In this document: positions 1 to 64,000 of the stretch, one piece after another
Numbering within the stretch: the stretch's first letter is position 1
Layout: every line of letters begins with the position of its first letter
IMG/VR virus record: IMGVR_UViG_3300037781_000042
Coordinates: 147,582 to 211,581 of that record
Direction: 5' to 3' (one strand)
Source: a virus
Lineage: Duplodnaviria; Caudoviricetes
Length of the DNA stretch: 64,000 nucleotides
Program-made: the position numbers and the translations under genes
Notes under the pieces: model-generated
Seen by the model: the letters and a program-made list of their open reading frames with translations, nothing else
Told to the model about the DNA's origin: nothing
The model's database searches: none

Positions 1-179
1 GAGTTAGATATAAAAAAATAAATGATTCAACTTGGTTATTTGCTGAATCATCTACTAGTGGATCTTTAACTTTATCTAATCTAGAAGAAAATGAAATTTA
101 TATTGCTTCTTATATGAAGTATTGTTCTTCTACTGATTGGTCTTTTTATTCTAAAAATTTATCATTCAAAACTTTTTAG
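1..179 (+). CDS. 3' end of a fibronectin type III-like domain protein (truncated by window start)
   Basis: Open frame 3..179 reads VRYKKINDSTWLFAESSTSGSLTLSNLEENEIYIASYMKYCSSTDWSFYSKNLSFKTF*, matching the Fn3 pattern Y-K-x5-W ... L-x-x-L-x4-Y ... S-x3-F-x-T; not in the ORF track. Confidence 0.55.
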   Translation, partial: VRYKKINDSTWLFAESSTSGSLTLSNLEENEIYIASYMKYCSSTDWSFYSKNLSFKTF

Positions 180-563
180 TTCTGGACAATATTTGATAAA
201 TTCTAAATTGTCTAATTCTTTTAATTCCTTTTTACATTCTTTTATTTCTGTAGAAACTATCATAAATTTTTCAATTTTTTCAGAATATTTCTCTTCTATA
301 AATCTCTGTAAATTTTCAACTAAAGAAGTATGAATTACAGGAACTTTATAAACAAAGTATTTAGACTTAGAACTTTTAAAACTATTTTGAATTTTCTTAG
401 TTAAAAAACAATTAAAATGAAAATCTGTATATTCAGGATCTCCTAAATCATGACTATTTTCATAATCTTTTCTAAGAATTTCTACATCTAAAAATTTATA
501 ATAAAATGGATCTAAGATGTCTTTTAAATCTTTTTCTATTTCAGTAGTTAAAATAAAATTCAT
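162..563 (-). CDS. hypothetical protein
   Basis: 133-aa ORF co-oriented with upstream gene; no motif recognised. Confidence 0.6.
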   Translation of the reverse strand: MNFILTTEIEKDLKDILDPFYYKFLDVEILRKDYENSHDLGDPEYTDFHFNCFLTKKIQNSFKSSKSKYFVYKVPVIHTSLVENLQRFIEEKYSEKIEKFMIVSTEIKECKKELKELDNLEFIKYCPELKSFE

Positions 564-593
564 TTATAATAAGTGGTTAATTAAAGTAACAGA

Positions 594-2078
594 TTATATA
601 TTGACACTAGATTTACGCAATTCTTTTATTTGTTCTTCTAAATCACCTGGATTTTCTTCTACATTAATTCTACGAGCTTTAGGTAAAAAGTCTAATTTTT
701 CTATTTCATTATAACTTATATCTAACATACCCGTTATTTCTTTTTGTAATCCTTCAATAGAAGTAAGTTGATTTCCAAATAATATTATATTTCCTTTTAC
801 TAGAGGAATTTCTTTTAAAGTTTTAAGTTTTGTTCTTTGAGCAAATAAAGACCCATTTACTTTTTTAATATCTTCGAACTTTTCTATTTTAGTAAATCCT
901 ACAGTTAAATCTCCATCTACAATTTCTGGTCCACCTTTTAAAGAAGTTAAGTACTTATTATTTGAAAGATACAAATCTCCTACTTCCTGTGGGCAATGAA
1001 GTAAATTTATAATTTCAGTATTTTGACAATCTAAATCTCCTACTTTTACTGGAATTCCTTCTAAAGTCTTTAATGGATTATAAGAACAGTCGTATTCGCG
1101 ACCTACCTGTTTTGGTCCATCTACCAAACTAGGCAAATTGTTATAAGAACAATCAAAAATTCCTTCTACTATTTCTGGAGATCCTTCTAAATTTTCTAAT
1201 TTATTATTAGAGCAATTGAAATTTTCTGTAATTTTTCTGAATCTAATTCCTATATCTAATAAACTATTTAAATTTCTTCTAAATAAGTTTATGCTTCCAT
1301 CATAATCATAAGTTCCATCTCCATTATCAGTTAACTTATCTTCATTAATTCCATATTTTGTAAGTGTACGATGTAATTGAGCTTGAGGAGAAGTTAATTC
1401 TCTAGGCATAAAAATATTTTCATCAAGTCCTAACTCGTTCATAACATAATGCATTCCTATTTCTGTATCATTTGCATTATAAACAAGTCTTCTTTCATCT
1501 TCATAAACAGCTACTGCAATTTTGGAATAAGTTTTACTGTGTGATCTATTTTTATCTATAATGTAATAAAGAGTTACTCCTTGATTATAAACATAACTTT
1601 TAAAATAATTATCTTTTTTAGCAGCAGTACACCATCTAGTTCCTGATCCGTATTTACAACTAGATTCTATCGTTTGCGGAACAATAATTAAAAAATCATC
1701 ATTATCTAATATTACTTCTACCTCAGAAGTTTCTTTCTTTTCTTTATCTATTTCCTTTTTTCTTTTAAGTGCTTGTGTAATAAGCGAATCAAATTCTTCA
1801 TAAGAAAGTCTTTGAATATCTGCATTTATTAGATTTCTATTTTCTAATTCATGATAAGTCTCTATAGCAGAAGAAAGTTCAAATGGTTCTACTTTATCTT
1901 TTAAATGAAATTCAATTAATTTTTCTACATATTTAAAATTAGGACTTGGATCCATCTTTACAAACTCGTCAAACGTTTCCTTATCTATTTTATTTGTATT
2001 TAAAAATCTTCTTTTAGCACTTGCTTTAGATTCATTTAAACTTAAAAAGTCTCTATAATTTAAAAATTCTTTATTCAT
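594..2078 (-). CDS. family A protein: capsid-targeting-like tag + KYGxGTxWC domain + C-terminal LRR
   Basis: N-term MNKEFLNYRDFLSLNE; SCKYGSGTRWCTAA; repeats such as FNCSNNKLENLEGSPEIV. Confidence 0.75.
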   Translation of the reverse strand: MNKEFLNYRDFLSLNESKASAKRRFLNTNKIDKETFDEFVKMDPSPNFKYVEKLIEFHLKDKVEPFELSSAIETYHELENRNLINADIQRLSYEEFDSLITQALKRKKEIDKEKKETSEVEVILDNDDFLIIVPQTIESSCKYGSGTRWCTAAKKDNYFKSYVYNQGVTLYYIIDKNRSHSKTYSKIAVAVYEDERRLVYNANDTEIGMHYVMNELGLDENIFMPRELTSPQAQLHRTLTKYGINEDKLTDNGDGTYDYDGSINLFRRNLNSLLDIGIRFRKITENFNCSNNKLENLEGSPEIVEGIFDCSYNNLPSLVDGPKQVGREYDCSYNPLKTLEGIPVKVGDLDCQNTEIINLLHCPQEVGDLYLSNNKYLTSLKGGPEIVDGDLTVGFTKIEKFEDIKKVNGSLFAQRTKLKTLKEIPLVKGNIILFGNQLTSIEGLQKEITGMLDISYNEIEKLDFLPKARRINVEENPGDLEEQIKELRKSSVNI

Positions 2079-3235
2079 TATTCTATTATTCTTGGTGGTC
2101 TGTTTGAAATTACTTCTAATAAACCTAATTCTAACTCATCTCTTTTATTTGATTCTGGATTTATATTTTTAGGAGCTTCTGGAATTCTCCTATCTGGATT
2201 TACTTCTAAATTTCCTAAATCCAGTTGTTCTCTTCTAGCACTCGAAACATTTAATTCTCCTAAATCTAATTGTTCTCTTTCTGAACTTTCTGCATTTATA
2301 TTATCAGGAAGTCTAATTTCTCTTTTAAGTTTTGCTTCTTCAGCAGATTCTTCTTCAATATTTGAAATTTTTATTTTATTTGAATCTTTAAAATCTTGAT
2401 AATCTTCTTCCTTAGGTCTTCTTTCGTTTCCTTGTTCTGCATATAAACCAGTTTTAGGTCTAACGAAATTAGTTAAGAAATTAAAGTCTTGTCTATTATC
2501 ATCACTAAAGTAGCCTGTTCCTCCATATCCAAATAATTCTTTAGTAGGCAAATTATAAACTTCTAAAATTCTTCTAGGAATAATTTCAAATGTATGTTTT
2601 ATATCATCTTCGGTTCCTTCATTAGTAATAGAAGATGCAAGTCCCGAATAATCATCAAAAACAAATTCACAATCTCTAAGCTTTAAAACAATTACTCCTT
2701 GAGAATCATCATCATATTCTAATTTATTTCCATTTCTCTTAAGTAGTATTCTAGGATCTATAAGATAAATAGACATATCAAAAAATCTTAAATTTTTAAC
2801 TAAAACGTCTCTCATATATTTTTTATCTTGAACTGTTGATCTATAAGCTTCCATTAAAGATAAAAATTTCATATCGACAGATTCTCTAGAAGATACCGTA
2901 AAAGAAGTTCCTTCAGGAAGTCTTGGACCTTCGTTATTTAAAGTTAAAAGATCATTTACTCCTGAAAGTTGAGTAAACCACCAAGGTTCTTCAATAGAAA
3001 ATTTTCTTAATAAATTAACAAAATAATCTAATTTTTGAACTCTTAAATCGTCTCCTCTTGAAGATAGAAAATCTCTAGCACCTCCTGAAAGTAATCCAGG
3101 TTCTAAAGATTCGTCAGGAGAAATTCTAGGAAAAAATTCAAAACGCAAACCAAATGTTAAATATAATGGATCTTGAACTCCATCTACACTTCTATTTATA
3201 AATCTATTTCTATAATTATCGTACTTATTTATCAT
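2078..3235 (-). CDS. hypothetical protein, possibly tail/baseplate structural, with three C-terminal acidic repeats
   Basis: 385-aa ORF; repeats NAESSEREQLDLGEL / NVSSARREQLDLGNL / NPESNKRDELELGLL; structural role is only a guess. Confidence 0.45.
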   Translation of the reverse strand: MINKYDNYRNRFINRSVDGVQDPLYLTFGLRFEFFPRISPDESLEPGLLSGGARDFLSSRGDDLRVQKLDYFVNLLRKFSIEEPWWFTQLSGVNDLLTLNNEGPRLPEGTSFTVSSRESVDMKFLSLMEAYRSTVQDKKYMRDVLVKNLRFFDMSIYLIDPRILLKRNGNKLEYDDDSQGVIVLKLRDCEFVFDDYSGLASSITNEGTEDDIKHTFEIIPRRILEVYNLPTKELFGYGGTGYFSDDNRQDFNFLTNFVRPKTGLYAEQGNERRPKEEDYQDFKDSNKIKISNIEEESAEEAKLKREIRLPDNINAESSEREQLDLGELNVSSARREQLDLGNLEVNPDRRIPEAPKNINPESNKRDELELGLLEVISNRPPRIIE

Positions 3236-3245
3236 TTGTATCTAT

Positions 3246-4151
3246 TTAAAATTCTAATCCTGTATCTTCTAAATCTTTAGCTTCTTTATTCCATTTATAA
3301 ACTTCTTGATTTATAGATAATTTAATATTATTTTCTTCTGAATAAGAAAGAAGTTTTCTACATGAGGGTAGATCCCAATCCATTAAATCTTCTATAATCT
3401 TCTTTTGTTCTTCTTCTGGTAAAGATACTAGATATTTTATTGAATCTTCGTATTTTTCTTGAGGTTCAACTTCTATATTTCCTTTAACTTCAAAAGTAAA
3501 TTTTTTAGAAAGTATATTGTTACGATGACACCGGAAATCGCCACCTACAGACTTAAGATTTTCAAGACCTTTCAAACTGGTTAACTTGTTACCATGGCAC
3601 GCAAAAGTACCATCTACAAACTTAAGACTTTGAAAACCTTCTAAACTAGTTAACTTATTATAATGCAACCATAAATCCTCTCCTACAGACTTAAGATTCT
3701 CAAGCCCTTTTAAACCGGTTAATTTGTTATTATCACACCTGAAAGAGCCACCTACAAACTCAAGATTCTTAAGACCTTCTAAAGTAGTTAACTGGTTTTT
3801 AGAACATAAAAAATAATCACGTACAGACTTAAGACTTTCTAAACCTTCTAAACTAGTTAATTTGTTATTAGAACAATCGAAATCGCCACCTACAGACTTA
3901 ATTCTAAAAGGTAACTTAGTTAACTTCATTTCACTTAAATTTATATCCCCTGTACAAGAGACATACCCTTCTTCACCTATTGTCCAAGCACCAGATAAAC
4001 GATGCTTCCTAGTTGGAGTCTTTTTCCCTTCTAGGTTTTCTTGGATCCATTTTTTAACTTCTCCAGGATCTTCTAAAGGAAACCTAGATTGATCGAAACC
4101 TTTGCTTTCGTTTATAAACTCTGTATAATTTTTTATCTGTTTAGTTATCAA
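3246..4151 (-). CDS. family B LRR protein (23-aa repeats) with capsid-targeting-like tag
   Basis: MITKQIKNYTEFINE; FDQSRFPLEDP block; about six xFxCxxNKLTxLxGLExLKxVG repeats; ends LEDTGLEF. Confidence 0.8.
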   Translation of the reverse strand: MITKQIKNYTEFINESKGFDQSRFPLEDPGEVKKWIQENLEGKKTPTRKHRLSGAWTIGEEGYVSCTGDINLSEMKLTKLPFRIKSVGGDFDCSNNKLTSLEGLESLKSVRDYFLCSKNQLTTLEGLKNLEFVGGSFRCDNNKLTGLKGLENLKSVGEDLWLHYNKLTSLEGFQSLKFVDGTFACHGNKLTSLKGLENLKSVGGDFRCHRNNILSKKFTFEVKGNIEVEPQEKYEDSIKYLVSLPEEEQKKIIEDLMDWDLPSCRKLLSYSEENNIKLSINQEVYKWNKEAKDLEDTGLEF

Positions 4152-4591
4152 TTTTCTTTATTTTTGTTTTTTACATTTGCTAACTTCTTTTTAGTTAGTA
4201 TCAATTTCATCATCATTGCAAGCAATAATGAATTTTCTTCTCTATTTAATACATAAGCAAAATTTTCTTTTAAAGACCACTTACTGATAAATTCTCTCAT
4301 ATTTAAAGAAGATACATCAATTGCAATTGCATCTATTTCTCTAGTAACTTCTTCTGCTCCAAAAGAACCATCGTTATTAAAGCTTCCTAAAAAACTTATT
4401 CTTTTAGAATCTACTTCTAGTTCTAATTCGTCTAAAATTTCTGCTAAAACGTCGTGAGTTTCATCTTGAGGCTCTACTATAAAAGGTCTATTATTTAAAA
4501 CATTTTCAGAATAATAAACTCCTAACTGCCCTTCCTTTGTCATAGTATACAAAAGAAATCCCATTTTAGTATATTCAATATTATTTGGCAT
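4148..4591 (-). CDS. hypothetical protein, possible degenerate Nudix-like fold
   Basis: 147 aa; EPQDETHDVLAEILDELELEV...FLGSF loosely resembles a Nudix box lacking key residues. Confidence 0.35.
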   Translation of the reverse strand: MPNNIEYTKMGFLLYTMTKEGQLGVYYSENVLNNRPFIVEPQDETHDVLAEILDELELEVDSKRISFLGSFNNDGSFGAEEVTREIDAIAIDVSSLNMREFISKWSLKENFAYVLNREENSLLLAMMMKLILTKKKLANVKNKNKEN

Positions 4592-5813
4592 TAATACTCC
4601 CTAATACTGGAGCCCATCTTCTCTGTAAAAAATCATACATAGAAGTTTTCTCCTTGTTATTTTTCCAAGTTAACTTTTTCCTTAAAGTAACTCCTTTTAA
4701 ATCATCAATTGCATCTTTACCCAAAGAAGGATTGTTTTCTATTGTCAAGGTACCTGAAATGTTTTTCGGTAAACCTTTTAAACTTGTTAATTTTTTATTT
4801 CCTTCTATTTTAAAACTTTCAACACCTTTAAATTCTGAAAAATCTACGCTTTCTAAAGATTCTAGATCTGTATCAGAAATAACAATTGCTCCTGTTATTT
4901 TAAAATCTATATTCTTCATTCTAGAAAAATCGATATAAGGAATATCAGAATTTACATAAAAATCTTTAAAATGAATCTGTTCAACGTTTTTTTCAACATT
5001 ATGTCCTATTTTAGGATTATGATTGTGAACTAAAATTTTTCTGCTTTCTCCTTCTGGTTCAGGTTTTTCTAAAAGCTTTTTAATTTTATCTGGTAAAGCA
5101 TTCCACCAAATTCTTCTTTCTTCATTCATTCCAGTATCTAAAATAGGATTAAATGAAGAATCAGGTGCGTCCCAAAAATTAGAAAGCTGTCCACTATAAT
5201 TTACTTGGGCAGCAACCTTATATAAAGGATTTTTATCTTCACTCGAAACGGGTTGACTATCAAAAGCTTTGTTTGTTATAACATAAAAATGTTGTCCTTG
5301 TCTCCAAAAATAATCGTTCCAGTGTACTGGAGTTAAAAACGTAATACACCATTTAGTTCCTGATCCTATCTTTTTTGCTCCTGTCCAATTAAATACTAAA
5401 TGACATCTCCAAGCATCGTCATCATAAACCATTACACTATTTTCAGAAATTTCTTTTTTCTTCTTTTGTGTATTAGAAATCTTTCCTCTAGCATCTATAA
5501 TAACTTTTTCAAAGTCATCTATTTCAGAATATCTTTGAATGTCTTTATCGTTTCCACTTATTATATTTCTATTTGTTTTTTCGTGAAACTCTTCTATTAA
5601 ATGACTAAGAGCCATTATTCTTTCCAGTTCCATGATTTGAGAATAATTTTCATGATCTTTCATTTGAAGAAAGAAGTCACACATTTTCTCAATATATTTT
5701 TTATTATTTGTTGGATCTGCAGATAAAAGCTGTGTAAAAGTAGAACTGTTGATTCTTCCAGTTTCTACAAATCTTTGTTCTGCTTGTTTTTTACCTTCAT
5801 TAAGATGTTGCAT
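4581..5813 (-). CDS. family A protein (KxGxGTKWC domain, short C-terminal LRR-like region)
   Basis: MQHLNE; ADPTNNKKYIEKM; KKIGSGTKWCIT; NKKLTSLKGLPKNISG. Confidence 0.7.
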   Translation of the reverse strand: MQHLNEGKKQAEQRFVETGRINSSTFTQLLSADPTNNKKYIEKMCDFFLQMKDHENYSQIMELERIMALSHLIEEFHEKTNRNIISGNDKDIQRYSEIDDFEKVIIDARGKISNTQKKKKEISENSVMVYDDDAWRCHLVFNWTGAKKIGSGTKWCITFLTPVHWNDYFWRQGQHFYVITNKAFDSQPVSSEDKNPLYKVAAQVNYSGQLSNFWDAPDSSFNPILDTGMNEERRIWWNALPDKIKKLLEKPEPEGESRKILVHNHNPKIGHNVEKNVEQIHFKDFYVNSDIPYIDFSRMKNIDFKITGAIVISDTDLESLESVDFSEFKGVESFKIEGNKKLTSLKGLPKNISGTLTIENNPSLGKDAIDDLKGVTLRKKLTWKNNKEKTSMYDFLQRRWAPVLGSINAK

Positions 5814-5852
5814 TCTTATTTGTTTTTATTTCTTTTAGTATAGTATATATTT

Positions 5853-6521
5853 CTATTGTTTTACGTACCTGTCTAAGTATTCATAACAACATTTTAAAAA
5901 CCATTCAAAAGTATCTGTTCCTTTAAATAATTTTAAATAAACATTCCATATTTGACCTTTAACATGATCTACAGGTTCTACTTCTTGTAAAGTTCTTTCT
6001 ATTTTTTCTTTATTCCACTTCAATTGATTTTGGAACTTATTCATTTGTTCATTTGCATAAGCTCTTATTTCTTCAAAAGTAGAAAAATATTTAATATCAT
6101 CTTCTAAATCAGAGCCTTCCATAAAAGGTCTTTTAGGATTTAAAGAATCTTGTTGATGTGTCATTTCATGAACTAAAGAATCTTCTAATCTAGACATCCA
6201 ATTATCCCATTTAGTATCATTTTCTTTTATAGAAAGAACATCTGGCTGTAGTAAAATATGTACTTGTTCATCTTTAGAATTATGAAATGCTGGACTTCCT
6301 TCTAATTCTGGAAAATCTTTGTAAGTATGAAATACTACGTCATATTTTTTAGTTACCATTGTTAAATATTCAGCAAGCTCCTCTAAAGAAGTTACTTTAG
6401 ATTGAATAAAATCTTTAGATCTAGCAACGTCTTTTTTAATTAATTCAATAGCATCCCATGGGATTGATGTTGATACTTTTTCATTTATAAATTCTTTATA
6501 TGTCTTAAATTCTTTATTCAT
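5853..6521 (-). CDS. putative zincin-type metallopeptidase with capsid-targeting-like tag
   Basis: LVHEMTHQQD (HExxH) with downstream EEIRAY candidate third ligand; N-term MNKEFKTYKEFINE. Confidence 0.6.
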   Translation of the reverse strand: MNKEFKTYKEFINEKVSTSIPWDAIELIKKDVARSKDFIQSKVTSLEELAEYLTMVTKKYDVVFHTYKDFPELEGSPAFHNSKDEQVHILLQPDVLSIKENDTKWDNWMSRLEDSLVHEMTHQQDSLNPKRPFMEGSDLEDDIKYFSTFEEIRAYANEQMNKFQNQLKWNKEKIERTLQEVEPVDHVKGQIWNVYLKLFKGTDTFEWFLKCCYEYLDRYVKQ

Positions 6522-6859
6522 TATGGTGTATAATTTTCTAATGGTACTGTTAAATCAATTTTATCTCCATTAAAAGTAAAACATAAAAGATATTCAGGAG
6601 TAGTATTTACATTAGCAACAAAATAATTTACGAATATGTTTGAAGAAAAATCTACTAATACATTGGCGTCCGAAGTTCCTAAATCGGAATGTGTATACAC
6701 TTCTAAATTATCTACAAATTTCTTTATTACTATTGTTTGATCATCATAATCTAAAGTGTCTTCCAAAAGTATATCAGAAACTTGTTCTAAAGGATATTTC
6801 ATTACAGGAAATACATCTTCCTTTAAATACGTTATTACTATAGGATCTAAAATTTTCAT
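6521..6859 (-). CDS. hypothetical protein
   Basis: 112-aa ORF; stop/start overlap with next gene. Confidence 0.6.
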   Translation of the reverse strand: MKILDPIVITYLKEDVFPVMKYPLEQVSDILLEDTLDYDDQTIVIKKFVDNLEVYTHSDLGTSDANVLVDFSSNIFVNYFVANVNTTPEYLLCFTFNGDKIDLTVPLENYTP

Positions 6860-6865
6860 ATAACT

Positions 6866-6884
6866 TATATATCCTTAATATATA
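6866..6884. promoter_or_regulatory. back-to-back RATATATA late-promoter-like motifs between divergent genes
   Basis: GATATATA on - (6866-6873) and AATATATA on + (6877-6884), 6 and 4 nt from the respective ATGs. Confidence 0.45.
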
Positions 6885-6888
6885 GTTT

Positions 6889-8862
6889 ATGAAAGATTCT
6901 CCTTGTAAAGATTGTAGTTGCGAGACTATTTATAGAAAAATTGAACGTCCTAAAACATACCAATTCGGGGTAGATAGTGACCAATGGATAAAATATTATG
7001 TTCCTGTAGATGATTATGCGGATGTAGCTGGTGCTGATTATTTTACATCTTATGAGGACATGGAAACAGATTACAATTCTACTGCTTTAGTAGCCTCTTT
7101 AGCAACTAAATTTTTATCTAATGGTCCGGGGTTTGATCCTTGGCACGATACTATAGAAGAAGCTGTAACATATTTAGATAGTTTTGATTATACGTTTGGA
7201 GGTTCATTTCCAGCAAATTCTTTTTATTGGACAATTATTTATGTAACTAATCCTAATTATGGAAAAGAATTACAATATGATTCTTCAGTATTAAGTTGGC
7301 CAATAAATCAAGATGCTATTTGTTATGACGAATTAAAAGATCCTTTTTGGAAAATTAAATTTCCTATATGTGGATCGAATGGAAAAAAAGACAAAGACAA
7401 TACTTTTAAATTTAAAGATTGTGGTATCTGGAACGTAGAATATAGACTAAGACTTCGTCCTTTAGTATTTTTTGGTTGGCCAGAAGATGGAGATACTTGT
7501 GCAGATCATTGGTTAGAATCGGGAGAAGAAGTAGATAATACTGAAAATAGAACTAAGCTATGGAATACGTATAGATTTTATAGTGCTATGAAAGAACAGG
7601 CAGGAGCAAAATATTTAGGAATGACTAAGCTTAGATTAGAAACTGGAATATTTAATGAAGATAGTCAAACACAAAAACCTATAGTTTGGTCAGAAGGAAA
7701 ATATCCTCAGCCAGTAATTAAATATAAAGACTATTGGGATTCAAATTATGAAAATGGTAAATATCTTTATTATAAGGAATGCTCGCCTACTCAATGGGAA
7801 GGAATGCATCCTCATTTAATATCTTCTGATATGGAAGAAACTGAAGTAGTTTATAAACAATTTAACTACAGTTTTACTTCAGGTTCTGTAAGTGAAGGAT
7901 TATTTGAAGTAACTACAAATGATTTTGATAATCCTGGCGATATTATTCTTTCTAAAAAATCACAACTAAAAGGAGATCAATATAATACAGCAGACATTCC
8001 TTTAAAATATAGGTTAGATGAACCTGATAGATTTTTCAGTAACTGTTTAGAAAATCAATATGCTTCTCCAACAGGAGATGTTGAAATTGTACAAAGAGCT
8101 TTTATAAATGGTGAATGGAAAAAACTTCGTAAAGTTAGTTATAGTTTAATAGAAGTCGTAGAAAATCCTACTTCAGTTACTTTAGATGTAGATGTAGGAA
8201 CAGTTATTAATTATGATGTAGGTAACATTGAAGATACTGATACATTTTATAATGGAACTACGTATAAAACAAAATATGAAATTTTAGTAAGTATAGAAAA
8301 AGTAACTAAATCTGTTCCTAAAATGGATTATGCAAACGTTACTATAGGAAATGTTACTGAATTAACAGATGATTTTGTTTATGAATTGGAAGGATTTACT
8401 CATGTAGATATGGATAAACAAAAAGAAATTTCTATTTATCTTAAAGCTTTACCAGATTCTCCTAGCGGGCATCCTTTAGAACATGATACTGGATTTACAA
8501 TGCCAGGTATTTCTTCTATACAACCAACTAAAAATGGATCTGACCCTGCAATTATAAATGAATCAGATACCATGCCTGAAAAATATTGGCCTTGGGGTGT
8601 ACTTTCTGCAGATGAAAGAACAGGCTATCAAGAACAATTTAAAAAAGTATACGAACCTTTACTTCCTATTCGTCCTGATCTTATTGATTTTGATGCTACT
8701 GGAACTGGGATAATAGATAATGTTAGAGCAGGGCAAGCATATAGATGGGGTCACGTTCTTTCTGATGAAAATTGGATAGGAAGAAAAAATCCTTTCTGGT
8801 ATATTATGATAGAAGAAGGATGGATTAGATTAACTAAAACATGCGAAGGTTGTTGTGATTAA
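6889..8862 (+). CDS. hypothetical protein, possibly virion structural
   Basis: 657-aa ORF with Cys clusters at both termini (CKDCSC; CEGCC). Confidence 0.6.
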   Translation: MKDSPCKDCSCETIYRKIERPKTYQFGVDSDQWIKYYVPVDDYADVAGADYFTSYEDMETDYNSTALVASLATKFLSNGPGFDPWHDTIEEAVTYLDSFDYTFGGSFPANSFYWTIIYVTNPNYGKELQYDSSVLSWPINQDAICYDELKDPFWKIKFPICGSNGKKDKDNTFKFKDCGIWNVEYRLRLRPLVFFGWPEDGDTCADHWLESGEEVDNTENRTKLWNTYRFYSAMKEQAGAKYLGMTKLRLETGIFNEDSQTQKPIVWSEGKYPQPVIKYKDYWDSNYENGKYLYYKECSPTQWEGMHPHLISSDMEETEVVYKQFNYSFTSGSVSEGLFEVTTNDFDNPGDIILSKKSQLKGDQYNTADIPLKYRLDEPDRFFSNCLENQYASPTGDVEIVQRAFINGEWKKLRKVSYSLIEVVENPTSVTLDVDVGTVINYDVGNIEDTDTFYNGTTYKTKYEILVSIEKVTKSVPKMDYANVTIGNVTELTDDFVYELEGFTHVDMDKQKEISIYLKALPDSPSGHPLEHDTGFTMPGISSIQPTKNGSDPAIINESDTMPEKYWPWGVLSADERTGYQEQFKKVYEPLLPIRPDLIDFDATGTGIIDNVRAGQAYRWGHVLSDENWIGRKNPFWYIMIEEGWIRLTKTCEGCCD

Positions 8863-9791
8863 GCAGAACCAAATTTGTTAGGATCTAAACTTTTAAAATA
8901 ATCTAAAGATTGCATTTCTACCTTTTCAGGATCAAATTTAATATAAGGATCTTTTTCAGGTTCTGGAGCAGATGCTAAAGTTATAGTTTTTTGTTGATTT
9001 GTATTTCCTAAAATCTCTTCTTTTTTAACAGAAGCTAAATTAGCAGATCCTTTTAATGTAGTAGCTAAAGTAGCTATAGTTTTTTCTACATCTTTTAAAG
9101 GTTTAATTTTTCCTTTTCTTATCTCATTTTCTAATCTTTTAGCAGATCTTTTTCTAGCAGTCCCTTCTGATTCTCCTGTTCCAAAACCTACAACTCTATT
9201 TACATAATCTATATCAGTAAGTCTTTCTTTTTTAGCTCTTTCAAAATATTTTACTGCTATATCAAAAGCATATTCAGGATCAGCTGCTAACTCAGGATTA
9301 TTTACTAAATCAACTCCTAATTGCTTAGATGCTTTAGTATAATTGTGTTTTCCTGTAAGTTGAATTAAGCCACCTCCTCTATATTTATAACCATCTTCAA
9401 ATTTGTCATTTCCTAAATCTTTTCTTTTTCCATAAAGAACTCCAAATAAATATTCTGGTCCTTTTTTTATAGCTGCTTGTGCATGTTGAATAGTAGGAAA
9501 TTTAACTGCATTTTTTCTTTTACTCTTTTGCTGTTCTTTAGGGCCCCAAAGTTCCATTAATCTTTCAGCAGAATAATTAGTTAATTCTCTTTTAGGAATA
9601 AAACCGGATTCATGCTTTATTTGTGCTAAAATGTTAGCTTGTGCTTTAGGATCTGTTATCCCTGCTTCAATTAATTTACTAAGTAAGATGTTCTTATTTA
9701 ATTGCACTAACTTTTCTTGATCAGATTTTGCAACCTTTCTCCAATTAAAAGTATCTTCGTTTAATTTATAATCTGTGTATTTTATAATCAT
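8859..9791 (-). CDS. glycoside hydrolase family 19 (chitinase/lysozyme-like) peptidoglycan hydrolase
   Basis: ANILAQIKHESG and DGYKYRGGGLIQLTGKHNY are typical phage GH19 motifs. Confidence 0.85.
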   Translation of the reverse strand: MIIKYTDYKLNEDTFNWRKVAKSDQEKLVQLNKNILLSKLIEAGITDPKAQANILAQIKHESGFIPKRELTNYSAERLMELWGPKEQQKSKRKNAVKFPTIQHAQAAIKKGPEYLFGVLYGKRKDLGNDKFEDGYKYRGGGLIQLTGKHNYTKASKQLGVDLVNNPELAADPEYAFDIAVKYFERAKKERLTDIDYVNRVVGFGTGESEGTARKRSAKRLENEIRKGKIKPLKDVEKTIATLATTLKGSANLASVKKEEILGNTNQQKTITLASAPEPEKDPYIKFDPEKVEMQSLDYFKSLDPNKFGSA

Positions 9792-9797
9792 ATTTTT

Positions 9798-10160
9798 TTA
9801 TTTTACACCTACATCTAAATATCTTTGTCCATTAATATAAACCGTTAATAATGCTATATCTCTTACTTGAGCTTGAAAGAACTGTAATTCATAATCTATA
9901 TCAAACTTAGAATCATCATAAACTAAAAATTGTCCAGTCTGATATTTAATGTTATTCAAAATAGTATATTTATTGTAATTCGTCTCAAATATCAAGCGTT
10001 CAAGATTAAGCCCCAGAGAAATTGCCTTTAAGACATCACCTTGATTTGTGAAAAAGAGCATCTTCAATTGTGATAGAAGTTGCTCTAATTCATCTCTTTC
10101 ATCTACTCTTGTAGAGTCAAATGTAATATCATTATTTCCTTTAAAATAAAAATCTTTCAC
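9798..10160 (-). CDS. T4 gp25-like baseplate wedge subunit
   Basis: 120 aa; LLSQLKMLFFTNQGDVL...GLNLERLIFE fits the gp25/GpW pattern and context. Confidence 0.55.
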   Translation of the reverse strand: MKDFYFKGNNDITFDSTRVDERDELEQLLSQLKMLFFTNQGDVLKAISLGLNLERLIFETNYNKYTILNNIKYQTGQFLVYDDSKFDIDYELQFFQAQVRDIALLTVYINGQRYLDVGVK

Positions 10161-10171
10161 GAAAAATTATT

Positions 10172-12166
10172 TTATTTTATTTTATTTAATATTCCTAAGC
10201 CAGTTTCATCTGCAAATCTATTTACAAGCTGTTTGAACGTTTTAATTTTTTTAGAATCTATTTCTGCTTCTAATTTTGGGATAGCAGCTTCAATTTTTGC
10301 GATATCTGCAGGAGGAGCTAATTTAATTACATCTGGTGATATTGAACCATTTAAAATTTCTTTTAACTGTTTTTGAGAAAATTTGTATTTTGAAATAACT
10401 TTTATTTGTAACCCATTAAAATAAGATTGTACCTGTTTAAAAGCTTCTCTTGTCCAATCTGAAATTCCTTCATTCATTTTATTATACTCCGTAAAATTTT
10501 TAAATCTTTTATTTTGATTACTTTCGTTCATAACATCTTTTTTATTTTCTCTGAAATTTCTAAAAGATGATATTGTAGATTCTTCTAACATACTATCGGG
10601 AACTATGTATTTTTGATTTGTTGCTGTTGATGATTGTGCCATAGTAGTACCTTTAAATTCTCCAGGTCCTGTAAATTCTCGGGAAGGTTTTCCACTAGAA
10701 TCTATAATACCTAAATCTTTTACTTTTTTATTAATTTGTTGTAATTCTGCTTCAGTTTCTTTTTTAGCTAATCCTACAAGTTTTTCAAATTCTTCTGCTT
10801 CTTGTTGTTTTGCAAAAAGCTCTTGATACGCAGGAATCATTTCAACTATATTTTTAATATACTTAACTATCGCTCCTACTAATTTTAATAAAGTTTGAGG
10901 AAATATTTCAATTGCAGAAAATACTTCTTCTATTAAATTATCAATTCCATCTACATATCCTCCCATAGTAGACATTACTTTTTCTTTCATTTGCGAAGTA
11001 GCATTACTTAATTTAGCAGAAATACTTTTAACAATATTTTCTAATCCAGTAAGAAAATCTAAAATAGAATAAGCTTTTCCTTTTTCTAATCCAGTTACTG
11101 ATTTTTTACCTAAATTTTTGCCTGTAAAATAAACTAACATTGCAGCTAGAAAATGTTGACCAAAATGTATAGTAGCATGTTTATTAATAGAAATCATAAA
11201 AGCCTTTTTAAAACTTCTTTGAGCTATTCCAACCATTATTTTACTAAAAACTTCTTTTAAAGACATTGAAACTTGTCTTGCTACAGTTTCAGCAGCTTTC
11301 TTATATCCTGGGCCACCAAGTAAACCAAATGGAGCAACAGTAATACTTACCACCCCCATCAAGGCGTGCATCGTACCGTTTGAAAATACATCAATAGGAT
11401 GTCCTAATCCTTTGTCAGCTTCTAATAATAAAGATTCATTTGCTCCTTTATAAAATTCATAGCTTCCATCTTCTTTTCTTACTACTCCATATTGTTTTCC
11501 TGATTTAATATCTTTTACGGCAAGAACTCCATCTATCTTAGTTTTCTTTGCTTTATTAGAATCAAATTCAATATCACCTAATTTTTGAATATTTTCTTCT
11601 CCACCAGAACCGTCGAATCTTTTAGCAGTTTCCTCTAAAGAACCCATATCTTTAGAAGCTTCTAAACATTCAAAAATTCCACCTGCAAGTAATCCTACTC
11701 CTCCAAGAAGAGCTAAAGTAATACTTACTGGTTTTAAAACTGGTAGAAAACTAGAAGCAAGAGCAAAAAATTCACAAAGAGCGCCAACACTTAAAAGAAC
11801 TCCAGAAGCATTTCCTCTTCCAATAGCTTTTAAATTATCTACAATATGTCCAGCTGCACCTGCTGCATAACTAGGTAATTCTTTAACTGCTCCCCAAAGA
11901 TCATTCCAAAAACCAGAATCTTCATTAATAGATTCTTTTTCTAATAAAGTATTTGAAATTAGAGCTACGTTACCTCCTCCAAATACTAAAGTTTTTCCTT
12001 TTCCTGTATCGTATTTGTAAAGTTGATCTTTTGATTCTACTATCCATTTACAATTTTCTACTAAATGACTTTGTTCATCTTGAGATGATTCAAAAATCAT
12101 TTTTAAGTTTTCAACAGATTCAGAATATTGTTTTTGTCTTTCTTCTAAATTTATAAAGTTATTCAT
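10172..12166 (-). CDS. large protein with Gly/Ala-rich hydrophobic segments, candidate virion-internal/membrane-inserting protein
   Basis: Hydrophobic stretches SGVLLSVGALCEFFALASSFLPVLKPVSITLALLGGVGLLAGGIF and ALMGVVSITVAPFGLLGG; several [ILM]NE motifs. Confidence 0.5.
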   Translation of the reverse strand: MNNFINLEERQKQYSESVENLKMIFESSQDEQSHLVENCKWIVESKDQLYKYDTGKGKTLVFGGGNVALISNTLLEKESINEDSGFWNDLWGAVKELPSYAAGAAGHIVDNLKAIGRGNASGVLLSVGALCEFFALASSFLPVLKPVSITLALLGGVGLLAGGIFECLEASKDMGSLEETAKRFDGSGGEENIQKLGDIEFDSNKAKKTKIDGVLAVKDIKSGKQYGVVRKEDGSYEFYKGANESLLLEADKGLGHPIDVFSNGTMHALMGVVSITVAPFGLLGGPGYKKAAETVARQVSMSLKEVFSKIMVGIAQRSFKKAFMISINKHATIHFGQHFLAAMLVYFTGKNLGKKSVTGLEKGKAYSILDFLTGLENIVKSISAKLSNATSQMKEKVMSTMGGYVDGIDNLIEEVFSAIEIFPQTLLKLVGAIVKYIKNIVEMIPAYQELFAKQQEAEEFEKLVGLAKKETEAELQQINKKVKDLGIIDSSGKPSREFTGPGEFKGTTMAQSSTATNQKYIVPDSMLEESTISSFRNFRENKKDVMNESNQNKRFKNFTEYNKMNEGISDWTREAFKQVQSYFNGLQIKVISKYKFSQKQLKEILNGSISPDVIKLAPPADIAKIEAAIPKLEAEIDSKKIKTFKQLVNRFADETGLGILNKIK

Positions 12167-12480
12167 TTTTTCTTTTTACGTTTCTTTTTTCTTAAATATT
12201 TTGATTTAACTCCTTTTTTAGTACCATTCATAAGATTAGAAAAAGATTGAATTAATTTTTGAGGGTCTCCGTCCTTTAAATTTTTAGTAAGCATTCTTTC
12301 AAGTTCTTTTTTTCCTTCTTCGCTTGAAAATTTTTCATTAATTTTTTCTAAATCTAAATTTTCAGGATCTAAAGCAAATTGTTTTTGAACCTCTTCAGCT
12401 ACTTCTTCTGCAGATTCAACAATATGATCTACGTTACCTAATTCTTCTTTTAATAGTTCTTTATTCGAAGTTTCTTTCAT
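12163..12480 (-). CDS. hypothetical protein
   Basis: 105 aa; acidic N-term, Lys-rich C-term. Confidence 0.55.
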   Translation of the reverse strand: MKETSNKELLKEELGNVDHIVESAEEVAEEVQKQFALDPENLDLEKINEKFSSEEGKKELERMLTKNLKDGDPQKLIQSFSNLMNGTKKGVKSKYLRKKKRKKKK

Positions 12481-12483
12481 AAT

Positions 12484-12648
12484 CTATATATCTTTCCTTA
12501 ATGTAGGATCAATTGGTTGTTGTTTCTTTTTCTTTTGTTCTTTACTAAATTCTACTAAGTTTTCTAAAATTTCTTCAAATCTAAAATAATCAATAGAATC
12601 TACATCTGAAAGACTTATTGGAAATCTTTCAAATATTAATTTAGACAT
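12484..12648 (-). CDS. T4 gp51-like small baseplate assembly protein
   Basis: Preferred ATG at 12648 just after the upstream stop; ISLSDVDSIDYFRFE resembles the gp51-type motif; follows a gp26-like gene. Confidence 0.4.
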   Translation of the reverse strand: MSKLIFERFPISLSDVDSIDYFRFEEILENLVEFSKEQKKKKQQPIDPTLRKDI

Positions 12649-12652
12649 TACC

Positions 12653-13645
12653 TTATTTAGCGAATCTGTACGGATCAGAAACAAGGAAGATGGATAAAAG
12701 TCCTGAGGGAAACTGAAAGGGTACGGTGACCTCGGCACCGCAGGATTTACAATTATCTATTGTCTTATTTACCATTTGCTTTTTAAAATCTTCTATAACT
12801 TTTAAAAATAAAGAATATTTTTCAGTTGACCATTTATATGTTTCTAGAATTTGATTATCTAATCTATCTTCAGTCATATTTTCCCAATCAAGATTTAGAT
12901 ATTTAATATTTTCTAAAATATCAACTTCTACTTTATTTCCTTTTCTTCTTTTAGTAGAAATATAATTTTCTATAACGCTTGTAGTTAAAATCATAGGAGG
13001 TTTAATTTCTAAAGTTTCTCCATCATTAAAATTAAAACTATAACATCTTTTAGAAGCATTGTAAAAATTAGATAAATTCTGGTCTTCTTCAAAAAATACT
13101 GTATTGCTTGTAAATATTTCTATTCCACAGGCTTGTCCACATTTAGGACAACTAGAAGGATTTTTTATTTTATTTGGAATATGATAAAAAGTTAAATCTC
13201 TTACTGCTAATAAGAAAAAGATTTTATCCATTTCTAACATATAATTAGTACTATATTGTTTTGGTCCTACTGAATATTTTACTGTAGGATTTAGTATTCC
13301 ATTTATAGATTGGTTTATAGTATATGCATCTTTTTGTGCATAAGAAGAAAACGTTCTTATTTCAGTTGTTTGTCCTCCTCTAATTCTAAATGTAGAATTT
13401 TCAGGGTAAAACATTACAGCAGAAGGAATTATTTCTTTATTTAATTCTATGTAACCTACATTATTATCTTTAGGTTCTTCTACAAAAAGTTTCTTTTCCG
13501 AAGGTTTCGTTTCTTCTTGCTCTTCTTCAGGTTCTTCTGAAGGTTTTTCATTTACGTCTTGATTTACACCAAGTTGTTTTTCTCTTTCTTCTAATTCTTT
13601 TATTTGATCTTCATCAAAATTTACAAATTTATTTTTATCTTTCAT
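12653..13645 (-). CDS. T4 gp26-like baseplate hub assembly chaperone
   Basis: CPKCG and CKSCG Zn-ribbon pairs, DKIFFLLAVRDLT, LEIKPP; typical of the gp26 family. Confidence 0.55.
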   Translation of the reverse strand: MKDKNKFVNFDEDQIKELEEREKQLGVNQDVNEKPSEEPEEEQEETKPSEKKLFVEEPKDNNVGYIELNKEIIPSAVMFYPENSTFRIRGGQTTEIRTFSSYAQKDAYTINQSINGILNPTVKYSVGPKQYSTNYMLEMDKIFFLLAVRDLTFYHIPNKIKNPSSCPKCGQACGIEIFTSNTVFFEEDQNLSNFYNASKRCYSFNFNDGETLEIKPPMILTTSVIENYISTKRRKGNKVEVDILENIKYLNLDWENMTEDRLDNQILETYKWSTEKYSLFLKVIEDFKKQMVNKTIDNCKSCGAEVTVPFQFPSGLLSIFLVSDPYRFAK

Positions 13646-13646
13646 A

Positions 13647-14495
13647 TTAAAATGGGCTTAAGTCTTTAAAATCAAACTCTAAAATATTTCCTAATTCGTA
13701 TTGAACTCCTAATCCTAAATAAAATATTGGACCTGTAGTATTTTCTTGTCCTGGAAAAGGATTTACTCCTATACCTGCCTGAATTCCCCAGTTAATTTCA
13801 ACATCTTTATTTTCTCTAGGAATGTATTTGTCAACAAATTTTTCTACTACTAAAGGATCAATAACACTTTTTACTTGATCTATGCTTACATTTTCATTTG
13901 GAGAAGTTGCTATAACAGAAATGCTATTATCATCATTCATTGTAGTAAGCATAAATATTTCTATATTGTAATCATCTCTAGTTATATACGTTTTTCCTGG
14001 AAAAATAACTACATTATCTCCACTTACTTCTACAGAATAATCAGTTTCTCCACTTAAATATCTACTTAACCCTTGTTCTTGTTTATCAAAGAACCAAGAG
14101 AATTTACCTTTTCCATCATTATAAGTCATTTGAGTATTTGTAGAATCTCCTGTTAAACCTGTAATTGAAACATCTGCTTCTTGAGCAAAAATAACTTCTG
14201 TATCAGGTCTAGCAAGCTTTAATGAATCTACTTGATTTTGCAATCTTTGAGACCAATCACTTAAAGAATCAGTTGTTTGTAAAAGAACATAATTTTCAGA
14301 ATATTCAGTATTCCATTTTGTTTTCCATTTAATTGTAGAATCTTTCAAAGCTTTTTCGTTTTGCTCGTGTATTCTTTGATTAATTTTAATCTGTTTATTG
14401 CTATCAAAAAGCATTAATAAAATAATTACAATTATAGCTATTAAACCTACTCTATGAAATGTAGGATTTTTTAAAATACTTTTAAAATTTTCCAT
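13647..14495 (-). CDS. membrane-anchored protein with coiled coil and amphipathic C-terminal beta strands
   Basis: TM VGLIAIIVIILLMLF; C-term INWGIQAGIGV and FYLGLGVQY. Confidence 0.55.
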   Translation of the reverse strand: MENFKSILKNPTFHRVGLIAIIVIILLMLFDSNKQIKINQRIHEQNEKALKDSTIKWKTKWNTEYSENYVLLQTTDSLSDWSQRLQNQVDSLKLARPDTEVIFAQEADVSITGLTGDSTNTQMTYNDGKGKFSWFFDKQEQGLSRYLSGETDYSVEVSGDNVVIFPGKTYITRDDYNIEIFMLTTMNDDNSISVIATSPNENVSIDQVKSVIDPLVVEKFVDKYIPRENKDVEINWGIQAGIGVNPFPGQENTTGPIFYLGLGVQYELGNILEFDFKDLSPF

Positions 14496-14691
14496 CAGGA
14501 CACTTAAATTTTTTGAACTTTGTTTTTATTTTCATATCACATCCACATTTACCGCATCTTGAATTAGATTTAATAAAATATGGACAACTAAAACATGTTT
14601 CTAATCTTTTTACTCTTTCATCAGAAGAAACATGCATAGTTTTTTCAATATGTTCTTCTACCTTTTTTCTCATGTTATCAAGATTATCCAT
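14482..14691 (-). CDS. small Cys-rich protein (DUF6171-like)
   Basis: RLETCFSCPY...CGKCGC...KCPDGKF. Confidence 0.6.
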   Translation of the reverse strand: MDNLDNMRKKVEEHIEKTMHVSSDERVKRLETCFSCPYFIKSNSRCGKCGCDMKIKTKFKKFKCPDGKF

Positions 14692-14716
14692 AGTTTTTTC
14701 GCAACTCCTTTTATTA

Positions 14717-14744
14717 ATTATACTTTAAAAATATTTAAAAGTTT
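14717..14744 (-). promoter_or_regulatory. AAACTTT-N15-TATAAT promoter motif
   Basis: Perfect copy upstream of the 14691 start. Confidence 0.65.
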
Positions 14745-14750
14745 ACTGAA

Positions 14751-14758
14751 AATATATA
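14751..14758 (+). promoter_or_regulatory. AATATATA late-promoter-like motif
   Basis: Upstream of tagged LRR gene at 14786. Confidence 0.4.
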
Positions 14759-14785
14759 TTATTAAGGAAATCAACTGAAAATGAA

Positions 14786-16408
14786 ATGAATAAAATAGTA
14801 AAAGGATATACAGAATTTTTAAATGAATCTAAAGCAACTGCTAAAAGAAGGTTCTTAGAAACAGATAAAATAGATAAAGAAACTTTTGATAAATTAGTTT
14901 CTATAGATCCAAGTTCATCATTTAAATATGTAGAAAAAATGATCGAATATCACTTAGAACATAAAGTTGATGTAGAAGCTTTAGAAAAGCAAATAAAAGA
15001 ATTTGACAAATTATCTTCTAGAAATTTAATTAAAAATAAAGATATTCAAAGATTAAGTTATGAAGATTTCAAAAAGGAAATAGATCAAGGGTCAACTAAA
15101 CTAGAAACTAAAGAATATCAGAAAGAAAAAGAAGAGGGAATACAGGTTATTCTTGATAATGAATATTTTAGAGTAGTTGTTCCAGATACAGAAGAAGCTT
15201 CTTGTAAATATGGTCAAGGAACTAGATGGTGTACGGCTGCTACCAGATCGCAAAACCGTTTTAAAGAGTATCGATACAGAGATGATGTTACTCTTTACTA
15301 TATTTTAGACAAAAGAAAATCTAAAGAAGACAGTTTACATCAAATTGCTGTAGCTATTTATCCAAACGGAAATTCTAACGTATTTGATGCAACAGATTAT
15401 TCTATGTCATTTGAAGAAATTCCAAAAGAATTGTTTAAATATATTCCAGCAAATACCTTTAGACCTAGGAATTTAAGTATTGAATTGAATCAATTTGAAA
15501 AATTTGGGATAGAGAAAAATAATTTAAAAAAATTAGAAAATGGGTTATACTACTATAAAGGAGATCTTCATTTAAGTAAAGAAGTATTTGATTTTTTAGA
15601 AAAAGAAAATATTTATTTAGAAGCTGTAGAAGGAACTATAAAAATATTAAATGATGATAAATTAACAAATCTTAAAATGCTTCAACATTTAAAAGTTGCA
15701 ATTTCATTTATTTTAGAAGGATGTGAAAATTTAACTTCTTTAGAAGATCTTAAACAGTTAACACATATACATAAATATCTTACTATAAGACATTTAAACA
15801 TTACAAATTTAAAAGGATTAGAAAACTTACAACAAGCAACATATCTTAATTTAGGGTACAACCAATTATATACTTTAGAACATCTTAAAAGCTTAACAGA
15901 GGTGGAAGACTTGTCTTTACCTAATAATAAGTTAACAAATTTAAAGGGGTTAGGGAAAATTAAATCTCTTTATACTCTGAACGTACAAACAAATTATTTA
16001 AAAGATTTTAAAGGTTTAGAAAAATTAGAAAAATTATTTATGTTATATTGTTCAAACAATCAAATTGAAAATTTTAACGGTTTAGAAGGATTAAAAAATG
16101 AAAAAATATTTAGTATTTCTATAATTAAAAATAAATTAACAATTTTAAAATTTCCATCTTCAATTAAAATTATAGAAAATATAAATCTACATAAAAATCC
16201 TATAATTTCTCCTAAAACAAAAATAGAAATACAGGATATTATACATAATTATACAGGAAGCGGATTTAATTTAAAAACAGGAATTGAAGAATTTTTGAAA
16301 TTAACAAAGGAAGAACAAGAAAGAGCTTTAGAAAAATTAAAAGACTGGGATCCTGAAGCCTACAATAAAACATTAAAATATATAAATAAAATGAACAATA
16401 AAAAATAG
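14786..16408 (+). CDS. family A protein: capsid-targeting-like tag + KYGxGTxWC domain + LRR
   Basis: MNKIVKGYTEFLNE; SCKYGQGTRWCTAA; LxxLxLxxNxL repeats; C-term LKDWDPEAY. Confidence 0.8.
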   Translation: MNKIVKGYTEFLNESKATAKRRFLETDKIDKETFDKLVSIDPSSSFKYVEKMIEYHLEHKVDVEALEKQIKEFDKLSSRNLIKNKDIQRLSYEDFKKEIDQGSTKLETKEYQKEKEEGIQVILDNEYFRVVVPDTEEASCKYGQGTRWCTAATRSQNRFKEYRYRDDVTLYYILDKRKSKEDSLHQIAVAIYPNGNSNVFDATDYSMSFEEIPKELFKYIPANTFRPRNLSIELNQFEKFGIEKNNLKKLENGLYYYKGDLHLSKEVFDFLEKENIYLEAVEGTIKILNDDKLTNLKMLQHLKVAISFILEGCENLTSLEDLKQLTHIHKYLTIRHLNITNLKGLENLQQATYLNLGYNQLYTLEHLKSLTEVEDLSLPNNKLTNLKGLGKIKSLYTLNVQTNYLKDFKGLEKLEKLFMLYCSNNQIENFNGLEGLKNEKIFSISIIKNKLTILKFPSSIKIIENINLHKNPIISPKTKIEIQDIIHNYTGSGFNLKTGIEEFLKLTKEEQERALEKLKDWDPEAYNKTLKYINKMNNKK

Positions 16409-16412
16409 AACT

Positions 16413-17249
16413 ATGAAAAGAAAATATACACAATCTTTTTCAGATAGATTAAACGAAAATAAAAATGTTTCTACTAAAAAAGAAAATAAAATAGATAAAC
16501 TTATTAGTGATTTTGATTTTAAAAAATCAAACATTAAATTAGGTAAAATTACAGAATCTGTAGAAAAAGACTTTTCTTCTGGAGATAAAACTTTTAAAGC
16601 ATTTACATATTTGAAAGAAAATAAATTTGTTTCTGATATTTATGAAATAGATACAGAAAATAAAAAGATGAAGAAAGTTCAAACTATTTCTCCAGAAACA
16701 GAAGCAGGAAGAGCTTCATGGGAAGTAGAAAAAGCAGGAAGAGAACTTATTGGAGAATCTTTAAATGAAAATGATGCTAGAAATAGTTATAATTTTAAAG
16801 AGTCAGATGATAAAAGAAAAAGACCTACTGAAGATTTAAAGTATTTAGATAAACTTTTAGACTATGTACAAGAAGAACTAGAAGTAGTAGCAGGAATTTC
16901 TGTAGATTTAGAATATCAAAAACATAATGGATGGTCAGAATTTTATACTTGTAAAGTTTCTATTAATGATCGAAATGTAGGTGAATTTGAATTTAAAGTA
17001 AATTCAAAAGGAATTTATGTTTTATTAATGGGTACTTGGGTAGATACTACAGTAGTAGAATATGACGGTAAAGAGTTAATATCAAATGCTGTAATTGCTA
17101 TGATGGGATTCCCGATTGCTGGAGATACTATTAAATCTAAATTAGATGAATTAAAATCTAAGCATCCTGATTTATTCCAAGAAGAAGATTATGACGAAGA
17201 AGAGGATGATGATATTGAACCGTTATTTCCTCCAATGGGATTAAATTAA
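16413..17249 (+). CDS. hypothetical protein with capsid-targeting-like N-terminus
   Basis: MKRKYTQSFSDRLNE; acidic C-term. Confidence 0.6.
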   Translation: MKRKYTQSFSDRLNENKNVSTKKENKIDKLISDFDFKKSNIKLGKITESVEKDFSSGDKTFKAFTYLKENKFVSDIYEIDTENKKMKKVQTISPETEAGRASWEVEKAGRELIGESLNENDARNSYNFKESDDKRKRPTEDLKYLDKLLDYVQEELEVVAGISVDLEYQKHNGWSEFYTCKVSINDRNVGEFEFKVNSKGIYVLLMGTWVDTTVVEYDGKELISNAVIAMMGFPIAGDTIKSKLDELKSKHPDLFQEEDYDEEEDDDIEPLFPPMGLN

Positions 17250-17275
17250 AATTTAAAATATAAAGAACAAAACAA

Positions 17276-17863
17276 ATGAATAATTACAAACAATTTTCAA
17301 AAACGGATACATATTCTGGAGTTATTACTTACATACGTGACTATGGAGGACAAAAATCTAAAATAACACAAGAAAAAGAATATGTATTTAAAAATATGTT
17401 TTTTTCAGAATTTTATAATTTATGCAATATTCAATATAATAACCATAAAAGAACAAAAGATCATAATCCAAATACAAAGAAAATAAACAGCTGGATTGTC
17501 GATTTGTTAATTAAAAATGATCAAACCGGTGAAACTCTTCATATAAAAGAAGAATCGGATATAAATTACTTTTTAAATATTCCAATAGAATATTTATATG
17601 CGGAAAATAAAAATATGAATAAAGAAAATAAAATAATAGAAAGCTTTGATGAATTTCAAAATGAAAAAGTAAATGAAGAAATTAAAGCATTAGGAACAAG
17701 AAGTCAAATAGATGAAGTTTCTGATTTAATAGATGAGGCATTAAGTAAATCAGAAATTGCATTAGACGATTCACTATTAAGAAAATACCTTTCAGATGCA
17801 CGAACAAGAATACAATTTATTTTAGACGTAATAGAAAAGGAATTACAAACGTCTACAAAATAA
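17276..17863 (+). CDS. hypothetical protein; possible internal start at 17615
   Basis: 195 aa; internal MNKENKIIESFDEFQNEKVNE at residue 114. Confidence 0.55.
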   Translation: MNNYKQFSKTDTYSGVITYIRDYGGQKSKITQEKEYVFKNMFFSEFYNLCNIQYNNHKRTKDHNPNTKKINSWIVDLLIKNDQTGETLHIKEESDINYFLNIPIEYLYAENKNMNKENKIIESFDEFQNEKVNEEIKALGTRSQIDEVSDLIDEALSKSEIALDDSLLRKYLSDARTRIQFILDVIEKELQTSTK

Positions 17864-17882
17864 AATTAATTTGTTATAAAAT

Positions 17883-17920
17883 AAAAGAGGACTTAAAAAT
17901 TAATTTAGGTCCTCTTTTTT
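17883..17920. terminator. bidirectional rho-independent terminator
   Basis: AAAAGAGGAC...GTCCTCTTTT inverted repeat with A and T tracts between convergent genes. Confidence 0.8.
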
Positions 17921-17923
17921 ATT

Positions 17924-18190
17924 TTATTTCTTCTTTCCTTTATTATTATTCTTTTCTTCTACTTCTTCCTCTATATCTTCTGGATATTCTATTTGAAGAC
18001 TATCTAAAAAAGCATCTAATTTAGAATTATCATGTACATCTTGAAACCAACCTACTCCTTGTAGAATTCCCATTGAAGCAGCAATTAAATTTGGATGTGC
18101 TTCTGTACCAAGTTTATTATTTTCAAAGCATTTAACCAAATAACCTTCAGCTGCTTTCTTTAATTTTTTAGAATATTTTACTTCTATCAT
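17924..18190 (-). CDS. hypothetical protein
   Basis: 88-aa ORF downstream of the glycosyltransferase. Confidence 0.6.
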   Translation of the reverse strand: MIEVKYSKKLKKAAEGYLVKCFENNKLGTEAHPNLIAASMGILQGVGWFQDVHDNSKLDAFLDSLQIEYPEDIEEEVEEKNNNKGKKK

Positions 18191-18201
18191 TTAATTCTCC
18201 T

Positions 18202-20097
18202 TTATTTATAATATTCTGGAATTGAATATTGTTTATTTAAAAATTTGTCCATATAATTTGTCATGTGATTTCCATCTTCAGAATTATCTGAAATTGTATC
18301 GTGTTGCATGAACAACTGAGGAAAAGACATATAACATTTAAAGTTTTCATTTCTTTGTACTAATGCTGCTAGAACTCTATCTAATTCATATTGATAACCG
18401 TTTTCTTCATAATAATCAATAATCCATTTCATAAGTTTTCTACTTAAACAATAAGCATGTCCTGACCACACATGTGATGCTTCCCAAATTCTAACATTTC
18501 TAGTTTCATCATTTATTGGATAAGAATCAATATAAGTTTCTGGTAATTCAAAACTTCCAGTACACATTCCTCCACCTAGATAAAATAAGTCCCATTCAGT
18601 TTTATTTTCAACTACCATGCTATTCATTATTCTTTCAAATTCTTCATTTACTTTTCTATGAATAATAATATCATCTTCTAAAATTAAAATCTTTTCATGA
18701 CCTTCATTATAAGCAGTTTTTATTACTTCTAAATGAGAAAGTAAACATCCTAAATATCCAGGAGTTCTTCTAACTAGAATAGTTTCATCTACAAATTCTT
18801 TTAACAATTGACCATCATAAGCTTTCATTCTTTTAAAACTTATTCCAGCTTCATTTAATTTTTTAGTTGCTCTAGTTAATCTATCTTTTCTTCTTTCTAA
18901 GTTGATAAGGTAAACTTCATCAAAATAGTTATTTATAGAATACCTTTCAGGCTTAATCTGTGCATTACCTTTAAAGAATTCTAGATTGTTGATTATTCTA
19001 TCATCTTGACAATATTCTTTAAAATCTGGTGCTTCTAGAAGCTTTTCATAAGTTTGAACAGCTTTAGAAAAGTATAATGTCTCAGCATAACAAATTCCTA
19101 GAAGATCTAATATTTTATGATTGTAACAAAACCTATTTATGAATAAGATATTGTCATGAGGAAATGGAAGATCTTTAGCAGCTTCTAAAAAGGTAATTGC
19201 ATCAAAAGGATTTTTCATATTATAATAATAAAGTAAAGCAAGTTCATGATATGCTTCTGCTCTATTACTTAAAAAAGAAATTGCTCTTTTAAATACTTCT
19301 TCTGACTCATCTAATCTTCCTAACATCTTCAAAGACTTTCCTTCATCTAATAAACTATACCAATATTCTTCTCTAAAAATATATTGATCTTCTTCTGATT
19401 TTTTTCTATATTTTATTGTGTACTCTATACACTTTTCCCAATCTCTACTATCAAAATAAGTTCTAGCAATATAGAATAAACATCTTCTAAAATAAGGACC
19501 GTTTGGATTATTGTTTTCGTATTTATGTAAAAGATCTAAATAAAATTCAAATGTTTCTTTTTTATTTTTTCCTTCTGTTTTATGTTGGTGATAAACTTCT
19601 AAATCTTTAAATGATAAAGAATTTTCTTCTCCATAAGGAATATATTCATGAATAGATGGTCCATGGAATTTAATTGATTCTATATTTTTCCATATCCTAG
19701 GTCTATCATAAATAGATCCAGTTACCTCATTGTGAAAGTCATGTATAGAAGTAATTAAAACTTCATATTTGGTTTGCTTAAAAATATTATATGCTTTTTG
19801 AAAAGATTCTACATCTTCTTCTAAAATATATTCATCTGCATCCATCCATAAAATATGAGTATATGGCATCTTTTCTGCAAAGTCAAGGACTTCATTTTTA
19901 GTAGTAACAAAATCTTGAAATTCTATTTCTTTAACATAAGCATGCTCATATTGATTAGCTATTTCTAAAGAATTATCAGTAGATCCAGTATCTACTAAAA
20001 GATAACCATCTACTATATCTTTTACTGAATCTAAACAACGTTTAAGAATTTCTTCTTCATTCTTAAACATTACACAACATAATAACTTTGTTTCCAT
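18202..20097 (-). CDS. GT2 + TPR + GT25 fused glycosyltransferase
   Basis: N-term CVMFKNEE...LVDTGSTD...WMDADE (GT2); central TPR-like helices (RAEAYHELALLY); C-term YLINLERRKDR...GCLLSH...ILILEDD (GT25). Confidence 0.8.
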   Translation of the reverse strand: METKLLCCVMFKNEEEILKRCLDSVKDIVDGYLLVDTGSTDNSLEIANQYEHAYVKEIEFQDFVTTKNEVLDFAEKMPYTHILWMDADEYILEEDVESFQKAYNIFKQTKYEVLITSIHDFHNEVTGSIYDRPRIWKNIESIKFHGPSIHEYIPYGEENSLSFKDLEVYHQHKTEGKNKKETFEFYLDLLHKYENNNPNGPYFRRCLFYIARTYFDSRDWEKCIEYTIKYRKKSEEDQYIFREEYWYSLLDEGKSLKMLGRLDESEEVFKRAISFLSNRAEAYHELALLYYYNMKNPFDAITFLEAAKDLPFPHDNILFINRFCYNHKILDLLGICYAETLYFSKAVQTYEKLLEAPDFKEYCQDDRIINNLEFFKGNAQIKPERYSINNYFDEVYLINLERRKDRLTRATKKLNEAGISFKRMKAYDGQLLKEFVDETILVRRTPGYLGCLLSHLEVIKTAYNEGHEKILILEDDIIIHRKVNEEFERIMNSMVVENKTEWDLFYLGGGMCTGSFELPETYIDSYPINDETRNVRIWEASHVWSGHAYCLSRKLMKWIIDYYEENGYQYELDRVLAALVQRNENFKCYMSFPQLFMQHDTISDNSEDGNHMTNYMDKFLNKQYSIPEYYK

Positions 20098-20117
20098 TAA
20101 ATCCTTTGTTTTTATTT

Positions 20118-20145
20118 ATTATACACTGTATAAGTGATAAAGTTT
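20118..20145 (-). promoter_or_regulatory. AAACTTT-N15-TATAAT promoter motif
   Basis: Perfect copy upstream of the 20097 start. Confidence 0.65.
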
Positions 20146-20152
20146 TAGATAA

Positions 20153-20160
20153 AATATATA
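20153..20160 (+). promoter_or_regulatory. AATATATA late-promoter-like motif
   Basis: Upstream of 20186. Confidence 0.4.
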
Positions 20161-20185
20161 AATTATAATTCAATCTTAGTATATA

Positions 20186-22579
20186 ATGGCAGTTACTACA
20201 CCTCCTATTAACGGAGAAAATATTAAAAATCCTTTAATTGTTCAATCTGATAAGCCAGGTTCTGCAAATAATGATGGTCCACCTTCTAGTGCTCCAGCCG
20301 ATCCAGCAGCAACAAATCCTAGAGATGTAGAAAGTTCTGTAGAAAAAGAATTTGAATATTTTAGAGATAAAGCTGGAATATTTAATACAAATAATGATTT
20401 TATTAAGCCTAAGAAAAAGGCTACAGAATCATGGATGAATAAATATGCTTTTATTTCTTATGGAGGATCTTATCTAGACGGAAGTTCTGGAAATGTTAAG
20501 AATGATTTTGTAGGAGAAGGAAAAAAACAAACAGCTACAAAAGGATTAAATACTGATATAGAAAAGTGGCAAAATCCTACGACTAAGAATATTATTGAAT
20601 GGTCTAAGACTCTTAGAAAAAATACTCCACAAAGCAGCACATTTGATCCACAGTCTCAGATACAAGCTTCTGATGGAACAAGTGGAAATATAACCGAAGA
20701 TGGAGAAACTGTAGATACTGGAAATACAAATTTAAGTGATTTACAAACTACTTCTAAAGGTGCCATAGACAGAGGAAATATAGGAAAGTCAAATGCTAAA
20801 ACAATTAATGACGCTACTGCTTCTGGAAATACAGTAAATGGAATAGGAAACTTAGAATATGAATGGAAAGACTTCGCTGCTTGTAAATGGTGGGGGAGGA
20901 TTCCAAATAATAAAATGATAACTCTTAGAAGATTTAAATTGCCTGTTTTAGATAATGGAGTTATTGCAGGAAAAGAAAGATTAAAAGCAATTTTAAAGAA
21001 AAATAGGTATGATCCTGATGATTATATTACTTCTGATTCTGCTAGAGCAATTACTTATTATGGAGAAGGAACAGGAAATACTTTAGGAAGTTTTACTAAT
21101 TGGACAGTAGGAGCAAACTGGGAAGATGTAAATTCTGATTTAGGAAATCCTGAAATTAATAAAGATGGGATTCAAAACGGAGCTTCTAGTTTTTTAGACA
21201 ATCCTATTGATGGATCTGCTATAGTAGATAAAATATCAGGAGCTACTAATTCAGACACTTTAGCAAGAATTATTAAAGGATATGGGTTACAAAAACAGTT
21301 AGAAGATGGAGATAAAAAAAGTCTTTTAGAATTAGTTAAAACTCAGTCTAAAGAAAATGATCCATTTTCGAATGGATGGCAAAATAGAATTTATGGTCCT
21401 ATCAATGTAGTTACCAGAACTATGAGAAGAGCAAGAGGACTAAAATTTGATGCAGGTACAATTGATATTAATTTTGAATATGAAGCTGCTCAAATAGGAA
21501 CAATGAACAGTAAATTGTTAATGATAGATATTATGAATAATATGCATGCATTAACATATAATAATGGATCTTTTTATGGAGGAGATTATAGGTTTCATAG
21601 ACAACCAACAGAACTTCCATATCCAGAAACTTTAGTAGAACAATTAGAAAAAATGGCTACTGGAGTAGGGGAAGGAGAAGTAAATTATTCAGAAATTTTT
21701 AAAGCATATAAAGGAATTGCTAAAGATTATGGGACTGATTTAGTTCAAAGATTTATTAAAGATGCTGGAGAAATAGGAAGCGAAAGCTATAAAACAATTA
21801 AAGAGATAATCGATGCTGGAGGTTTTGAAGTTCCAACAGATCCAAAGACTCCTAAAGCAGGTGAAAATAGACAAGATACTTCTGGAACATTAACTTTCGG
21901 AGATGGAAACTTTGATGATTCTGGAGCGCCAAGTACTGGAGGAGGTACTTCAGAAACTGCTTTATCTGATATATTTTCTAAGGCTTCTGGATTTGTTGCT
22001 TTATTATCAAAAGCAAGTGGTCAATTAGTTGACGCTATAGAAAATAATATTAATAAGGATGGATCGTTATTGAAAACAGTAGTTACTTCTGGATTATTCC
22101 AGGAAGGATATGACATTCAAAGAATAAACGAAAAGATAATGAGAATTAATCCATTAACTACAGGAGAGCCTGTAGGAGAATGGCACGTAACAGTAGGAAA
22201 TCCTATGAATCCTGCTATGATGATAGGAAATTTAGTCTGTACAGGAATGAGTATGGAAATAGGAGAAACTTTAGGTCCAGATGATTTTCCAACTTCTGTT
22301 AAATTTACGGTTACTTTAAAACATGGTAGAGATAGAGATATTGGAGATATTATGTCAATGTTTAACTTAGGACAAGGAAGATTTTATACTCCTTTAAACA
22401 ATAATCAAAGTGAAGAACCTTGGGATTATGGGTTTTCTACTAGAAATACAGGAAACGATACAGGTCTTTTGGATAATGATCCTGCTGGAAGAATAAACCA
22501 AAATGATGATGGAACTATTACAGACGCAGATCCTGCTCCACAAGATTTATTTATTGGTCCTAGAAGACCGGGAGAATAA
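20186..22579 (+). CDS. putative baseplate/tail-tube-initiator-like structural protein
   Basis: 797 aa; C-terminal HVTVGNPMNP...GNLVCTGMSM...DDFPTSVKFTVTL resembles tube-fold baseplate proteins; upstream of LysM-like and hub-like genes. Confidence 0.45.
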   Translation: MAVTTPPINGENIKNPLIVQSDKPGSANNDGPPSSAPADPAATNPRDVESSVEKEFEYFRDKAGIFNTNNDFIKPKKKATESWMNKYAFISYGGSYLDGSSGNVKNDFVGEGKKQTATKGLNTDIEKWQNPTTKNIIEWSKTLRKNTPQSSTFDPQSQIQASDGTSGNITEDGETVDTGNTNLSDLQTTSKGAIDRGNIGKSNAKTINDATASGNTVNGIGNLEYEWKDFAACKWWGRIPNNKMITLRRFKLPVLDNGVIAGKERLKAILKKNRYDPDDYITSDSARAITYYGEGTGNTLGSFTNWTVGANWEDVNSDLGNPEINKDGIQNGASSFLDNPIDGSAIVDKISGATNSDTLARIIKGYGLQKQLEDGDKKSLLELVKTQSKENDPFSNGWQNRIYGPINVVTRTMRRARGLKFDAGTIDINFEYEAAQIGTMNSKLLMIDIMNNMHALTYNNGSFYGGDYRFHRQPTELPYPETLVEQLEKMATGVGEGEVNYSEIFKAYKGIAKDYGTDLVQRFIKDAGEIGSESYKTIKEIIDAGGFEVPTDPKTPKAGENRQDTSGTLTFGDGNFDDSGAPSTGGGTSETALSDIFSKASGFVALLSKASGQLVDAIENNINKDGSLLKTVVTSGLFQEGYDIQRINEKIMRINPLTTGEPVGEWHVTVGNPMNPAMMIGNLVCTGMSMEIGETLGPDDFPTSVKFTVTLKHGRDRDIGDIMSMFNLGQGRFYTPLNNNQSEEPWDYGFSTRNTGNDTGLLDNDPAGRINQNDDGTITDADPAPQDLFIGPRRPGE

Positions 22580-22597
22580 AAGATAATAAATAAAAAT

Positions 22598-23392
22598 ATG
22601 AATAAAGAATTTAAAACATATAAAGAGTTTTTAAACGAAAGTAAAGAATTTGATCAATCGAGATTTCCTTTAGAAGATCCTGAAGAGGTAAAAGAGTGGA
22701 TAAATAAAAATGTAATAGGACAAATAAGTAATGATAGAATACGTAGATTTCAAGATAGTATTCAGTGGAATGTAGACAATGAAGGATATTTTAGTACTCC
22801 TGGATCTTTGTGGTTGCATAGAATGGAATTAATAAAATTACCTTTTAAAATTAAATCAATAGGAAAAATTTTAAGTATTTCCGAAAACAATTTAACGGAT
22901 CTTAAAGGTTTAGAAAATTTAGAATTTATAGGTGATTTTTTTATGGCAGATGGTAATCAATTAACTACTTTAGAAAATTTAAAAAATCTTAAATATGTAG
23001 GAGGATCTTTTAGTTGTTACGATAATAAGTTGACAATGTTAAAAGGACTCGAAAATCTCAAATACATAGGAAATAATTTTGGTTGTTTTAATAATAAATT
23101 ACTTTCTAAAAAAGTTCCATTTGAAGTGAAAGGAACTATTTATTTTAAAGGAGATTTGCCTAGTAGTTCCCCTTACAATTATGAAGATTCTGTAAAACAT
23201 TTAGCTTCTTTAAGTGAAGAAGAACAAAAGAAAATTATAGGAGATCTAGAATCTTGGGATCCTGAAGCCTATCAAATGTTAAAGGAGTATTCTTGGAAAA
23301 AAAGATTAAATATTTCAGGATTACATACTGAAGAAGAGCTTGAATGGAGAAAAAAGGCAGAAATATTAGATGATACCGGATTAGAATTTTAA
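22598..23392 (+). CDS. family B LRR protein with capsid-targeting-like tag
   Basis: MNKEFKTYKEFLNE; FDQSRFPLEDPEEVK; about four 23-aa repeats; ends LDDTGLEF. Confidence 0.8.
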   Translation: MNKEFKTYKEFLNESKEFDQSRFPLEDPEEVKEWINKNVIGQISNDRIRRFQDSIQWNVDNEGYFSTPGSLWLHRMELIKLPFKIKSIGKILSISENNLTDLKGLENLEFIGDFFMADGNQLTTLENLKNLKYVGGSFSCYDNKLTMLKGLENLKYIGNNFGCFNNKLLSKKVPFEVKGTIYFKGDLPSSSPYNYEDSVKHLASLSEEEQKKIIGDLESWDPEAYQMLKEYSWKKRLNISGLHTEEELEWRKKAEILDDTGLEF

Positions 23393-23408
23393 AATATAAA
23401 AAAGAAAA

Positions 23409-24086
23409 ATGGAAAAGATATTAGACGAAAAACCTTTAATAATTAAGAATGGAATTGAAATGTACGATTTCTTTGAGCCTTCTTATGAATCTAGAATAGA
23501 GTCTGCGAGAATAGATGATGTAGGTTATGTTACTAGTCAAATGGAAGCTAGAGGAGATTTATTTTCTTTAGTTTATTCTTATAATATAAATGACGAATAT
23601 CATATTTTAAAATATAATAGAATTTCAAATCCATTTTCTATTAAAGAAGGAATGTATTTAGCAATTCCTGAAATTTCTGACATAGAGTCTTTATTTTATA
23701 CAGAAGCAAAAAGAAAGGAAATGCGACCTGAAATAGAATCTTCTAAAGATAGAATTAAGAAACAAATAATAGAACAATATAATCCTTTTACTAAAGAAAG
23801 AACTTCTAATACTTCTTTTGAAGCATTTAAAAATAAGTACAGTAGATTAGAAGAAGAAAAACAATTAGAAGCTTCTAAAAATTTACAAAGTGGAAATAAT
23901 TCTGACACTGAAAATTTACTACCTCCTAATTTTTCAGATAAGAACAAAAAAGAAGTTACTGTTACTCCTAATGGAACGGTTATTTTAGGAACTTCTGTTG
24001 CTGATACTAAAACATCATGCGGAGAAAAAACATTAACTAAAGCAGAATTACTCAATTCATTAATGAAAAATAGAATAGTTAGATAA
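23409..24086 (+). CDS. LysM-like / gp53-like baseplate protein
   Basis: RGDLFSLVY...ILKYNRISNPFSIKEGMYLAIP fits the LysM-like pattern. Confidence 0.55.
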   Translation: MEKILDEKPLIIKNGIEMYDFFEPSYESRIESARIDDVGYVTSQMEARGDLFSLVYSYNINDEYHILKYNRISNPFSIKEGMYLAIPEISDIESLFYTEAKRKEMRPEIESSKDRIKKQIIEQYNPFTKERTSNTSFEAFKNKYSRLEEEKQLEASKNLQSGNNSDTENLLPPNFSDKNKKEVTVTPNGTVILGTSVADTKTSCGEKTLTKAELLNSLMKNRIVR

Positions 24087-25610
24087 ATGACAATAAGAAA
24101 TATACATAGACCTGAAATTTTATTAGAAGATCTAAAAGTAAAGAATAAAAATGAATATGTTTATTCTGAAGCTGATGGAGAAGCATATACTAATATTAAT
24201 AACAAGGGAGTAAATTTTGAAAAGTTAGTAGGTCTACATAATTTTTTCATTAACATAAATGGATTTTCTATTCTTCCTACATCTATAGAAATTTGTACTG
24301 TAAATTTAGCAGACAAATATCCTACTATAAAATTAAGAATTCAACCTAAGTTTGATGAATTTGTAAACTTTGGACTTCCTAAAGACGGAGACATCATTAC
24401 TTTATTCTATAGATCAACTATAGAAGATTTTAAACCTTTAAGAATAGATTTCATAATTACTGACATTAAAAATGAAAAGGATTCTTCTTTTGTTTTATTT
24501 GGAGTAGTCAATATTCCTAAACTATTTAATGATTCAAGTTTCTTTGAAGAAGATACTTCTTTAAATACTTTGATCAAACTATCAAAAGAAATGAAACTTG
24601 GTTTTTCTACAAATGAAATTGAAACTTCTGATAAACAAAATTGGTTATGTGCTAATCAACCGTTTGATACTTATTTAGAAGAAATTAAAAAACATGCATG
24701 GAAAAACGAAAGATCTTTTTATGATTCTTTTATAGACATGTACTATAATTTAAACTTTATAAATGTCTTTGATCAGTTATCAAATGAAAAAGAAAAGAAA
24801 GTAAATGTAGGTCTTTATAAATTAAGAGATTTTATCCAAGCTAAAGATAATACTGCTTCTAAAGTTATAGAAGAAGAATTGGAATTCGAATCTCCTATAG
24901 TTTTACACAATTGGAAATATTCAAGTATTAAAGAAGCTACGATTACTAGTCTAGGAATTTTAAATGAATCTTCAAGAATTTCGTTAGAAGAAGGTTATCA
25001 AAAATATTCTCATTTTTATGATTTTACATTAGATGAAAAAGTAGAACTTTTAAATGAAGCAATAACTTCAAAAGGATCAGAAGAAAATTATTTATCTTTA
25101 AAGGGAAATGTATTTAATGATAAATGGAAAGAAAATACTAGACATATATGGTCAGGTATTTCTTATTCTTTACCAGAACATAACGTACATCCTTTTTATT
25201 ATCAAGCACAACTTCATAACGAACATAATTTAAAAGAAATAGATAAATTTTCTATTCAAGTTACTTTAGATCAAGTCAACTTCAATTTACATAGGTATAT
25301 GATTTTACCTATTCTTTGGTATGAATATGGAGATACTGCTAAAAAATTAAGATCTATTGGAGGAGAATATAATGCTCTTAAAAGCGATGAAAAGGTAAGT
25401 ACTACATATCCTTATATTTTAAATGAATTTATTTCAGGATTTTATGTATTGAAAGGATTTCATTTAGATTATGTAGGACCTTCTGATGGAAATCCTCCAG
25501 TAATTCAACAAAGATTAATTCTTACTAGAACCGAATGGCCTAAGACATTTATTGTTACTGATGCTGATGATAAAGTAGTAACTAATCTTCCTTTACCAGA
25601 AAACGGTTAA
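24087..25610 (+). CDS. putative baseplate hub (gp27-like) protein
   Basis: 507 aa, directly after the LysM-like gene; C-term SGFYVLKGFHLDY...QQRLILTR typical of hub proteins. Confidence 0.45.
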   Translation: MTIRNIHRPEILLEDLKVKNKNEYVYSEADGEAYTNINNKGVNFEKLVGLHNFFININGFSILPTSIEICTVNLADKYPTIKLRIQPKFDEFVNFGLPKDGDIITLFYRSTIEDFKPLRIDFIITDIKNEKDSSFVLFGVVNIPKLFNDSSFFEEDTSLNTLIKLSKEMKLGFSTNEIETSDKQNWLCANQPFDTYLEEIKKHAWKNERSFYDSFIDMYYNLNFINVFDQLSNEKEKKVNVGLYKLRDFIQAKDNTASKVIEEELEFESPIVLHNWKYSSIKEATITSLGILNESSRISLEEGYQKYSHFYDFTLDEKVELLNEAITSKGSEENYLSLKGNVFNDKWKENTRHIWSGISYSLPEHNVHPFYYQAQLHNEHNLKEIDKFSIQVTLDQVNFNLHRYMILPILWYEYGDTAKKLRSIGGEYNALKSDEKVSTTYPYILNEFISGFYVLKGFHLDYVGPSDGNPPVIQQRLILTRTEWPKTFIVTDADDKVVTNLPLPENG

Positions 25611-25903
25611 TCTATAAGTAAACCACCTACAACACCAAATTCTCCAATTGTAGTCAATCCTTTACTATCTAAATAATATAGAAGTGTTTCTTTTTGTTTT
25701 TCTAAATTATTTAAACCGTTTTTAAATGGATCTTTAATAATAACATAATATTCGGCATCTCCACCATAAGAAGCAGACCCAGTTTCAAAAAATGAATATT
25801 CTTCATTTTCTACTTCATCTTCTAAAAAAGAATCTATAGATATTTCATCTTCTTTATCTACTTGAATTCCTATTCCATAATACGCTGAATAATCTACACC
25901 CAT
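25607..25903 (-). CDS. hypothetical protein
   Basis: 98-aa ORF. Confidence 0.6.
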   Translation of the reverse strand: MGVDYSAYYGIGIQVDKEDEISIDSFLEDEVENEEYSFFETGSASYGGDAEYYVIIKDPFKNGLNNLEKQKETLLYYLDSKGLTTIGEFGVVGGLLID

Positions 25904-25918
25904 TTTTATTCCTATATT

Positions 25919-26287
25919 TTAATAATAATACCATTTATAAAATCTACTAGAAAGCGATTTTTTCTTATGTTTGAATTTTTTATTTAATCGTTCACCATCT
26001 TTGTATGACCAATAGTAACCGACGCAAAGTTCAAATTTTCTTTTTCTCCAAAGCCACTTAAGTTTTTGTAAAAAGTTTAATTTGTAAATACGAACAAAGG
26101 CATCATAATCTCCTTGAAGTTCTTCGTCCTCTTCATCTTTATCATAAACAAAAAATGTTTCAAATTCACATAATTCGTTTTCATAGATACATATTCCATT
26201 CAAATTAATATCCCAATGGTGACTTACCCATTTAAAACAAACTTCTTCATAAGGTATAGTTGCTATTATAGAAGATTCTTTTTTCAT
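25919..26287 (-). CDS. hypothetical protein
   Basis: 122-aa ORF. Confidence 0.6.
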   Translation of the reverse strand: MKKESSIIATIPYEEVCFKWVSHHWDINLNGICIYENELCEFETFFVYDKDEEDEELQGDYDAFVRIYKLNFLQKLKWLWRKRKFELCVGYYWSYKDGERLNKKFKHKKKSLSSRFYKWYYY

Positions 26288-27463
26288 TTAAAATAACTCC
26301 TCATTTGAAGAATCTACTAGTGTAGGTTGTATCTTAGAAAATAATCCTTTTCCTTCTTTTAAATCTTCAAATGCTTGATCAAATTTACTTACTAAATCTT
26401 TAGGAAACGTTTGTCTTGATAAATAAAGAAGTTTAAAGTTTAAAAAGATATTATGTTTTAGTTCTTCTAAAGGAACGGTTATGTAAGTATCTTTTTTAGA
26501 ATTTGATTTATTGATTTCATATTCTAAAGTGTCTTTAATAATTTCAATATTTTTTAAAATACTTTTAATATGAATTGGAAGATTCTGTTCTTTAAACTTT
26601 TCAAATATCTTTTTTACATATCTATCAGTTACTCTTGTAGGATTTCCATTTTTATTATTCCAATGAAAAGAAGAAGGAACATTATCTTTATCGTCTCCTT
26701 TTAAAATTTTAGTACAGATTTTTTCTTGACTATCTATATTATGAATATCTAAAGAGCTTTGCAATATTTTATGTAAAGGAACATCGGAATTAGAATCTGT
26801 TATACTAATATCTGAAACGTCAAATATAGAAAATGGATCATCATTAGAAGTTTCTGTTGCTGCTTCTAAAATAGCAGGTTCTTTTTCTTCTAAAATTTTA
26901 ATATCTTCTAAAGTAAAATCTTCAGACATTAAAAGCTTTATATGATTTCTTACTGGATGATAAATTAAAGTTCTAGGTTGAAGTAGCTGTTGAAAATCTC
27001 CATCTGAAGAAAGAATAATATTAACACATGTAGGATCTTCTTCAAGCAATCTTCTATTTAATAAACATACTAAATCATCTGCCTCAAAACCTTTCATTCT
27101 AATATTTGTATAATGAGGTTCAGAAGAAATCATCCAATCTATTCCTGTTGTCCAGGCATTCCAATCCATGTCATCATGTGAATCTTCTCTATTTGCTTTA
27201 TAAGATTTTTCTCCGTGAATATCAACTTGTTTTCTCCAAGAAGAAGAATCTTGAACAAAATATACTTGATCAATTTTAGAAAAGTTTTGACATATAGTTC
27301 TAAATGAAACATTGATACTTTCCTTAAATATTTCTAATGCTTCAGGAGAACCTAATTTTTTCTCAGTCGTTGGAAATTTATGCCCTACTCTATTTGCATA
27401 ATATTTTACATCAGCATTTTGATAGAATAAATTGTTTGTGTCTACTATTAAATTAACTTTCAT
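26288..27463 (-). CDS. rnh: T4 RNase H-like 5'-3' exonuclease (FEN1/PIN fold)
   Basis: LIVDTNN, DSSSWRK..YKANR, GFEADD, ILSSDGDFQQL, LKGDDKDNVP. Confidence 0.85.
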   Translation of the reverse strand: MKVNLIVDTNNLFYQNADVKYYANRVGHKFPTTEKKLGSPEALEIFKESINVSFRTICQNFSKIDQVYFVQDSSSWRKQVDIHGEKSYKANREDSHDDMDWNAWTTGIDWMISSEPHYTNIRMKGFEADDLVCLLNRRLLEEDPTCVNIILSSDGDFQQLLQPRTLIYHPVRNHIKLLMSEDFTLEDIKILEEKEPAILEAATETSNDDPFSIFDVSDISITDSNSDVPLHKILQSSLDIHNIDSQEKICTKILKGDDKDNVPSSFHWNNKNGNPTRVTDRYVKKIFEKFKEQNLPIHIKSILKNIEIIKDTLEYEINKSNSKKDTYITVPLEELKHNIFLNFKLLYLSRQTFPKDLVSKFDQAFEDLKEGKGLFSKIQPTLVDSSNEELF

Positions 27464-27473
27464 TTTCTTTTAC

Positions 27474-28064
27474 TTAATTATCGTATTCATAATATTGTTC
27501 TCCAGTAGGAGTTACTTCTTTAATCACTCTAGATTGTGAATCATATTCTTTTTTCCACCATCTATTGTATTTATCATTATAATAAACTTGATTTGAATTT
27601 TCGTCATATTCTGATTTCCAATAAAAACCTTTCTTGTCTTGATAATAAATTTTATTTTCTTGTTTATCATAAAATAAAATAGGATCTGGAATTTCTATAA
27701 AAAGATCTTCTAATTGTACTTCTCTATGTTCCCCATTTTGTAAATTTGGATCTCTTGCAGTAAGACCTTCATTAGAATTATTTTTTATTGAATATGTTTT
27801 TATTTTAAATTTCTTTTTAAAATCCGGTCTATTGTCAAATTTAATTCCGTTAGGATTTTTAAAATATATTAAGTTTCCTTCATTATCATATTCACATTCT
27901 TTAAAATAACCACTTGACATTTCTTGATATATTAATCTATTTGAACTATCATAAATCATTATTATAAATTGTCCATTTTCTTCTTCATGATAAATTACAT
28001 TTTTATTTTTATCATAAAGAGTTATTGGAAATGTAATATTATCAAAAACTTCTTTAACTTTCAT
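27474..28064 (-). CDS. repeat-containing hypothetical protein
   Basis: Repeated YDxxxNxIYxxxxxG...EYD units in two modules. Confidence 0.6.
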   Translation of the reverse strand: MKVKEVFDNITFPITLYDKNKNVIYHEEENGQFIIMIYDSSNRLIYQEMSSGYFKECEYDNEGNLIYFKNPNGIKFDNRPDFKKKFKIKTYSIKNNSNEGLTARDPNLQNGEHREVQLEDLFIEIPDPILFYDKQENKIYYQDKKGFYWKSEYDENSNQVYYNDKYNRWWKKEYDSQSRVIKEVTPTGEQYYEYDN

Positions 28065-28157
28065 TTTTTATCCTTTTTAAATTCTTTAATCACATCTAAT
28101 ATAAAATCCAATACAATCATTAATAGAATAACTGTACCAGCAAAGGTCCAAAAACTT

Positions 28158-28829
28158 CTAAATATTATTTCCATTATTCTTTTTAACTAATTGTTGTAAA
28201 TTTTCTAAAGCTTTAATATTTAAATGCTCAAAGTATTTTGTTTTATATAATCTTCCGCCCTTTTCCATTGCTTCTACTATAGTTTCATAGAAAGTATTTG
28301 GAGTTGATTTTTCATGTTTCAATATTTGAAGTTCATTAAATACTTTTTCTTGATTTAAAATGAATTCTTCTTCATCATAAGAAAATCCTAAAAGATCTAA
28401 ATCTTGAATTATTTCTGCAAGTAAATATGGCTTTACATAATAATGTTTTGGGTGATTTAATGTAGGATTGAAACTAGTCGATTTTATCAATCCTTTAATT
28501 GTTAACACATCTTCAAATGACCATCCAGCTCTTAATAAAAAAGTATTTGCAAAATCTGCAGAAGCTTCTTCATTTACCGAAGATCCTGGAACATAAATGA
28601 CATCATGAAATAAAATACCAGTTTTAAGTAAAAGCATTTCTTTTTCAGATAAATCGTTTTCTATTTCTGTTGTAATAGAATCTAATAAAGAAAAAACATG
28701 ATCTACATTGTGATATTTTCTCCAAGGTTGAGAATATTGAAATACTAATTCGTCTAAAAATAAGTTTAAGTGTTCATCACTTTCATTGAAGTGAATTATT
28801 TGTTTAAATGTTTCTTTTAAATTTTTCAT
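28158..28829 (-). CDS. HD-domain phosphohydrolase
   Basis: RKYHNVDHV...ILFHDVIY...NEEASA...IIQDLDL. Confidence 0.8.
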   Translation of the reverse strand: MKNLKETFKQIIHFNESDEHLNLFLDELVFQYSQPWRKYHNVDHVFSLLDSITTEIENDLSEKEMLLLKTGILFHDVIYVPGSSVNEEASADFANTFLLRAGWSFEDVLTIKGLIKSTSFNPTLNHPKHYYVKPYLLAEIIQDLDLLGFSYDEEEFILNQEKVFNELQILKHEKSTPNTFYETIVEAMEKGGRLYKTKYFEHLNIKALENLQQLVKKNNGNNI

Positions 28830-28833
28830 ATTT

Positions 28834-28861
28834 ATTATACTTAAAAATAAGTGAAAAGTTT
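28834..28861 (-). promoter_or_regulatory. AAACTTT-N15-TATAAT promoter motif
   Basis: Perfect copy upstream of the 28829 start. Confidence 0.65.
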
Positions 28862-28865
28862 TCTA

Positions 28866-30404
28866 TTACAAAGATTCCAGAAGTTCAGTTCTTTCTTCTA
28901 CCATATTTTCTAATTGGTCCATATCAAAACCCAAAATATTAAAATGTACTTGTGCTTTTAATTCATCTAGTTTTCTTTTTAGATATACTATTTCTCCAAT
29001 GCTACCCGTCTCATTAATAGTGAAATTTATTTCAACAACACAACTAGACGGGAGAGTTGATAAAAATTCAAGTATTGTCATCGTTGGAATGTCTTTAATT
29101 TGAATATGTTTTAACGTTTGAATATTGATATTATCTAATAAATTTTTATCATTGTCTATTCTTAAACAGCTATGAATAATTAAATTTTCTAAATCAATTT
29201 CAATTTTTGGGTTAATTTTAATTTTATTATGTCCAAAACCGATACGGAAAGTATTAATTTTAGAAGGAAATTGTTTAAAATTTAATGTGTAATTAGCTGA
29301 GTTTCTTTCTAAAAATAATTCACCAGTAATAATATCAGGCATATAATCTATGTAGTCTATTTTATCTAAACTTTCAATCTTCAAGTTTTTTAATTTTTTA
29401 GGAATTCCTTTAAAAGAAAAAGGATTTTCATTTACTCTTTCATATCCAACCCCTCCTCTAATAATCAATCTATTATTAGAAGGAAGTCCTTCTAAAGTTT
29501 CTAAATTATTTGAATGGATTTCAATTTCATTAATAAATTCTACAGAAGAAAGTATATTTAAATCTTTCAACGTTTTACTAAAAAAATGACATTCGCCATG
29601 AATATTTTTAATTTTTAAATTTTTAAAAAAATCATCTCTTTGATTTCTAATATAAAAGTTATGTAAATCATAAGTGCTGTCTATATTTTTAGTTATTTTT
29701 ATTTCATCTACATCAATAAGAATGTCGACCCCACTAAATGACGATATTTCTTCGAACTCTTTATTAAGAATTGGAAAATTTTGATATTCTTGTGGTAATA
29801 ATTTGCTTAATTTGTTTTTTGTATATTCAGAATATATCTGATCATTAGGCGCATCCCAAATAGTTATTCCGTTACTATTAGAATGAACTGCCATTTTATA
29901 TCTTTTAGCATTCGGTGATAATTTTTTATTTTGAAAATAGTATAAAGTTCCATTAGGATATACATGATAGTAGAAATAATTTTTACTTTCAGTTGCTGCA
30001 GTACACCATTTAGCTCCATAGCCGTATTTTATCGAAGATGTTTTATTTAACGGAACTACTATTTTCCATTCTTCATCATCTCTAAGAATCAATTCGTGTG
30101 ATTTTACGTCTTCACTATTTCGTATAAATCTATTTGTAATTGCTTCAACATCAGTACACATTTTATGGATAGAAAATTCTTGGTATGGATTATACATGTT
30201 ATACTTATTTCTTTTATCTAAATTATACATAGATTTAGTAATAAATTTTATATAAAAATGAGAATATTGGTGTAAATAAAGTTCACAAATAAATATCATA
30301 TATTTATATGCTTTAAAAGGAACCGCTTCTTTTAACTTATTAAATTCTTCTTTATTAATCTTTCCGGTTTCTACATATTTTTTTCTAGCTAATTTTAAAC
30401 TCAT
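28866..30404 (-). CDS. family A protein (untagged), tandem copy 4
   Basis: MSLKLARKKY; SIKYGYGAKWCTAA; degenerate LRR C-half. Confidence 0.75.
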   Translation of the reverse strand: MSLKLARKKYVETGKINKEEFNKLKEAVPFKAYKYMIFICELYLHQYSHFYIKFITKSMYNLDKRNKYNMYNPYQEFSIHKMCTDVEAITNRFIRNSEDVKSHELILRDDEEWKIVVPLNKTSSIKYGYGAKWCTAATESKNYFYYHVYPNGTLYYFQNKKLSPNAKRYKMAVHSNSNGITIWDAPNDQIYSEYTKNKLSKLLPQEYQNFPILNKEFEEISSFSGVDILIDVDEIKITKNIDSTYDLHNFYIRNQRDDFFKNLKIKNIHGECHFFSKTLKDLNILSSVEFINEIEIHSNNLETLEGLPSNNRLIIRGGVGYERVNENPFSFKGIPKKLKNLKIESLDKIDYIDYMPDIITGELFLERNSANYTLNFKQFPSKINTFRIGFGHNKIKINPKIEIDLENLIIHSCLRIDNDKNLLDNINIQTLKHIQIKDIPTMTILEFLSTLPSSCVVEINFTINETGSIGEIVYLKRKLDELKAQVHFNILGFDMDQLENMVEERTELLESL

Positions 30405-30417
30405 TTCATTCTCCTAT

Positions 30418-32091
30418 TTAAAATGGTATATTTTCATCTACTTCAATTATTTCTATTTCATAATCTTCATTTTGTACTGCATAGACAGGTTTTTTACCCC
30501 ATATAGTAGTATACCCTCCTGATAAAGATAAATCTTCTTCTATCGATTCTTCTATTTCTTCATTTATTTTTTCCGTTTCTTTTTGACGAGGATTAGATAA
30601 ACGAACACTTCTAATAAATGCTCCGTTCATTTTAAAATTGGCTGAAGATTCTATTTCTAAATCTTCAAAACCATTCTTAGATAAATCAGAAATTTCTTTT
30701 ATTGGATTTCTTTTTAAATCTATATTAACACAATATGAAGGCAAATTTTCAACTTTAGTTATTTTATTATTTGCTAAAATAAGATTATCCATTTTATCAT
30801 TTAGATTTTCTATTTTAGTTATATTATTATCTTCTAAATTTAAGTAACATATTTTATTTCCTCTAGGTAAATCTATTTGTTTCAAGTTATTGTAATTTAC
30901 TGTCAAAGCTTTGATATTTAACGGGATATTTTTTAATGATTTAATTTCGGTATGTTTTAGAAATATTTTTGAAGTAATTTCTAAATCAGTATAATCTATA
31001 TGTGAAATATTTCCGTGTATAATACAAAACTCTCTTACTCTTCCTTTAGGCAACTTCACAGAAAAATTGTGAGTGTTAGAGGGCATATAGTTCACAAATC
31101 TTAATTCTGTTTTTAAATAAACGAACTCTGGTAAATTATCATAAAATTCTTTATCATGAACAATTAAATTTGAGCGACTTCCAAAAAGATATTTTATTTT
31201 TATAGGAAAAGAAGACATATAAATAGAACTTATAATATCTGACATTTCTTCTGCTCTTTCAAAAATGTCAATTGTTTTGTCATCATTAAATACATATACT
31301 AATTGAGTATAATAACTTTGTAGTTTTTCAATAAAAGAAATTTTAGGACTTAGAGTAAAGTATTTATCTTTTATAAACTCTTCATTTTTATAATCAATTA
31401 ATCTCAAAGCTTCTACATGATTCGCATTAAATTCTTTTAATGTTTCCTTTGCTTTTTCTTCGTTTTCAAAACGAAAAGAATATAGTAGAGAATCGTCTGC
31501 GTCCCAAAGTTCAACTAAATTTTCTTCATAATCTACTAAATATGCAGTTTTATATTGAGAATCATTATGCATAGGTTTATCTGGAAAATCGTCTAAATCT
31601 TTAAAGTGGACATAATACAAAACACTAGAAGAATTTCTATATTCACGAAATCTGTTACTGTTCTTTGCAGACGTACACCACTTGGTTCCTGCGCCATGTT
31701 TAATAGATGCATATTTTGTATGAGGAACTACAATTTTTAATTTTTCATTGTCTACTATTACAGTTTCAGAAGTATGCGAATCTAAAGTTTTTAAAATTTT
31801 ATCATTATATTTCATTCCTACTTCAGTTAAGATACGGTTAAATTCATTAAAATTTAACTGATTAATATCTTCTTTAATGTATTTCTTTTTTCTAAATCTA
31901 TTCCAATGATAAATGTATCTTGCAAGTTTAGGAATGTCGTGTTCTGTAAAATCGTTTTGTAAATAAAATTTACACATAGCTTCAAGATACTTGTAGCTTT
32001 TAGAAGGATCCGCTTCTTTAAGTTTATTAAAAAGTTTTTTGTTTATTTTTTTCTTAAGTAAATATTTTTCTTTAGCAGTTTTTAAACTCAT
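30418..32091 (-). CDS. family A protein (untagged), tandem copy 3
   Basis: MSLKTAKEKY; DPSKSYKYLEAM; SIKHGAGTKWCTSA; LRR; ends DENIPF. Confidence 0.75.
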   Translation of the reverse strand: MSLKTAKEKYLLKKKINKKLFNKLKEADPSKSYKYLEAMCKFYLQNDFTEHDIPKLARYIYHWNRFRKKKYIKEDINQLNFNEFNRILTEVGMKYNDKILKTLDSHTSETVIVDNEKLKIVVPHTKYASIKHGAGTKWCTSAKNSNRFREYRNSSSVLYYVHFKDLDDFPDKPMHNDSQYKTAYLVDYEENLVELWDADDSLLYSFRFENEEKAKETLKEFNANHVEALRLIDYKNEEFIKDKYFTLSPKISFIEKLQSYYTQLVYVFNDDKTIDIFERAEEMSDIISSIYMSSFPIKIKYLFGSRSNLIVHDKEFYDNLPEFVYLKTELRFVNYMPSNTHNFSVKLPKGRVREFCIIHGNISHIDYTDLEITSKIFLKHTEIKSLKNIPLNIKALTVNYNNLKQIDLPRGNKICYLNLEDNNITKIENLNDKMDNLILANNKITKVENLPSYCVNIDLKRNPIKEISDLSKNGFEDLEIESSANFKMNGAFIRSVRLSNPRQKETEKINEEIEESIEEDLSLSGGYTTIWGKKPVYAVQNEDYEIEIIEVDENIPF

Positions 32092-32104
32092 TTTATTCTC
32101 CTAT

Positions 32105-33763
32105 TTAAAATGGTACCCCGGCTCTGTCGCAAGTACTTTCACTAAGTGTAATACCCGAATTTACTATAATTTTTTTACTATTTGGTAAAATTAACGTTTC
32201 TTCTGCAGTTCTAGGGTTGGACAATGAAAGTTCAGAAACATCTATATCGTTTATAACTATTTTGTTGTAAGAAAGATTTAACGATTCAAAATTACTATTC
32301 GAAAGATTTTCGGGTAAAGACTTAATATTATTTTCCATTAACAATATTCTTCTTGTCCATTGAGGAAGATTTTCTATTTTTTCAATTTCATTATCTACTA
32401 AATTTAGTAAATTCATTTTTTTAGGTAACCCTTTAATCTTTTTTATTTTACATTTACTTAAATTAATTTCTTTCATTTTTTCTGGAAATACTACTTCTAT
32501 TTCATTTATTTCATTAGAACTTCCGTTAAATATTTCCAAATGCTGAGTATTTAAATTTAAAAGTGTTTTAATTTTAGTATTTGAAACGTCTAATTTCCAA
32601 TATGAAATATTTGAAATATGTTTTAAATCGTCAATATCAGAATCATGTAAATCCAGATCATATATTAATCCGTTAGAAAAAGATTTCCAATTATCTATTT
32701 TTAAATTACCTCCGTATAAATATACAGAAGTTATATTTTCAATATTTAAATTTTCAAAATAAATTTCCCTTATAAATAAACTTCTACAAAAACAATTTTT
32801 AATTTTAATAGGGTAGTCTGTTGGAATATAATTATTATATCCAAATACATCTAATGTTCCATCATCATTAAATACTCTATAACTTCCTACTTCGTCAATT
32901 ATTTCTTTGTCGTATTTGCTATTTTGTTCTTTATATTTTTCATCAAAATATTTTTCTGAAAAATCTATATAAGATACTGCAAGTTTAATTATATCATGAA
33001 AATCTGCTCTATGTGGAGGATCTAAAGATTTCCATATTGCTATTTTTTTATAAATTTCTTCTAGATTTTCTTCAGTGTTTTTTGTATTTTCCCAATGTAT
33101 TACATAAACATTTGAATCTTCAACATCCCAAAATTTAATATATTGTTCTTCTCTACTAACTTCTGCTGCTAATTTATACAAATTACTATTTGAAGATGGA
33201 TCGTCTGGATGCCTATCTAAATATTTAAAATAGAAATAATATAAAACACAATTAGAATTTTGATATTGATTAAATCTGTTATCTTCTGTTCCTGCTGTAC
33301 ACCATTGAGTTCCGTACCCGTATTTTATAGAAGCAGTATCTGTGTGAGGAATAACTACTTGTATATCATCATTGTTTTCTAGAATAGTTTTTTTATATTT
33401 TCGAGTGTCATTTTTTTCTATAAATTTAATATTATATTTTTCAAATACTCGAACTAAAATAGTTCTAATTGTATCAGCAGAAAGTTGATTTATATCTTCT
33501 TTAATGTAACCCTTTTTTCTAAACCTATCCCAATGATAAATTAATCTTTCTACCCATTTTATTTTATATAGAGTTAAAAACTTTTCCGGGTAGTGGTCAT
33601 CTTCATTTATGTAAAAATAATAATTTTCATACATATCACACATAGCTTCAAGATACTTATAGCTTTTAGAAGGATCTAGTTCTTTTAGTTTATTGAAAAC
33701 TTCTTTAGAAACTTTTTTTGTTTTTAAATATTTTTCTCTAGCAGATTTTAAACTCATTGCCAA
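32105..33763 (-). CDS. family A protein (untagged), tandem copy 2
   Basis: MSLKSAREKY; SIKYGYGTQWCTAG; LRR; ends AGVPF. Confidence 0.75.
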   Translation of the reverse strand: MAMSLKSAREKYLKTKKVSKEVFNKLKELDPSKSYKYLEAMCDMYENYYFYINEDDHYPEKFLTLYKIKWVERLIYHWDRFRKKGYIKEDINQLSADTIRTILVRVFEKYNIKFIEKNDTRKYKKTILENNDDIQVVIPHTDTASIKYGYGTQWCTAGTEDNRFNQYQNSNCVLYYFYFKYLDRHPDDPSSNSNLYKLAAEVSREEQYIKFWDVEDSNVYVIHWENTKNTEENLEEIYKKIAIWKSLDPPHRADFHDIIKLAVSYIDFSEKYFDEKYKEQNSKYDKEIIDEVGSYRVFNDDGTLDVFGYNNYIPTDYPIKIKNCFCRSLFIREIYFENLNIENITSVYLYGGNLKIDNWKSFSNGLIYDLDLHDSDIDDLKHISNISYWKLDVSNTKIKTLLNLNTQHLEIFNGSSNEINEIEVVFPEKMKEINLSKCKIKKIKGLPKKMNLLNLVDNEIEKIENLPQWTRRILLMENNIKSLPENLSNSNFESLNLSYNKIVINDIDVSELSLSNPRTAEETLILPNSKKIIVNSGITLSESTCDRAGVPF

Positions 33764-35301
33764 GATCCTCTTTTATTATTTAACACTAAATCTTCAATAA
33801 AAATATCATTAATTTTAATTTTATTTCTGTGTAAATATAATCTATTAAACTGATGAGACATTAAATTTTCAGGAATTTCTTTAATTTCATTGTCATCTAA
33901 AAATATAGTATCAAATTTTAGTGGCAAATACTTTAAATCCTGAATATTATTATTTCGTAAATAAACTTCTCCTACATTATCAGGTAAATTTTTCAAAGAT
34001 TTTAAATTATTATTTTCTAATACAATCTCATCCATTTTATTTGGTAATTTACAATCTATTTTTTCTAAAGGTACTCCATTTGCGTGTATACTTAAAACAT
34101 TTTTACTAATAAGCTTTAAAGATTTTATTTGACTCCAATTCAAATTTATTTTAAAGTAAGAAATATCTTTTAAATGATATAAATTTTTAATTTTGCTATT
34201 AGTTAAATCAATATAATAAGTACTTCCTTTTGGAAAACTAGACCATTTATTTAAATCTAAATTGTTAGCTTCTATTTTATAACATTCAACGTTTTCAATA
34301 TAGTTAGATAAATCATTTATCTTCAAATTATTTAAATATAAACCATCTCCTATAAAATTCTTTATTTTTATACAATTTTCTCCTTTCTCTTCAATATATG
34401 AATTTAAATCACAATCTCCATAAAATTTATCTAATGTTCCATCATCATTGAAAATATATCCTCCATTATTAGGTAAAAGCGTTGCCAAATTATTTTGTTG
34501 AATATATTTTTTACTTAAAAAACGTCTATTGAAAGTTAAATATTTAATTATAGGAACATAAACTTTTTGGAATTCTAGAGAATAATGACGTTCAATAAAT
34601 TCTTGTAAATCCTTTCTAACCTCTTTTGCAGGTTCTTCTAAATCTATACTGTAACAAGTTAAAATTTTATTGTCATTAACATCCCAAAATCTAATTTCAT
34701 CCTCTTCAATATCTATATCTATAGCAGTTTTATAATAATTTGAATTTAATTCAGGATTATTAGGATGAGTATCTAAATCTTTAAAGTGAACGTAATAGAA
34801 AAAATGACCTGCGTTTTGATATTCATTGAATCTATTGGATCTTTTTGCAGCAGTACACCATCTAGTTCCTGATCCGTATTTTATAGAACCCATATCTGTA
34901 TGCGGAACTACAATTTTGAATTTATCGTTATCTACAATAACAGTTTCATGATATTTTCTAGTGTCCTTTTTTTCCATAAATTTAATATTAAATTCATATC
35001 CGGTCTCTAAAACTATCTCTACACATTCATTAAAATTTAATTGATTAATATCTTCTTTAATATAACCTTTTTTTCTAAATCTTTCCCAATGGTAGATAAT
35101 TTTACTTATAAATTTAATCCTATGATTCTGTTTAAATGCTTGTGGATAACCGAGATCTGGAGATTTAGTTAAATAGTAGTCACACATTGCTTCGATATAT
35201 TTAAACGTTTTAGAAGGATCATTCTTTTTTAATTCGTTGAAAACTTCTTCAGAAACTTCCCCTGTATCTAAATACTTTTTTCTTGCTGATTTTAAACTCA
35301 T
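33754..35301 (-). CDS. family A protein (untagged), tandem copy 1
   Basis: MSLKSARKKY; SIKYGSGTRWCTAA; LRR C-term. Confidence 0.75.
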   Translation of the reverse strand: MSLKSARKKYLDTGEVSEEVFNELKKNDPSKTFKYIEAMCDYYLTKSPDLGYPQAFKQNHRIKFISKIIYHWERFRKKGYIKEDINQLNFNECVEIVLETGYEFNIKFMEKKDTRKYHETVIVDNDKFKIVVPHTDMGSIKYGSGTRWCTAAKRSNRFNEYQNAGHFFYYVHFKDLDTHPNNPELNSNYYKTAIDIDIEEDEIRFWDVNDNKILTCYSIDLEEPAKEVRKDLQEFIERHYSLEFQKVYVPIIKYLTFNRRFLSKKYIQQNNLATLLPNNGGYIFNDDGTLDKFYGDCDLNSYIEEKGENCIKIKNFIGDGLYLNNLKINDLSNYIENVECYKIEANNLDLNKWSSFPKGSTYYIDLTNSKIKNLYHLKDISYFKINLNWSQIKSLKLISKNVLSIHANGVPLEKIDCKLPNKMDEIVLENNNLKSLKNLPDNVGEVYLRNNNIQDLKYLPLKFDTIFLDDNEIKEIPENLMSHQFNRLYLHRNKIKINDIFIEDLVLNNKRGSWQ

Positions 35302-35374
35302 CGATACGTTACTCCTTTAAAATTTTTCTTAATTGTTAATTGAATGTGTTGTAATATAAGAAAAATTTTTTAAA

Positions 35375-35410
35375 TAAAAAAATCTCTACTAAAATTAATT
35401 AGTAGAGATT
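35375..35410 (-). terminator. rho-independent terminator
   Basis: 12-bp perfect stem AATCTCTACTAA/TTAGTAGAGATT with U-tract on - strand, downstream of 35440. Confidence 0.8.
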
Positions 35411-35439
35411 CAATATGAAAACAACAAAAATAGTTTTAT

Positions 35440-37230
35440 TTAGCCACGGAATTGATCTAGGCCTTCAAGTTCTTTAAATTTATTTATAACTATATCTGCA
35501 TTTTTTTGATGTATTTCTGGTGAGATGTCTCCATAATCCTGTGATCCTTTAACACCTCCTTTAGAATTGTTATTTGTTTGATCTACTTTTTCTCCCGATT
35601 CGTATTCATCATCTATACTAAATTTTTTAAGTACATCATGTTTCTTAGATCCTTCTTCTATTCCATATATAAGTTGCATTAAAGCTAAGTAAGTAATCGA
35701 GCCTTCCCATATAGAAGCCATTAGAGCATAAGAAGCCCAAAATGTAGCAAATGCTAAAGTAACATTTGTAACAGGAACTTTTTTATCTGAAGCAGCGTTT
35801 GCCTTTAAAAATTTAGTAACAAACGGTCCTACTTGTTTAAGTAAATCTTCAAATGACCCTTTAGTTGTATACTTACCATCTTCATTTAAAACACCATATT
35901 CTAATTGTCTTAAAAATCCAATATCAGTTAAAAGAGAATCATTTCCTAAAATGATTTTACAATATTTTTGAAATTCTTGAATTCCAAAATTCGAAGCATC
36001 TAAATTATCAACTCTATTATTCCAATAAGAACGTATTACCTGATGTAACCATTTTCTATTGGTAATATTGTGAGTACTATTTGCTTGATTTAAATATTCT
36101 TCTGAAAGCATCCAAGAAGCCCATCCAATAGTATTCATCCCAGGAATAAAATTATCAAAGAAAGTATCATACCATCCTTCTGATTCTTCTGCTACCGACA
36201 TCTTATAAGGATTTTTTTCATCATCGTCATTTTCTAACATATACTTAGAAACATAAGCTTTCATAGAAGTATAATCTTCTATATCTTTTCTTCCTGAAAC
36301 ATTAAATCCTGCATATTGATCAAATACTTCATCTATCCAATCTTCTTTAGAATCTCCTGCTAAAATTTCATTCATCAAAGAAGATTCAGTTATAGACTCT
36401 CCTAATTTCTCTATTCCTTTCATGTACTCTTCTACATACTTAAGAGATTTTTGATCGTCTGCAATTCTTATGGTAAACTTTCCTTCTCCTTTAAAACTAT
36501 CATTTAATTTTCCTAAAAAAGAAAGTCCTGCTGTTTTAGAAGCAAATAAACCTCCAGCAACAGATTTATAAATATTTTTTATCTTTGTTTTACTAGTACT
36601 CTTTTTATGTTTTCCATTTTCCCAGATTTCTTTAATCTCGTACATGTCTGGATTTCCTCTAAGATAGAAGAATCCCCATACAACCGCGGCTGCCGCTAAT
36701 ACAGTTACCCCTGCAGCAGTTGTAAAGAAACTAAGAATGGCTTTTCCTCCCATCAATAAAGATCTTCCTATACCTGTCCAAAATCCTGCTCCCCATAAAC
36801 CAGTAGTAGTTCCAGCAGAAGTTGCAGCAACAGCAGATTTTACACCTAATGCAGAAAGAGCCTTTGTAAAAATACTTACTTTAGCTGCTCCTGCGGCTGC
36901 TGCAGTAGTTCCAACAGCAAAAGAAGATTTAGCAACAGCAGCGGCTCCTGCTTTCGATATAGCTGAACCAACTAACCATCCCCCTAATTTCTTAAAAGCA
37001 AATTTTGCTACCAAACCCATTCCTACATAAGTAGTTAATGTCTCAGCAACACTAGTAACCATACTTACATTTGCTGTAGCAGTTTCATCACCACCTATTT
37101 CATTTTCTACGTTTAAAGATTCTACATCTTCGTCCTCATAGATGAACCCAGAGGTGTTTGTTTCTTTAAGATGATTATTACTATGTCTTTTCGATTCTAA
37201 GTCCTTAGAATACTCCGTATAATTTTTCAT
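35440..37230 (-). CDS. Ala/Gly-rich multi-hydrophobic-segment protein, candidate virion ejection/translocon protein
   Basis: Long AAAG-rich hydrophobic region ending TVLAAAAVVWGFFYL, second hydrophobic segment near C-term; own promoter-like motif and terminator. Confidence 0.55.
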   Translation of the reverse strand: MKNYTEYSKDLESKRHSNNHLKETNTSGFIYEDEDVESLNVENEIGGDETATANVSMVTSVAETLTTYVGMGLVAKFAFKKLGGWLVGSAISKAGAAAVAKSSFAVGTTAAAAGAAKVSIFTKALSALGVKSAVAATSAGTTTGLWGAGFWTGIGRSLLMGGKAILSFFTTAAGVTVLAAAAVVWGFFYLRGNPDMYEIKEIWENGKHKKSTSKTKIKNIYKSVAGGLFASKTAGLSFLGKLNDSFKGEGKFTIRIADDQKSLKYVEEYMKGIEKLGESITESSLMNEILAGDSKEDWIDEVFDQYAGFNVSGRKDIEDYTSMKAYVSKYMLENDDDEKNPYKMSVAEESEGWYDTFFDNFIPGMNTIGWASWMLSEEYLNQANSTHNITNRKWLHQVIRSYWNNRVDNLDASNFGIQEFQKYCKIILGNDSLLTDIGFLRQLEYGVLNEDGKYTTKGSFEDLLKQVGPFVTKFLKANAASDKKVPVTNVTLAFATFWASYALMASIWEGSITYLALMQLIYGIEEGSKKHDVLKKFSIDDEYESGEKVDQTNNNSKGGVKGSQDYGDISPEIHQKNADIVINKFKELEGLDQFRG

Positions 37231-37255
37231 TTATTTTTAGTCTATTTAATATTAG

Positions 37256-37263
37256 TATATATT
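37256..37263 (-). promoter_or_regulatory. AATATATA late-promoter-like motif
   Basis: Upstream of 37230, just past the gp46-fragment terminator. Confidence 0.4.
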
Positions 37264-37266
37264 CAC

Positions 37267-37291
37267 AAAAAAAGAGACCTTAAGTCTCTTT
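37267..37291 (-). terminator. rho-independent terminator overlapping the gp46-fragment stop codon
   Basis: AAAGAGAC-TTAAG-GTCTCTTT followed by a U run on - strand. Confidence 0.75.
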
Positions 37292-37499
37292 AATATTGTA
37301 TATTTGCATACTCTTTAAATTTCTTTTCTAATTCAGGATCATCAAACTTTATACTTATCATAGTATCTGGATGAACGCATTTCCCATGACCATTTTTTCC
37401 TGTCAGTAGGTTTAAAGATCCGGTTTTTTCGAATTTAATTGATTGTGAATTGTTCCCGTACGGTCCAATATTTCTAAATTCAAGTTCTTCTATTTGCAT
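37290..37499 (-). CDS. gp46: gp46/SbcC/Rad50 ATPase N-terminal fragment (40 aa) fused to split-intein N part
   Basis: MQIEELEFRNIGPYGN...LLTGKNGHGK (SbcC N-term + Walker A) then CVHPDTMISI; immediately downstream of gp47. Confidence 0.85.
   Translation of the reverse strand: MQIEELEFRNIGPYGNNSQSIKFEKTGSLNLLTGKNGHGKCVHPDTMISIKFDDPELEKKFKEYANIQY
37293..37379 (-). mobile_element. split intein N-fragment (29 aa)
   Basis: Cys directly after Walker A Lys; C-V-H-P-D-T-x-I matches intein block A; TAA stop follows. Confidence 0.75.
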
Positions 37500-37500
37500 A

Positions 37501-38571
37501 TTATCCTTCTAATTTTTTCATCTCTATTTCAATATAATCTACTAATTTTTCTATTAAAGAATCTTTATATCCTTTTTTAGACAGGTATTCTTTAACTAAT
37601 TCTCTATTATTCTGTTCTTTCATTTTAGAAATATCTACATCTATATCTATAGAATCTGGAGTTAAAGATTTATCTATAAATTTAATTTTAGTATCTCTAC
37701 TTTGTGTATTAGATAACATATCCATAAAATTATCTAATTCTTTCGTATCTTTAATTTCAGAACTTACATTTACATCTACAAAATTATTTTTAATTATTTT
37801 TTTAATTTCATCTTCTTCTTTTCCTAATAAAGAATCATAATTAATAGATAAATGTTTAGGAGAAAAAGTGTTTATTATTTGAATTTCTTTTCCAGTTTTA
37901 ATATCAAATCCCCAAATAGATTTTTGATTTCCTCTATCATTTCTAGTAATTTCATAAGGTGAACCATTAAATCTAACATTCTTTATTTTTTGAGAAGTAT
38001 GAATATGTCCTGTATAAACTTGTCCAAAATCAGCATAAGATTCTGGTTTATTTCCATGCTCTACTCTTCGGGTTCCTGAATACAAAGCTCCTATAACTGA
38101 AGTATGTGCTAAAAGATAATCTGAATCTTTAATTCCTTTTAAGGTTTCTTTTTCGTGTTTTGAACTAAGTTGCCATGGAAGTAGGGCTATATCTTTATCA
38201 TGAATTCTTAACACTTCTTCTTCATTTACTATAAGATGAACATTTTTTATTCCTTCTAAAATAACTAAAGAATTAATTTCATTAGTATCTTTTCTGTAAG
38301 TATCATGGTTTCCACAAATGACATAAACTCCTTCTGGAAATAAAGCTGCTAAATCTTTAAAAAGATGTTTAGCAAAACACATAACAGAAATATTAATAGC
38401 ATTTCTACTATCAAACACATCTCCCATGTGAACTAAAATATCAGTAGGTCCTTTTCTTTTTGATACTTCTGGAATAAAAAAATCATAATAATAAGATCTA
38501 GCTATTTCTAACCATTCTTCAGAATTATTCTTTACTCCAAAGTGAGAATCTGTTGTCATCCAAAGTTTCAT
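37501..38571 (-). CDS. gp47: gp47/SbcD/Mre11 recombination nuclease
   Basis: TTDSHFG, HMGDVFD, ICGNHD, LLAHT, YTGHIH, FNGSPY metallophosphoesterase motifs. Confidence 0.9.
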   Translation of the reverse strand: MKLWMTTDSHFGVKNNSEEWLEIARSYYYDFFIPEVSKRKGPTDILVHMGDVFDSRNAINISVMCFAKHLFKDLAALFPEGVYVICGNHDTYRKDTNEINSLVILEGIKNVHLIVNEEEVLRIHDKDIALLPWQLSSKHEKETLKGIKDSDYLLAHTSVIGALYSGTRRVEHGNKPESYADFGQVYTGHIHTSQKIKNVRFNGSPYEITRNDRGNQKSIWGFDIKTGKEIQIINTFSPKHLSINYDSLLGKEEDEIKKIIKNNFVDVNVSSEIKDTKELDNFMDMLSNTQSRDTKIKFIDKSLTPDSIDIDVDISKMKEQNNRELVKEYLSKKGYKDSLIEKLVDYIEIEMKKLEG

Positions 38572-38575
38572 AAAT

Positions 38576-39157
38576 TTAATCTGATAGTGGAATTAAAAAA
38601 TGAAACAATCCAACTACTAAAAACCCTTCAGAATGCATTTTTTCTTTACTAGGAAACCAAGTTGAAACAGTTCTTAAAGACAGTTTATCTACTTTATGTA
38701 AAATATCATAATACCATTTACCGTCTTTAGAAAAAGAAAAAGTATGTATTTTTCTTTCATTTGAAAGATTATCATAAACATAAACTTTGCGATCGTAAAC
38801 AACTACAAAACACTTTTCATTTAATTCATCAAAAATATTAATATAGTAATCAATAATATTATCATTTGGAATTTCATAGTTTATAAAATATCCTTCATCA
38901 AAGGAGGATAAACCTATTTTAAAAGAAGAAGGAACTTTTAGTAATAAATTTTCATTTCTTATAGAATGACTAATACACATTCTAAGATCACTAATAAATT
39001 TATCAGTGAATGTAGAAGACGGGTTTTCTTCATTAATTATCATTTGAGATAGTATGTCATCAGTTCTTAAAGGATATTCTATACTTTCCTTAAAAGATTT
39101 CCATAAAGTTTCTTCATTTTGATATACATCAAATTCTTTATTTGATTCTTTTTCCAT
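38576..39157 (-). CDS. hypothetical protein
   Basis: 193-aa ORF. Confidence 0.6.
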   Translation of the reverse strand: MEKESNKEFDVYQNEETLWKSFKESIEYPLRTDDILSQMIINEENPSSTFTDKFISDLRMCISHSIRNENLLLKVPSSFKIGLSSFDEGYFINYEIPNDNIIDYYINIFDELNEKCFVVVYDRKVYVYDNLSNERKIHTFSFSKDGKWYYDILHKVDKLSLRTVSTWFPSKEKMHSEGFLVVGLFHFLIPLSD

Positions 39158-39191
39158 ATTTTTATTTATAATTTTTTAGTTTATTTTAATT

Positions 39192-40688
39192 TTAATAACA
39201 AGCAGTATAAAATATAGGAAGACCTTTCCCATTTTTAAAATTTTCAATAGCCATTTTTATTTCTTCGATGTCACCTATTCTTGTATTAGCAACATCTTTA
39301 ATAGTAATTTCTTTACTTGTATCCAAATTTGGATATTGTCTAGAAAAATCAGTATGATATAATTGCGCATCTAATATGAATTTATTAATATCTTTTGTTA
39401 ATTGTACTAGAGCAGGAAAATATTCGCTAATTGATGTTGCAACTGGAACAGCTCCTTGAGGACCATACATTTGTTTACCCCAATCTTTTAAAATATCTAT
39501 CTTATAAGGATATTTTTGTTGATTGTTTTTATTTTTAAAAAACGATTTAATTTTTTTATTAAACTCTTTTTCTTCGACAGAAACATACTTAAGTATAATT
39601 TCTAACACTTCACTTAAATATTGAACATAATCCTTAAGTTCATCAATTTGTTCTGCTAATAGGTCGTATTCTACAACTTGTTCTCCATATTCTGAATTTA
39701 TTTTACCTTTAAGCCATTGATAAGCATCTTTATCCCATTCTTTTAATTCCCTTCTAATAAATTGTCTTTCTTCTTCCGATAATAATTTAATAAAATATTT
39801 GTTAAAAGCTTCTTCTCTACTAGAATTAATTTCTTCTTCCGAAACTTCATTAGGAAATCCTTTAAATGAAACAAGTTTATTTCCATTTAAGAGTTTAGCA
39901 GATTCTGGAAGATAATCTTGATTCTGAAAACAATTATCTAGATGTTGTTCATAATCTTTGTCTGAACCTCCGTAAGATCCACACATTTGATAACCTGCTA
40001 TAGGGTGACCGCCAAATCTTTGAAAACCAGGCACATTCTCCGGTATTCCCTTTAAACAAAAAATTCTATTCGCATGGACATTATATTTACCCGTAACTAT
40101 TTTAGGACCATTAGTAAGAGTTAGTAATAAATTATGATGAGCTAAAAAATCTCCTTCTATAATAAGAGGACAATTTTTTAAATAAACAATATCATTTCTA
40201 GAAATATTAAACTCCCCAATAACAATTTGATTTTTCCATTTTTCTGGAATTTCAGTTAAATGCGATCCAGACAAATCAACATCACCAAAATGTAATTCAT
40301 ATCCTTGTTGAATATATGAACTATATTTTTCATAAAAATATACAGTATCTTGTGTGTCTTTAGCTTCTGCTTCTGCTCCTACACTTCCTCCTTCAATCAT
40401 AGGTTCTACATATTCCATAGATCCGTTAATTTCAGAATTTTTAAAAGAAAATAAATTAAATTTGGTACATTTTTTTATTTTTTCAAGTATTTCTTTTTGA
40501 TTAGAAATACCAAATTCATCTCCATTATAAAACTCTATATTAAATATAGATTTTCCGGAAGTTCTTGCAGCTCCTACAAATTTTACTATTAATCTATTTT
40601 CTGACGATTCACCAAATAATAATATAAACTTTTCTCCTATTCGAGAATCTTCTATTCTTTTATCGTCTAATTGTACTTTAATAATCAT
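39192..40688 (-). CDS. family C LRR-like protein with N-terminal extension
   Basis: VDLSGSHLTEIPEKWKNQIVIGEFNISRNDIVYLKNCPLIIEGDF; RRELKEWDKDAY module. Confidence 0.7.
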   Translation of the reverse strand: MIIKVQLDDKRIEDSRIGEKFILLFGESSENRLIVKFVGAARTSGKSIFNIEFYNGDEFGISNQKEILEKIKKCTKFNLFSFKNSEINGSMEYVEPMIEGGSVGAEAEAKDTQDTVYFYEKYSSYIQQGYELHFGDVDLSGSHLTEIPEKWKNQIVIGEFNISRNDIVYLKNCPLIIEGDFLAHHNLLLTLTNGPKIVTGKYNVHANRIFCLKGIPENVPGFQRFGGHPIAGYQMCGSYGGSDKDYEQHLDNCFQNQDYLPESAKLLNGNKLVSFKGFPNEVSEEEINSSREEAFNKYFIKLLSEEERQFIRRELKEWDKDAYQWLKGKINSEYGEQVVEYDLLAEQIDELKDYVQYLSEVLEIILKYVSVEEKEFNKKIKSFFKNKNNQQKYPYKIDILKDWGKQMYGPQGAVPVATSISEYFPALVQLTKDINKFILDAQLYHTDFSRQYPNLDTSKEITIKDVANTRIGDIEEIKMAIENFKNGKGLPIFYTACY

Positions 40689-40719
40689 ATCCTTTTTATT
40701 TTTAATTTAAAATTTCTTA

Positions 40720-41754
40720 TTATCCCCAGTTACCAAGCATTAGTTCACCATATTTTTCAAAAAACTTAATATGTTTTTTTATCTCATTAAAAGTCCCTAC
40801 CTGTAAATTAAGAACGTCTATTAGTTCAACTAATTTTCCAGTATTTAATTCTGGGTAAAGATTCATAAAAACTTGTAATTTATTACTATCAATTTTTTTA
40901 AGAAGATTGTTTATTTTATTTACTACAATAACTTCTTCTGGAAATTCTTTTTCATTTGGTAAAAGAGGAACGATTTTACTTTGATTTGCCATAGTTACAT
41001 TAAAAGTCTTTTTTCCGCCAAAAGGAAAATCGTTTTTATTTTGTATGGGAGCAGTTTTATTAAATATTTCTTGTAATCTTTTTTCTAAAGAATCTTCTTC
41101 TAAAGTTTCTTCATGTTTTTTAATTCTGTCAGAAAGATCAAAATGAAAATATCTAGTTAACTCTAAAATTCTTTTTTGTTCGTCCTTAGGAAGAGTTTTA
41201 AAACTATTATATGCTGTTTCAAATGAATGTCGAATTAATTCATTTCTTTCGTCCCCAGCAATAGAAGTACGTAACCTAATATCATTTCCCGCAGATGTAC
41301 TATAACTTATTCCTAATACTTTATTATTGAAATTATTTATCCAATCGGTTCCAATATGCTCTTTTTGCCATTCTCTTACATATTCCTCTGAACATGGACT
41401 CTGCGGTCCCATTTCAAAAGGATTATCATAAAAATGTAAATTCTGCCCTATTATACCCATTCCATAATTCGTAACTAAATTATTAGCGCCACACCAATAA
41501 TCAGTACCAACTATAATAGGTCCATTTTCTAAAGTAATTAAAAAATTATGATTAACATGAAAACTACCTAAAACGTATTTTGGACAATTATTAAGATTTT
41601 TTAAATAATTAAAAGACACGTCAAAATTTCCTATAATTAAAGCATCTTTATATTGTTCTGGTATTTCTGTTAATTTTTGTCTGCTTAAATCAACATTACC
41701 ATTAACAATTTTAATATTTTCTTCTGGAGATATTTGAAATCTTTTTTCACTCAT
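40720..41754 (-). CDS. family C LRR-like protein
   Basis: VDLSRQKLTEIPEQYKDALIIGNFDVSFNYLKNLNNCPKYVLGSF. Confidence 0.7.
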   Translation of the reverse strand: MSEKRFQISPEENIKIVNGNVDLSRQKLTEIPEQYKDALIIGNFDVSFNYLKNLNNCPKYVLGSFHVNHNFLITLENGPIIVGTDYWCGANNLVTNYGMGIIGQNLHFYDNPFEMGPQSPCSEEYVREWQKEHIGTDWINNFNNKVLGISYSTSAGNDIRLRTSIAGDERNELIRHSFETAYNSFKTLPKDEQKRILELTRYFHFDLSDRIKKHEETLEEDSLEKRLQEIFNKTAPIQNKNDFPFGGKKTFNVTMANQSKIVPLLPNEKEFPEEVIVVNKINNLLKKIDSNKLQVFMNLYPELNTGKLVELIDVLNLQVGTFNEIKKHIKFFEKYGELMLGNWG

Positions 41755-41779
41755 AAAGGACCTCTTTTTCTTTATTTTT

Positions 41780-42715
41780 TTATTTATTTTTTAATTCTTG
41801 TAATAAATTATCGAAAAAATTAATATTAAAATGATTCTCTAAATTTTGATAATATATTGGAGGAACGCTATTATAATTAAAAATTTTTCCGTTTTCTCTT
41901 TTAAGAAAATAAAGATCATATTGATAACTTTGAACATTACGACAGTTTTTACGCATACATTGATCAAATTCTTCGTCAGAAAGTTCCATTAATTTATCAT
42001 TTAGAACTTGAATAGAATTTTCATCACCAGAAATTTTTAATGGAGCGTTTTTTCCATCCCATATAAAAAAATATAACTCTTCTTTAGGAATATTAATATT
42101 CCAATATTTGTCATAATATTCATCGAATATTTTAAACGCTAAAGGATCCCAGTTTTCTAATAATTCTAAAATATAAGCTGTATTATTCATTGTTTGACGG
42201 AATAGATTTCTAATGGCGTTGTGATATTCAATTCCCGTTACATACTTAATACCTGAATGAGTATTTTTCAATGACAGTAAAGTATTACCAAAATTATAAG
42301 CTGCATTACCAACACTTTTTACATATTGTTTTTGTCTTCTGATAGTAAAATCATCAAATTGTTCTTTTGTTCTTTTTTCTGTATCAAAAATGGGATCATC
42401 AAAGCAACCGGTTAGACCGTGTCCAGTAAAACCGAATTCTCTATCAGGCCTATCTATTCCATAAAAAAGTAGAATATTATTACTACTTGCTAAGTAATCA
42501 CCCTTAACTATTCTCGGCCCGTCCTCACAGGTCAATAACATATTATGTGAGCAATTAAAATTTCCATTAATCAATTTTGGACTATTTTTAAGACTTTTAA
42601 TTTCATTTTTAGAAATATTAAAATCTCCATCAATAATAGAATCTTTATATTTTTCAGGTATTTCAGTCAATCGTTGTCTACTTAAATCTACACTGGCAAA
42701 TCTTTTTTCTTTCAT
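41780..42715 (-). CDS. family C LRR-like protein
   Basis: VDLSRQRLTEIPEKYKDSIIDGDFNISKNEIKSLKNSPKLINGNF; LLENWDPLAF. Confidence 0.7.
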   Translation of the reverse strand: MKEKRFASVDLSRQRLTEIPEKYKDSIIDGDFNISKNEIKSLKNSPKLINGNFNCSHNMLLTCEDGPRIVKGDYLASSNNILLFYGIDRPDREFGFTGHGLTGCFDDPIFDTEKRTKEQFDDFTIRRQKQYVKSVGNAAYNFGNTLLSLKNTHSGIKYVTGIEYHNAIRNLFRQTMNNTAYILELLENWDPLAFKIFDEYYDKYWNINIPKEELYFFIWDGKNAPLKISGDENSIQVLNDKLMELSDEEFDQCMRKNCRNVQSYQYDLYFLKRENGKIFNYNSVPPIYYQNLENHFNINFFDNLLQELKNK

Positions 42716-42734
42716 ATTTAATCTTCTTTATTTT

Positions 42735-43067
42735 TTAGTTTAAAAATTTAACAAATTGTTCTAAAGGATTAAAAAATTTTTCTACTCCATAATAATGAAA
42801 TAAAATTCCTTCTTCTGTTTCATAACATTTAAAAATTGCTAAAACTTTAAAATTTTTACATTCTTCTAATAAATCATCTAATGTTTTAAAAGTTTTCTTT
42901 TCTATATCTTCTTCTGAAATTATAAAATTAGTAACTAAAAATTCTTCACTTTTTCTTTTAGTATAAATAGATAATCTACAAGGAATTTTTTCATCACTCA
43001 TATTTTTAGTAGGGACTTTTAATTCCTTTTCTAATAAGGTACATATTTTAAATGTTATATTAATCAT
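42735..43067 (-). CDS. hypothetical protein
   Basis: 110-aa ORF. Confidence 0.55.
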   Translation of the reverse strand: MINITFKICTLLEKELKVPTKNMSDEKIPCRLSIYTKRKSEEFLVTNFIISEEDIEKKTFKTLDDLLEECKNFKVLAIFKCYETEEGILFHYYGVEKFFNPLEQFVKFLN

Positions 43068-43071
43068 AATA

Positions 43072-43099
43072 ATTATACTTTAAAAATGACATATAGTTT
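43072..43099 (-). promoter_or_regulatory. AAACTAT-N15-TATAAT promoter motif (one mismatch)
   Basis: Upstream of the 43067 start, same spacing as perfect copies. Confidence 0.5.
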
Positions 43100-43106
43100 T
43101 AATTTT

Positions 43107-43565
43107 TTAAAACAATCTTGTAGAATCTTCTCGTTTCTTTAATTTTGAATAGTCTTTGATTTCTTTCAAAGCAGTATCTTTATAATCTACAGGAAGATTT
43201 TCATATATTACGGTTTCTTTTACATCATTAAGTAAATCACAAATTACAAAAAATCTTTCTGCAAAAGTATAAGTAGTATATTCGTCTAAGAAAGGAAGAA
43301 TATATTCTAATACTTCTGGAACTGCTCTTTTAATTAATTTCTTATTTGTAAGTATTTTTTCAAAAGGAGATCCTTCTACATACTTATACAATTCAGCACT
43401 TAATTTTTTGATTCGATGATCTACGTCAGAATTATATTCTTGATTAAGAAACGTTTTCTTATATTTTTCATTTAATACAATTTCTTCAGTTGAAAAATCA
43501 TCAAGATTTCCAGTGTTGTAATTGTTATCAAATACTTTATCTCTATCTCTTTTTCTTGCTGCCAT
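43107..43565 (-). CDS. hypothetical protein
   Basis: 152-aa ORF directly downstream of the helicase. Confidence 0.65.
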   Translation of the reverse strand: MAARKRDRDKVFDNNYNTGNLDDFSTEEIVLNEKYKKTFLNQEYNSDVDHRIKKLSAELYKYVEGSPFEKILTNKKLIKRAVPEVLEYILPFLDEYTTYTFAERFFVICDLLNDVKETVIYENLPVDYKDTALKEIKDYSKLKKREDSTRLF

Positions 43566-43577
43566 AATTTTTTCTTT

Positions 43578-44909
43578 TTAATATGTTATCATTTCTTGTG
43601 AAGTGTCTTGAGATATTCTCATATAGTCATAATCAATGTCAAATACTTGAGAACAATTCTTATATCCCGAAGATCTATTTTTAACTATCTTAATATTGTA
43701 CTTTCTATTAGCATACATTATTGCATCTTGCATTATACCAAATCCTAAATCAATTGTATGTCCTAGAGCCGATGATTCTCCCATATCCTCTAATCTTAAG
43801 TCAGTAGACCCATAAGCATTTATCTTTGCTTGAGTAACAGTAATAACTCCCCAATGATTGTTTTTAGCCATTCCTCTTAAATCTTCTGCTACTTGTTTTA
43901 TTTTCATATAAGTATTTTCTGAATTAGGATTTCTCCAATTAGACATAATATTAATATAATCAACTAAAATAACATCTAATTTAAGATTATGAGTTTTTTC
44001 TATTTTATCTACTAAATAAGATTGTAACCCAGGAACAGTTAGTCCATTAGTTGGAAAATCTTCTATAAATAGTTTTCCTAATTTAGCTCCACCTATTAAA
44101 GATTCTGTCTCTTTTCCTTTTTTATATTTTGCTATAGTTTCTTTTGCAAAAATAGGATCGTTCATTTTTTCAAAATAGTGTCCCATTTTTACATTAAACA
44201 TATTTGATCCAATTCTTTCTAGAACTTCATGTTTTGGCATCTCACAAGAAATATAACAAACGTTATGTCCTTGATCAACTAACCATCTAGCAAAAGCACT
44301 TAACCAAATAGATTTACCAATATTAGATTCTCCTACTCCACACCATACAGTACCGGGAGTAATTCCACCTCTTGAAATTTTATCCCAAAATTCAACACCA
44401 AAACTTTTCTTTTCTTCTACTTCATCATAGTAATGAGATTTGGTATCAAATATATCTAATGCAGTCGATTCATAAAAAGAAACAAACCCTTTAGAATTAA
44501 TTATTTGAAGAGTATCGGTACATACCTGTTGAGCATTTTCCATTGTAACGGGTTTATCTCTAAAATATTCTATTCCTTCTTCTAAAGATTTTTCTAAAGA
44601 CTTTACTTGAATCCAACTTTGTAAAGTTTTATTTACCCATTCCTTATCATGTTCTTCGTTTTTAGCATTCCATATAGTATCAATTTTTCCTTCAGTTAAA
44701 ATTTCATGTTCATTTTTAGCCTTAACTACATGCTTTAACATTTCAGTAGTTAATTTAGAATCAGGATATTTTAACTTTAAGGCCTTTGCATATCGATATA
44801 ATCTTGAAATATCAGAATTATCAAAGAAAGAAGATTCAACCTTTAATAAATATTCTGGATTAAGAATTATTTCATGAAAAAATATTTTTTCTAAATTGTA
44901 TGCTTGCAT
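43578..44909 (-). CDS. gp41: gp41/DnaB-family replicative helicase
   Basis: Walker A GESNIGKS, YISCEM, Walker B ILVDYINIM, ITVTQ, KIVKNRS. Confidence 0.9.
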   Translation of the reverse strand: MQAYNLEKIFFHEIILNPEYLLKVESSFFDNSDISRLYRYAKALKLKYPDSKLTTEMLKHVVKAKNEHEILTEGKIDTIWNAKNEEHDKEWVNKTLQSWIQVKSLEKSLEEGIEYFRDKPVTMENAQQVCTDTLQIINSKGFVSFYESTALDIFDTKSHYYDEVEEKKSFGVEFWDKISRGGITPGTVWCGVGESNIGKSIWLSAFARWLVDQGHNVCYISCEMPKHEVLERIGSNMFNVKMGHYFEKMNDPIFAKETIAKYKKGKETESLIGGAKLGKLFIEDFPTNGLTVPGLQSYLVDKIEKTHNLKLDVILVDYINIMSNWRNPNSENTYMKIKQVAEDLRGMAKNNHWGVITVTQAKINAYGSTDLRLEDMGESSALGHTIDLGFGIMQDAIMYANRKYNIKIVKNRSSGYKNCSQVFDIDYDYMRISQDTSQEMITY

Positions 44910-44936
44910 TTATCACCTTTTTAATTTTATTATATC

Positions 44937-46505
44937 CTACTCTTCTTCTAAAGTTTCGTCCGAATCGTCAGTTACTACAGTTTCTTTTAAATGTGATTCA
45001 TTTTCTAATTCTTCTGCTAACATCTCTTCTACAGCATCATACTCAGCAAACATAAATACTTCTTGTAATCTAGAATCAATATAATCTAAATTTTCTTTAG
45101 TGAATATTTCTTTCGCGTATCTCCAAAATTCTTTTGTTTTTATTTGAATAGGTTCTCCGTCTGGTCCGTTTCCTATCACCCAACTTCTAGGAGCTTGAGA
45201 ACTAGAGTGTGGTTCAAATACAGTATTTCCAGTTTTTCTTCTAGCTATTTTACCTGTACCGGTTTCATATTCTTCATATTCATCTACTAATTTTCCAGGA
45301 GCTACTTTACAATTTTCCCAATCTAAATAATCTTGCAAACCTACATACTTATTCATACCTTTATAAAAAGATACGTGAAGAGTAATTGGAATTCCACCTT
45401 TTGTGAATCTTGCTTTTTCTTGTTTAGATTTGATAAGAACTCCAGTTTTCTTGATTTCACTATCAACCTTTTTAGTATCTACATCTTTATCGTCTTCTTT
45501 TTTCAATTGTCTAGTAGATAGCATTAATGAAATAGAAGCACCAAATTTAGCACCCGATCCACCTGAAATTATTTTAGTTGGAATATAAGAACCAATTGCT
45601 TCATAAACGTGAGAAGTAACTATCATAGGAACTCTTTTTACCCTTAATCTAGTAAGTAAAGTTCTAAACATAGCCTTTAATTCTTGTTGTTTAGTCATGT
45701 CTCTTTTATTATTTCCTGAAAGCAAATCTTCTGTTTCTTTATCAGAAGACAAGTTACCTAAAGAATCTAGAACAAACATATATTCACAAGAATTTTCTCC
45801 CGATATTGAATCTAAAATATTAAGCATAACCTGAGACGTTTGTCGAATTGTTTCAACGGGAACTATTACTACATTAGAAGTATCAACACCGATTCTTTCT
45901 AATGTATCATTATCCATTGCGCCTTCAGAATCAAACCAAAATATTTTTGAATCAAAAGATTTTTGAGCTTCTCTAGCAGCATTCATAGATAAAAATGTTT
46001 TACCTGTATTATGATTAGAAAATCCTTCACAAAAATATCTATGATTTTTATGATCTACTTCAAAATCATATACTATAGATTCATCTACTTTTTCGCATTT
46101 AATTAATGGAAGTTCTCCTTTTACCGTTAGAGCAATATCCCCAACTTTAAGTTCTGAAACTTTTTTCCATCCATATTCTTTTGTTTCTATCATGTGATCC
46201 AAAGAACACTTTAATGTTCCTATTTCAGTAGAAACTTCCCAAATATCTCTTTTACTTTTTTCATAGAATTCTATAATTTCTTGATAACCATCAAATGAAT
46301 TAATCATTATTTGTTTATCTCTATGCTTTTCTATTAAATCTTTTATTTTTATTTTTTTCGTGTTTTTTTCACAATGAATATTGAATACCGTATTATAATA
46401 TTCTTCAGAAGAATCGTTTTTTAATTTAGTATTTAACGAAGTATTAATTTCATTAATATCTTCATACCAACATAAAAGTTCTTTTAGTATATCATTTTTA
46501 TTCAT
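44937..46505 (-). CDS. uvsX: split-intein C part (aa 1-166) fused to UvsX/RecA C-terminal extein
   Basis: CSLDH (block B), VYDFEV (block F), HN|T junction, then TGKT, WFDSEGA, VLDSLGNL, IVTSHVY, SGGSG RecA motifs. Confidence 0.9.
   Translation of the reverse strand: MNKNDILKELLCWYEDINEINTSLNTKLKNDSSEEYYNTVFNIHCEKNTKKIKIKDLIEKHRDKQIMINSFDGYQEIIEFYEKSKRDIWEVSTEIGTLKCSLDHMIETKEYGWKKVSELKVGDIALTVKGELPLIKCEKVDESIVYDFEVDHKNHRYFCEGFSNHNTGKTFLSMNAAREAQKSFDSKIFWFDSEGAMDNDTLERIGVDTSNVVIVPVETIRQTSQVMLNILDSISGENSCEYMFVLDSLGNLSSDKETEDLLSGNNKRDMTKQQELKAMFRTLLTRLRVKRVPMIVTSHVYEAIGSYIPTKIISGGSGAKFGASISLMLSTRQLKKEDDKDVDTKKVDSEIKKTGVLIKSKQEKARFTKGGIPITLHVSFYKGMNKYVGLQDYLDWENCKVAPGKLVDEYEEYETGTGKIARRKTGNTVFEPHSSSQAPRSWVIGNGPDGEPIQIKTKEFWRYAKEIFTKENLDYIDSRLQEVFMFAEYDAVEEMLAEELENESHLKETVVTDDSDETLEEE
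46008..46505 (-). mobile_element. split intein C-fragment (long, contains blocks B, F, G)
   Basis: Ends ...EGFSNHN followed by Thr+1 at 46005-46007. Confidence 0.85.
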
Positions 46506-47913
46506 ATTTTTTCTCTATAATGTTAATAATTTTTTCTATAAATTCAGTTTCATTTTGATCTGAATAATATTCATAAACAACAAAACCTTTCTCTTCTGCA
46601 AGTTTTCTTTTTTCTAGATCTCTATTATAATTTTCTTCATAATTAGTTTTATTAAAAGCATGAACCCAATTTTCTTTAATTTCTTCATTCCATTCTGGGT
46701 TAGGATGAACATGTGTTCCGTGATATTCTACTAAAATATTTAATTCAGGGATAGTAAAATCATAAAAATTCATTTTATTATTTCCATAAATTCCATATTC
46801 ATCTTCTCCATATAAAAATGTTAGATTATATTTTTTCTTTTTAGAAGCAAAATAGTGTTCGATTTCTTTAAACATTTTATATGACTCTTTACTTGAACCA
46901 TACTTAAAATTAAAAGATTTAATACTCGATCGCAATGAATTCATTCTATTTTCTTGTCTTACAATAAACTTTTCTGTTCCTTCTCTTTCACCATATTTTT
47001 CTACATGATATTCTAAAGAAGCATTCGCATTCGCTTTTTTAATTTTGTTTTTAGTATGCTCGTCTAAAAGTTCCATAGAATTTTGCCATTTTTTCTGTCT
47101 TTCATTAAAAATTCTATTTCCTTCTTTTTCGCCATATTTTTCTATACAATATTTTAAAGAAAAAGTAGACTGTCTTTCTTTTAATTTTTCAATAGCTTCT
47201 TCTTCTGAAAAACCTTTAGCTTCATAAAATTCTTTAAATACATTCATTCCTTTTTTATACTCCTTTGGATTAGTATATTTCTTAGAATGCCTTTTTAAAG
47301 ATCTTTTTCTTTGCGTTTTAAAAATTTCTTCTTTGGCTTCTTCTTCTGAAAAACCTCTTTCTAAATAATATTCTAAATGAAGATTATTATTTTTTTCAAT
47401 ATAAGATTTCCATTTTTTCTCTATCTCTTTTTCTGAAAAGCCTTCTTTTTTCCATTTTTTCTTTTTTCTTTTTTTCACTGACCATTCGTAACCGGTTTTT
47501 CTTCTATTGTCTAAAGATTTTTTAGAATTTTTAGCTTGTATTTTTGAAATTTCTTCTTTAGCTTCTTCTTCTGAAAAACCTTTTTTTATCCAAAATTCCA
47601 CACAAAATCTAGATCTACTTTTATCTAATATTTTTTTATATTTCTTTGCTAATAATTCAGCTTCTTTTTTAGAATAGTTTCTTTCAATCCAATATTCTAA
47701 ATGATGTTTCTTTAAATCTATATTTAAAGGTAAAAGTATCTTAATAGAATTTTTTCTTGAATATGTAGAATATTTTTCTTTATATTTTAAGTAGAAATTT
47801 TCAAAATTAACTTTTTCTAAATCACTAAATATTTTGTTTATCTCAATGATGTAGTCTTCTTTTGACAATATTTCTTTTTGCGCAAATATATTTTTTAGTT
47901 CCAGGCTTGTCAT
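46498..47913 (-). CDS. free-standing homing endonuclease, Vsr-like (EDxHD / PD-(D/E)xK) with helical repeats
   Basis: C-term FYDFTIPELNILVEYHGTHVHP; repeats (F/Y)xxxKGFSEEEA x4-5 and EKYGExEG x2; sits between the two uvsX halves. Confidence 0.75.
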   Translation of the reverse strand: MTSLELKNIFAQKEILSKEDYIIEINKIFSDLEKVNFENFYLKYKEKYSTYSRKNSIKILLPLNIDLKKHHLEYWIERNYSKKEAELLAKKYKKILDKSRSRFCVEFWIKKGFSEEEAKEEISKIQAKNSKKSLDNRRKTGYEWSVKKRKKKKWKKEGFSEKEIEKKWKSYIEKNNNLHLEYYLERGFSEEEAKEEIFKTQRKRSLKRHSKKYTNPKEYKKGMNVFKEFYEAKGFSEEEAIEKLKERQSTFSLKYCIEKYGEKEGNRIFNERQKKWQNSMELLDEHTKNKIKKANANASLEYHVEKYGEREGTEKFIVRQENRMNSLRSSIKSFNFKYGSSKESYKMFKEIEHYFASKKKKYNLTFLYGEDEYGIYGNNKMNFYDFTIPELNILVEYHGTHVHPNPEWNEEIKENWVHAFNKTNYEENYNRDLEKRKLAEEKGFVVYEYYSDQNETEFIEKIINIIEKKYE

Positions 47914-47957
47914 AATGTTTTATTTTTATATATCACATTACAGGTGAACCTGGAACT
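47897..47957 (-). promoter_or_regulatory. RNA hairpin occluding the endonuclease start codon, with GATATATA motif in the loop
   Basis: AGTTCCAGG/CCTGGAACT 9-bp perfect stem plus TAATGT/ACATTA upper stem that includes the A of ATG (47913); GATATATA at 47927-47934. Confidence 0.6.
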
Positions 47958-47964
47958 GGAAATT

Positions 47965-48255
47965 CTATAACTTTGTTAAATCTTTAAAATTTTCAGATTT
48001 ACCTATATAAACTTCTATTTCTTGATCAGGGTGTAAACAACCCGGATCCCCTGCCAGAAGTAACACTCTCCCTTCAGGAAGGCCTCTATAAATAGACCCT
48101 GTCATTTGAGCATTAAGTAGATAATTACCCATATCTACCCAATTATTAATTTTAAAAGTATCATCTTCTGAAACTACATTTGCAGAAGGAACTATATCTT
48201 GTACTTTATTTAAAATGGATGCAAAATCCATTGATTCATTTTTCTTTTTAGCCAT
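47965..48255 (-). CDS. uvsX: UvsX/RecA N-terminal extein (72 aa) fused to split-intein N part
   Basis: MGNYLLNAQMTG...GLPEGRVLLLAGDPG (RecA N-term, first half of Walker A) then CLHPDQEIEVY. Confidence 0.9.
   Translation of the reverse strand: MAKKKNESMDFASILNKVQDIVPSANVVSEDDTFKINNWVDMGNYLLNAQMTGSIYRGLPEGRVLLLAGDPGCLHPDQEIEVYIGKSENFKDLTKL
47968..48039 (-). mobile_element. split intein N-fragment (24 aa)
   Basis: CLHPDQEIEVYIGKSENFKDLTKL*; intein block A. Confidence 0.8.
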
Positions 48256-48275
48256 AATTTCTTTTTTATTATTTT

Positions 48276-49499
48276 TTAAAATAGTGGAGATGATGTAAAT
48301 AAGTTATTGTCAATTGGCGGTTTATCTAAAGCTCGAATATAAGCATTTAAAGGAGCTAGAAAACTTTTTTCAAATTGAGCTTCTTTGTCTATTTCAGGAG
48401 CAAATTGATAAGGGAACATATTTGGTAAATAAGCAAATCTATCACATTTATCAATTGGAATTTCAGCGCAATACCATTTAACAGAATCTTTAGATTTTAT
48501 CATTGGATATTTTTGTTTATACTGAGATTCGGTAGTATTTAATAGATGATTATAATATGCTGCTCCTTTAGCTTGATAAGTTGCTCCTTTGTTAAAGATT
48601 AAATCTTTTCCATCTGAAACAATATGTTTATCGTAATCGTTTACAGTTACTGTTTTTGCTATTACATCAATGTCTTGTAAGAAGTATTCTTCTTTAATTG
48701 TTTTTACCTTTGATAATAGTTCAGGCATATTTATTTTACCCCTTTCACTATTTAGAATATCTACAATAGTTTTTTCTAAAATGTTTTTTACATATTTAGG
48801 GGTAGATGATTGAACTACTTCTCCTCCAGTAAAATTAAATTTTTTGTTTTTCTTATAGAATAATCCATTTTTTCCACCTTCTGTCCACGAAACATCTAGA
48901 ACATATTTTTTAGGAGCTGCTAGAATACCTGATCTACAGATTTTTTCAAGTTCTAAATTATGTAAATTTTCTACGCCAAAATGAGCTGCATAATTATCAA
49001 AAAATTTCTTTAGATAAGAATTTAATCTATTATTCCAAATATCTAGAATAAAATGAGTTCCTCCAAATTCTTTATCTTCAGAATATTTTTCAGGAAGAGT
49101 ACAATTTTCAAATACTTCATCTAATGAAAAATATACTGAATCTGTATCACAATAAATAGCTACATTTTTTATTGGAGGTTGAACATCTGAAACTTCCATA
49201 ATTTCATGAAGTTTAGTATCTTTAGGCCATACTTCTTGAAAATATTTATTGAACATTTTTTCTGTAGATTGTGTAATATGTCTTCCCATCGCAGTAACAG
49301 TAGATGCAATTGCATAACTGAAGAAATGGAAATAAGGACTTGCAAAAACACCATACATTGAATTAATAGAGATCTTTATAGACATCTGATTTGCATCTAA
49401 AATGGCATATTCAGTTTCATACTCATTTAAAAGTTCTTTTAATTCAGATGTACTTAAATTGCTTAGATATTCGTCTGTTATTTTTTCTACTGGAGTCAT
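48276..49499 (-). CDS. gp43: family B DNA polymerase, C-terminal subunit only (gp43B-like)
   Basis: KISINSMYG (motif B), YCDTDS (motif C), KKYVL; exonuclease domain and motif A absent. Confidence 0.85.
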   Translation of the reverse strand: MTPVEKITDEYLSNLSTSELKELLNEYETEYAILDANQMSIKISINSMYGVFASPYFHFFSYAIASTVTAMGRHITQSTEKMFNKYFQEVWPKDTKLHEIMEVSDVQPPIKNVAIYCDTDSVYFSLDEVFENCTLPEKYSEDKEFGGTHFILDIWNNRLNSYLKKFFDNYAAHFGVENLHNLELEKICRSGILAAPKKYVLDVSWTEGGKNGLFYKKNKKFNFTGGEVVQSSTPKYVKNILEKTIVDILNSERGKINMPELLSKVKTIKEEYFLQDIDVIAKTVTVNDYDKHIVSDGKDLIFNKGATYQAKGAAYYNHLLNTTESQYKQKYPMIKSKDSVKWYCAEIPIDKCDRFAYLPNMFPYQFAPEIDKEAQFEKSFLAPLNAYIRALDKPPIDNNLFTSSPLF

Positions 49500-49502
49500 A
49501 TT

Positions 49503-50354
49503 TTATGCTGATGTTTTAGATGTTGTTATACTAAAAGTATTTGATTCTTTAGAACTAAATACAGTGTAATTTAAATTTGGTTTTTCATATACTTGACAAA
49601 TATATTCTTCGTCATCAATAGAACCTAAAAATTTAGGATCTGTAAATATTTCAAAATCTGAAAAATATTCTTCTACTGGAAATGTATATACAAAATAATT
49701 TTTCATAGAAACTTTTAAATTTTCTTTATCGTCTTCAGAAATACTAATCGATAAAATATCTGAAAGATTATCTGAAGAAGATTTTCCTTTTACCAAAGAA
49801 GCAATTTTACTTTTTATAGTTTTATTCAAAACAAATTTACATTTAATTTGAGTATCTTCTGTTTCAGCAAGAATACCATTTAATTTTGTTTCATTCATAT
49901 CAAATGAAGCTTTAGACATACTTAATCTAGGAGCGCCCATTTTTAAACTTAAATTATCATCTTTTAAAGTTATGTGTTCTACTACTAAAACATTGTTCCT
50001 ATTGTCATTCCATTCTGAAGTTAAATTTACTATTGATTGAGTAGTTAATTCATCATAAGTAATTATGAATTTACAACTTTCAGAATAGTTGTTCAAATAA
50101 GAAATTATTTTAGATACTTTAGAAAAGAAACTCATAAATATAGGTTGATCAATATCTATTTCAGATTCTTCAAAAACATCTTTAAAAGAAATAGTAGATT
50201 TTTTATAAGTACTTCTATCATCTTCAAATCCACTTACTTCAATAGAATCCTTATTAATGACTGCTAAAACAGTCGATCCTAAGCTTGTAAACTTCGAAAA
50301 GAAAGCTTGGAGAGCCTTTGGATCTTTCACGTTTAAGGTTATTTTTTTACTCAT
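49503..50354 (-). CDS. putative sliding clamp (gp45/PCNA-like)
   Basis: 283 aa, alternating alpha/beta pattern, directly upstream of polymerase; no signature motif confirmed. Confidence 0.45.
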   Translation of the reverse strand: MSKKITLNVKDPKALQAFFSKFTSLGSTVLAVINKDSIEVSGFEDDRSTYKKSTISFKDVFEESEIDIDQPIFMSFFSKVSKIISYLNNYSESCKFIITYDELTTQSIVNLTSEWNDNRNNVLVVEHITLKDDNLSLKMGAPRLSMSKASFDMNETKLNGILAETEDTQIKCKFVLNKTIKSKIASLVKGKSSSDNLSDILSISISEDDKENLKVSMKNYFVYTFPVEEYFSDFEIFTDPKFLGSIDDEEYICQVYEKPNLNYTVFSSKESNTFSITTSKTSA

Positions 50355-50401
50355 AGTGTGTGTACCAATTAAATTTGTAAAATTTGTTTCTTTATTTAAT
50401 A

Positions 50402-50429
50402 ACTATATCATCTGCTAACTAAAAAGTTT
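50402..50429 (-). promoter_or_regulatory. AAACTTT-N15-TATAGT promoter motif (one mismatch)
   Basis: Upstream of clamp-pol-uvsX-helicase run. Confidence 0.5.
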
Positions 50430-50435
50430 TTGACC

Positions 50436-50443
50436 GATATATA
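50436..50443 (+). promoter_or_regulatory. GATATATA late-promoter-like motif
   Basis: Upstream of 50475. Confidence 0.35.
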
Positions 50444-50474
50444 CTTTATAAACAAAAACTAAAGAGAAATAAAA

Positions 50475-51023
50475 GTGAATAGAGATACTAAAATAGTTGT
50501 ACCTAATCTTATAGAATCTATTGCAGGAATATTATATTTAGAACTTCAAGAATATCAAAATGAAAGAACTATTCTTATAGAAATTGGTGACATTGAAGCT
50601 ACTAATTTATTTCTTGCTATGAATTCTGAAACTTTTATTTCAAACGTTTTAGATACTCATGACTTATACATTGAATCTTTAACAGCGTTTGGAATTGAAA
50701 TAGTTGGTGGGATCCTTACTTACAGTAATGGTGATGTTTGGGAAGGTTCATTAGAATTACTTAATTTGAATACAAACGAAACTGTTTACATTGATTGTAG
50801 ACCGACTGATATATTTACAATTCTTTTAAAACTTGGACTTCCTATTCATATTTACGAAGATTTATTGGAGACATATCAAATAGATGAAAAAGAAAGACAA
50901 GAAAAAAATATCGCCGATTCCATTGAACATCTAGAAAATATGCTTGCTAAATATGTCGAAGAAGAAGATTATGAAAAAGCGGAAATTATTAAAATCATGA
51001 TTAATAAAAGAAAGGGAACATAA
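50475..51023 (+). CDS. bifunctional nuclease (DUF151/BFN-like) with C-terminal UVR domain
   Basis: ILIEIGDIEA, THDL, DCRPTD..TILLKLGLPI; LENMLAKYVEEEDYEKAEIIK. Confidence 0.75.
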   Translation: MNRDTKIVVPNLIESIAGILYLELQEYQNERTILIEIGDIEATNLFLAMNSETFISNVLDTHDLYIESLTAFGIEIVGGILTYSNGDVWEGSLELLNLNTNETVYIDCRPTDIFTILLKLGLPIHIYEDLLETYQIDEKERQEKNIADSIEHLENMLAKYVEEEDYEKAEIIKIMINKRKGT

Positions 51024-51075
51024 TCTAAGTTACATTCCCTTTCGAGGAGTCCGCATGAGCACAAAAGACTATTTT

Positions 51076-52065
51076 TTATAAGTCGTCTAAATCAATATCA
51101 TCAACATTTGCTAATATATCATCTTCATCTATAGTTTCTGATGAAGAAGTATCAGCAGCTTTTGACAATTCTAAATCATCTGCAATATCATCATCTAAAG
51201 GAGTTGTTGTTTCAGGTTCTGATACCGGAGAAGCAGTAGGAGCAGTAGCTTCATTTACTGTCATACTTGCTTTAATTTGAGAGCTTCCTTCATTATTTAA
51301 AAGAGTATTAATAACTCTAGTTACATAATCTTTAGTTTCGTCGTCCCAAGGTTTAAATGCATTTACAGTAATATCTGGAGAATTTTCTAAGATGTATTCT
51401 GCATATACTTTTACATCTTCAGGATTATCTCTACTTACATCTAATTCTTGTCCATTAGGACCTAAATAAGAAGGGCAATCAATTAAATCATCGGCACTGA
51501 TAAATTTACATCTATCATAATTTGGCCAATCTCCTTTTTTATAAATTTCAATTGAAAAAGGTCTTCCTTCAAATACATCAAAAGGTTTTCTTTTTCTTTT
51601 TCCTGGTCCAGGATTCTCCTCTGCTTCAATTTGATCATGAATCTTTTTCCCAAATTTCCAAGTCATAATTTTACCAACATTTTCTGGTTTATTAGGATCC
51701 TGAAGAATTTGAACATTTGCATAATGTTGTTGTCTTTGAGAGAATTCGTCTTTGTGTTGCTCTATAGAAGCATCTTTACTATGATAACAAGTAAAGAAAG
51801 CATCTTGAATAGGACATTTTTCGTTTATTGTTCTATACGAATCTACATATTTTCCAGTTCCTGTTTCAGGATCTTTTAGATATGTTTCATATTTAGTAAT
51901 TAAAGAATGTTCTTTACTTTTTACATAAGGAACAAACCTTACTACTGCTTTATAAACCCCATTAATTCCTGAATCAGGAGATGGTTTATAGTACTTAGTC
52001 GTAGAAGATTTATTTTCTGTATAATTATAATCCGATACGTCTAATAGGTCTTGTGCATTAGCCAT
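51076..52065 (-). CDS. gp32: gp32-like single-stranded DNA-binding protein
   Basis: AVVRFVP, CPI, YANVQIL.DP..PENVGKIMTWKFGKKI, FDVFEG, PNYD, acidic tail. Confidence 0.85.
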   Translation of the reverse strand: MANAQDLLDVSDYNYTENKSSTTKYYKPSPDSGINGVYKAVVRFVPYVKSKEHSLITKYETYLKDPETGTGKYVDSYRTINEKCPIQDAFFTCYHSKDASIEQHKDEFSQRQQHYANVQILQDPNKPENVGKIMTWKFGKKIHDQIEAEENPGPGKRKRKPFDVFEGRPFSIEIYKKGDWPNYDRCKFISADDLIDCPSYLGPNGQELDVSRDNPEDVKVYAEYILENSPDITVNAFKPWDDETKDYVTRVINTLLNNEGSSQIKASMTVNEATAPTASPVSEPETTTPLDDDIADDLELSKAADTSSSETIDEDDILANVDDIDLDDL

Positions 52066-52113
52066 TATAACACCTCTTTATATTTAAAAATATTGTTTGA
52101 AAAATTATAGTTG

Positions 52114-52141
52114 ATTATACTTTAACTTTTCAAAAAAGTTT
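52114..52141 (-). promoter_or_regulatory. AAACTTT-N15-TATAAT promoter motif
   Basis: Perfect copy upstream of gp32. Confidence 0.65.
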
Positions 52142-52756
52142 TTCATCTATAATCTTTTTTGTGTAATGTGCAATAAAATATGAATCTACTAAATCATCAA
52201 TAGGTTTGGTGAATTTAGGATTTCGAGAAGATATGTCTCCTGTAGTCATCACTCTAGTTAACTCATTATCTGCTTCAACCTCTAAATATGTTTGCATCAT
52301 TAATTCTTTAGAAGCATTTCCTTTAATAGCAAATTTCTTAATCTCTCCAGGAGTAAACACAAACCAATTCTTTATAAACCCAGACTCTTCTAATCTTGAT
52401 CTTAAAATATACTGAAATCCTGCTAGATCTAAAGCTCTCTTCCCTGCAGATCCATAAGAGAAACCTTCTATTCCTAAATACAAATCATCTTCTATTCCAT
52501 ATTTAGATAACAATGTTATTATTAAAGATGCCACCTTTTTAGCCTCCTTTATTTTTAAATTCTCTACTTCTACATAAGATAAGTTAGTAGGTATTTTATC
52601 TAAAAAGGTAAAGTCTATAGAAGACTCTTCAAACTCTTTCATATACTTTTTAGGTATGTGAGCTCTTTGAAAATTAAAAAATTCTTCTTCTTGCCCTTCC
52701 TTATAAATACATACTGCCGTAGAATTTATACTATAATCGATTCCTATAAAAGTCAT
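52130..52756 (-). CDS. RuvC-like Holliday junction resolvase
   Basis: IGIDYS, GIEGFSY, TPGEIKKFA..GNASK, DDLVDSY. Confidence 0.75.
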   Translation of the reverse strand: MTFIGIDYSINSTAVCIYKEGQEEEFFNFQRAHIPKKYMKEFEESSIDFTFLDKIPTNLSYVEVENLKIKEAKKVASLIITLLSKYGIEDDLYLGIEGFSYGSAGKRALDLAGFQYILRSRLEESGFIKNWFVFTPGEIKKFAIKGNASKELMMQTYLEVEADNELTRVMTTGDISSRNPKFTKPIDDLVDSYFIAHYTKKIIDEKLF

Positions 52757-52927
52757 TCTGGTGCCTCTGGTGGTGTTTTTATTTAATTGTTGTTGTTACA
52801 TATATCTTTTATATCAAACACCTCTGGAGTGTACCGAGAAGACCCAGTAAGTGATCTAGAATAAAAATTTAATACTGAGTTAAATTGTGATGATTTCATA
52901 TAAAATAACAAAGGTGACATATTATTT

Positions 52928-52955
52928 AATATATCACCTTGGAAATTAAAAGTTT
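52928..52955 (-). promoter_or_regulatory. AAACTTT-N15-TATATT promoter motif (one mismatch)
   Basis: Same spacing; about 170 nt upstream of the resolvase. Confidence 0.45.
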
Positions 52956-52978
52956 TTTATTATCTATTTTTCATAATT

Positions 52979-53305
52979 TTATATTTCTAAATAATGTATT
53001 TTATTTTCTATTGAAGCATTATTAGGTAATTCTTTTTCAGGTTTATCTTTTAATTTTCTATACCAAACATCTTCTAAAATGTAATCCCTAATATATCTTT
53101 TTAAGTTTCCTATTGTTCTAAAACTGTGAAGTTCATCTATTTCATATCCTCTCCAATATGGAATGTAATCAACAGCGACATTAGTTCCTTGTTTTACCCA
53201 CATTATTTCATAGGGACCTTCAATTAAATCTGGAAAACTTTCAGAATCTTCTAATTTAATTCTCGGACTTTCCCAATAACCATCAAAAGCTTCATACAAT
53301 CTCAT
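52979..53305 (-). CDS. hypothetical protein
   Basis: 108 aa; N-term MRLYE. Confidence 0.6.
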   Translation of the reverse strand: MRLYEAFDGYWESPRIKLEDSESFPDLIEGPYEIMWVKQGTNVAVDYIPYWRGYEIDELHSFRTIGNLKRYIRDYILEDVWYRKLKDKPEKELPNNASIENKIHYLEI

Positions 53306-53307
53306 TT

Positions 53308-53595
53308 TTATTTAATCTTTAGTTTATAAATTTTTATTGGAAATTCAATTCCTGATTCATCATCTATTATTTTTCCTGAATCAACTAATGTTCCATAAAT
53401 TGTGTTTTCATTTAATCCTATTCTAGACATTTCTATTCTTAATGCCTCTGTAGGAAAATTAGTTTCAAGATATTTTTCTAAATATAAATCAACTTTATTT
53501 AATGAAGAAAAATAATCTATATGATATTGTTTGTGACTTAATTCAATTTCCAATTTATAAACATTTGGAAATTTTGAATTTTTTCTAGTTAACAC
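53308..53595 (-). CDS. hypothetical protein
   Basis: 95-aa ORF. Confidence 0.55.
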   Translation of the reverse strand: MLTRKNSKFPNVYKLEIELSHKQYHIDYFSSLNKVDLYLEKYLETNFPTEALRIEMSRIGLNENTIYGTLVDSGKIIDDESGIEFPIKIYKLKIK

Positions 53596-53604
53596 TTAGT
53601 ACCT

Positions 53605-53919
53605 CTATAATTCACTAACATCTGGAATATACTCGGGAAGATCTATGTTTAAAGTAACTTCTTCTGAATAAGCATATTTTTTATATTGTTGTATTGACAA
53701 TATTCTCTCTGAACTAAATTCCTTTAACTCTTTTAAAGTAGCATAACATAAATTCGTATCTATTTCATTCCCCTTAAAGTAAGTATTATAACAAGAAACT
53801 TTTTTATTATTATACCCTTTAGAAGTTTTAACTTTAACATACAGTAAAGAATTAGATGTAAAAAAATCAGGTAAAACTTCTTCACTGTATTGTTCAAACG
53901 TTTCGTAAATTTGTTTCAT
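53605..53919 (-). CDS. hypothetical protein
   Basis: 104 aa; N-term MKQIYETFEQY. Confidence 0.6.
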   Translation of the reverse strand: MKQIYETFEQYSEEVLPDFFTSNSLLYVKVKTSKGYNNKKVSCYNTYFKGNEIDTNLCYATLKELKEFSSERILSIQQYKKYAYSEEVTLNIDLPEYIPDVSEL

Positions 53920-53920
53920 T

Positions 53921-54259
53921 TTAATTAAACTGTGCGATGTAAGTTCCTAATATAACTAATCCTGAAAACAAATAAGTTCCTATAAAAATTGCAACTTGTG
54001 CAATTATAAAAGTAGGATTTGTCTTTGCTTTATGATAATTTACTTTTCCATACAAGTAAGTCATACTAGATGCAATTATTGTAGTTACTACAGCATACCA
54101 TAAAAGCAATAAAGTAACTTTAAATTCTTCTATTTTAAATCCAGCAAAAAGCATTAAAGCAAAAAATGCTCCAAGTAAAATTATCCATCTTAACATTGTA
54201 GGCGAATCTAAAATCCACTCTTTAACACTTACATATATTTCTTTAATTTTATTTAACAT
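53921..54259 (-). CDS. small three-TM membrane protein, holin candidate
   Basis: Three hydrophobic segments in 112 aa, near the CHAP hydrolase. Confidence 0.45.
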   Translation of the reverse strand: MLNKIKEIYVSVKEWILDSPTMLRWIILLGAFFALMLFAGFKIEEFKVTLLLLWYAVVTTIIASSMTYLYGKVNYHKAKTNPTFIIAQVAIFIGTYLFSGLVILGTYIAQFN

Positions 54260-54752
54260 ATTCTTTCTCTAAAGTTTCTTTATTATTTTCATCTAAAATA
54301 AATTCCATTACTATATTAGTTAAATCATCGTATGCTTCATGTCTAATATCTTCCCAAGGTTTCCATCCCGATTCTTTGATTATATAGTGAATTTCACTAC
54401 AAATATTTTTTGCTTGCGGTATATGACTTTCTATAAAATCTAAAAATTCTTGATAAAAAGAATTTACTTCGTATTCTGCTCCATATCCGGCATGACCTCC
54501 ATACTCTTCATCTTCTTCGTTCCAATGTTCAATTACTGCATTTCCATTACCATTATTAAAAGCTTCATAGTACAATCTACTAACTGCTCTTAAAAGTTCC
54601 CCTTTTACTGTTTCTGCTGCTCCTTGATCAGGAACGAGTTCATCATAAAGTTTTTTATATTCTTCTTGATATTTACCCCTTTCATCCCAATATGAAGATT
54701 CATTTATTTGTTGAAAGCTTTCATAACTTTCTACTATTCTTTCTTTATTCAT
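54249..54752 (-). CDS. acidic hypothetical protein with capsid-targeting-like N-terminus
   Basis: MNKERIVESYESFQQINE. Confidence 0.6.
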   Translation of the reverse strand: MNKERIVESYESFQQINESSYWDERGKYQEEYKKLYDELVPDQGAAETVKGELLRAVSRLYYEAFNNGNGNAVIEHWNEEDEEYGGHAGYGAEYEVNSFYQEFLDFIESHIPQAKNICSEIHYIIKESGWKPWEDIRHEAYDDLTNIVMEFILDENNKETLEKEYVK

Positions 54753-55155
54753 TTTCTTGTGGTATATTTAATTCAAATTCATTTTTACAAACCCATACAG
54801 ATAAAGATGAATTTTCTTCTAAATTTAAAAACAATGTTTTCAAATTAAAAATCATATCTGAAAATTCATCATAAGAAAAAGATACATCTAAACTATTATT
54901 AGTATCTACAGAAAAACCATTAGCTTCTATAGTCCAACTTCCATTATCATTTTCATAAAAAGTAACTTCTACTTCTAAATCAGTAGATTTAGATTTATAT
55001 TTTCCTATTAAAGTATCGTATGCTCGTATTCTATTTTCTATTGGAATTAATTCAAAAACTAAATCTTTATAACCATCTGAAAATTCTTCAATGCTTTGAA
55101 TTTCTTCAGAATTGTTAGTTATAACTTTTTCATATAATTTATATTTTTGTATCAT
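54745..55155 (-). CDS. hypothetical protein
   Basis: 136 aa; N-term MIQKYKLYE; AATATATA motif at 55177-55184 upstream. Confidence 0.6.
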   Translation of the reverse strand: MIQKYKLYEKVITNNSEEIQSIEEFSDGYKDLVFELIPIENRIRAYDTLIGKYKSKSTDLEVEVTFYENDNGSWTIEANGFSVDTNNSLDVSFSYDEFSDMIFNLKTLFLNLEENSSLSVWVCKNEFELNIPQENE

Positions 55156-55186
55156 TTTCTTATTTAATTCTTTATTTATATATTTT

Positions 55187-56188
55187 TTACTTTAATTCAG
55201 AGTCATCAAATTTCTTTCCTTTTGCAGAAGGATAAAGTTTTTGCAACATTTCTTTCATTTGCTTATTTTGTCTTTGATACTCTTCTACAGACATTTTATT
55301 TTCTCCTAATTTTACAGGAGGTTTAGAATTTACTTCTTCTACTGCCCCAGAACTATTAACTATCTTTAAAGTTTTTTTTTCTTTCTTAGGTTTTTCTTTT
55401 TTAACCTTTTCTACTGCTTTCTTTAATTCTTCTTTAGGAGGTTCTGGAATTTCTATCTTATCTAAAAATGTTTTAAAATCTGCTTCACTTAAAGGTTCTG
55501 TTTCTTGAGGTTTTAAATCTTCTAAAGGATCTATTAATTCTACTTCGTCTTCTTCAATTTCAGTGTCGTCTTCGACGTCTTCTTCTATGTCACTAAAATC
55601 CTCTTCTGGAGTTTCGTCCTCTTCTTCATCTTCTCCAGAATATTCTTCGGGAAGGTCTATTTCATCTATTAATTCCTCAAAATTTGAATTGCTATCTTCT
55701 TTCTCAGAAATTTCTTTTTTAACATTGCTTACATAATCAACTAAAGTCTTTAAGAATGCTAATGATATTAATGGAATAGGAACCCCTATTAATAAAGAAA
55801 GAAACATTTTTAAATCATCAAAAGTTTCAAATTCATAAAAGTAAGTTAAAAATACTTTTGCGTTTTCTAAATACTCTGGGTAATTTTTTTCTGCTAAAGT
55901 AATGTAATCAAAAGTATAATAAACATTTCCTATTATTTGAAATGCTATTAACGTAAAAAACATTGTCCAAACAGCAAATTTAGAAATTTTATCTAAAATT
56001 GTTATAGACAATGCAGAAGCAATTGATCCTAATTCAAAGGCAATTGCCAATACTACTGCCATCCACGTATAGTTTCCTAAATCAAAGAAACCTACAATAT
56101 GGTATGTAGAAATAAAAGAAGACAATAATGGCACTATTAGAAATGCTATTATTGTCCATATTTGCATTTTGTTATATTTTTGATTCAT
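55187..56188 (-). CDS. multi-pass membrane protein with acidic cytoplasmic tail
   Basis: About four N-terminal TM segments, then Glu/Asp-rich and Lys-rich regions. Confidence 0.65.
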   Translation of the reverse strand: MNQKYNKMQIWTIIAFLIVPLLSSFISTYHIVGFFDLGNYTWMAVVLAIAFELGSIASALSITILDKISKFAVWTMFFTLIAFQIIGNVYYTFDYITLAEKNYPEYLENAKVFLTYFYEFETFDDLKMFLSLLIGVPIPLISLAFLKTLVDYVSNVKKEISEKEDSNSNFEELIDEIDLPEEYSGEDEEEDETPEEDFSDIEEDVEDDTEIEEDEVELIDPLEDLKPQETEPLSEADFKTFLDKIEIPEPPKEELKKAVEKVKKEKPKKEKKTLKIVNSSGAVEEVNSKPPVKLGENKMSVEEYQRQNKQMKEMLQKLYPSAKGKKFDDSELK

Positions 56189-56194
56189 ATTTAA

Positions 56195-56674
56195 TTAATG
56201 CCTAAATATTTTGTGAGAATAAAATTCATTATATACAATATCATCTTCTATAGTCGTTTTAATGTGATGCATTATCTCATCCATTTTAGATTTTTTTTCT
56301 GGATGTTTTTCAATGAATTTTTTAAATTCTTCTGGAAATTTAACTTCTATTTCATCTACTACTATCTTATCCATATCAGATCCTTCTAAATGTCCTTCTG
56401 CCTCAAATTCAATCAAAGTTGCTCCGTCTTCAAAAATATCTTCTTCCCATTCATTAAAAAATTCTGCAAGAACTGATTCTCTATCCTCAGGATAATTTCC
56501 TTCTTCATCTTTATCAAAAGGAAAAACTTTTTCGTAATCAGGAGCATCTTCTAAAAAATATTCTCCATCTTCGATTTTCCAATATTGAGCTCCTTCAGCA
56601 TCTTCAGGATATCCCCATTCATTTAATTTAAAATATTCACTAAAACTTTCTACTATTCTATTTTCTTTTTTCAT
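56195..56674 (-). CDS. acidic hypothetical protein with capsid-targeting-like N-terminus
   Basis: MKKENRIVESFSEYFKLNE. Confidence 0.6.
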   Translation of the reverse strand: MKKENRIVESFSEYFKLNEWGYPEDAEGAQYWKIEDGEYFLEDAPDYEKVFPFDKDEEGNYPEDRESVLAEFFNEWEEDIFEDGATLIEFEAEGHLEGSDMDKIVVDEIEVKFPEEFKKFIEKHPEKKSKMDEIMHHIKTTIEDDIVYNEFYSHKIFRH

Positions 56675-56675
56675 T

Positions 56676-57392
56676 TTATTTTATAAAAAATTTATAAATT
56701 TTATCTATAAACGTTTCATCCTTACGATCACGTTTACTTATCGAGTGTGATTTATATATCGTTGCTTCTGTTATCAAAACAGGATCTTTACATAAATCAG
56801 ATTTTTGTTTATCAAAACCAACAAACCCTCTAAACATCATTCTACCTAAAGGATGTAAGTAATTTCTTTTTCTTCTATAAACTCCTCCGCCGTCTCTTTG
56901 AGAACCTCCTATTCCACTAGAAGTATTAAATTCTATCGATTCTATCCATCCTGCCTTTTTTACAGTATCTACAATACCTGTATGCCCAGTATAAGAATTC
57001 TTCTTACGATATGTAAAAAAATCTCCTTTTTCTGGTTTATTTTTTCCTTTTACTCCATATTTTTTAGCATGAGAATAAACTACTTGAGAACCTGCAGTCA
57101 TTGGAAAAGGAATAAAACTTTTAGTTTTTCCATAAAATTTAGCAGCTTCTAAATAACACCAAGAAATTCCTGCTGCGCAATACGGATAACCTTTTCCTAA
57201 ACCTACTACTCTTAAATATTTTTCAACTTCACCATCATTTCTTCCCGTCTTTTCAACTACTCCTACTTCTCCTTCTGCTATTTCAAATGCCTTTTCATGT
57301 AAACATTCGTCTATTTTTAAAACATATCGAGAAGCACTAGAATAATTAGTGAAAGTTAAAAATAATAATATTGTTAAAAATAAATATTTCAT
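56676..57392 (-). CDS. CHAP-domain peptidoglycan hydrolase with signal peptide
   Basis: MKYLFLTILLFLTF..SSA signal-like; PYCAAGISW (Cys), GHTGIV (His), IEFNT. Confidence 0.75.
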   Translation of the reverse strand: MKYLFLTILLFLTFTNYSSASRYVLKIDECLHEKAFEIAEGEVGVVEKTGRNDGEVEKYLRVVGLGKGYPYCAAGISWCYLEAAKFYGKTKSFIPFPMTAGSQVVYSHAKKYGVKGKNKPEKGDFFTYRKKNSYTGHTGIVDTVKKAGWIESIEFNTSSGIGGSQRDGGGVYRRKRNYLHPLGRMMFRGFVGFDKQKSDLCKDPVLITEATIYKSHSISKRDRKDETFIDKIYKFFIK

Positions 57393-57402
57393 AAAGTAAA
57401 GT

Positions 57403-57798
57403 TTATTCTACTTCGTCTTCGTCTTCAGTTTCTTCTTTCTTTTTAGGTTTAGGCTCATCTAAAAGAGCAATTTCTTCAGGTTTTTCTGGCTCTCCTTCAG
57501 TATCATCAAATAAAAGACCTGCAGGTTCTCCTCCTTTCATATCATCAAAACTTGCTACGGGTTCTAAATCAGTACTTGAAAGTTGTGCAAAAGTTTGAGC
57601 ATCTAATTCATGATATAGATCGTGCATGTCCTTTTCTATCGTTGCCAATTTTACTTGGACCCAATCCGGTAAATCGTCTTGTGGTTGAAATAAATCAGAA
57701 GTTTTTTGAGAATATTCTGATATTGATTTTAATTGTGAGTGTGCTAAAGAACCTCCAGATAATCTTTCGTTTCCTATTGTTGCTTCAAATAATTTCAT
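57403..57798 (-). CDS. hypothetical phage protein
   Basis: 131 aa; LPDWVQVKLA motif; N-term MKLFE; AATATATA at 57829-57836 upstream. Confidence 0.6.
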   Translation of the reverse strand: MKLFEATIGNERLSGGSLAHSQLKSISEYSQKTSDLFQPQDDLPDWVQVKLATIEKDMHDLYHELDAQTFAQLSSTDLEPVASFDDMKGGEPAGLLFDDTEGEPEKPEEIALLDEPKPKKKEETEDEDEVE

Positions 57799-57838
57799 AC
57801 TTTTATTTTAATTTTTCTTAATATAAACTATATATTTT

Positions 57839-58681
57839 TTAAAATTCCAATCCTGTATCTTCTAAATCATTAGCATGTTGATGCCAGATACTCTCTTCTT
57901 GATCTATAGATAGTTTTATATTATTTTCTTTTGCATAAGTAAGTAATTTTCTATAAGCTCTACTATCAAAATCTACTAAATCTTCTAGAACCTTCTTCTG
58001 TTCTTTTTCACTTAATAATACTAAATATTCTACTGAATCTTCATATTTATAAGGAAAGTTAACATTATCAAAGGTAAAATTTCCTTTAATTTCAAAAGGA
58101 ACCTTTGTAGAAAGTAACTTATTATCATAACAAGAAAAAATTCTTCCTGCTTGCTCTAGACTCTCTAGACCATTAAGACTAGTTAACATATTCGTATAAC
58201 ACAAGAAATCTCCTCCTACAAACTTTAGATTTTCTAGTCCTTTAAAACTAATTAACTTGTTATCATAACACCAGAAACTACCTCCTACAGACTCTAAATT
58301 CTCTAGACCCTTAAAATTAGTTAAATTGTTCATCTGACACTCAAACCTTCTTCCTATAAACTTTAAACTCTCTAACCCCTCAAGAGTAGTTAACTTGTTC
58401 TCGCAACAATAAAAATCAACTCCTACATATTTAATTTTAAACGGTAACTTAGTTAAGTTCATAAAAGATAAATTTAAAACTCCAGTAGTACTAAAATACC
58501 CCTGTTCATCTATATTCCAATCTCCTGATAATATCAATTTACCCAAATAATCTTTTTTTCCTACTAGATGTTCTTCTATCCATTGTTTTACTTCTTCAGG
58601 ATCTTCTAAAGGAAACCTAGATTGATCTAACTCTTTACTTTCATTTATGAACTCTTTATATGTTTTAAATTCTTTATTCAT
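57839..58681 (-). CDS. family B LRR protein with capsid-targeting-like tag
   Basis: MNKEFKTYKEFINE; LDQSRFPLEDPEEVK; about five 23-aa repeats; ends LEDTGLEF. Confidence 0.8.
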   Translation of the reverse strand: MNKEFKTYKEFINESKELDQSRFPLEDPEEVKQWIEEHLVGKKDYLGKLILSGDWNIDEQGYFSTTGVLNLSFMNLTKLPFKIKYVGVDFYCCENKLTTLEGLESLKFIGRRFECQMNNLTNFKGLENLESVGGSFWCYDNKLISFKGLENLKFVGGDFLCYTNMLTSLNGLESLEQAGRIFSCYDNKLLSTKVPFEIKGNFTFDNVNFPYKYEDSVEYLVLLSEKEQKKVLEDLVDFDSRAYRKLLTYAKENNIKLSIDQEESIWHQHANDLEDTGLEF

Positions 58682-58683
58682 TT

Positions 58684-60927
58684 TTACCTTATAATATCTA
58701 ATGTAAATTCTAAGTTTTCTGAATCTACACAGATAAATTCTAAAATAGGTTTATTTCCAGAAGCAGATAAATCTAATCCACTTAAAGATCCCATTTCTAT
58801 AGAATATGATCCATCTTCTGATTGTGTTCTATTTATAGAATCTGTTAAGAAAGTGATTGCTTTTGGTAAATCTTCAGATAATATAAATTCGTGTTGAAAA
58901 GAAACCTTTAAACTTTGACCTTCTCTCCATTTAACATTAGAATCATCTATATAAAAAATCATCTTTTGTCCATCTGAAAGAGTTCTACTATCTGTTTTTA
59001 ATGTTTTATCATTCATTAATTTAAAATAGTTTGCTCCTGTATTTAATATATGAGAATGATAAAAAGCAGACTCGTCATTTTTATATTTCATCAAATCCCA
59101 GTCTACAATAGGATTTTTAGGTAAATTATATCCTTCATTTTCTATCCCAATTTTTACTAATCCTGGAATTGTTTTATCTATTGTAGCTCCTCTATCATTT
59201 TTTATAACATCTAAGTTATATGACATTTCTACACTAGTAAAGTTTTTGTAAATATTTAAAACTTCATCATAGTTTCTTTCTATTAAAGAAATAATTTCAT
59301 CTGAATTTTCAAATAAACTTTTAGAAGCAAGTAATGATTCTTCTATTTCTTCCATTTTTTCTTCTAAATCTGAAATAGTAGTTGAATTAATTATTAAATC
59401 TTCTAATTGATCTACTTTATCTTGAAGAACATTTATTCCATTTATATTTTCTAATAACCTATCGTGAGTTTCTTTCATTACATTTAATGCTTCTCCATAT
59501 AAATGCATTGAATAGTTATTATATTCATTTACTGTATTTACAGCAACTACATCCTGAGCATTCAAATCTAATTTTAAATTAATATCAAATGCATCTGCGT
59601 TTCCATTTTGTCTAGTAACTGTATTTGGTTTAAATTTCTTTCTTCTAGATATTTCACCACCATCAGTAACAGTATCTGTCCAATTATCTAAAAAGTAAAC
59701 TCCATATAAATTAGTAGTTGTTTTAGAAGGATCATCTAAATCTACTAAATCATAATAAATCAACATTGTATTATATTCAAAATCAGTAGCTAACTCAGAT
59801 CTATTGTAATCTTCCCAAGTTCTATATTTACCTTCTAAATTATCAGAATATGAACTGTCTAAACTAAAATCTAAAGCAATTCCATCTAATCTTGAACGTA
59901 AGAAAGTAACTTCTTTAGATACAGAATCTAAATTACCATCTATCTTCATCCAATCATTTCTATAATCATTTAGTTTAGTTGGCTCTAAAAAATAAGAATT
60001 TGCTTCTGGGTTAGGGTACCACCAACCACTTACAAAAGAATCTTCTCCTGATTTTTTAATTTCAAGGGCATAATCATTTACTCCAACTGATCCTGCACTA
60101 TATAATCCAGTATCATTATCGAAATGAGCTCTCATATCTAATCCCGAATGGTGGGTATCATTATAACTTCTTCCTGTTAAATATTCAGTATCTAAAGGAT
60201 TTACAGGCTTATGAGTTATTACGGTTCCTGCTTTATAATTGTTATCATCTATTATAGATTTAAATAAAACAGTAGGAGTACTTCCAACTGAATTTGGAAC
60301 TAAACAATGAATTTGATAATAAGAAGAATTTAAGTATTTTACACCGTTTACTGCATCTATGTTTCCAATATACTTTACTACTCTACTATATGGATATAAA
60401 TCACCTTCAGCTACAGTTCTAGTATCTTCTTCTACAAATCTTTTTCCAAGTTCTGCTCTATTTGCTAAACTGTCAGCATTTAAATTATCTTCTGTTCTAC
60501 GTGTTCTTTCTCCTCCATCTTGAGGATTTCCAATTTTAGCTTCTCTAAAACGAATTGCTCCTAATTCTTTTAACCACTTCCAAAAAACTCTTTCTGAAAC
60601 TGTTCTAGTTGCACTTGCATCATAACCAGATTGAGATACTAATAAAGTCTCTAAATTAAGACAATAATTTTGAAAGCTTTCTGCAAATGAAATATTGTAA
60701 TTATCTAAATCTGTTTGTAGATAAGAGGAAGGAATATTCTCTATTCCTGTTACATTTTTACCAGATGATCCTGATTTAATATTTGGTAAATCTAATAAAG
60801 CAAATTTAGAAAAATTAAATTGCTTTCTAGATCCTGCTTGTGAATAAGTAAAATCTTCAGATGCTGAAGGAAACGTATAAAGAGTTCCTCCTTGCTGTTT
60901 AATTGGTGATATTAACGGTGTTGCCAT
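58684..60927 (-). CDS. large hypothetical protein, probably virion structural
   Basis: 747 aa with coiled coil near residue 500; AATATATA at 60960-60967 upstream. Confidence 0.55.
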   Translation of the reverse strand: MATPLISPIKQQGGTLYTFPSASEDFTYSQAGSRKQFNFSKFALLDLPNIKSGSSGKNVTGIENIPSSYLQTDLDNYNISFAESFQNYCLNLETLLVSQSGYDASATRTVSERVFWKWLKELGAIRFREAKIGNPQDGGERTRRTEDNLNADSLANRAELGKRFVEEDTRTVAEGDLYPYSRVVKYIGNIDAVNGVKYLNSSYYQIHCLVPNSVGSTPTVLFKSIIDDNNYKAGTVITHKPVNPLDTEYLTGRSYNDTHHSGLDMRAHFDNDTGLYSAGSVGVNDYALEIKKSGEDSFVSGWWYPNPEANSYFLEPTKLNDYRNDWMKIDGNLDSVSKEVTFLRSRLDGIALDFSLDSSYSDNLEGKYRTWEDYNRSELATDFEYNTMLIYYDLVDLDDPSKTTTNLYGVYFLDNWTDTVTDGGEISRRKKFKPNTVTRQNGNADAFDINLKLDLNAQDVVAVNTVNEYNNYSMHLYGEALNVMKETHDRLLENINGINVLQDKVDQLEDLIINSTTISDLEEKMEEIEESLLASKSLFENSDEIISLIERNYDEVLNIYKNFTSVEMSYNLDVIKNDRGATIDKTIPGLVKIGIENEGYNLPKNPIVDWDLMKYKNDESAFYHSHILNTGANYFKLMNDKTLKTDSRTLSDGQKMIFYIDDSNVKWREGQSLKVSFQHEFILSEDLPKAITFLTDSINRTQSEDGSYSIEMGSLSGLDLSASGNKPILEFICVDSENLEFTLDIIR

Positions 60928-60992
60928 ATATCCTTTAAGTTATTAATCTTCTTAAAGTTTATATATTACTTTTTAAAACATAGATTTAAAAT

Positions 60993-61025
60993 AAAAACCT
61001 CCAAATGAACTTAATCAAATGGAGG
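60993..61025 (-). terminator. probable rho-independent terminator
   Basis: CCTCCA...TGGAGG imperfect stem followed by TTTTT on - strand, after the 61058 stop. Confidence 0.55.
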
Positions 61026-61057
61026 AAACATAACTATTAACAAATGGAAATAAAAGT

Positions 61058-61765
61058 TTAGTTTTCTACTATCATTGAATCTTCTTTTAAATCTTCTAAA
61101 TAAATATCTTTTATAACTTCTTCACCGCCATACATAAGTATTTCCGCCTCTATCCATCCAGAATAACTTAAAGATTCTACTTCTTTTCCTCTAAACGTAT
61201 ATCCTAAATCTTCTTTTTGATATTGTAAATTCTCCCAAAGTACAGGAATACCATCTTTTTCTATAGGACAATCATTTGACAATGTCATATAATCAACATT
61301 AACATTTTCTACATTATGATCGTCGATATAAACTTCAAGTCTAATTTTTCCTGGAAAATCAACAGATTCTATATCTTTTCCATCATACGTATATTGTCCT
61401 CTATTAAATGAAGTATCAGTTGGAATTCTAGTAAAAGCTTCAAACCAAGTATACGACTTATTTGTTTCTCCAGGTCTTTGAGGTCTTCCTGAAATAGATT
61501 TATAAAAAGCTTCATATTCTTCTCTTAAATTTTCACCATATATCTGATCCCATAGAGTAACAATTTCTTCTTTAGAAGCTCTTCCATTATAATCATCATC
61601 TAATGCTCTATAAAACCCTTCGTACTCTTCTTCCATGTTTTCACCATATACTTCATCCCATAAAGTAACGATTTCATCAATTGAAAATTTACTGTCTTCA
61701 TTTTCATTTAATTTATTTTTAAAGTAGCCATCAAATGATTCTACTATTCTATTTTCTTTTTTCAT
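61058..61765 (-). CDS. acidic hypothetical protein with capsid-targeting-like N-terminus and internal duplication
   Basis: MKKENRIVESFDGYFKNKLNE; EIVTLWDEVYGENMEEEYEGFY / EIVTLWDQIYGENLREEYEAFY repeat; AATATATA at 61798-61805. Confidence 0.65.
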   Translation of the reverse strand: MKKENRIVESFDGYFKNKLNENEDSKFSIDEIVTLWDEVYGENMEEEYEGFYRALDDDYNGRASKEEIVTLWDQIYGENLREEYEAFYKSISGRPQRPGETNKSYTWFEAFTRIPTDTSFNRGQYTYDGKDIESVDFPGKIRLEVYIDDHNVENVNVDYMTLSNDCPIEKDGIPVLWENLQYQKEDLGYTFRGKEVESLSYSGWIEAEILMYGGEEVIKDIYLEDLKEDSMIVEN

Positions 61766-61806
61766 AATTTCTTTTTTTTTTTTATAAAAGTATAATCTAT
61801 ATATTT

Positions 61807-62421
61807 TTAATCTTCAACCTGAAGTATTTGAATATTTCTAACATCTTCAATATTTATTTCTTCTCCTGTTGCAATACAAAATCTTACCAATTCCATATAT
61901 GTATCTAATTTTCTTGTATCTAAATTAAAGTCTTCAACAAATCTTTTTCTATAAATTTTTCCTACTTCAGAATCTAAAAACTCAGTAACAGTTTCTTCTT
62001 TATCTTCTTCTGTTAAATTTTCTGGAGGCATTTCAAATATAGAATTAGATCTATTCATAAAAAAATCTTGATACTTTTTAAAATCTTCATTTACTAATGG
62101 AATAATGCTTTTAAATATTTCTACTTCTTTTTCATATTCTTCACTTCCAGGTTCTAATATTTTTCCTCCTGTCATTTCTTCCATTTCTTTCATTTGATTA
62201 TAAACTTCCTTTTCATTTTCCGTACTTTCTCCTAAGTCATGAATAAAGCTACTTATTTGATTTGTAAATTCAATGTTATAATCATTTCCATATTTCTCTA
62301 CTCCTTTAGCTCTTAATTCTTCTGCTTCTTCTAGAATAGCATCTTTTAAATATCCTTTTTTATTCATATTCTTAAGTTTAATTAAATCTAATTCTACCCA
62401 AGCCTTTATTTCTTCTGTCAT
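61807..62421 (-). CDS. hypothetical protein
   Basis: 204-aa acidic ORF. Confidence 0.6.
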   Translation of the reverse strand: MTEEIKAWVELDLIKLKNMNKKGYLKDAILEEAEELRAKGVEKYGNDYNIEFTNQISSFIHDLGESTENEKEVYNQMKEMEEMTGGKILEPGSEEYEKEVEIFKSIIPLVNEDFKKYQDFFMNRSNSIFEMPPENLTEEDKEETVTEFLDSEVGKIYRKRFVEDFNLDTRKLDTYMELVRFCIATGEEINIEDVRNIQILQVED

Positions 62422-62440
62422 AATATTCTCTTTTTATATT

Positions 62441-62516
62441 AAAAAGTAAGGACGTAAAATTTGTGTATATTCAATTAACAAAAGGAGCCATTTGGAATGG
62501 TTTTTTACGTCCTTAC
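62441..62516 (-). terminator. long-loop terminator-like structure
   Basis: 14-bp perfect inverted repeat GTAAGGACGTAAAA/TTTTACGTCCTTAC around 43 nt, followed by TTTTT on - strand. Confidence 0.5.
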
Positions 62517-62523
62517 AGTAAAT

Positions 62524-64000
62524 TTATAAATATCTTTCTTTAAACGTTTCGTAAGTAATTGTTTCTATTCCTAACTTTTCTGCCTTTTTCATTTTTGAAG
62601 AAGTAGAACTTAAAGAATCTGTAATAAGTAAATCTGTGCCCGCTTTTAAAGAAGTGTGCTGAAATCCATTTTCTTCAGCTATTTGTAAAAATTCTTTTTT
62701 AACAGAATATCCAGATCCTTTAGGACTCCCAGTCATTTCAAATGTTTTCATAGTATCTCCATTTTCAGTTGGTCTTTCTAATAAATTCACCTTAACACCA
62801 TAATTTTCTAGTCTTACTAATATACCATATAACCTTTCACGATATAATCCAGCTTCTTCTACAAAGCTTTTAATTATTTCTTTTTCCATGTTTGCAAAAT
62901 CTTCTTCATTATAAGAAAAATATTTTGCTAATACTTTAGACATTCTTTTACCACAATTATCTATTTCCATTAAATAGATAACTTTTTCAATGTCAATATT
63001 TCTAACTTTATTAAAACCTTCTATTATTTTTCTAACTATTTTTCCATCAGAAAAACCATTTTCTGTTAATTGTTCGACATTCATTAAGTTCATATCAAAC
63101 AAATCAAAGACGTCAGAAAATAAATCAGTATCATAAAGTTTTTCGGCATTCTTAGTTCCTAAATAATCAAGTTCTAATTTAGTTGCTGCTGATACAAATT
63201 TTAATTTTTTTACTCCTTCGCATTCTTTATTAGAACACATTAAACGAATATCATTTTCTATTACTGTATGTGATCCACATTCAGGACAATTTTTAGGATA
63301 TTCCGTTTCATAAGCAGCTTCTGTAATTATTTTAGTTACTTGAGGAATAATATCTCCTTTTTTCTCAATTGCAACTCTTGCACCTGGCCATGTCTTATTT
63401 TTTCTAATAATTCCTAAATTATGGAGGGTTGCATGTTGAACAGTAGTTCCATCTAGTTCAATAGGTGCAAGTGTTGCAACTGGAGTAAATTCACCAGATT
63501 TTCCTAATCTCCAGTCAATATCTATAATTGAAGTTTCTGTTGTTTTAGGAATAAACTTAACTGCTAACCCCCATTCAGGATGAGTATCAGTTTCTCCTAA
63601 TTCTTTTCTTATTTCTGAATTTGCTACTTTAACTACAAATCCATCTAATTGATAAGGACATTCTTTTCTAAATACTTCCATCTTATCTTTAAATTCAATA
63701 AAATCTTCAGAATTTTCAAATGTCTTTTTAAATAAAAATTTATCTTTTAAGAAAGGATTATAGTCATCAAAACCTTCTCTAAAAAATTCGTAAAGTTCAT
63801 CTGTAGACCAAAACTCAAAGGTATCATTTCTATATTCTCTTAATTCAAAAGGAACAATTGAAATGTCATTTAAATCTACGTCAATAGTCTTTTGAGCAAG
63901 TATTCCTGAAACTATATTTCTAGGATTTTTAAAATCTTTAGAATATTTTTCTTCAAAAATATCTACTCTCATTAAAATTTCTCCTCTAACTTCTACTTTA
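62524..64000 (-). CDS. ligA: NAD-dependent DNA ligase (5' part outside window)
   Basis: KVEVRGEIL upstream of the track start, LDGFVVK, THPEWGLAVKF, GKSGEFTPVA, ATLHN, KGDIIPQV, CPECGS zinc finger, C-terminal BRCT. Confidence 0.9.
   Translation of the reverse strand, partial: KVEVRGEILMRVDIFEEKYSKDFKNPRNIVSGILAQKTIDVDLNDISIVPFELREYRNDTFEFWSTDELYEFFREGFDDYNPFLKDKFLFKKTFENSEDFIEFKDKMEVFRKECPYQLDGFVVKVANSEIRKELGETDTHPEWGLAVKFIPKTTETSIIDIDWRLGKSGEFTPVATLAPIELDGTTVQHATLHNLGIIRKNKTWPGARVAIEKKGDIIPQVTKIITEAAYETEYPKNCPECGSHTVIENDIRLMCSNKECEGVKKLKFVSAATKLELDYLGTKNAEKLYDTDLFSDVFDLFDMNLMNVEQLTENGFSDGKIVRKIIEGFNKVRNIDIEKVIYLMEIDNCGKRMSKVLAKYFSYNEEDFANMEKEIIKSFVEEAGLYRERLYGILVRLENYGVKVNLLERPTENGDTMKTFEMTGSPKGSGYSVKKEFLQIAEENGFQHTSLKAGTDLLITDSLSSTSSKMKKAEKLGIETITYETFKERYL

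What the first reader, a model, noticed from the sequence alone, without database searches (positions are those of the whole stretch)
594..61765. Capsid-targeting-like N-terminal tag shared by about a dozen unrelated proteins: a packaged effector payload
Seen: MNKEFLNYRDFLSLNE (2078), MITKQIKNYTEFINE (4151), MQHLNE (5813), MNKEFKTYKEFINE (6521 and 58681), MIIKYTDYKLNE (9791), MNKIVKGYTEFLNE (14786), MKRKYTQSFSDRLNE (16413), MNKEFKTYKEFLNE (22598), MNKERIVESYESFQQINE (54752), MKKENRIVESFSEYFKLNE (56674), MKKENRIVESFDGYFKNKLNE (61765). The 14-residue tags of the zincin (6521) and an LRR protein (58681) are identical in protein and differ by three synonymous changes, and the proteins diverge right after NE. 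No replication gene carries the tag. Known: the T4 internal-protein capsid targeting sequence is MKTYQEFIAE, cleaved after Glu by prohead protease gp21. Inference: this is a portable packaging tag that loads LRR binders, a protease and other cargo into the head for injection, a much larger payload than T4 IPI-III.
Basis: partly seen in the sequence, partly recalled or inferred. Interest (0 to 1): 0.85.

Follow-up and report, generated by a model that had tools for sequence, protein, structure and literature searches.

The report
T4-like head-packaging tags on phage cargo
An uncultured 211-kb phage puts a short N-terminal peptide, almost identical to phage T4's "pack me into the head, then cut me off" signal, on about two dozen mostly unrelated proteins. 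This is a much enlarged case of a known mechanism, and it lets the phage's probable packaged (and perhaps injected) protein set be read from sequence alone.

Summary
All 12 N-terminal tags sit at the stated coordinates, and the whole 211,581-bp genome has at least 22-26 such tags.

- **Likeness to T4:** The main tag type, MNKEFKTYKEF[IL]NE, matches 7 of 9 residues of the T4 capsid targeting sequence MKTYQEFIAE. The match includes the residues mapped for targeting (Y, F) and for processing (I, E).
- **Machinery:** The genome encodes a T4 gp21-type prohead protease fused to a scaffold, and a gp23-type capsid protein. Both carry [LIVM]NE sites where cleavage is expected.
- **Expression context:** Tagged genes lie downstream of a promoter-like motif shared with capsid, sheath and fibre genes. 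The replication genes in the window are untagged.
- **Cargo:** "Unrelated" is only partly right. The 12 window proteins fall into 8 families: two LRR families, a GH19 wall hydrolase, an HExxH protein and small acidic proteins.
- **Relatives:** Similar tags occur in phage PAU (two tagged proteins are annotated "internal capsid protein"), in a 462-kb huge phage and in other uncultured contigs.

Packaging, cleavage and injection are inferred, not shown. I file this as a new member of a known kind. The scan had already noted the same tag family in other windows of this genome.

The parts
594..2078 (-). Tagged cargo, 494 aa. Leader MNKEFLNYRDFLSLNE (nt 2031-2078), then a virus-only N-terminal domain plus leucine-rich repeats.
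   Evidence: N-terminus. LRR-type weak Pfam hits and phrog_28193/17056. Paralogue relations. An orthologue in L076 keeps the ...SLNE|SK junction.
3246..4151 (-). Tagged cargo, 301 aa, small LRR family. Leader MITKQIKNYTEFINE (nt 4107-4151), TTG start.
   Evidence: LRR_4 E=1.7e-6; 42-55% identical to 22598-23392, 57839-58681 and genome 144956.
4581..5813 (-). Protein of 410 aa with a 6-residue mini-leader MQHLNE (nt 5796-5813). Same N-terminal-domain family as 594-2078.
   Evidence: The orthologue in L076 has an 11-residue leader MNTKRSNILNE and the same junction NE|[SG]KKQAE. The leader has a cleavage-type site but lacks the aromatic targeting residues.
5853..6521 (-). Tagged cargo, 222 aa. 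Leader MNKEFKTYKEFINE (nt 6480-6521). HEMTH motif at residue 118, so a possible small zinc peptidase.
   Evidence: A 69% identical orthologue carries a different leader, MKVKRYNEFINE. Only weak structural likeness to ArdC/M78-type zincins.
8859..9791 (-). Tagged cargo, 310 aa. Leader MIIKYTDYKLNE (nt 9756-9791), then a GH19 lysozyme-like cell-wall hydrolase domain.
   Evidence: Glyco_hydro_19 E=2e-8 and phrog_181 endolysin E=7.6e-45. In L076 the same slot and the same leader carry a different middle part with a weak CHAP hit.
14786..16408 (+). Tagged cargo, 540 aa. Leader MNKIVKGYTEFLNE (nt 14786-14827), then the shared N-terminal domain plus LRR.
16413..17249 (+). Tagged cargo, 278 aa, acidic, no known family. 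Leader MKRKYTQSFSDRLNE (nt 16413-16457).
   Evidence: The orthologue in L076 keeps MKRYTQSFSDR but not LNE.
22598..23392 (+). Tagged cargo, 264 aa, small LRR family. Leader MNKEFKTYKEFLNE (nt 22598-22639). Lies directly behind a 797-aa gene that is preceded by the promoter-like motif.
54249..54752 (-). Tagged cargo, 167 aa, acidic (mature net charge -20). Second tag type, MNKERIVESYESFQQINE (nt 54699-54752).
56195..56674 (-). Tagged cargo, 159 aa, very acidic (net -28). Second tag type, MKKENRIVESFSEYFKLNE (nt 56618-56674).
57839..58681 (-). Tagged cargo, 280 aa, small LRR family. Leader MNKEFKTYKEFINE (nt 58640-58681).
   Evidence: A tagged homologue lies on IMG/VR contig 3300037590_000072.
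61058..61765 (-). Tagged cargo, 235 aa, very acidic (net -31), with an internal repeat. Second tag type, MKKENRIVESFDGYFKNKLNE (nt 61703-61765).
   Evidence: The promoter-like motif lies 39 nt upstream.
28866..35301 (-). Four tandem untagged paralogues (512-557 aa) of the 594-2078 family. Each begins (MSLK...) at the residue that follows NE in the tagged copies.
   Evidence: BLASTP alignments start at residues 2-6 of the untagged copies against residue 1 of the mature tagged copies. The genes are tightly packed, leaving no room for a leader.
6860..6890 (.). Two overlapping, divergent copies of the promoter-like motif ATATATA[AG]xTTAT (6860-6872 minus strand, 6878-6890 plus strand). They head the minus-strand run 6859 to 162, which holds four tagged genes.
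12479..12491 (-). Promoter-like motif ATATATAGATTAT heading the minus-strand run that ends with the tagged GH19 gene.
20154..20166 (+). Promoter-like motif heading 20186-22579 and the tagged LRR gene 22598-23392.
57823..57835 (-). Promoter-like motif heading the minus-strand run with tagged genes 56195-56674 and 54249-54752.
61792..61804 (-). Promoter-like motif heading tagged gene 61058-61765, the 747-aa gene and tagged LRR gene 57839-58681.

Best explanation
The leaders are homologues of the phage T4 capsid targeting sequence (CTS). The proposed mechanism has three steps:
1. A 12-21-residue N-terminal peptide, with core aromatic-x-[ED]-[FY]-[LI]-N-E, directs each protein into the scaffolding core of the assembling prohead.
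2. The gp21-type prohead protease, here fused to the scaffold, cuts after the Glu of [LI]NE.
3. The mature protein stays inside the head with the DNA and probably leaves with it at infection.

The phage uses this address on at least 22-26 proteins, 12 of them in this window. They include two LRR families, a GH19 wall hydrolase, an HExxH protein and many small acidic proteins.

Shown here: the tags, their likeness to the T4 CTS, the machinery, the matching sites in capsid and scaffold proteins, the shared promoter-like motif, and conservation in relatives.

Inferred: targeting, cleavage at NE, retention in the head and ejection into the host.
For: 1. **T4 likeness.** T4 IPII/IPIII start MKTYQEFIAE|A and the window tag contains KTYKEFINE. 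All 7 proteome windows with at least 6/9 identity to the T4 core are N-terminal. Y, F, I and E are the residues mapped for targeting and processing in T4 (PMC9026906). A related 32-kb contig has MKTYREFIKE.
2. **Machinery.** Peptidase_S77 scores 56 bits and Gp23 scores 100 bits in the same genome.
3. **Cleavage-type sites.**
   - The capsid protein has ...LAMNE|ADGG at residues 52-60, upstream of its conserved core. This parallels T4 ...FLTE|AEIGG.
   - The protease-scaffold has VNE|S, INE|M, LNE|T, VNE|S and INE|S between and after its domains.
4. **Enrichment and position**.
5. **Portability.** Identical tags sit on non-homologous proteins with only synonymous DNA changes. Orthologues keep the junction while the tag and cargo drift. 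The same tag sits on GH19 here and on a different middle domain in L076. Untagged paralogues start exactly at the junction.
6. **Co-regulation.** The motif ATATATAG[AT]TTATA precedes the capsid, protease-scaffold, two sheath, two fibre and an adaptor-like gene. It is found 7 times in the window against 0.78 expected. 23/26 tagged genes lie within 5 kb downstream of it, against 60/238 untagged genes.
7. **Replication genes are untagged**.
8. **Relatives.**
   - PAU has about 20 MKT[LI]xx[LM][YF]E leaders clustered in its head module. Its depositors named gp142 and gp154 'internal capsid protein'.
   - In LR756500, 20 of 25 heptad hits start at residue 7 or 8.
   - 10 IMG/VR contigs carry the LR756500-type tag.
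Against: - No experimental datum for this phage: no virion proteome, no N-terminal sequence, no isolate.
- The capsid protein is too diverged to align with solved T4 structures by sequence, so its cut site is inferred.
- Most cargo is acidic, unlike the basic T4 internal proteins, so behaviour inside condensed DNA may differ.
- The classic T4 late promoter TATAAATA is not associated with these genes. The substitute motif is a candidate only, and in five cases it overlaps the annotated start codon.
- PTm1 and Lak-A1, which share the capsid lineage, show no clear tag family.
- MQHLNE and some second-type leaders lack the T4-like core.
Confidence: 0.8

Rival explanations
1. The leaders are propeptides of head-internal structural or assembly proteins (accessory scaffold or 'inner body' parts). 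The prohead protease trims or degrades them, and they are not delivered into the host as effectors.
For: - The scaffold part of the protease-scaffold protein consists of about 10 tandem 14-residue repeats containing Y-S-E-Y-[LIV]-A-E, which resembles the tag core.
- Many tagged proteins are small, acidic and without known domains, as scaffold-like proteins often are.
- In PAU the tagged genes sit inside the head module.
- T4 itself cleaves scaffold proteins gp22/gp68 at similar sites.
Against: - Cargo includes folded binder and enzyme domains (LRR, GH19, HExxH) that make little sense as disposable scaffold.
- The tagged and untagged paralogue pairs suggest one function delivered by two routes.
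- In T4, proteins carrying this tag are retained and ejected (PMC9026906, PMC3012670).
Confidence: 0.12
2. The tag is a processing or activation signal only. The protease removes it to switch on enzymes such as the wall hydrolase, or it addresses proteins to another virion part such as the baseplate or tail. It does not target them to the head.
For: - One small LRR paralogue (genome 144956) overlaps the stop codon of a baseplate-hub-like gene.
- A cluster of second-type tagged genes lies between the two sheath genes.
- MQHLNE has a cut site but no targeting residues.
Against: - In T4 the gp21 protease is active only inside the prohead (established T4 knowledge; PMC9026906).
- The conserved residues upstream of the cut site (aromatic pair, [ED]) match those mapped for targeting, not for processing.
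- The tag is conserved on proteins with no enzymatic domain to activate.
Confidence: 0.05
3. The shared N-termini are an RNA-level or translation-initiation feature, or a relic of gene duplication, with no role as a peptide.
For: AT-rich, Lys/Asn/Glu-rich starts are common in a 27% GC genome. Several tagged proteins are paralogues.
Against: - Identical peptides are encoded with synonymous differences and have unrelated 5' flanks.
- Substitutions are conservative at the peptide level (Y/F, I/L, E/D).
- Leader length varies while the C-terminal [LI]NE is fixed.
- The tags sit on at least 14 unrelated families genome-wide.
- Versions in other phages keep the peptide core with different codons.
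Confidence: 0.03

Closest known systems
Phage T4 capsid targeting sequence (CTS) of internal proteins IPI, IPII and IPIII (Mullaney & Black 1996; reviewed in PMC9026906 and PMC3012670)
   Same: - An N-terminal leader of about 10 residues directly after Met.
- Core Y-x-E-F-I-x-E ending in an [LI]-x-Glu site for a gp21-family protease.
- Attached to unrelated mature proteins.
- A gp21/gp22/gp23-type head assembly system in the same genome.
- 7/9 residue identity.
   Different: - At least 22-26 tagged proteins instead of three.
- A 4-5-residue N-terminal extension (MNKEF).
- Asn fixed at the position before Glu.
- A second leader type (MKKENRIVESF...LNE).
- Cargo mostly acidic, and including LRR families and a wall hydrolase.
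- Protease fused to the scaffold.
- Host lineage probably Bacteroidota rather than enterobacteria.
- Nothing shown experimentally.
T4 Alt (ADP-ribosyltransferase packaged in the head; short N-terminal propeptide)
   Same: A large enzyme cargo with a very short leader ending in [LI]-x-E. T4 Alt begins MELITE; the window's 4581-5813 protein begins MQHLNE.
   Different: The exact Alt cut site was not verified here. The window protein has no known enzymatic domain.
Sphingomonas (Sphingobacterium) phage PAU gp142 and gp154, annotated 'internal capsid protein'
   Same: Same capsid lineage (MCP 32% identical). About 20 proteins carry a common leader, many ending KLNE. The depositors already called two of them internal capsid proteins.
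   Different: The leader sequence differs (MKT[LI]xxLYE[AS]KLNE). The tagged genes are concentrated in the head module. I found no paper describing the tag family.
Propeptide-bearing inner-body and ejection proteins of phiKZ, 201phi2-1 and SPN3US, cleaved by gp175/gp245 (PMC9026906, PMC5694885, PMC7411985)
   Same: Giant phages with many head-internal proteins, processed after Glu by a gp21-related protease. The payload is large.
   Different: Those propeptides are long and not a short shared address. The cleavage motif is different ([SAG]-x-E) and the capsid lineage is different.
T7 gp16 and other ejected internal proteins with muralytic domains; P1 Dar head-internal anti-restriction proteins (PMC9024508)
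   Same: Precedents for a wall-degrading enzyme and for defence-countering proteins carried inside the head and ejected. They parallel the tagged GH19 protein and the possible ArdC-like HExxH protein.
   Different: They have no shared cleavable T4-type tag, and their incorporation mechanisms are unrelated.

Membership tests
T4-type capsid targeting sequence (CTS) | Leader lies at the extreme N-terminus, about 10-20 residues, directly after the initiator Met | tested here: met
   All 12 window tags and the further genome tags begin at Met or at an internal Met a few codons in. In LR756500 the core starts at residue 7 or 8 in 20 of 25 occurrences.
T4-type capsid targeting sequence (CTS) | Sequence likeness to MKTYQEFIAE, including Y4 and F7 (targeting) and I8 and E10 (processing) | tested here: met
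   KTYKEFINE against KTYQEFIAE is 7/9 identical, with Y, F, I and E conserved. This is met for the main tag type. The second type (RIVESF..[FY]..LNE) keeps only the aromatic pair and the [LI]-x-E end.
T4-type capsid targeting sequence (CTS) | Ends in an [LI]-x-Glu site and is removed by a gp21-family prohead protease | tested here: inconclusive
   The site is present in every tag. Matching sites exist in the capsid propeptide and the protease-scaffold linkers. Cleavage itself cannot be tested here.
T4-type capsid targeting sequence (CTS) | Same genome encodes a gp21-type protease, a scaffold and a gp23-type major capsid protein | tested here: met
   PF03420 at 56.3 bits and PF07068 at 100 bits, both over their cut-offs. 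The scaffold repeats follow the protease domain in one 655-aa ORF.
T4-type capsid targeting sequence (CTS) | Portable: the same leader on mature proteins unrelated to one another | tested here: met
   At least 14 BLASTP-unrelated families genome-wide, 8 in the window. The identical 14-residue tag sits on the HExxH protein and on an LRR protein.
T4-type capsid targeting sequence (CTS) | Tagged proteins are expressed with the head genes (late) | tested here: inconclusive
   A motif shared with capsid, sheath and fibre genes lies upstream of the tagged transcription units. It is not proven to be a promoter, and the T4 late consensus is not used.
T4-type capsid targeting sequence (CTS) | Tag is sufficient to load a protein into the head, and the mature protein is ejected with the DNA | not testable with these tools
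   Needs virion proteomics or tag-reporter fusions in an isolate or in T4.
Zincin metallopeptidase (cargo 5853-6521) | HExxH motif on an active-site helix plus a third zinc ligand, in a zincin fold | tested here: inconclusive
   HEMTH is conserved in the 69% identical orthologue. There is no Pfam or PHROG hit. Atlas TM scores are 0.41-0.45 to ArdC/M78-type proteins. The AF2 model has pLDDT 58 and Foldseek found nothing at E<=0.001.
Glycoside hydrolase family 19 (cargo 8859-9791) | Match to the GH19 catalytic domain over the family threshold | tested here: met
   PF00182 at 34.7 bits (cut-off 25.5), covering part of the domain, and phrog_181 endolysin at E=7.6e-45. Catalytic residues were not checked.

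The most novel reading that the evidence does not exclude
The tag may be one free-standing copy of the 14-residue repeat (..Y-S-E-Y-[LIV]-A-E-N..) that builds the scaffold half of the protease-scaffold polyprotein. On this reading, cargo enters the prohead by co-assembling with the scaffold through repeat mimicry and is released by the same cuts that dismantle the scaffold.

The address is ancient: it is near-verbatim from T4 to 200-460-kb phages of other hosts. Sequence alone would then predict the packaged proteome of uncultured huge phages. Tagged and untagged paralogue pairs would mark functions needed both on arrival and later in infection.
Probability: 0.25. Interest if true: 0.8.

Novelty: new member of a known kind. 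Interest (0 to 1): 0.6.

Why it matters
What large phages carry into the cell besides DNA is mostly unknown, because nearly all of them are uncultured. If this tag works as in T4, a simple N-terminal motif search would list the candidate packaged proteins of this phage lineage, including a 462-kb phage.

Here the list holds two expanding LRR binder families, a wall hydrolase, a possible ArdC-like peptidase and many small acidic proteins. These are plausible first-minute counter-defence and entry factors.

The result also shows that the T4 address peptide is conserved far beyond the T-even phages. That is relevant to the use of CTS fusions as a protein-delivery tool, and to how scaffolds recruit cargo.

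Tried and rejected
- **Complex prediction.** Complex prediction with the scaffold repeat region (2 copies) and the first 40 residues of a tagged LRR protein gave no verdict. It is not used as evidence either way.
- **T4 late promoter.** TATAAATA occurs upstream of only 10 of 264 genes and is not linked to tagged or head genes. I dropped it in favour of the motif found upstream of the capsid gene.
- **Scaffold-repeat HMM.** An HMM built from scaffold 14-mers cut in a poor register found nothing. A heptad-anchored score was used instead, and I treat it as suggestive only, because paralogous tags inflate it.
- **Finding relatives by capsid protein.** The search for related loci with the capsid protein in IMG/VR returned no relative. 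phmmer of the capsid protein against PDB returned none.
- **Other lineage members.** PTm1 has no coherent tag family. A Lak-A1 pattern scan gave one spurious hit. So the tag is not universal in this capsid lineage.
- **Zincin test.** The AF2 model had low confidence and Foldseek against PDB gave nothing significant.
- **Extra candidates not counted.** A PSSM search for further tags found only weak candidates: 35440-37230 MKNYTEYSKDLE, 28158-28829 ...IIHFNE, 52979-53305 MRLYEAFDGYWE and 57403-57798 MKLFEATIGNE.
- **False positives.** 44937-46505 (RecA with intein, ...WYEDINE) and 48276-49499 (PolB piece, ...ELLNE at residue 26) match [LI]NE but not the tag pattern, and I treat them as chance.

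Full report
**Where the window lies.** The window is the last 64 kb of a single 211,581-bp IMG/VR viral contig (27% GC, CheckV estimate 82% complete). By capsid protein its nearest named relatives are:
- a 462-kb uncultured phage, LR756500 (36.6% identity);
- the Lak megaphages;
- phage PAU (32%);
- Chryseobacterium phage MA9V-1;
- Tenacibaculum phage PTm1.

**The observation.**
- The tags at 6521 and 58681 encode the same 14 residues and differ at three synonymous positions in 42 nt. Their 5' flanks are unrelated, and their mature parts share no BLASTP similarity.
- Outside the window the genome holds more tags, at genome positions 6955, 17139, 17787, 33060, 33348, 132745, 133440, about 133930, about 134250, 139939 and 144956. 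Looser variants lie at 37323, 138317 and 138561. The total is at least 22-26.
- [LI]NE begins within the first 22 residues 26 times, against 6.5 expected (P about 7e-9). A stricter tag pattern occurs 18 times in N-termini, against 10 times in the other ~60,000 residues.
- A position matrix separates the tags cleanly from internal sequence.
- Two tag types exist. The first is MNKEFKTYKEF[IL]NE and its relatives. The second is MKKENRIVESF..[YF]..LNE.

**"Unrelated" is only partly right.** In the window:
- three tagged proteins are 42-55% identical small LRR paralogues (3246, 22598, 57839);
- three share a virus-only N-terminal domain, two of them followed by LRRs (594, 14786, 4581);
- the other six are singletons.

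Four tandem paralogues of the second family (28866-35301) have no tag. They begin exactly at the residue that follows NE in the tagged copies. This is strong evidence that the leader is a separable module.

**Comparison with T4, done on T4 itself.**
- IPII and IPIII read from NC_000866 begin MKTYQEFIAE|A. The window's KTYKEFINE matches 7 of 9 positions.
- In the whole proteome, the only 7 windows with at least 6/9 identity to the T4 core are N-terminal tags. PTm1 and PAU each give a single internal chance hit.
- The conserved positions (Tyr, Phe, Ile, Glu) are those the T4 literature assigns to targeting (residues 4 and 7) and processing (residues 8 and 10) (PMC9026906).
- A related 32-kb IMG/VR contig even has MKTYREFIKE on a 131-aa protein. 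It also has MNKPVKNYTTFINE on a MoxR-like AAA ATPase and MNKEFKTYKEFLNE on an LRR protein.

**The machinery.**
- The genome encodes a Peptidase_S77 (T4 gp21) domain at the start of a 655-aa ORF, and a Gp23-family capsid protein just downstream. Both score above the Pfam cut-offs.
- The capsid protein carries ...LAMNE|ADGG at residues 52-60, upstream of the conserved core. PTm1 has ...IINE|S at the equivalent place. T4 has ...FLTE|AEIGG (the cleavage position comes from established T4 knowledge).
- The protease-scaffold ORF has VNE|S, INE|M, LNE|T, VNE|S and INE|S sites in the linker after the protease domain and near the C-terminus.
- [LIVM]NE is therefore a coherent candidate cleavage motif, a narrower version of T4's [LI]-x-E.

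**An unexpected detail in the scaffold.** Residues about 287-475 of the protease-scaffold ORF consist of about ten tandem 14-residue repeats containing Y-S-E-Y-[LIV]-A-E.
- The pattern [YF]-x-[ED]-[FY]-[LIVM]-x-E occurs 20 times in the proteome: 9 at N-termini, 6 in these repeats and 5 elsewhere.
- Tag heptads rank among the best matches to the repeat profile.
- LR756500 has a similar repeat in its protease-scaffold.
- This suggests, but does not show, that the tag mimics a scaffold repeat unit.

**Expression context.**
- T4's late promoter TATAAATA is not used.
- A 14-nt motif, ATATATAG[AT]TTATA, lies 11-77 nt upstream of a same-strand ORF start in 24 of 25 genome hits.
- Those ORFs include the capsid gene, the protease-scaffold, two tail-sheath paralogues, two collagen-like fibre genes and an adaptor-like gene.
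- The window has 7 copies, against 0.78 expected.
- 23 of 26 tagged genes lie within 5 kb downstream of a copy with no opposite-strand gene between, against 60 of 238 untagged genes.
- The window's recognisable replication and recombination genes are untagged. They are an Mre11-like protein, a DnaB-like helicase, RecA/UvsX with an intein, a PolB fragment, gp32 and an NAD ligase.

**Evolutionary behaviour.** A syntenic 11-kb contig (L076) carries orthologues of several window genes.
- The HExxH protein is 69% identical but has the leader MKVKRYNEFINE.
- The 4581-5813 orthologue has an 11-residue leader, yet the same NE|[SG]KKQAE junction.
- The slot of the GH19 gene holds a protein with the same leader (MIIKYSNYKKLNE) and a similar last ~35 residues, but a different middle part with a weak CHAP hit.

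**Tags in other phages.**
- PAU has about 20 proteins starting MKT[LI]xx[LM][YF]E, many ending KLNE, clustered around its portal, protease and capsid genes. Its depositors labelled two of them 'internal capsid protein'.
- In LR756500 the heptad starts at residue 7 or 8 in 20 of its 25 occurrences.
- The LR756500-type tag is found on 10 IMG/VR contigs, seven times on one 429-kb contig.
- PTm1 and Lak-A1 show no clear tag family.

**Cargo.**
- LRR proteins.
- A GH19 lysozyme-like hydrolase, which recalls the ejected muralytic proteins of other phages.
- A 222-aa protein with a conserved HEMTH motif and only weak structural likeness to ArdC/M78-type zincins. "Protease" is therefore unproven.
- Several small, very acidic proteins of no known family.
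- The shared N-terminal domain of the second LRR family is virus-only. In other phages it is fused to LRR, ankyrin or WG repeats (this is a lead only).

**Verdict.** The best explanation is a T4-type capsid targeting and processing tag used on a much larger and more varied set of proteins than in T4 (confidence 0.8). The idea that the CTS lets T4-like phages load varied proteins is already in the literature (PMC9026906, PMC3012670), so this is a new member of a known kind rather than a new mechanism. What is new:
- the scale;
- the cargo types;
- the tagged and untagged paralogue pairs;
- the near-verbatim conservation of the address in a distant lineage of jumbo and huge phages;
- the possible link to scaffold repeats.

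I found no paper describing it for this lineage. Other windows of this genome had already been flagged by the scan for the same tag family, and my results agree with those notes.

Noticed in passing
Outside the window: G000:C1:58895-60862 (L001:1429-3348): The prohead protease is fused to the scaffold in one 655-aa ORF. The scaffold part is about ten tandem 14-residue repeats (..Y-S-E-Y-[LIV]-A-E-N-V-N-K..) whose core resembles the tag. LR756500 has a similar repeat, and PTm1 has a fused protease-scaffold with different repeats.
   Followed up: partly
window 8859-9791 and L076:3603-4922: The same leader and a similar last ~35 residues flank a GH19 domain in this phage but a different middle part (weak CHAP hit) in a syntenic relative. 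The wall-hydrolase module appears to have been swapped between constant ends.
   Followed up: partly
window 2078-3235: The 385-aa protein starts MINKYDNYRNRFINRS. This is tag-like, but Arg stands where the cleavable Glu should be. It may be a decayed or uncleavable leader.
   Followed up: no
window 44937-46505, 46498-47913 and 48276-49499: RecA/UvsX carries intein-type sequence and is preceded by a 471-aa ORF of no family. The family B DNA polymerase appears only as a 407-aa piece. The replication genes look fragmented, as other notes of the scan also say.
   Followed up: partly
window 18202-20097: A 631-aa fusion of a GT2 glycosyltransferase, TPR repeats and a GT25 glycosyltransferase. It is possibly linked to DNA or surface sugar modification.
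   Followed up: no
Outside the window: G000:C1:134882-138238 and 140512-144075: Two large tail-sheath paralogues (1118 and 1187 aa), each behind the promoter-like motif, with a cluster of small second-type tagged genes between and before them.
   Followed up: partly
window 6860-6890: Two copies of the promoter-like motif face outwards within a 29-nt gap between divergent genes and overlap both annotated start codons. Either the true starts lie further in, or the motif is not only a promoter.
   Followed up: no
L031:1961-3517 (IMGVR_UViG_3300037590_000072): In a relative, a MoxR-like AAA ATPase carries the leader MNKPVKNYTTFINE. Next to it lies a protein with a metallopeptidase-like HExxH motif. 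This suggests that large enzymes can also be cargo.
   Followed up: no

Follow-up and report, generated by a model that had tools for sequence, protein, structure and literature searches.

The split inteins described from phages sit in adjacent fractured genes, in which a conserved motif of a DNA-metabolism gene is the site of the interruption (Dassa, London, Stoddard, Schueler-Furman and Pietrokovski 2009, PMC2677866). The break seems to be a side effect of the insertion of a homing endonuclease into the intein. The hosts reported there are gp41, IMPDH, DnaE, NrdA, NrdJ, ligase, and terminase, along with a locus in a protein of unknown function. Atypically split inteins have short N-terminal parts (IntN), measuring 25 aa in AceL-TerL, 37 aa in GOS-TerL, 30 aa in Cat-TerL, 16 aa in VidaL, and 15 aa in PolB16 (PMC13014065, PMC11766414). 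Trans-splicing between the products of separate loci is known for two essential DNA enzymes, the cyanobacterial DnaE (Wu, Hu and Liu 1998, as cited in PMC13014065) and the Nanoarchaeum PolB, each of which is encoded in two halves.

The stretch analyzed here, referred to as the window, comprises 64,000 nucleotides and forms the end of a linear IMG/VR contig of 211,581 bp. The contig has 27% G+C, and CheckV estimates its completeness at 82%. A 69-aa ORF of the window joins the start of gp46 to the start of an intein, and no published description of an intein of this kind in gp46/Rad50 was found. We consider this ORF to be probably the working N-half of a trans-spliced gp46 (a Rad50/SbcC-type ATPase) with its partner at a distant locus. 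The features of the locus and of other parts of the window are collected in Table 1.

Table 1. Coordinates of the gp46 fragment, its neighbors, and further features of the window
Feature	Position	Strand	Remarks
gp47 / Mre11-SbcD nuclease gene, 356 aa	37501..38571	-	Pfam Metallophos E 3.3e-6, residues 1-191; directly upstream of the 69-aa ORF
69-aa ORF	37290..37499	-	starts one base past the gp47 stop
gp46/Rad50 N-extein, residues 1-40	37380..37499	-	last residues are Walker A GKNGHGK; family and custom-profile matches
29-aa IntN from Cys1	37293..37379	-	atypical split after the first helix; homology to contiguous gp46 inteins
TAA stop of the 69-aa ORF	37290..37292	-	
Intrinsic-terminator-like hairpin and T-run	37264..37291 (stem 37291-37271)	-	9 pairs, loop of 3, then TTTT; overlaps the stop codon
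AATATATA, recurrent promoter-like motif	37256..37263	-	26 nt upstream of the next gene's ATG
Unrelated 596-aa gene	35440..37230	-	Ala/Gly-rich hydrophobic N-half; in the place of the endonuclease and IntC-gp46C genes of relatives
193-aa ORF	38576..39157	-	just upstream of gp47; faint LAGLIDADG_1 match, E 0.063
Paralogous genes	33754..35301 and 39192..42715	-	common N-terminal '...LTEIPE.YK...' and leucine-rich-repeat-like runs
uvsX/recA fractured gene	44937..48255	-	complete, adjacent
UvsX-N, 96 aa, and 24-aa IntN	47965..48255	-	UvsX-N ends ...AGDPG; IntN starts CLHPDQ
Endonuclease of the uvsX locus, 471 aa	46498..47913	-	repeated GFSEEEA motifs
IntC-UvsX-C, 522 aa	44937..46505	-	about 166 aa of IntC ending SNHN, then TGKT and UvsX-C
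Family B DNA polymerase, C-half only	48276..49499	-	PF00136 positions 133-347

The identity of the fragment was assessed from its neighbor and from its own two parts. The gp47 gene matched by tblastn the 'recombination endonuclease' gp47 genes of T4-like phages at 29-35% identity, and the 69-aa ORF adjoins it. Residues 1-40 of the ORF matched AAA_23 (E 7e-4) and phrog_77 SbcC (E 7.5e-4); the AAA_23 score of 20.6 bits lies under the 27-bit Pfam cut-off because only 35 residues can be aligned. A custom profile was made from two reference gp46 sequences and the gp46 proteins of related phages, 48 of them distinct; run against the 778 stop-to-stop frames of the whole contig, it matched the N-extein at E 1.6e-15 over profile positions 1-49. 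In length and motif the N-extein is the same as the N-termini of 77 intact gp46 genes, in which S or T follows the lysine. As in the gp46/Rad50 N-lobe, N-terminal beta-strands lead to G-x-x-G-x-G-K at about residue 34-41; here the Walker A motif occupies residues 34-40, and the usual S/T is replaced by the intein Cys1 (Cys41). The IntN (residues 41-69) reads CVHPDTMISIKFDDPELEKKFKEYANIQY, with the TAA next. The initial annotation had placed just 40 aa of gp46 behind gp47, ending at the Walker A lysine, and on this the ORF, AAA_23, phrog_77, and the custom profile agree. It had also described a short 29-aa IntN fused to this extein, which is borne out by the Cys1 nucleophile directly after the extein, the block A pattern, and the homology to contiguous gp46 inteins.

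We found that this insertion site is used by a large intein family. Searching an IntC profile against 1.84 billion representative proteins returned 153 clusters at E <= 1e-10, mostly gp46 C-halves that begin with an IntC, together with some full-length gp46 proteins carrying a contiguous intein at the same site. Across the family, the IntC is about 125-130 aa long, contains blocks B, F, and G, ends in SHN, and is fused to about 520 aa of gp46 from the Walker A Ser/Thr onward. Three loci (the IMG/VR contig L006, and L088 and L090) show the complete order of gp47, gp46N-IntN, a free-standing Vsr/DUF559-like endonuclease gene, and IntC-gp46C. Their N-fragments pass from GKNGHGK into CVMPDT at the junction, and their C-half proteins of 643-647 aa open with about 130 residues of blocks B, F, and G ending GIRSHN, followed by S-T and the rest of gp46. 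In six further loci (L091, L119, L121, L130, L133, and L110), the gp46 halves are adjacent without an endonuclease gene, at spacings from an overlap to a gap of about 550 bp. Contiguous mini-inteins were observed at the same Walker A Lys/Ser site of gp46 in other phages (L120, L145/L146, and L176; P0017 and P0075), and thus split and unsplit forms of one family coexist. Among GenBank phages, matches were found at the level of the N-extein only.

The fragment of the window aligned with the contiguous forms P0075 (E 3e-17) and P0017 (E 6e-14) across both the extein and the intein start, and its end coincides with the start of the IntC in the split forms. A docking model placed the fragment on residues 63-205 of the P0075 intein, a non-cognate partner, with an ipSAE of 0.79 compared to 0.00 for the best control. 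The contacts involve fragment residues 38-65, at least 80% of them recur between runs, and the partner pLDDT is at least 58. The mark that was passed is reached by 51 of 78 solved complexes and by 2 of 108 mismatched pairs, and the modeled pass may reflect likeness to solved split inteins. It was noted that the window also holds a complete adjacent fractured gene of this general type at uvsX/recA (Table 1).

The 3' boundary of the fragment was then compared with what had been read from the letters alone, namely a TAA with a terminator overlapping it and an unrelated next gene with a promoter-like motif of its own. The terminator was found as a 9-bp hairpin with a T-run, and within 1.7 kb there are two terminator-like sites, which are one palindrome read on both strands, compared to 0.2 expected from shuffles. 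The promoter-like motif was both supported and sharpened: AATATATA is the top enriched 8-mer upstream of genes in the 211.6-kb contig, and it is a candidate promoter element of the phage because 25 gene starts have it no more than 55 nt upstream, compared to 1.0 expected. The contig holds 37 copies, and the copy ahead of the 596-aa gene is the sole one within window positions 30-52 kb. The 8-mer is rare overall, with these 37 copies set against about 133 expected from base composition.

The 596-aa gene belongs to no family that we could recognize, with no Pfam or PHROG match and no similarity to nucleases or to gp46, including by the custom gp46 profile. It is syntenic and 52% identical in the relative L004. 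A scan of the viral contig collection with this gene found no relatives. Read-through or frameshifting from the fragment into this gene was considered and rejected, with the protein being unrelated and both the terminator and the promoter-like motif lying between. On the other side of gp47, the 193-aa ORF with its faint LAGLIDADG_1 match may be a decayed homing endonuclease, judged by that match. Several paralogous genes flank the region (Table 1), and these gave no family matches.

We sought the missing C-half across all available sequence. The contig was searched with Pfam AAA_23, SMC_N, and SbcC_Walker_B, with TIGR01443 and phrog_77, by phmmer and tblastn with two reference gp46 sequences, and with the custom gp46 profile, the L006 IntC-gp46C, and the IntC profiles A2 and A3. 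These searches matched the N-fragment alone, plus the uvsX IntC by the intein profiles. No gp46C or cognate gp46-type IntC was found in the 64-kb window or in the whole 211,581-bp contig, and the earlier statement that no ORF of the window joins an IntC to SbcC therefore stands against family models, reference gp46 sequences, and custom and IntC profiles alike. Nor were the zinc-hook coiled coil, signature motif, Walker B, and D-loop of gp46 found in the window, elsewhere in the 211.6-kb contig, or in the 35 kb of sequence read beyond its ends.

Public sequence collections were also examined. A degenerate DNA pattern combining the IntC end with the extein NR.NK motif recovered 6 of 6 test loci and returned 22 metagenome loci, none of them from this phage's samples. 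The same holds for 150 profile matches and 120 word-search matches, none of which could be tied to those samples, and for 20 cluster representatives of the IntC family, where no source matched this phage. Candidate partners (P0040, P0253, and P0012/13/11) were rejected as belonging to adjacent loci of other phages.

The orphan layout was found to recur among relatives. L004 and L005, two diverged relatives, also have the fragment as an orphan, and unrelated genes occupy the 2.9 and 4.7 kb downstream of it. In all of the 20 remaining distinct split loci with enough flanking sequence, IntC-gp46C follows the N-fragment at a distance of no more than 1.3 kb, whether or not an endonuclease gene intervenes. 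The unlinked layout is therefore without precedent in the gp46 intein family among the loci assessed, and the orphan layout is a trait of this lineage, since L004 and L005 share it while the 20 others are adjacent. An N-half, a free-standing homing endonuclease, and a C-half in one locus were not found together for gp46 in the window. The claim that the layout departs from the adjacent fractured type thus holds when it is set against those 20 loci and the uvsX gene of the same window.

The extent of the genome bears directly on these negative results. In one JGI assembly, a 193-kb contig reaches 57.6 kb past the window end and a 56.6-kb contig reaches 49 kb past the start of the IMG/VR contig. 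With extensions at both ends, and with the parts read sharing no sequence, the genome measures no less than about 318 kb, which is considerably larger than the CheckV value of 82% implies. The portions of the extensions that were read (18.1 and 17.2 kb) encode a ligase, a polynucleotide kinase, an RNA ligase, a topoisomerase II, a dNMP kinase, and others, and contain no gp46C or IntC. Exact 30-mers from the extensions were absent from the viral contig collection. The sequencing runs listed as containing the stretch are pond-metagenome DNA runs, with no RNA run among them. The family B DNA polymerase of the window is present as its C-half only, and the exonuclease/N-half (PF03104) was found nowhere in the 211.6-kb contig; parts of essential replication genes therefore lie outside the contig.

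Selection on the fragment was assessed among its homologues. Five homologues of 67-72 aa, with pairwise identities of 57-70%, keep the frame and share an invariant GKNGHGKCVHPDT; the invariant positions run from GKNGHGK through CVHPDT at the junction and into an I-x-I-x-F pattern (CVHPDT.I.I.F). The protein database holds four homologues, all open and 62-70% identical to the fragment of the window, with 57% between the most distant pair compared. For two relatives with DNA, the dN/dS of the fragment was 0.17-0.27 compared to 0.2-0.5 for gp47 in the same genome pairs, values that are rough because dS is near saturation. Against L005, the fragment is 62% identical and gp47 is 50% identical. This pattern fits a protein in use rather than a decaying one.

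From the purifying selection on the fragment, the intact gp47, and a contig that also lacks the polymerase N-half, we infer a distant IntC-gp46C gene. The fragment, expressed from the gp47 operon that closes at the predicted hairpin terminator, supplies the first 40 residues of gp46, as far as the Walker A lysine, together with the 29-aa IntN of an atypically split intein. The phage's own IntC-gp46C gene would lie in the remaining genome (at least 71 kb beyond the parts read) as a separate transcription unit; its distance from the fragment would exceed 44 kb in one direction and 200 kb in the other. Once the two gp46 halves had associated, splicing by Cys1 and the +1 Ser/Thr would regenerate GKNGHGK-S/T and with it a complete gp46, which could pair with gp47. 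The ancestor was probably an adjacent fractured gene, whose halves were then separated by a rearrangement where the replication module meets the AATATATA-led unit.

An extension of this reading is that the halves are held in different transcription units deliberately, with the N-half beside gp47 in the replication operon and the C-half under another class of promoter at a distance exceeding 44 kb. The arrival of the second half would then act as a post-translational gate on the assembly of an active Mre11-Rad50 nuclease, and the gene would be the first unlinked trans-spliced gene of a phage. We regard this extension as doubtful, and the post-translational timing switch that it contains as speculation.

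A different reading is that the fragment is a relic, with the endonuclease and IntC-gp46C genes deleted or replaced at a module boundary in a phage that has no gp46 or has an uninterrupted one elsewhere. The empty search of 211.6 kb and a further 35 kb, the unrelated gene with its own promoter-like motif directly downstream, and the adjacency of every other assessed split locus would all be expected of such a remnant. However, stops or frameshifts would also be expected over the divergence observed, and instead five lineages, as little as 57% identical, all preserve the frame, the length, Cys1, and block A without change, with a dN/dS equal to or below that of gp47. The genome has moreover been read only in part. 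In T4, gp47 works with gp46 as a Rad50/Mre11 pair, and the gp47 of this phage is intact, conserved, and in need of a Rad50 partner. A relic is thus an unlikely account of the locus.

It is also conceivable that the fragment is a small protein with a use of its own and no cognate C-half, for example binding gp47 or pairing its IntN with the uvsX IntC. Its conservation as a 67-72-aa protein would agree with this, as would the related IntC in the same window (A3 profile E 1.2e-10) and the similarity of the gp46 and uvsX IntN sequences, which have C-[VL]-H-P-D in common. However, gp46N spliced onto UvsX-C would yield GKNGHGK-TGKT, a junction without evident use, and the best-conserved parts are the Walker A motif and the intein's catalytic start, a pattern that fits splicing into gp46 better than a binding peptide. 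We judge an independent use to be very improbable. A chimeric join past the N-fragment that hides an adjacent partner might be suspected of any metagenome contig, but it can be set aside with near certainty because the order of gp47, the 69-aa ORF, and the 596-aa gene is found on 13 contigs from several pond samples, across independent samples and assemblers, and the same order occurs in a 52-76% diverged relative.

Neither the splicing mechanism nor the atypical split nor the fractured-gene origin is new (PMC2677866, PMC13014065, PMC11766414); the novelty of the window is a conserved gp46 N-half without a neighboring partner. If the separate-locus reading is true, the phage keeps an essential repair ATPase as two unlinked genes that rely on trans-splicing, which opens the question of whether the separation serves regulation. 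Should a closed genome lack the partner, the case would be a well-preserved relic and an ordinary one. The 29-aa Cys1 IntN is in addition a member of a large natural family of short IntN sequences with more than 100 sequence clusters, and such inteins are wanted for peptide-based protein labeling.

The window resembles T4 in that one operon carries gp47 and then the start of gp46, with the Walker A motif at residues 34-40, but its locus encodes just 40 residues of gp46. Compared to the fractured genes (PMC2677866), the likeness is complete for the gp46 loci of L006, L088, and L090 and for the uvsX gene of the window, which have the full layout with a Vsr-like endonuclease between the halves. 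The gp46 locus of the window differs in having neither an endonuclease nor a C-half downstream and, in their place, an unrelated gene with its own promoter-like motif. Its split site is also atypical with a short IntN, and that study does not list gp46/Rad50 as a host protein.

In type of split, the window intein resembles AceL-TerL and GOS-TerL, with which it shares a split after the first helix, a short Cys1 IntN (29 aa here), and a phage or metagenomic source. As in other atypically split inteins, blocks B, F, and G all lie in the IntC, which is about 125 aa long in the gp46 family. The likeness to the TerL inteins is one of split type, whereas the host here is gp46/Rad50 at the junction of the Walker A Lys and the Ser/Thr rather than a terminase. 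In layout, the nearest systems are the cyanobacterial DnaE and the Nanoarchaeum PolB, whose separate loci correspond to the arrangement that we infer for the window gp46. Those systems reside in cellular genomes, have canonical splits with a long IntN and a short IntC, and are known in both halves, whereas the window gp46 is found in a phage genome with an atypical split and with its N-half alone located. Confirmation of a partner at a distant locus would make this gp46 a phage counterpart of the unlinked cyanobacterial DnaE halves.

What the first reader, a model, noticed from the sequence alone, without database searches (positions are those of the whole stretch)
44937..48255. Fractured uvsX/recA: atypically split intein with a 24-aa N part flanking a free-standing endonuclease
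Seen: Walker A is cut as GDPG | TGKT. The N gene ends with CLHPDQEIEVYIGKSENFKDLTKL. The C gene begins with about 166 aa containing intein blocks B (CSLDH), F and G (HN|T). A 471-aa Vsr-like nuclease gene lies between them. Known: fractured genes with split inteins and EDxHD endonucleases were described from metagenomes (Dassa et al. 2009), and very short IntN parts occur in atypical inteins such as AceL-TerL. Inference: active recombinase is made only by protein trans-splicing. A Thr+1, atypically split intein in a phage recombinase P-loop is unusual and could be useful for protein semisynthesis.
Basis: partly seen in the sequence, partly recalled or inferred. Interest (0 to 1): 0.85.

Follow-up and report, generated by a model that had tools for sequence, protein, structure and literature searches.

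The report
Split-intein uvsX with homing endonuclease
A pond phage's recombinase gene (uvsX) is cut in two by a mobile cassette holding a very unevenly split intein and a free-standing homing endonuclease; this is a real example of an already described kind, and a near-identical phage still carries the uninterrupted gene.

Summary
On the minus strand lie three genes:
- an N gene: 72 aa of UvsX ending in GDPG, plus a 24-aa tail that starts with Cys;
- a 471-aa ORF;
- a C gene: 166 non-UvsX residues ending in HN, then TGKT and 356 aa of UvsX.

A contig about 97% identical in DNA carries an intact 428-aa uvsX in the same gene context. The window therefore holds a precise 2,032-bp insertion (46008-48039). 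Ten silent changes cluster within about 15 nt of the junction, which fits a co-conversion scar from homing.

The C-gene leader is a Hint fold. Its closest solved relative is the VidaL intein (sequence E 4e-15; Foldseek E 1e-10). Only the first 13-16 tail residues are conserved or predicted to dock.

The middle ORF has a Vsr/EDxHD-type nuclease domain (Z about 10 to I-Bth0305I). A hairpin covers its start codon.

Relatives show the cassette with the endonuclease intact, decayed or absent, and also contiguous inteins. The cultured Pseudomonas phage PA5oct has the same arrangement without annotation.

The one new detail is a conserved three-helix domain at the start of the C-part.

Verdict: a new member of a known kind. 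The scan's earlier notes on this concern this genome only.

The parts
48040..48255 (-). uvsX N-extein, 72 aa, ending in the first half of Walker A (GDPG)
   Evidence: ORF list. phrog_97 UvsX profile positions 2-83, E 7e-08. Collinear with residues 1-72 of the intact homologue P0002.
47992..48039 (-). Functional N part of the intein: Cys1 plus 15 residues (CLHPDQEIEVYIGKSE), the beta1-beta2 hairpin
   Evidence: The pattern C-L-x-x-x-x-x-[IV]-x-[VI]-Y-[IV] is conserved in seven independent N genes, which diverge after it. The predicted interface covers N-gene residues 70-88, i.e. DPG plus these 16 residues.
47965..47991 (-). Variable 8-aa end of the N-gene tail (NFKDLTKL) plus the TAG stop
   Evidence: Not conserved among relatives and outside the confident predicted interface. 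In contiguous relatives such as P0035 this position is a linker to the helical domain.
47897..47957 (-). RNA hairpin that covers the endonuclease start codon, with a T4-late-promoter-like A/T motif in its loop
   Evidence: MFE -22.2 kcal/mol, z -4.7, 0 of 200 shuffles fold as well. Hairpins sit at the same place in L009, L011 and PA5oct. Dassa et al. 2009 (PMC2677866) describe this feature for fractured genes.
46498..47913 (-). Free-standing homing endonuclease gene, 471 aa: N-terminal helical repeats (W/Y..KGxSEEEA..) and a C-terminal Vsr/EDxHD-type nuclease domain
   Evidence: 196 homologues, a few annotated Vsr/DUF559. Conserved D385, E396, G399, H403 and D432. AF2 model pLDDT 84.
46501..46899 (-). 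Nuclease domain of the endonuclease (residues 339-471)
   Evidence: VIA-align: 3hrl Z 10.5 (rmsd 2.3, 91 aligned); I-Bth0305I 3r3p Z 10.0 (rmsd 2.7, 95 of 97); Vsr 1cw0/1vsr Z 9.7/9.0. The family profile gives weak sequence hits to Vsr and 3hrl, E 0.004-0.02.
46365..46505 (-). Three-helix N-terminal domain of the C gene (residues 1-47); absent from VidaL and the PA5oct C-part
   Evidence: AF2 pLDDT above 90, helices 3-11, 17-24 and 34-47. Conserved in about 28 split and 3 contiguous relatives. dN/dS about 0.21 between L009 and L011. VidaL and PA5oct align only from residue ~49.
46008..46364 (-). Hint-fold part of the intein C-part (residues 48-166): helix alpha1, block B (His104), block F (Asp147), block G (His165-Asn166)
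   Evidence: phmmer against PDB: VidaL 6vgv E 4e-15, then the DnaX, gp41-1 and Mtu RecA inteins. Foldseek: 6vgv E 1e-10, TM 0.70, and 49 inteins at E<=0.001. Invariant residues.
44937..46007 (-). uvsX C-extein, 356 aa, starting with Thr+1 of TGKT
   Evidence: PF00154 RecA E 1e-09. phrog_97 E 8e-39 from residue 165. 99% identical to P0002 residues 73-428.
46008..48039 (-). The whole inserted cassette (2,032 bp) relative to the intein-free allele
   Evidence: blastn and codon alignment of L001 against the window.
45990..46007 (-). Right-hand co-conversion flank: the first six C-extein codons carry six silent differences from the intein-free allele (five of the six codons)
   Evidence: The 18 nt are identical to those of the intein-carrying L004 and unlike the intein-free L001, L013 and L014.
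48040..48052 (-). Left-hand co-conversion flank: four silent differences in the last 13 nt of the N-extein
   Evidence: CCG GGT is shared with the intein-carrying L009; all three intein-free alleles have CCA.

Best explanation
This is a fractured uvsX gene. A 2,032-bp mobile cassette sits in frame inside the Walker A codons (GDPG|TGKT). The cassette encodes a class-1 intein that is naturally split after its second beta-strand. About 16 residues stay on the N gene, followed by an 8-aa loose tail. The rest sits on the C gene, preceded by an extra three-helix domain. Between the two halves lies a free-standing Vsr/EDxHD-type homing endonuclease gene. Shown here: the anatomy, homology to the VidaL split intein, the nuclease fold, an uninterrupted allele in a sister phage, and a cluster of silent flank changes. 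Inferred: the two polypeptides associate through the short N-peptide docking into the C-part. Cys1, Thr+1 and Asn166 then carry out trans-splicing, giving a 428-aa UvsX with an intact P-loop. The endonuclease cuts intein-free uvsX alleles during co-infection, and repair copies in the whole cassette together with a few flanking bases. A hairpin over the endonuclease start codon probably keeps it untranslated on read-through transcripts. A late-promoter-like motif inside the hairpin would allow its translation late in infection.
For: - **Extein continuity.** The UvsX profile runs from position 83 on the N gene to position 82 on the C gene.
- **Empty allele.** The spliced product would equal the natural 428-aa P0002 apart from 3 substitutions. 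P0002 is encoded on a contig about 97% identical in DNA, between the same polymerase and helicase genes.
- **Hint fold.** The model has pLDDT 88. The best sequence and structure match is VidaL, a characterised split intein with a 16-aa N part (PMC13014065).
- **Catalytic residues.** Cys1, His104, Asp147, His165, Asn166 and Thr/Ser+1 are invariant or nearly so in 32 homologues and 7 N genes.
- **Selection.** Between L009 and L011, dN/dS is about 0.2 for the intein parts, the same as for the exteins.
- **Loci without the endonuclease.** L004 and L010 have lost the endonuclease but keep intact N and C genes. L002, L003 and L012 have decayed endonucleases. The split itself is therefore maintained.
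- **Complex prediction.** Score 0.72 against a best control of 0.01. That mark was reached by 51 of 78 solved complexes and by 2 of 108 mismatched pairs. The three runs share at least 63% of contacts, and the partner's pLDDT is at least 53. The interface is N-gene residues 70-88 against C-gene residues 44-69, 98-105, 143-148 and 164-167. Because a like structure (VidaL, fused form) is solved, the pass may reflect that likeness.
- **Endonuclease.** Z about 10 to I-Bth0305I and to Vsr, with the equivalents of Vsr D51, G65, H69 and D97 and the family-specific Glu conserved (PMC2677866, PMC3239194).
- **Homing scar.** Ten silent differences fall in the 40 nt around the junction, against 4.7% overall (permutation p 0.0008). 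The window's flank codons match intein-carrying relatives rather than its own intein-free relatives.
- **Start-codon hairpin.** z -4.7, and it recurs in relatives.
Against: - No splicing or cleavage assay exists for this element, and no protein or RNA data were available.
- The Pfam Intein_splicing hit is below the curated cut-off (20.6 against 35.8 bits). That is expected when block A is on another polypeptide, but it is still a failed threshold.
- The acquisition looks recent, so intact ORFs in this one genome say little about function. The functional argument rests on relatives.
- dS between L009 and L011 is saturated, so the dN/dS values are rough.
- The window's flank codons are also the commonest A/T-rich codons, so their identity to L004 over 18 nt is weaker evidence than it looks.
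- The role of the three-helix domain and of the 8-aa tail is unknown.
Confidence: 0.85

Rival explanations
1. The two halves do not splice. The intein fragments serve only as a non-covalent dimerisation module holding two UvsX pieces together, as described for a fragmented phage ribonucleotide reductase.
For: A precedent exists for assembling a split phage enzyme through domains derived from a mobile element (PMC3045599, listed). The predicted interface shows association only, not chemistry.
Against: The break lies inside the P-loop (GDPG|TGKT), and about 190 extra residues there would very likely block ATP binding. Every residue needed for splicing chemistry is conserved across the family, which a pure docking module would not require. 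The closest relative, VidaL, splices quickly according to the literature.
Confidence: 0.06
2. The cassette landed recently and simply inactivated uvsX in this phage. The pieces are a fresh pseudogene that has not yet decayed.
For: The insertion is recent, since the flanks are 95-97% identical to an intein-free sister. Intact ORFs alone therefore prove little.
Against: The cassette belongs to a family kept under purifying selection in many phages, including loci that have lost the endonuclease. The insertion is exactly in frame at a site that restores the P-loop on splicing. The arrangement was assembled from at least 12 runs, so the phage carrying it is established in its habitat.
Confidence: 0.05
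3. Assembly artefact or chimera: reads from different phages were joined, and the real gene is uninterrupted.
For: The window comes from a metagenome, and an uninterrupted allele exists in a related population. I could not lay reads on the stretch.
Against: Logan contigs from 12 runs hold at least 0.7 of the stretch's words, six of them not marked as a possible source. The same three-gene order occurs on independent contigs L009 and L011 and in the finished genome of the isolate PA5oct. The junctions are in frame with canonical intein ends.
Confidence: 0.02

Closest known systems
VidaL split intein (PDB 6VGV/6VGW), atypically split after beta2 (S1 site), 16-aa N part
   Same: It is the best sequence match (E 4e-15, window residues 49-165 against chain 23-141) and the best structure match (Foldseek E 1e-10, 34% identity). 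It is Cys-dependent. Here the conserved, docking N part is likewise about 16 aa.
   Different: Identity is only about a third. The window's C-part carries an extra three-helix domain of ~47 aa at its N-terminus, which the crystallised VidaL lacks. The N gene has 8 further non-conserved residues after the docking peptide. I could not read the original VidaL papers, so its host gene and +1 residue are not checked. From memory only, Lake Vida inteins in UvsX genes were reported.
Fractured genes of Dassa et al. 2009 (PMC2677866)
   Same: The order is N half with intein N-part, then a free-standing endonuclease on the same strand, then C half with intein C-part. It occurs in a phage DNA-metabolism gene, with a Vsr-like endonuclease in between and a hairpin with a late-promoter-like motif at the endonuclease start.
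   Different: All the split inteins modelled in that paper were fitted to the canonically split DnaE structure, and uvsX was not among its eight fractured enzyme types (there UvsX appears only as a neighbouring gene). Here the split lies near the N-terminus.
I-Bth0305I, prototype of the EDxHD homing endonucleases (PDB 3R3P; PMC3239194)
   Same: The C-terminal nuclease domain superposes with Z 10.0 and rmsd 2.7 over 95 of 97 residues. Both have an N-terminal helical DNA-binding-type region. I-Bth0305I also targets a recA-family gene.
   Different: I-Bth0305I is encoded in a group I intron and has two NUMOD-type motifs. The window protein is free-standing inside a split intein, has about six helical repeats with no Pfam match, and targets the P-loop rather than the L2 region. 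Sequence similarity is below detection.
AceL-TerL / GOS-TerL atypical split inteins (S2 site, 25-37-aa N part)
   Same: They are naturally split near the N-terminus, come from phage-like metagenomic contigs, and have an N tail of similar nominal length (24 against 25 aa).
   Different: They split after helix alpha1 (PMC13014065). In the window, alpha1 (residues 54-61) lies on the C gene, so the split is one structural element earlier.
Pseudomonas phage PA5oct gp276-gp275-gp274 (NC_071039.1)
   Same: It has the same three-gene arrangement in uvsX at the same P-loop site: an N gene with a 17-aa Cys-initiated tail, an EDxHD-like ORF, and a C gene that starts with a VidaL-like C-part ending in HN|SGK.
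   Different: It has no three-helix domain, Ser rather than Thr at +1, and 31% identity in the intein. Its three genes are annotated only as hypothetical, hypothetical and UvsX-like recombinase.

Membership tests
Intein (Hint fold, class 1) | Nucleophile (Cys/Ser) as first residue directly after the N-extein | tested here: met
   Cys follows GDPG in the N gene. The same holds in 7 related N genes.
Intein (Hint fold, class 1) | Block B His, block F Asp, block G His-Asn and a +1 Ser/Thr/Cys | tested here: met
   His104, Asp147, His165 and Asn166 are invariant in 32 sequences, and +1 is Thr or Ser in all 32. The Thr of the TxxH motif is replaced by Ser here.
Intein (Hint fold, class 1) | Hint fold | tested here: met
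   AF2 model pLDDT 88. There are 49 PDB matches at E<=0.001 (48 inteins and one bacterial intein-like domain), and the best is 6vgv.
Intein (Hint fold, class 1) | Reaches the Pfam Intein_splicing gathering score | tested here: not met
   20.6 bits against a cut-off of 35.8. The N-terminal block lies on a different polypeptide, so the model can be matched only in part.
Intein (Hint fold, class 1) | Insertion is precise: removing it restores a conserved host motif | tested here: met
   The joined exteins give GDPGTGKT and equal the natural P0002 apart from 3 substitutions.
Intein (Hint fold, class 1) | Protein splicing activity | not testable with these tools
   Needs expression of both genes.
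Atypically split intein, S1 type (VidaL, PolB16) | N part of about 15-16 aa ending after beta2, with helix alpha1 on the C part | tested here: met
   Conservation stops after ~14 residues. The predicted interface is N-gene residues 70-88. Helix 54-61 of the C gene aligns with VidaL residues 23-35. This rests on prediction and homology, not on a structure.
Atypically split intein, S1 type (VidaL, PolB16) | The two parts lie on separate translated ORFs | tested here: met
   There is a TAG stop after the tail. The C gene's ATG aligns with the N-termini of about 28 homologues.
Fractured gene (Dassa et al. 2009) | Free-standing endonuclease gene between the two halves on the same strand, with control elements at its 5' end | tested here: met
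   The endonuclease stop overlaps the C-gene start (ATGAATAA).
EDxHD / Vsr-like homing endonuclease | Vsr-type nuclease fold | tested here: met
   Z 10.0 to 3r3p, 9.7 and 9.0 to Vsr, 10.5 to 3hrl, covering residues 339-471.
EDxHD / Vsr-like homing endonuclease | Conserved active-site residues (equivalents of Vsr D51, H69 and D97, plus the family Glu at Vsr F62) | tested here: met
   D385, E396 and H403 are invariant and D432 is conserved in at least 90% of 35 homologues. The spacing matches Vsr in the profile alignment.
EDxHD / Vsr-like homing endonuclease | NUMOD-type DNA-binding motifs in the N-terminal region | tested here: inconclusive
   About six helical repeats are seen, but no Pfam or PHROG family matches.
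EDxHD / Vsr-like homing endonuclease | Cuts the element-free allele near the insertion site | not testable with these tools
   Only indirect evidence: a cluster of silent flank changes.
UvsX / RecA recombinase | RecA ATPase core with Walker A | tested here: met
   PF00154 at 38.6 bits against a cut-off of 27. phrog_97 E 8e-39.

The most novel reading that the evidence does not exclude
The conserved three-helix domain at the start of the intein C-part is a new accessory module of atypically split inteins. VidaL and PA5oct lack it, contiguous relatives have it as an insert at the split site, and it is under purifying selection. It might act as a built-in cap or chaperone that keeps the incomplete Hint fold soluble, or it might gate docking of the 16-aa peptide, so that it tunes when active UvsX is made.
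Probability: 0.25. Interest if true: 0.6.

Novelty: new member of a known kind. Interest (0 to 1): 0.45.

Why it matters
- **Tool value.** Short-N-part split inteins are sought for protein semisynthesis and live-cell labelling, because the N peptide can be made chemically (PMC13014065). This element adds a VidaL relative with Thr+1 and an extra domain, plus a large, mostly unexplored family of relatives to mine.
- **Mobility.** A pair of about 97% identical phages, with and without the cassette, is a clean natural before-and-after case. It shows that a split intein and its free-standing endonuclease move as one unit and leave a short co-conversion scar.
- **Annotation.** The same arrangement sits unrecognised in cultured Pseudomonas jumbo phages. 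There it could be tested at the bench, which a metagenomic contig does not allow.

Tried and rejected
- **The look-up of sequencing runs.** No RNA holder listed.
- **Endonuclease against PDB by sequence.** No hit. Whole-model Foldseek gave only E>0.1. The fold became clear only with VIA-align.
- **N-gene tail against PDB.** No hit; the query is too short.
- **Rfam on 44800-48400.** No group I intron or other family. The only row is a sub-threshold miRNA model on the hairpin, so an intron reading is rejected.
- **Promoter and terminator scan.** Counts are close to the shuffles and add nothing.
- **Partner of the second short N-part, gp46 fragment.** The family profile, PF14890 and PF13558 found nothing in the 211-kb record. 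PF14890 also missed the uvsX C-part itself, so that search is insensitive. The record is about 82% complete, so this says nothing about absence.
- **Literature on VidaL origin.** The original VidaL papers are not held, so I could not confirm my recollection that Lake Vida split inteins in UvsX genes were reported.
- **AceL-TerL-like (S2) split.** Considered and rejected. The similarity of the tail's last residues (NFKDLTKL) to helix alpha1 of the C gene first suggested it. However, the tail end is not conserved and not in the predicted interface, and VidaL homology places alpha1 on the C part.
- **Possible cleavage site.** A 5-3-5 inverted repeat (TCCAG GAA CTGGA) spans the insertion point in the intein-free allele. 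By my rough estimate its chance expectation is about 0.1, so it is not used as evidence.


Full report
**Setting.** The window is the last 64 kb of a 211,581-bp viral record, about 82% complete by CheckV. The stretch is held by pond-metagenome runs. GC is 20-34% across the region. The neighbours are replication and recombination genes of a T4-like module: the C-terminal half of a family-B DNA polymerase, a DnaB/gp41-type helicase and, further along, a gp47-like Metallophos protein.

**Observation.** Three consecutive ORFs lie on the minus strand:
- 47965-48255, 96 aa;
- 46498-47913, 471 aa;
- 44937-46505, 522 aa.

The first matches the PHROG UvsX profile at positions 2-83. The third matches it at positions 82-318, starting at its residue 165, and passes the Pfam RecA cut-off. 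The first ORF ends GDPG followed by a 24-aa tail that begins with Cys. The third has 166 non-UvsX residues ending in HN, followed by TGKT. The description in the finding is accurate.

**The empty allele.** A database protein of 428 aa (P0002) equals the two extein parts joined, with three substitutions. Its contig (L001) is 96-97% identical to the window over the flanking genes (90% over one distal block) and carries uvsX uninterrupted between the same polymerase and helicase genes. The window therefore holds a precise 2,032-bp insertion at 46008-48039.

Across the 1,287 extein bases the two alleles differ at 61 positions (4.7%). Ten of these, all silent, lie between -13 and +17 of the junction. 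In a permutation of third-position changes, any 40-nt window reached the observed count with p 0.0008.

Comparison with other alleles gives the direction of change. Three intein-free alleles (L001, L013, L014) share CCA before the junction and GGA AAA ACY TTC after the Thr+1 codon. The window has CCG GGT | ACA GGT AAA ACA TTT TTA. Its left part matches the intein-carrying L009, and its right 18 nt are identical to the intein-carrying L004. The best reading is a short co-conversion tract left when the cassette was copied in from a donor. One caveat is that the window's flank codons are also the commonest A/T-rich codons.

**The intein.**
- The first 167 residues of the C gene hit solved inteins by sequence. 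The best is VidaL (6vgv, E 4e-15, residues 49-165 against chain 23-141), followed by the DnaX, gp41-1 and Mtu RecA inteins.
- An AF2 model built on 32 homologues has pLDDT 88. It shows three helices (residues 3-47, pLDDT above 90), a fourth helix (54-61) and then the beta-rich Hint core.
- Foldseek returns 6vgv first (E 1e-10, TM 0.70 by target, 34% identity) and 49 matches at E<=0.001, 48 of them inteins and one a bacterial intein-like domain.
- His104, Asp147, His165 and Asn166 are invariant in the alignment, and +1 is Thr or Ser in all 32 sequences.
- The Pfam intein model stays below its cut-off. This is expected for a C-part alone, but I record it as a threshold not met.

**Where the split lies.** Seven independent N genes share only C-L-x-x-x-x-x-[IV]-x-[VI]-Y-[IV] and diverge after it. 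Their tails are 24-33 aa in the metagenomic relatives and 17 aa in PA5oct.

The complex prediction for N-gene residues 55-96 with C-gene residues 1-180 scored 0.72, against a best control of 0.01. That mark was reached by 51 of 78 solved complexes and by 2 of 108 mismatched pairs. The runs share at least 63% of contacts, and the partner's pLDDT is at least 53. The confident interface is N-gene residues 70-88, i.e. DPG plus the first 16 intein residues. They lie against C-gene residues 44-69, block B (98-105), block F (143-148) and the C-terminal junction (164-167). A fused VidaL structure is solved, so this pass may partly reflect that likeness. It supports association but does not show it.

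Together with the VidaL alignment, this places helix alpha1 on the C gene. The split is therefore after beta2, the S1 site of VidaL (16 aa) and PolB16 (15 aa). It is not after alpha1, the S2 site of AceL-TerL and GOS-TerL (PMC13014065). The last eight residues of the window's tail are a non-conserved appendage.

**The three-helix domain.** Residues 1-47 of the C gene have no counterpart in crystallised VidaL or in the PA5oct C-part, both of which align only from about residue 49. The domain is conserved in about 28 split relatives. It also appears as an internal insert in the contiguous inteins P0035, P0043 and P0045, where it sits between the beta1-beta2 hairpin and alpha1. The contiguous P0024 lacks it. 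Between L009 and L011 its dN/dS is about 0.21, like the Hint part (0.19) and the extein (0.23). dS is saturated, so these values are rough. Its function is unknown, and it is the only feature here I would call new.

**The endonuclease.**
- The 471-aa ORF has no Pfam, PHROG or PDB sequence match. It has 196 homologues, a few annotated as Vsr or DUF559.
- The alignment shows repeated helical modules (W/Y..KGxSEEEA..) and a C-terminal block with D385, E396 and H403 invariant and G399 and D432 conserved in at least 90% of the sequences.
- The family profile aligns weakly to Vsr and to the DUF559 protein 3hrl, with the spacing of Vsr D51, G65, H69 and D97. The Glu falls at Vsr F62, which Dassa et al. 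noted as specific to their family.
- The AF2 model (pLDDT 84) gave only weak whole-model Foldseek hits. VIA-align on those hits gave Z 10.5 (3hrl), 10.0 (I-Bth0305I catalytic domain, 95 of 97 residues, rmsd 2.7) and 9.7/9.0 (Vsr) for residues 339-471.
- It is therefore a Vsr-like, EDxHD-type homing endonuclease by fold and active-site residues. Its activity is inferred.

**Control elements.** A hairpin at 47897-47957 pairs the region upstream of the endonuclease with its codons 3-6 and covers the AUG (-22.2 kcal/mol, z -4.7). An A/T-rich, T4-late-promoter-like motif sits in its loop. Hairpins occupy the same position in L009, L011 and PA5oct. Dassa et al. describe exactly this feature for fractured genes. 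The endonuclease stop overlaps the C-gene start (ATGAATAA). No Rfam family or group I intron is present.

**The family.**
- Among the 120 best homologues of the C gene, 45 contain HN followed by T/S-G-K, most of them about 156-167 residues from the N-terminus.
- Sampled loci show the cassette in several states. The endonuclease is intact and homologous in L009 and L011, decayed in L002, L003 and L012, and absent in L004 and L010. In all of them the N and C genes are intact.
- An exhaustive profile search found 47 cluster representatives at E<=1e-30 and 697 at E<=1e-10. By my count of the listed coordinates, about 45 of the best 150 begin with the helical domain plus C-part, and about 50 begin directly with a VidaL-like C-part.
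- The cultured Pseudomonas jumbo phage PA5oct and its relatives have the same uvsX arrangement. gp276 is the N gene with a 17-aa tail. gp275 has the same type of repeats and nuclease motif. gp274 starts with a VidaL-like C-part ending in HN|SGK. The record annotates them as hypothetical, hypothetical and UvsX-like recombinase. A paper on the related phage MIJ3 describes a split PolB intein but not this one.

**Mechanism.** Shown: the anatomy, the homologies, the empty allele, the flank scar and the conservation. Inferred: the two products associate through the 16-residue hairpin, and class-1 splicing (Cys1, Thr+1, Asn166) yields a 428-aa UvsX with a restored P-loop. The endonuclease cuts intein-free alleles during mixed infection so that repair copies in the cassette, and the hairpin delays its translation. 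The rivals are non-covalent assembly without splicing, a fresh pseudogene, and an assembly artefact. Each is disfavoured for the reasons given under rival explanations, and together I give them about 0.13.

**Comparison and novelty.** Every component belongs to a described kind:
- fractured genes with Vsr-like endonucleases (PMC2677866);
- the EDxHD family (PMC3239194);
- naturally split inteins with a 15-16-aa N part (VidaL, PolB16; PMC13014065);
- intein insertion in P-loops of recombination and replication ATPases (PMC4760082).

Thr+1 is normal for this family. The finding is therefore a new member of a known kind. It adds three things: a natural pair of filled and empty alleles with a co-conversion scar, a conserved extra helical domain, and the recognition that the arrangement is widespread and present in cultured phages.

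**Earlier notes of this scan.** They concern this same genome only. I confirmed the hairpin note. I partly checked the notes on a gp46 N-fragment with a short intein-like tail and on the polymerase C-half.

Noticed in passing
window 37290-37499 (-): A 69-aa ORF directly after the gp47-like gene holds 40 aa of a gp46/Rad50-like N-terminus. It ends at the Walker A Lys (GKNGHGK) and continues with a 29-aa Cys-initiated tail (CVHPDTMISIKF...) that resembles the uvsX intein N part. No matching C-part was found in the 211-kb record. However, the record is about 82% complete and one of the searches was insensitive. A 69-aa ORF is called at the same position in L001; its sequence was not compared.
   Followed up: partly
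window 48276-49499 (-): Only the C-terminal half of a family-B DNA polymerase is present (Pfam positions 134 onward; phrog_1918 full length). It has no intein motifs. Relatives L001, L013, L014 and L004 have an ORF of the same length in the same place, so a two-gene polymerase seems normal for this phage group. The N half was not looked for.
   Followed up: partly
L015/L016 (NC_071039.1, 134722-137728): Pseudomonas phage PA5oct gp276, gp275 and gp274 form an unannotated fractured uvsX. It has a 17-aa intein N part, an EDxHD-like endonuclease and a VidaL-like C-part. gp274 is marked as detected by ESI-MS/MS, so junction peptides may already exist in published data.
   Followed up: partly
L002 6076-7305; L010 351-1055: Related phage contigs carry further inteins: one in a ThyX gene (Thy1 - Intein_splicing - Thy1) and one in a DNA polymerase B fragment. 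These phage groups appear to be intein-rich.
   Followed up: no
L001 8205-8225: In the intein-free allele, a 5-3-5 inverted repeat (TCCAG GAA CTGGA) is centred next to the insertion point. The window's joined flanks lack it. It could be the endonuclease's pseudo-palindromic core site, as I-Bth0305I has one, but it may be chance.
   Followed up: no
window 47968-47991 and 46325-46360 (-): The last eight residues of the N-gene tail (NFKDLTKL) resemble the alpha1 segment of the C gene (IKIKDLIEKH) and the same segment of the contiguous relative P0024. This may be a remnant of a duplication made when the endonuclease gene entered the intein.
   Followed up: partly
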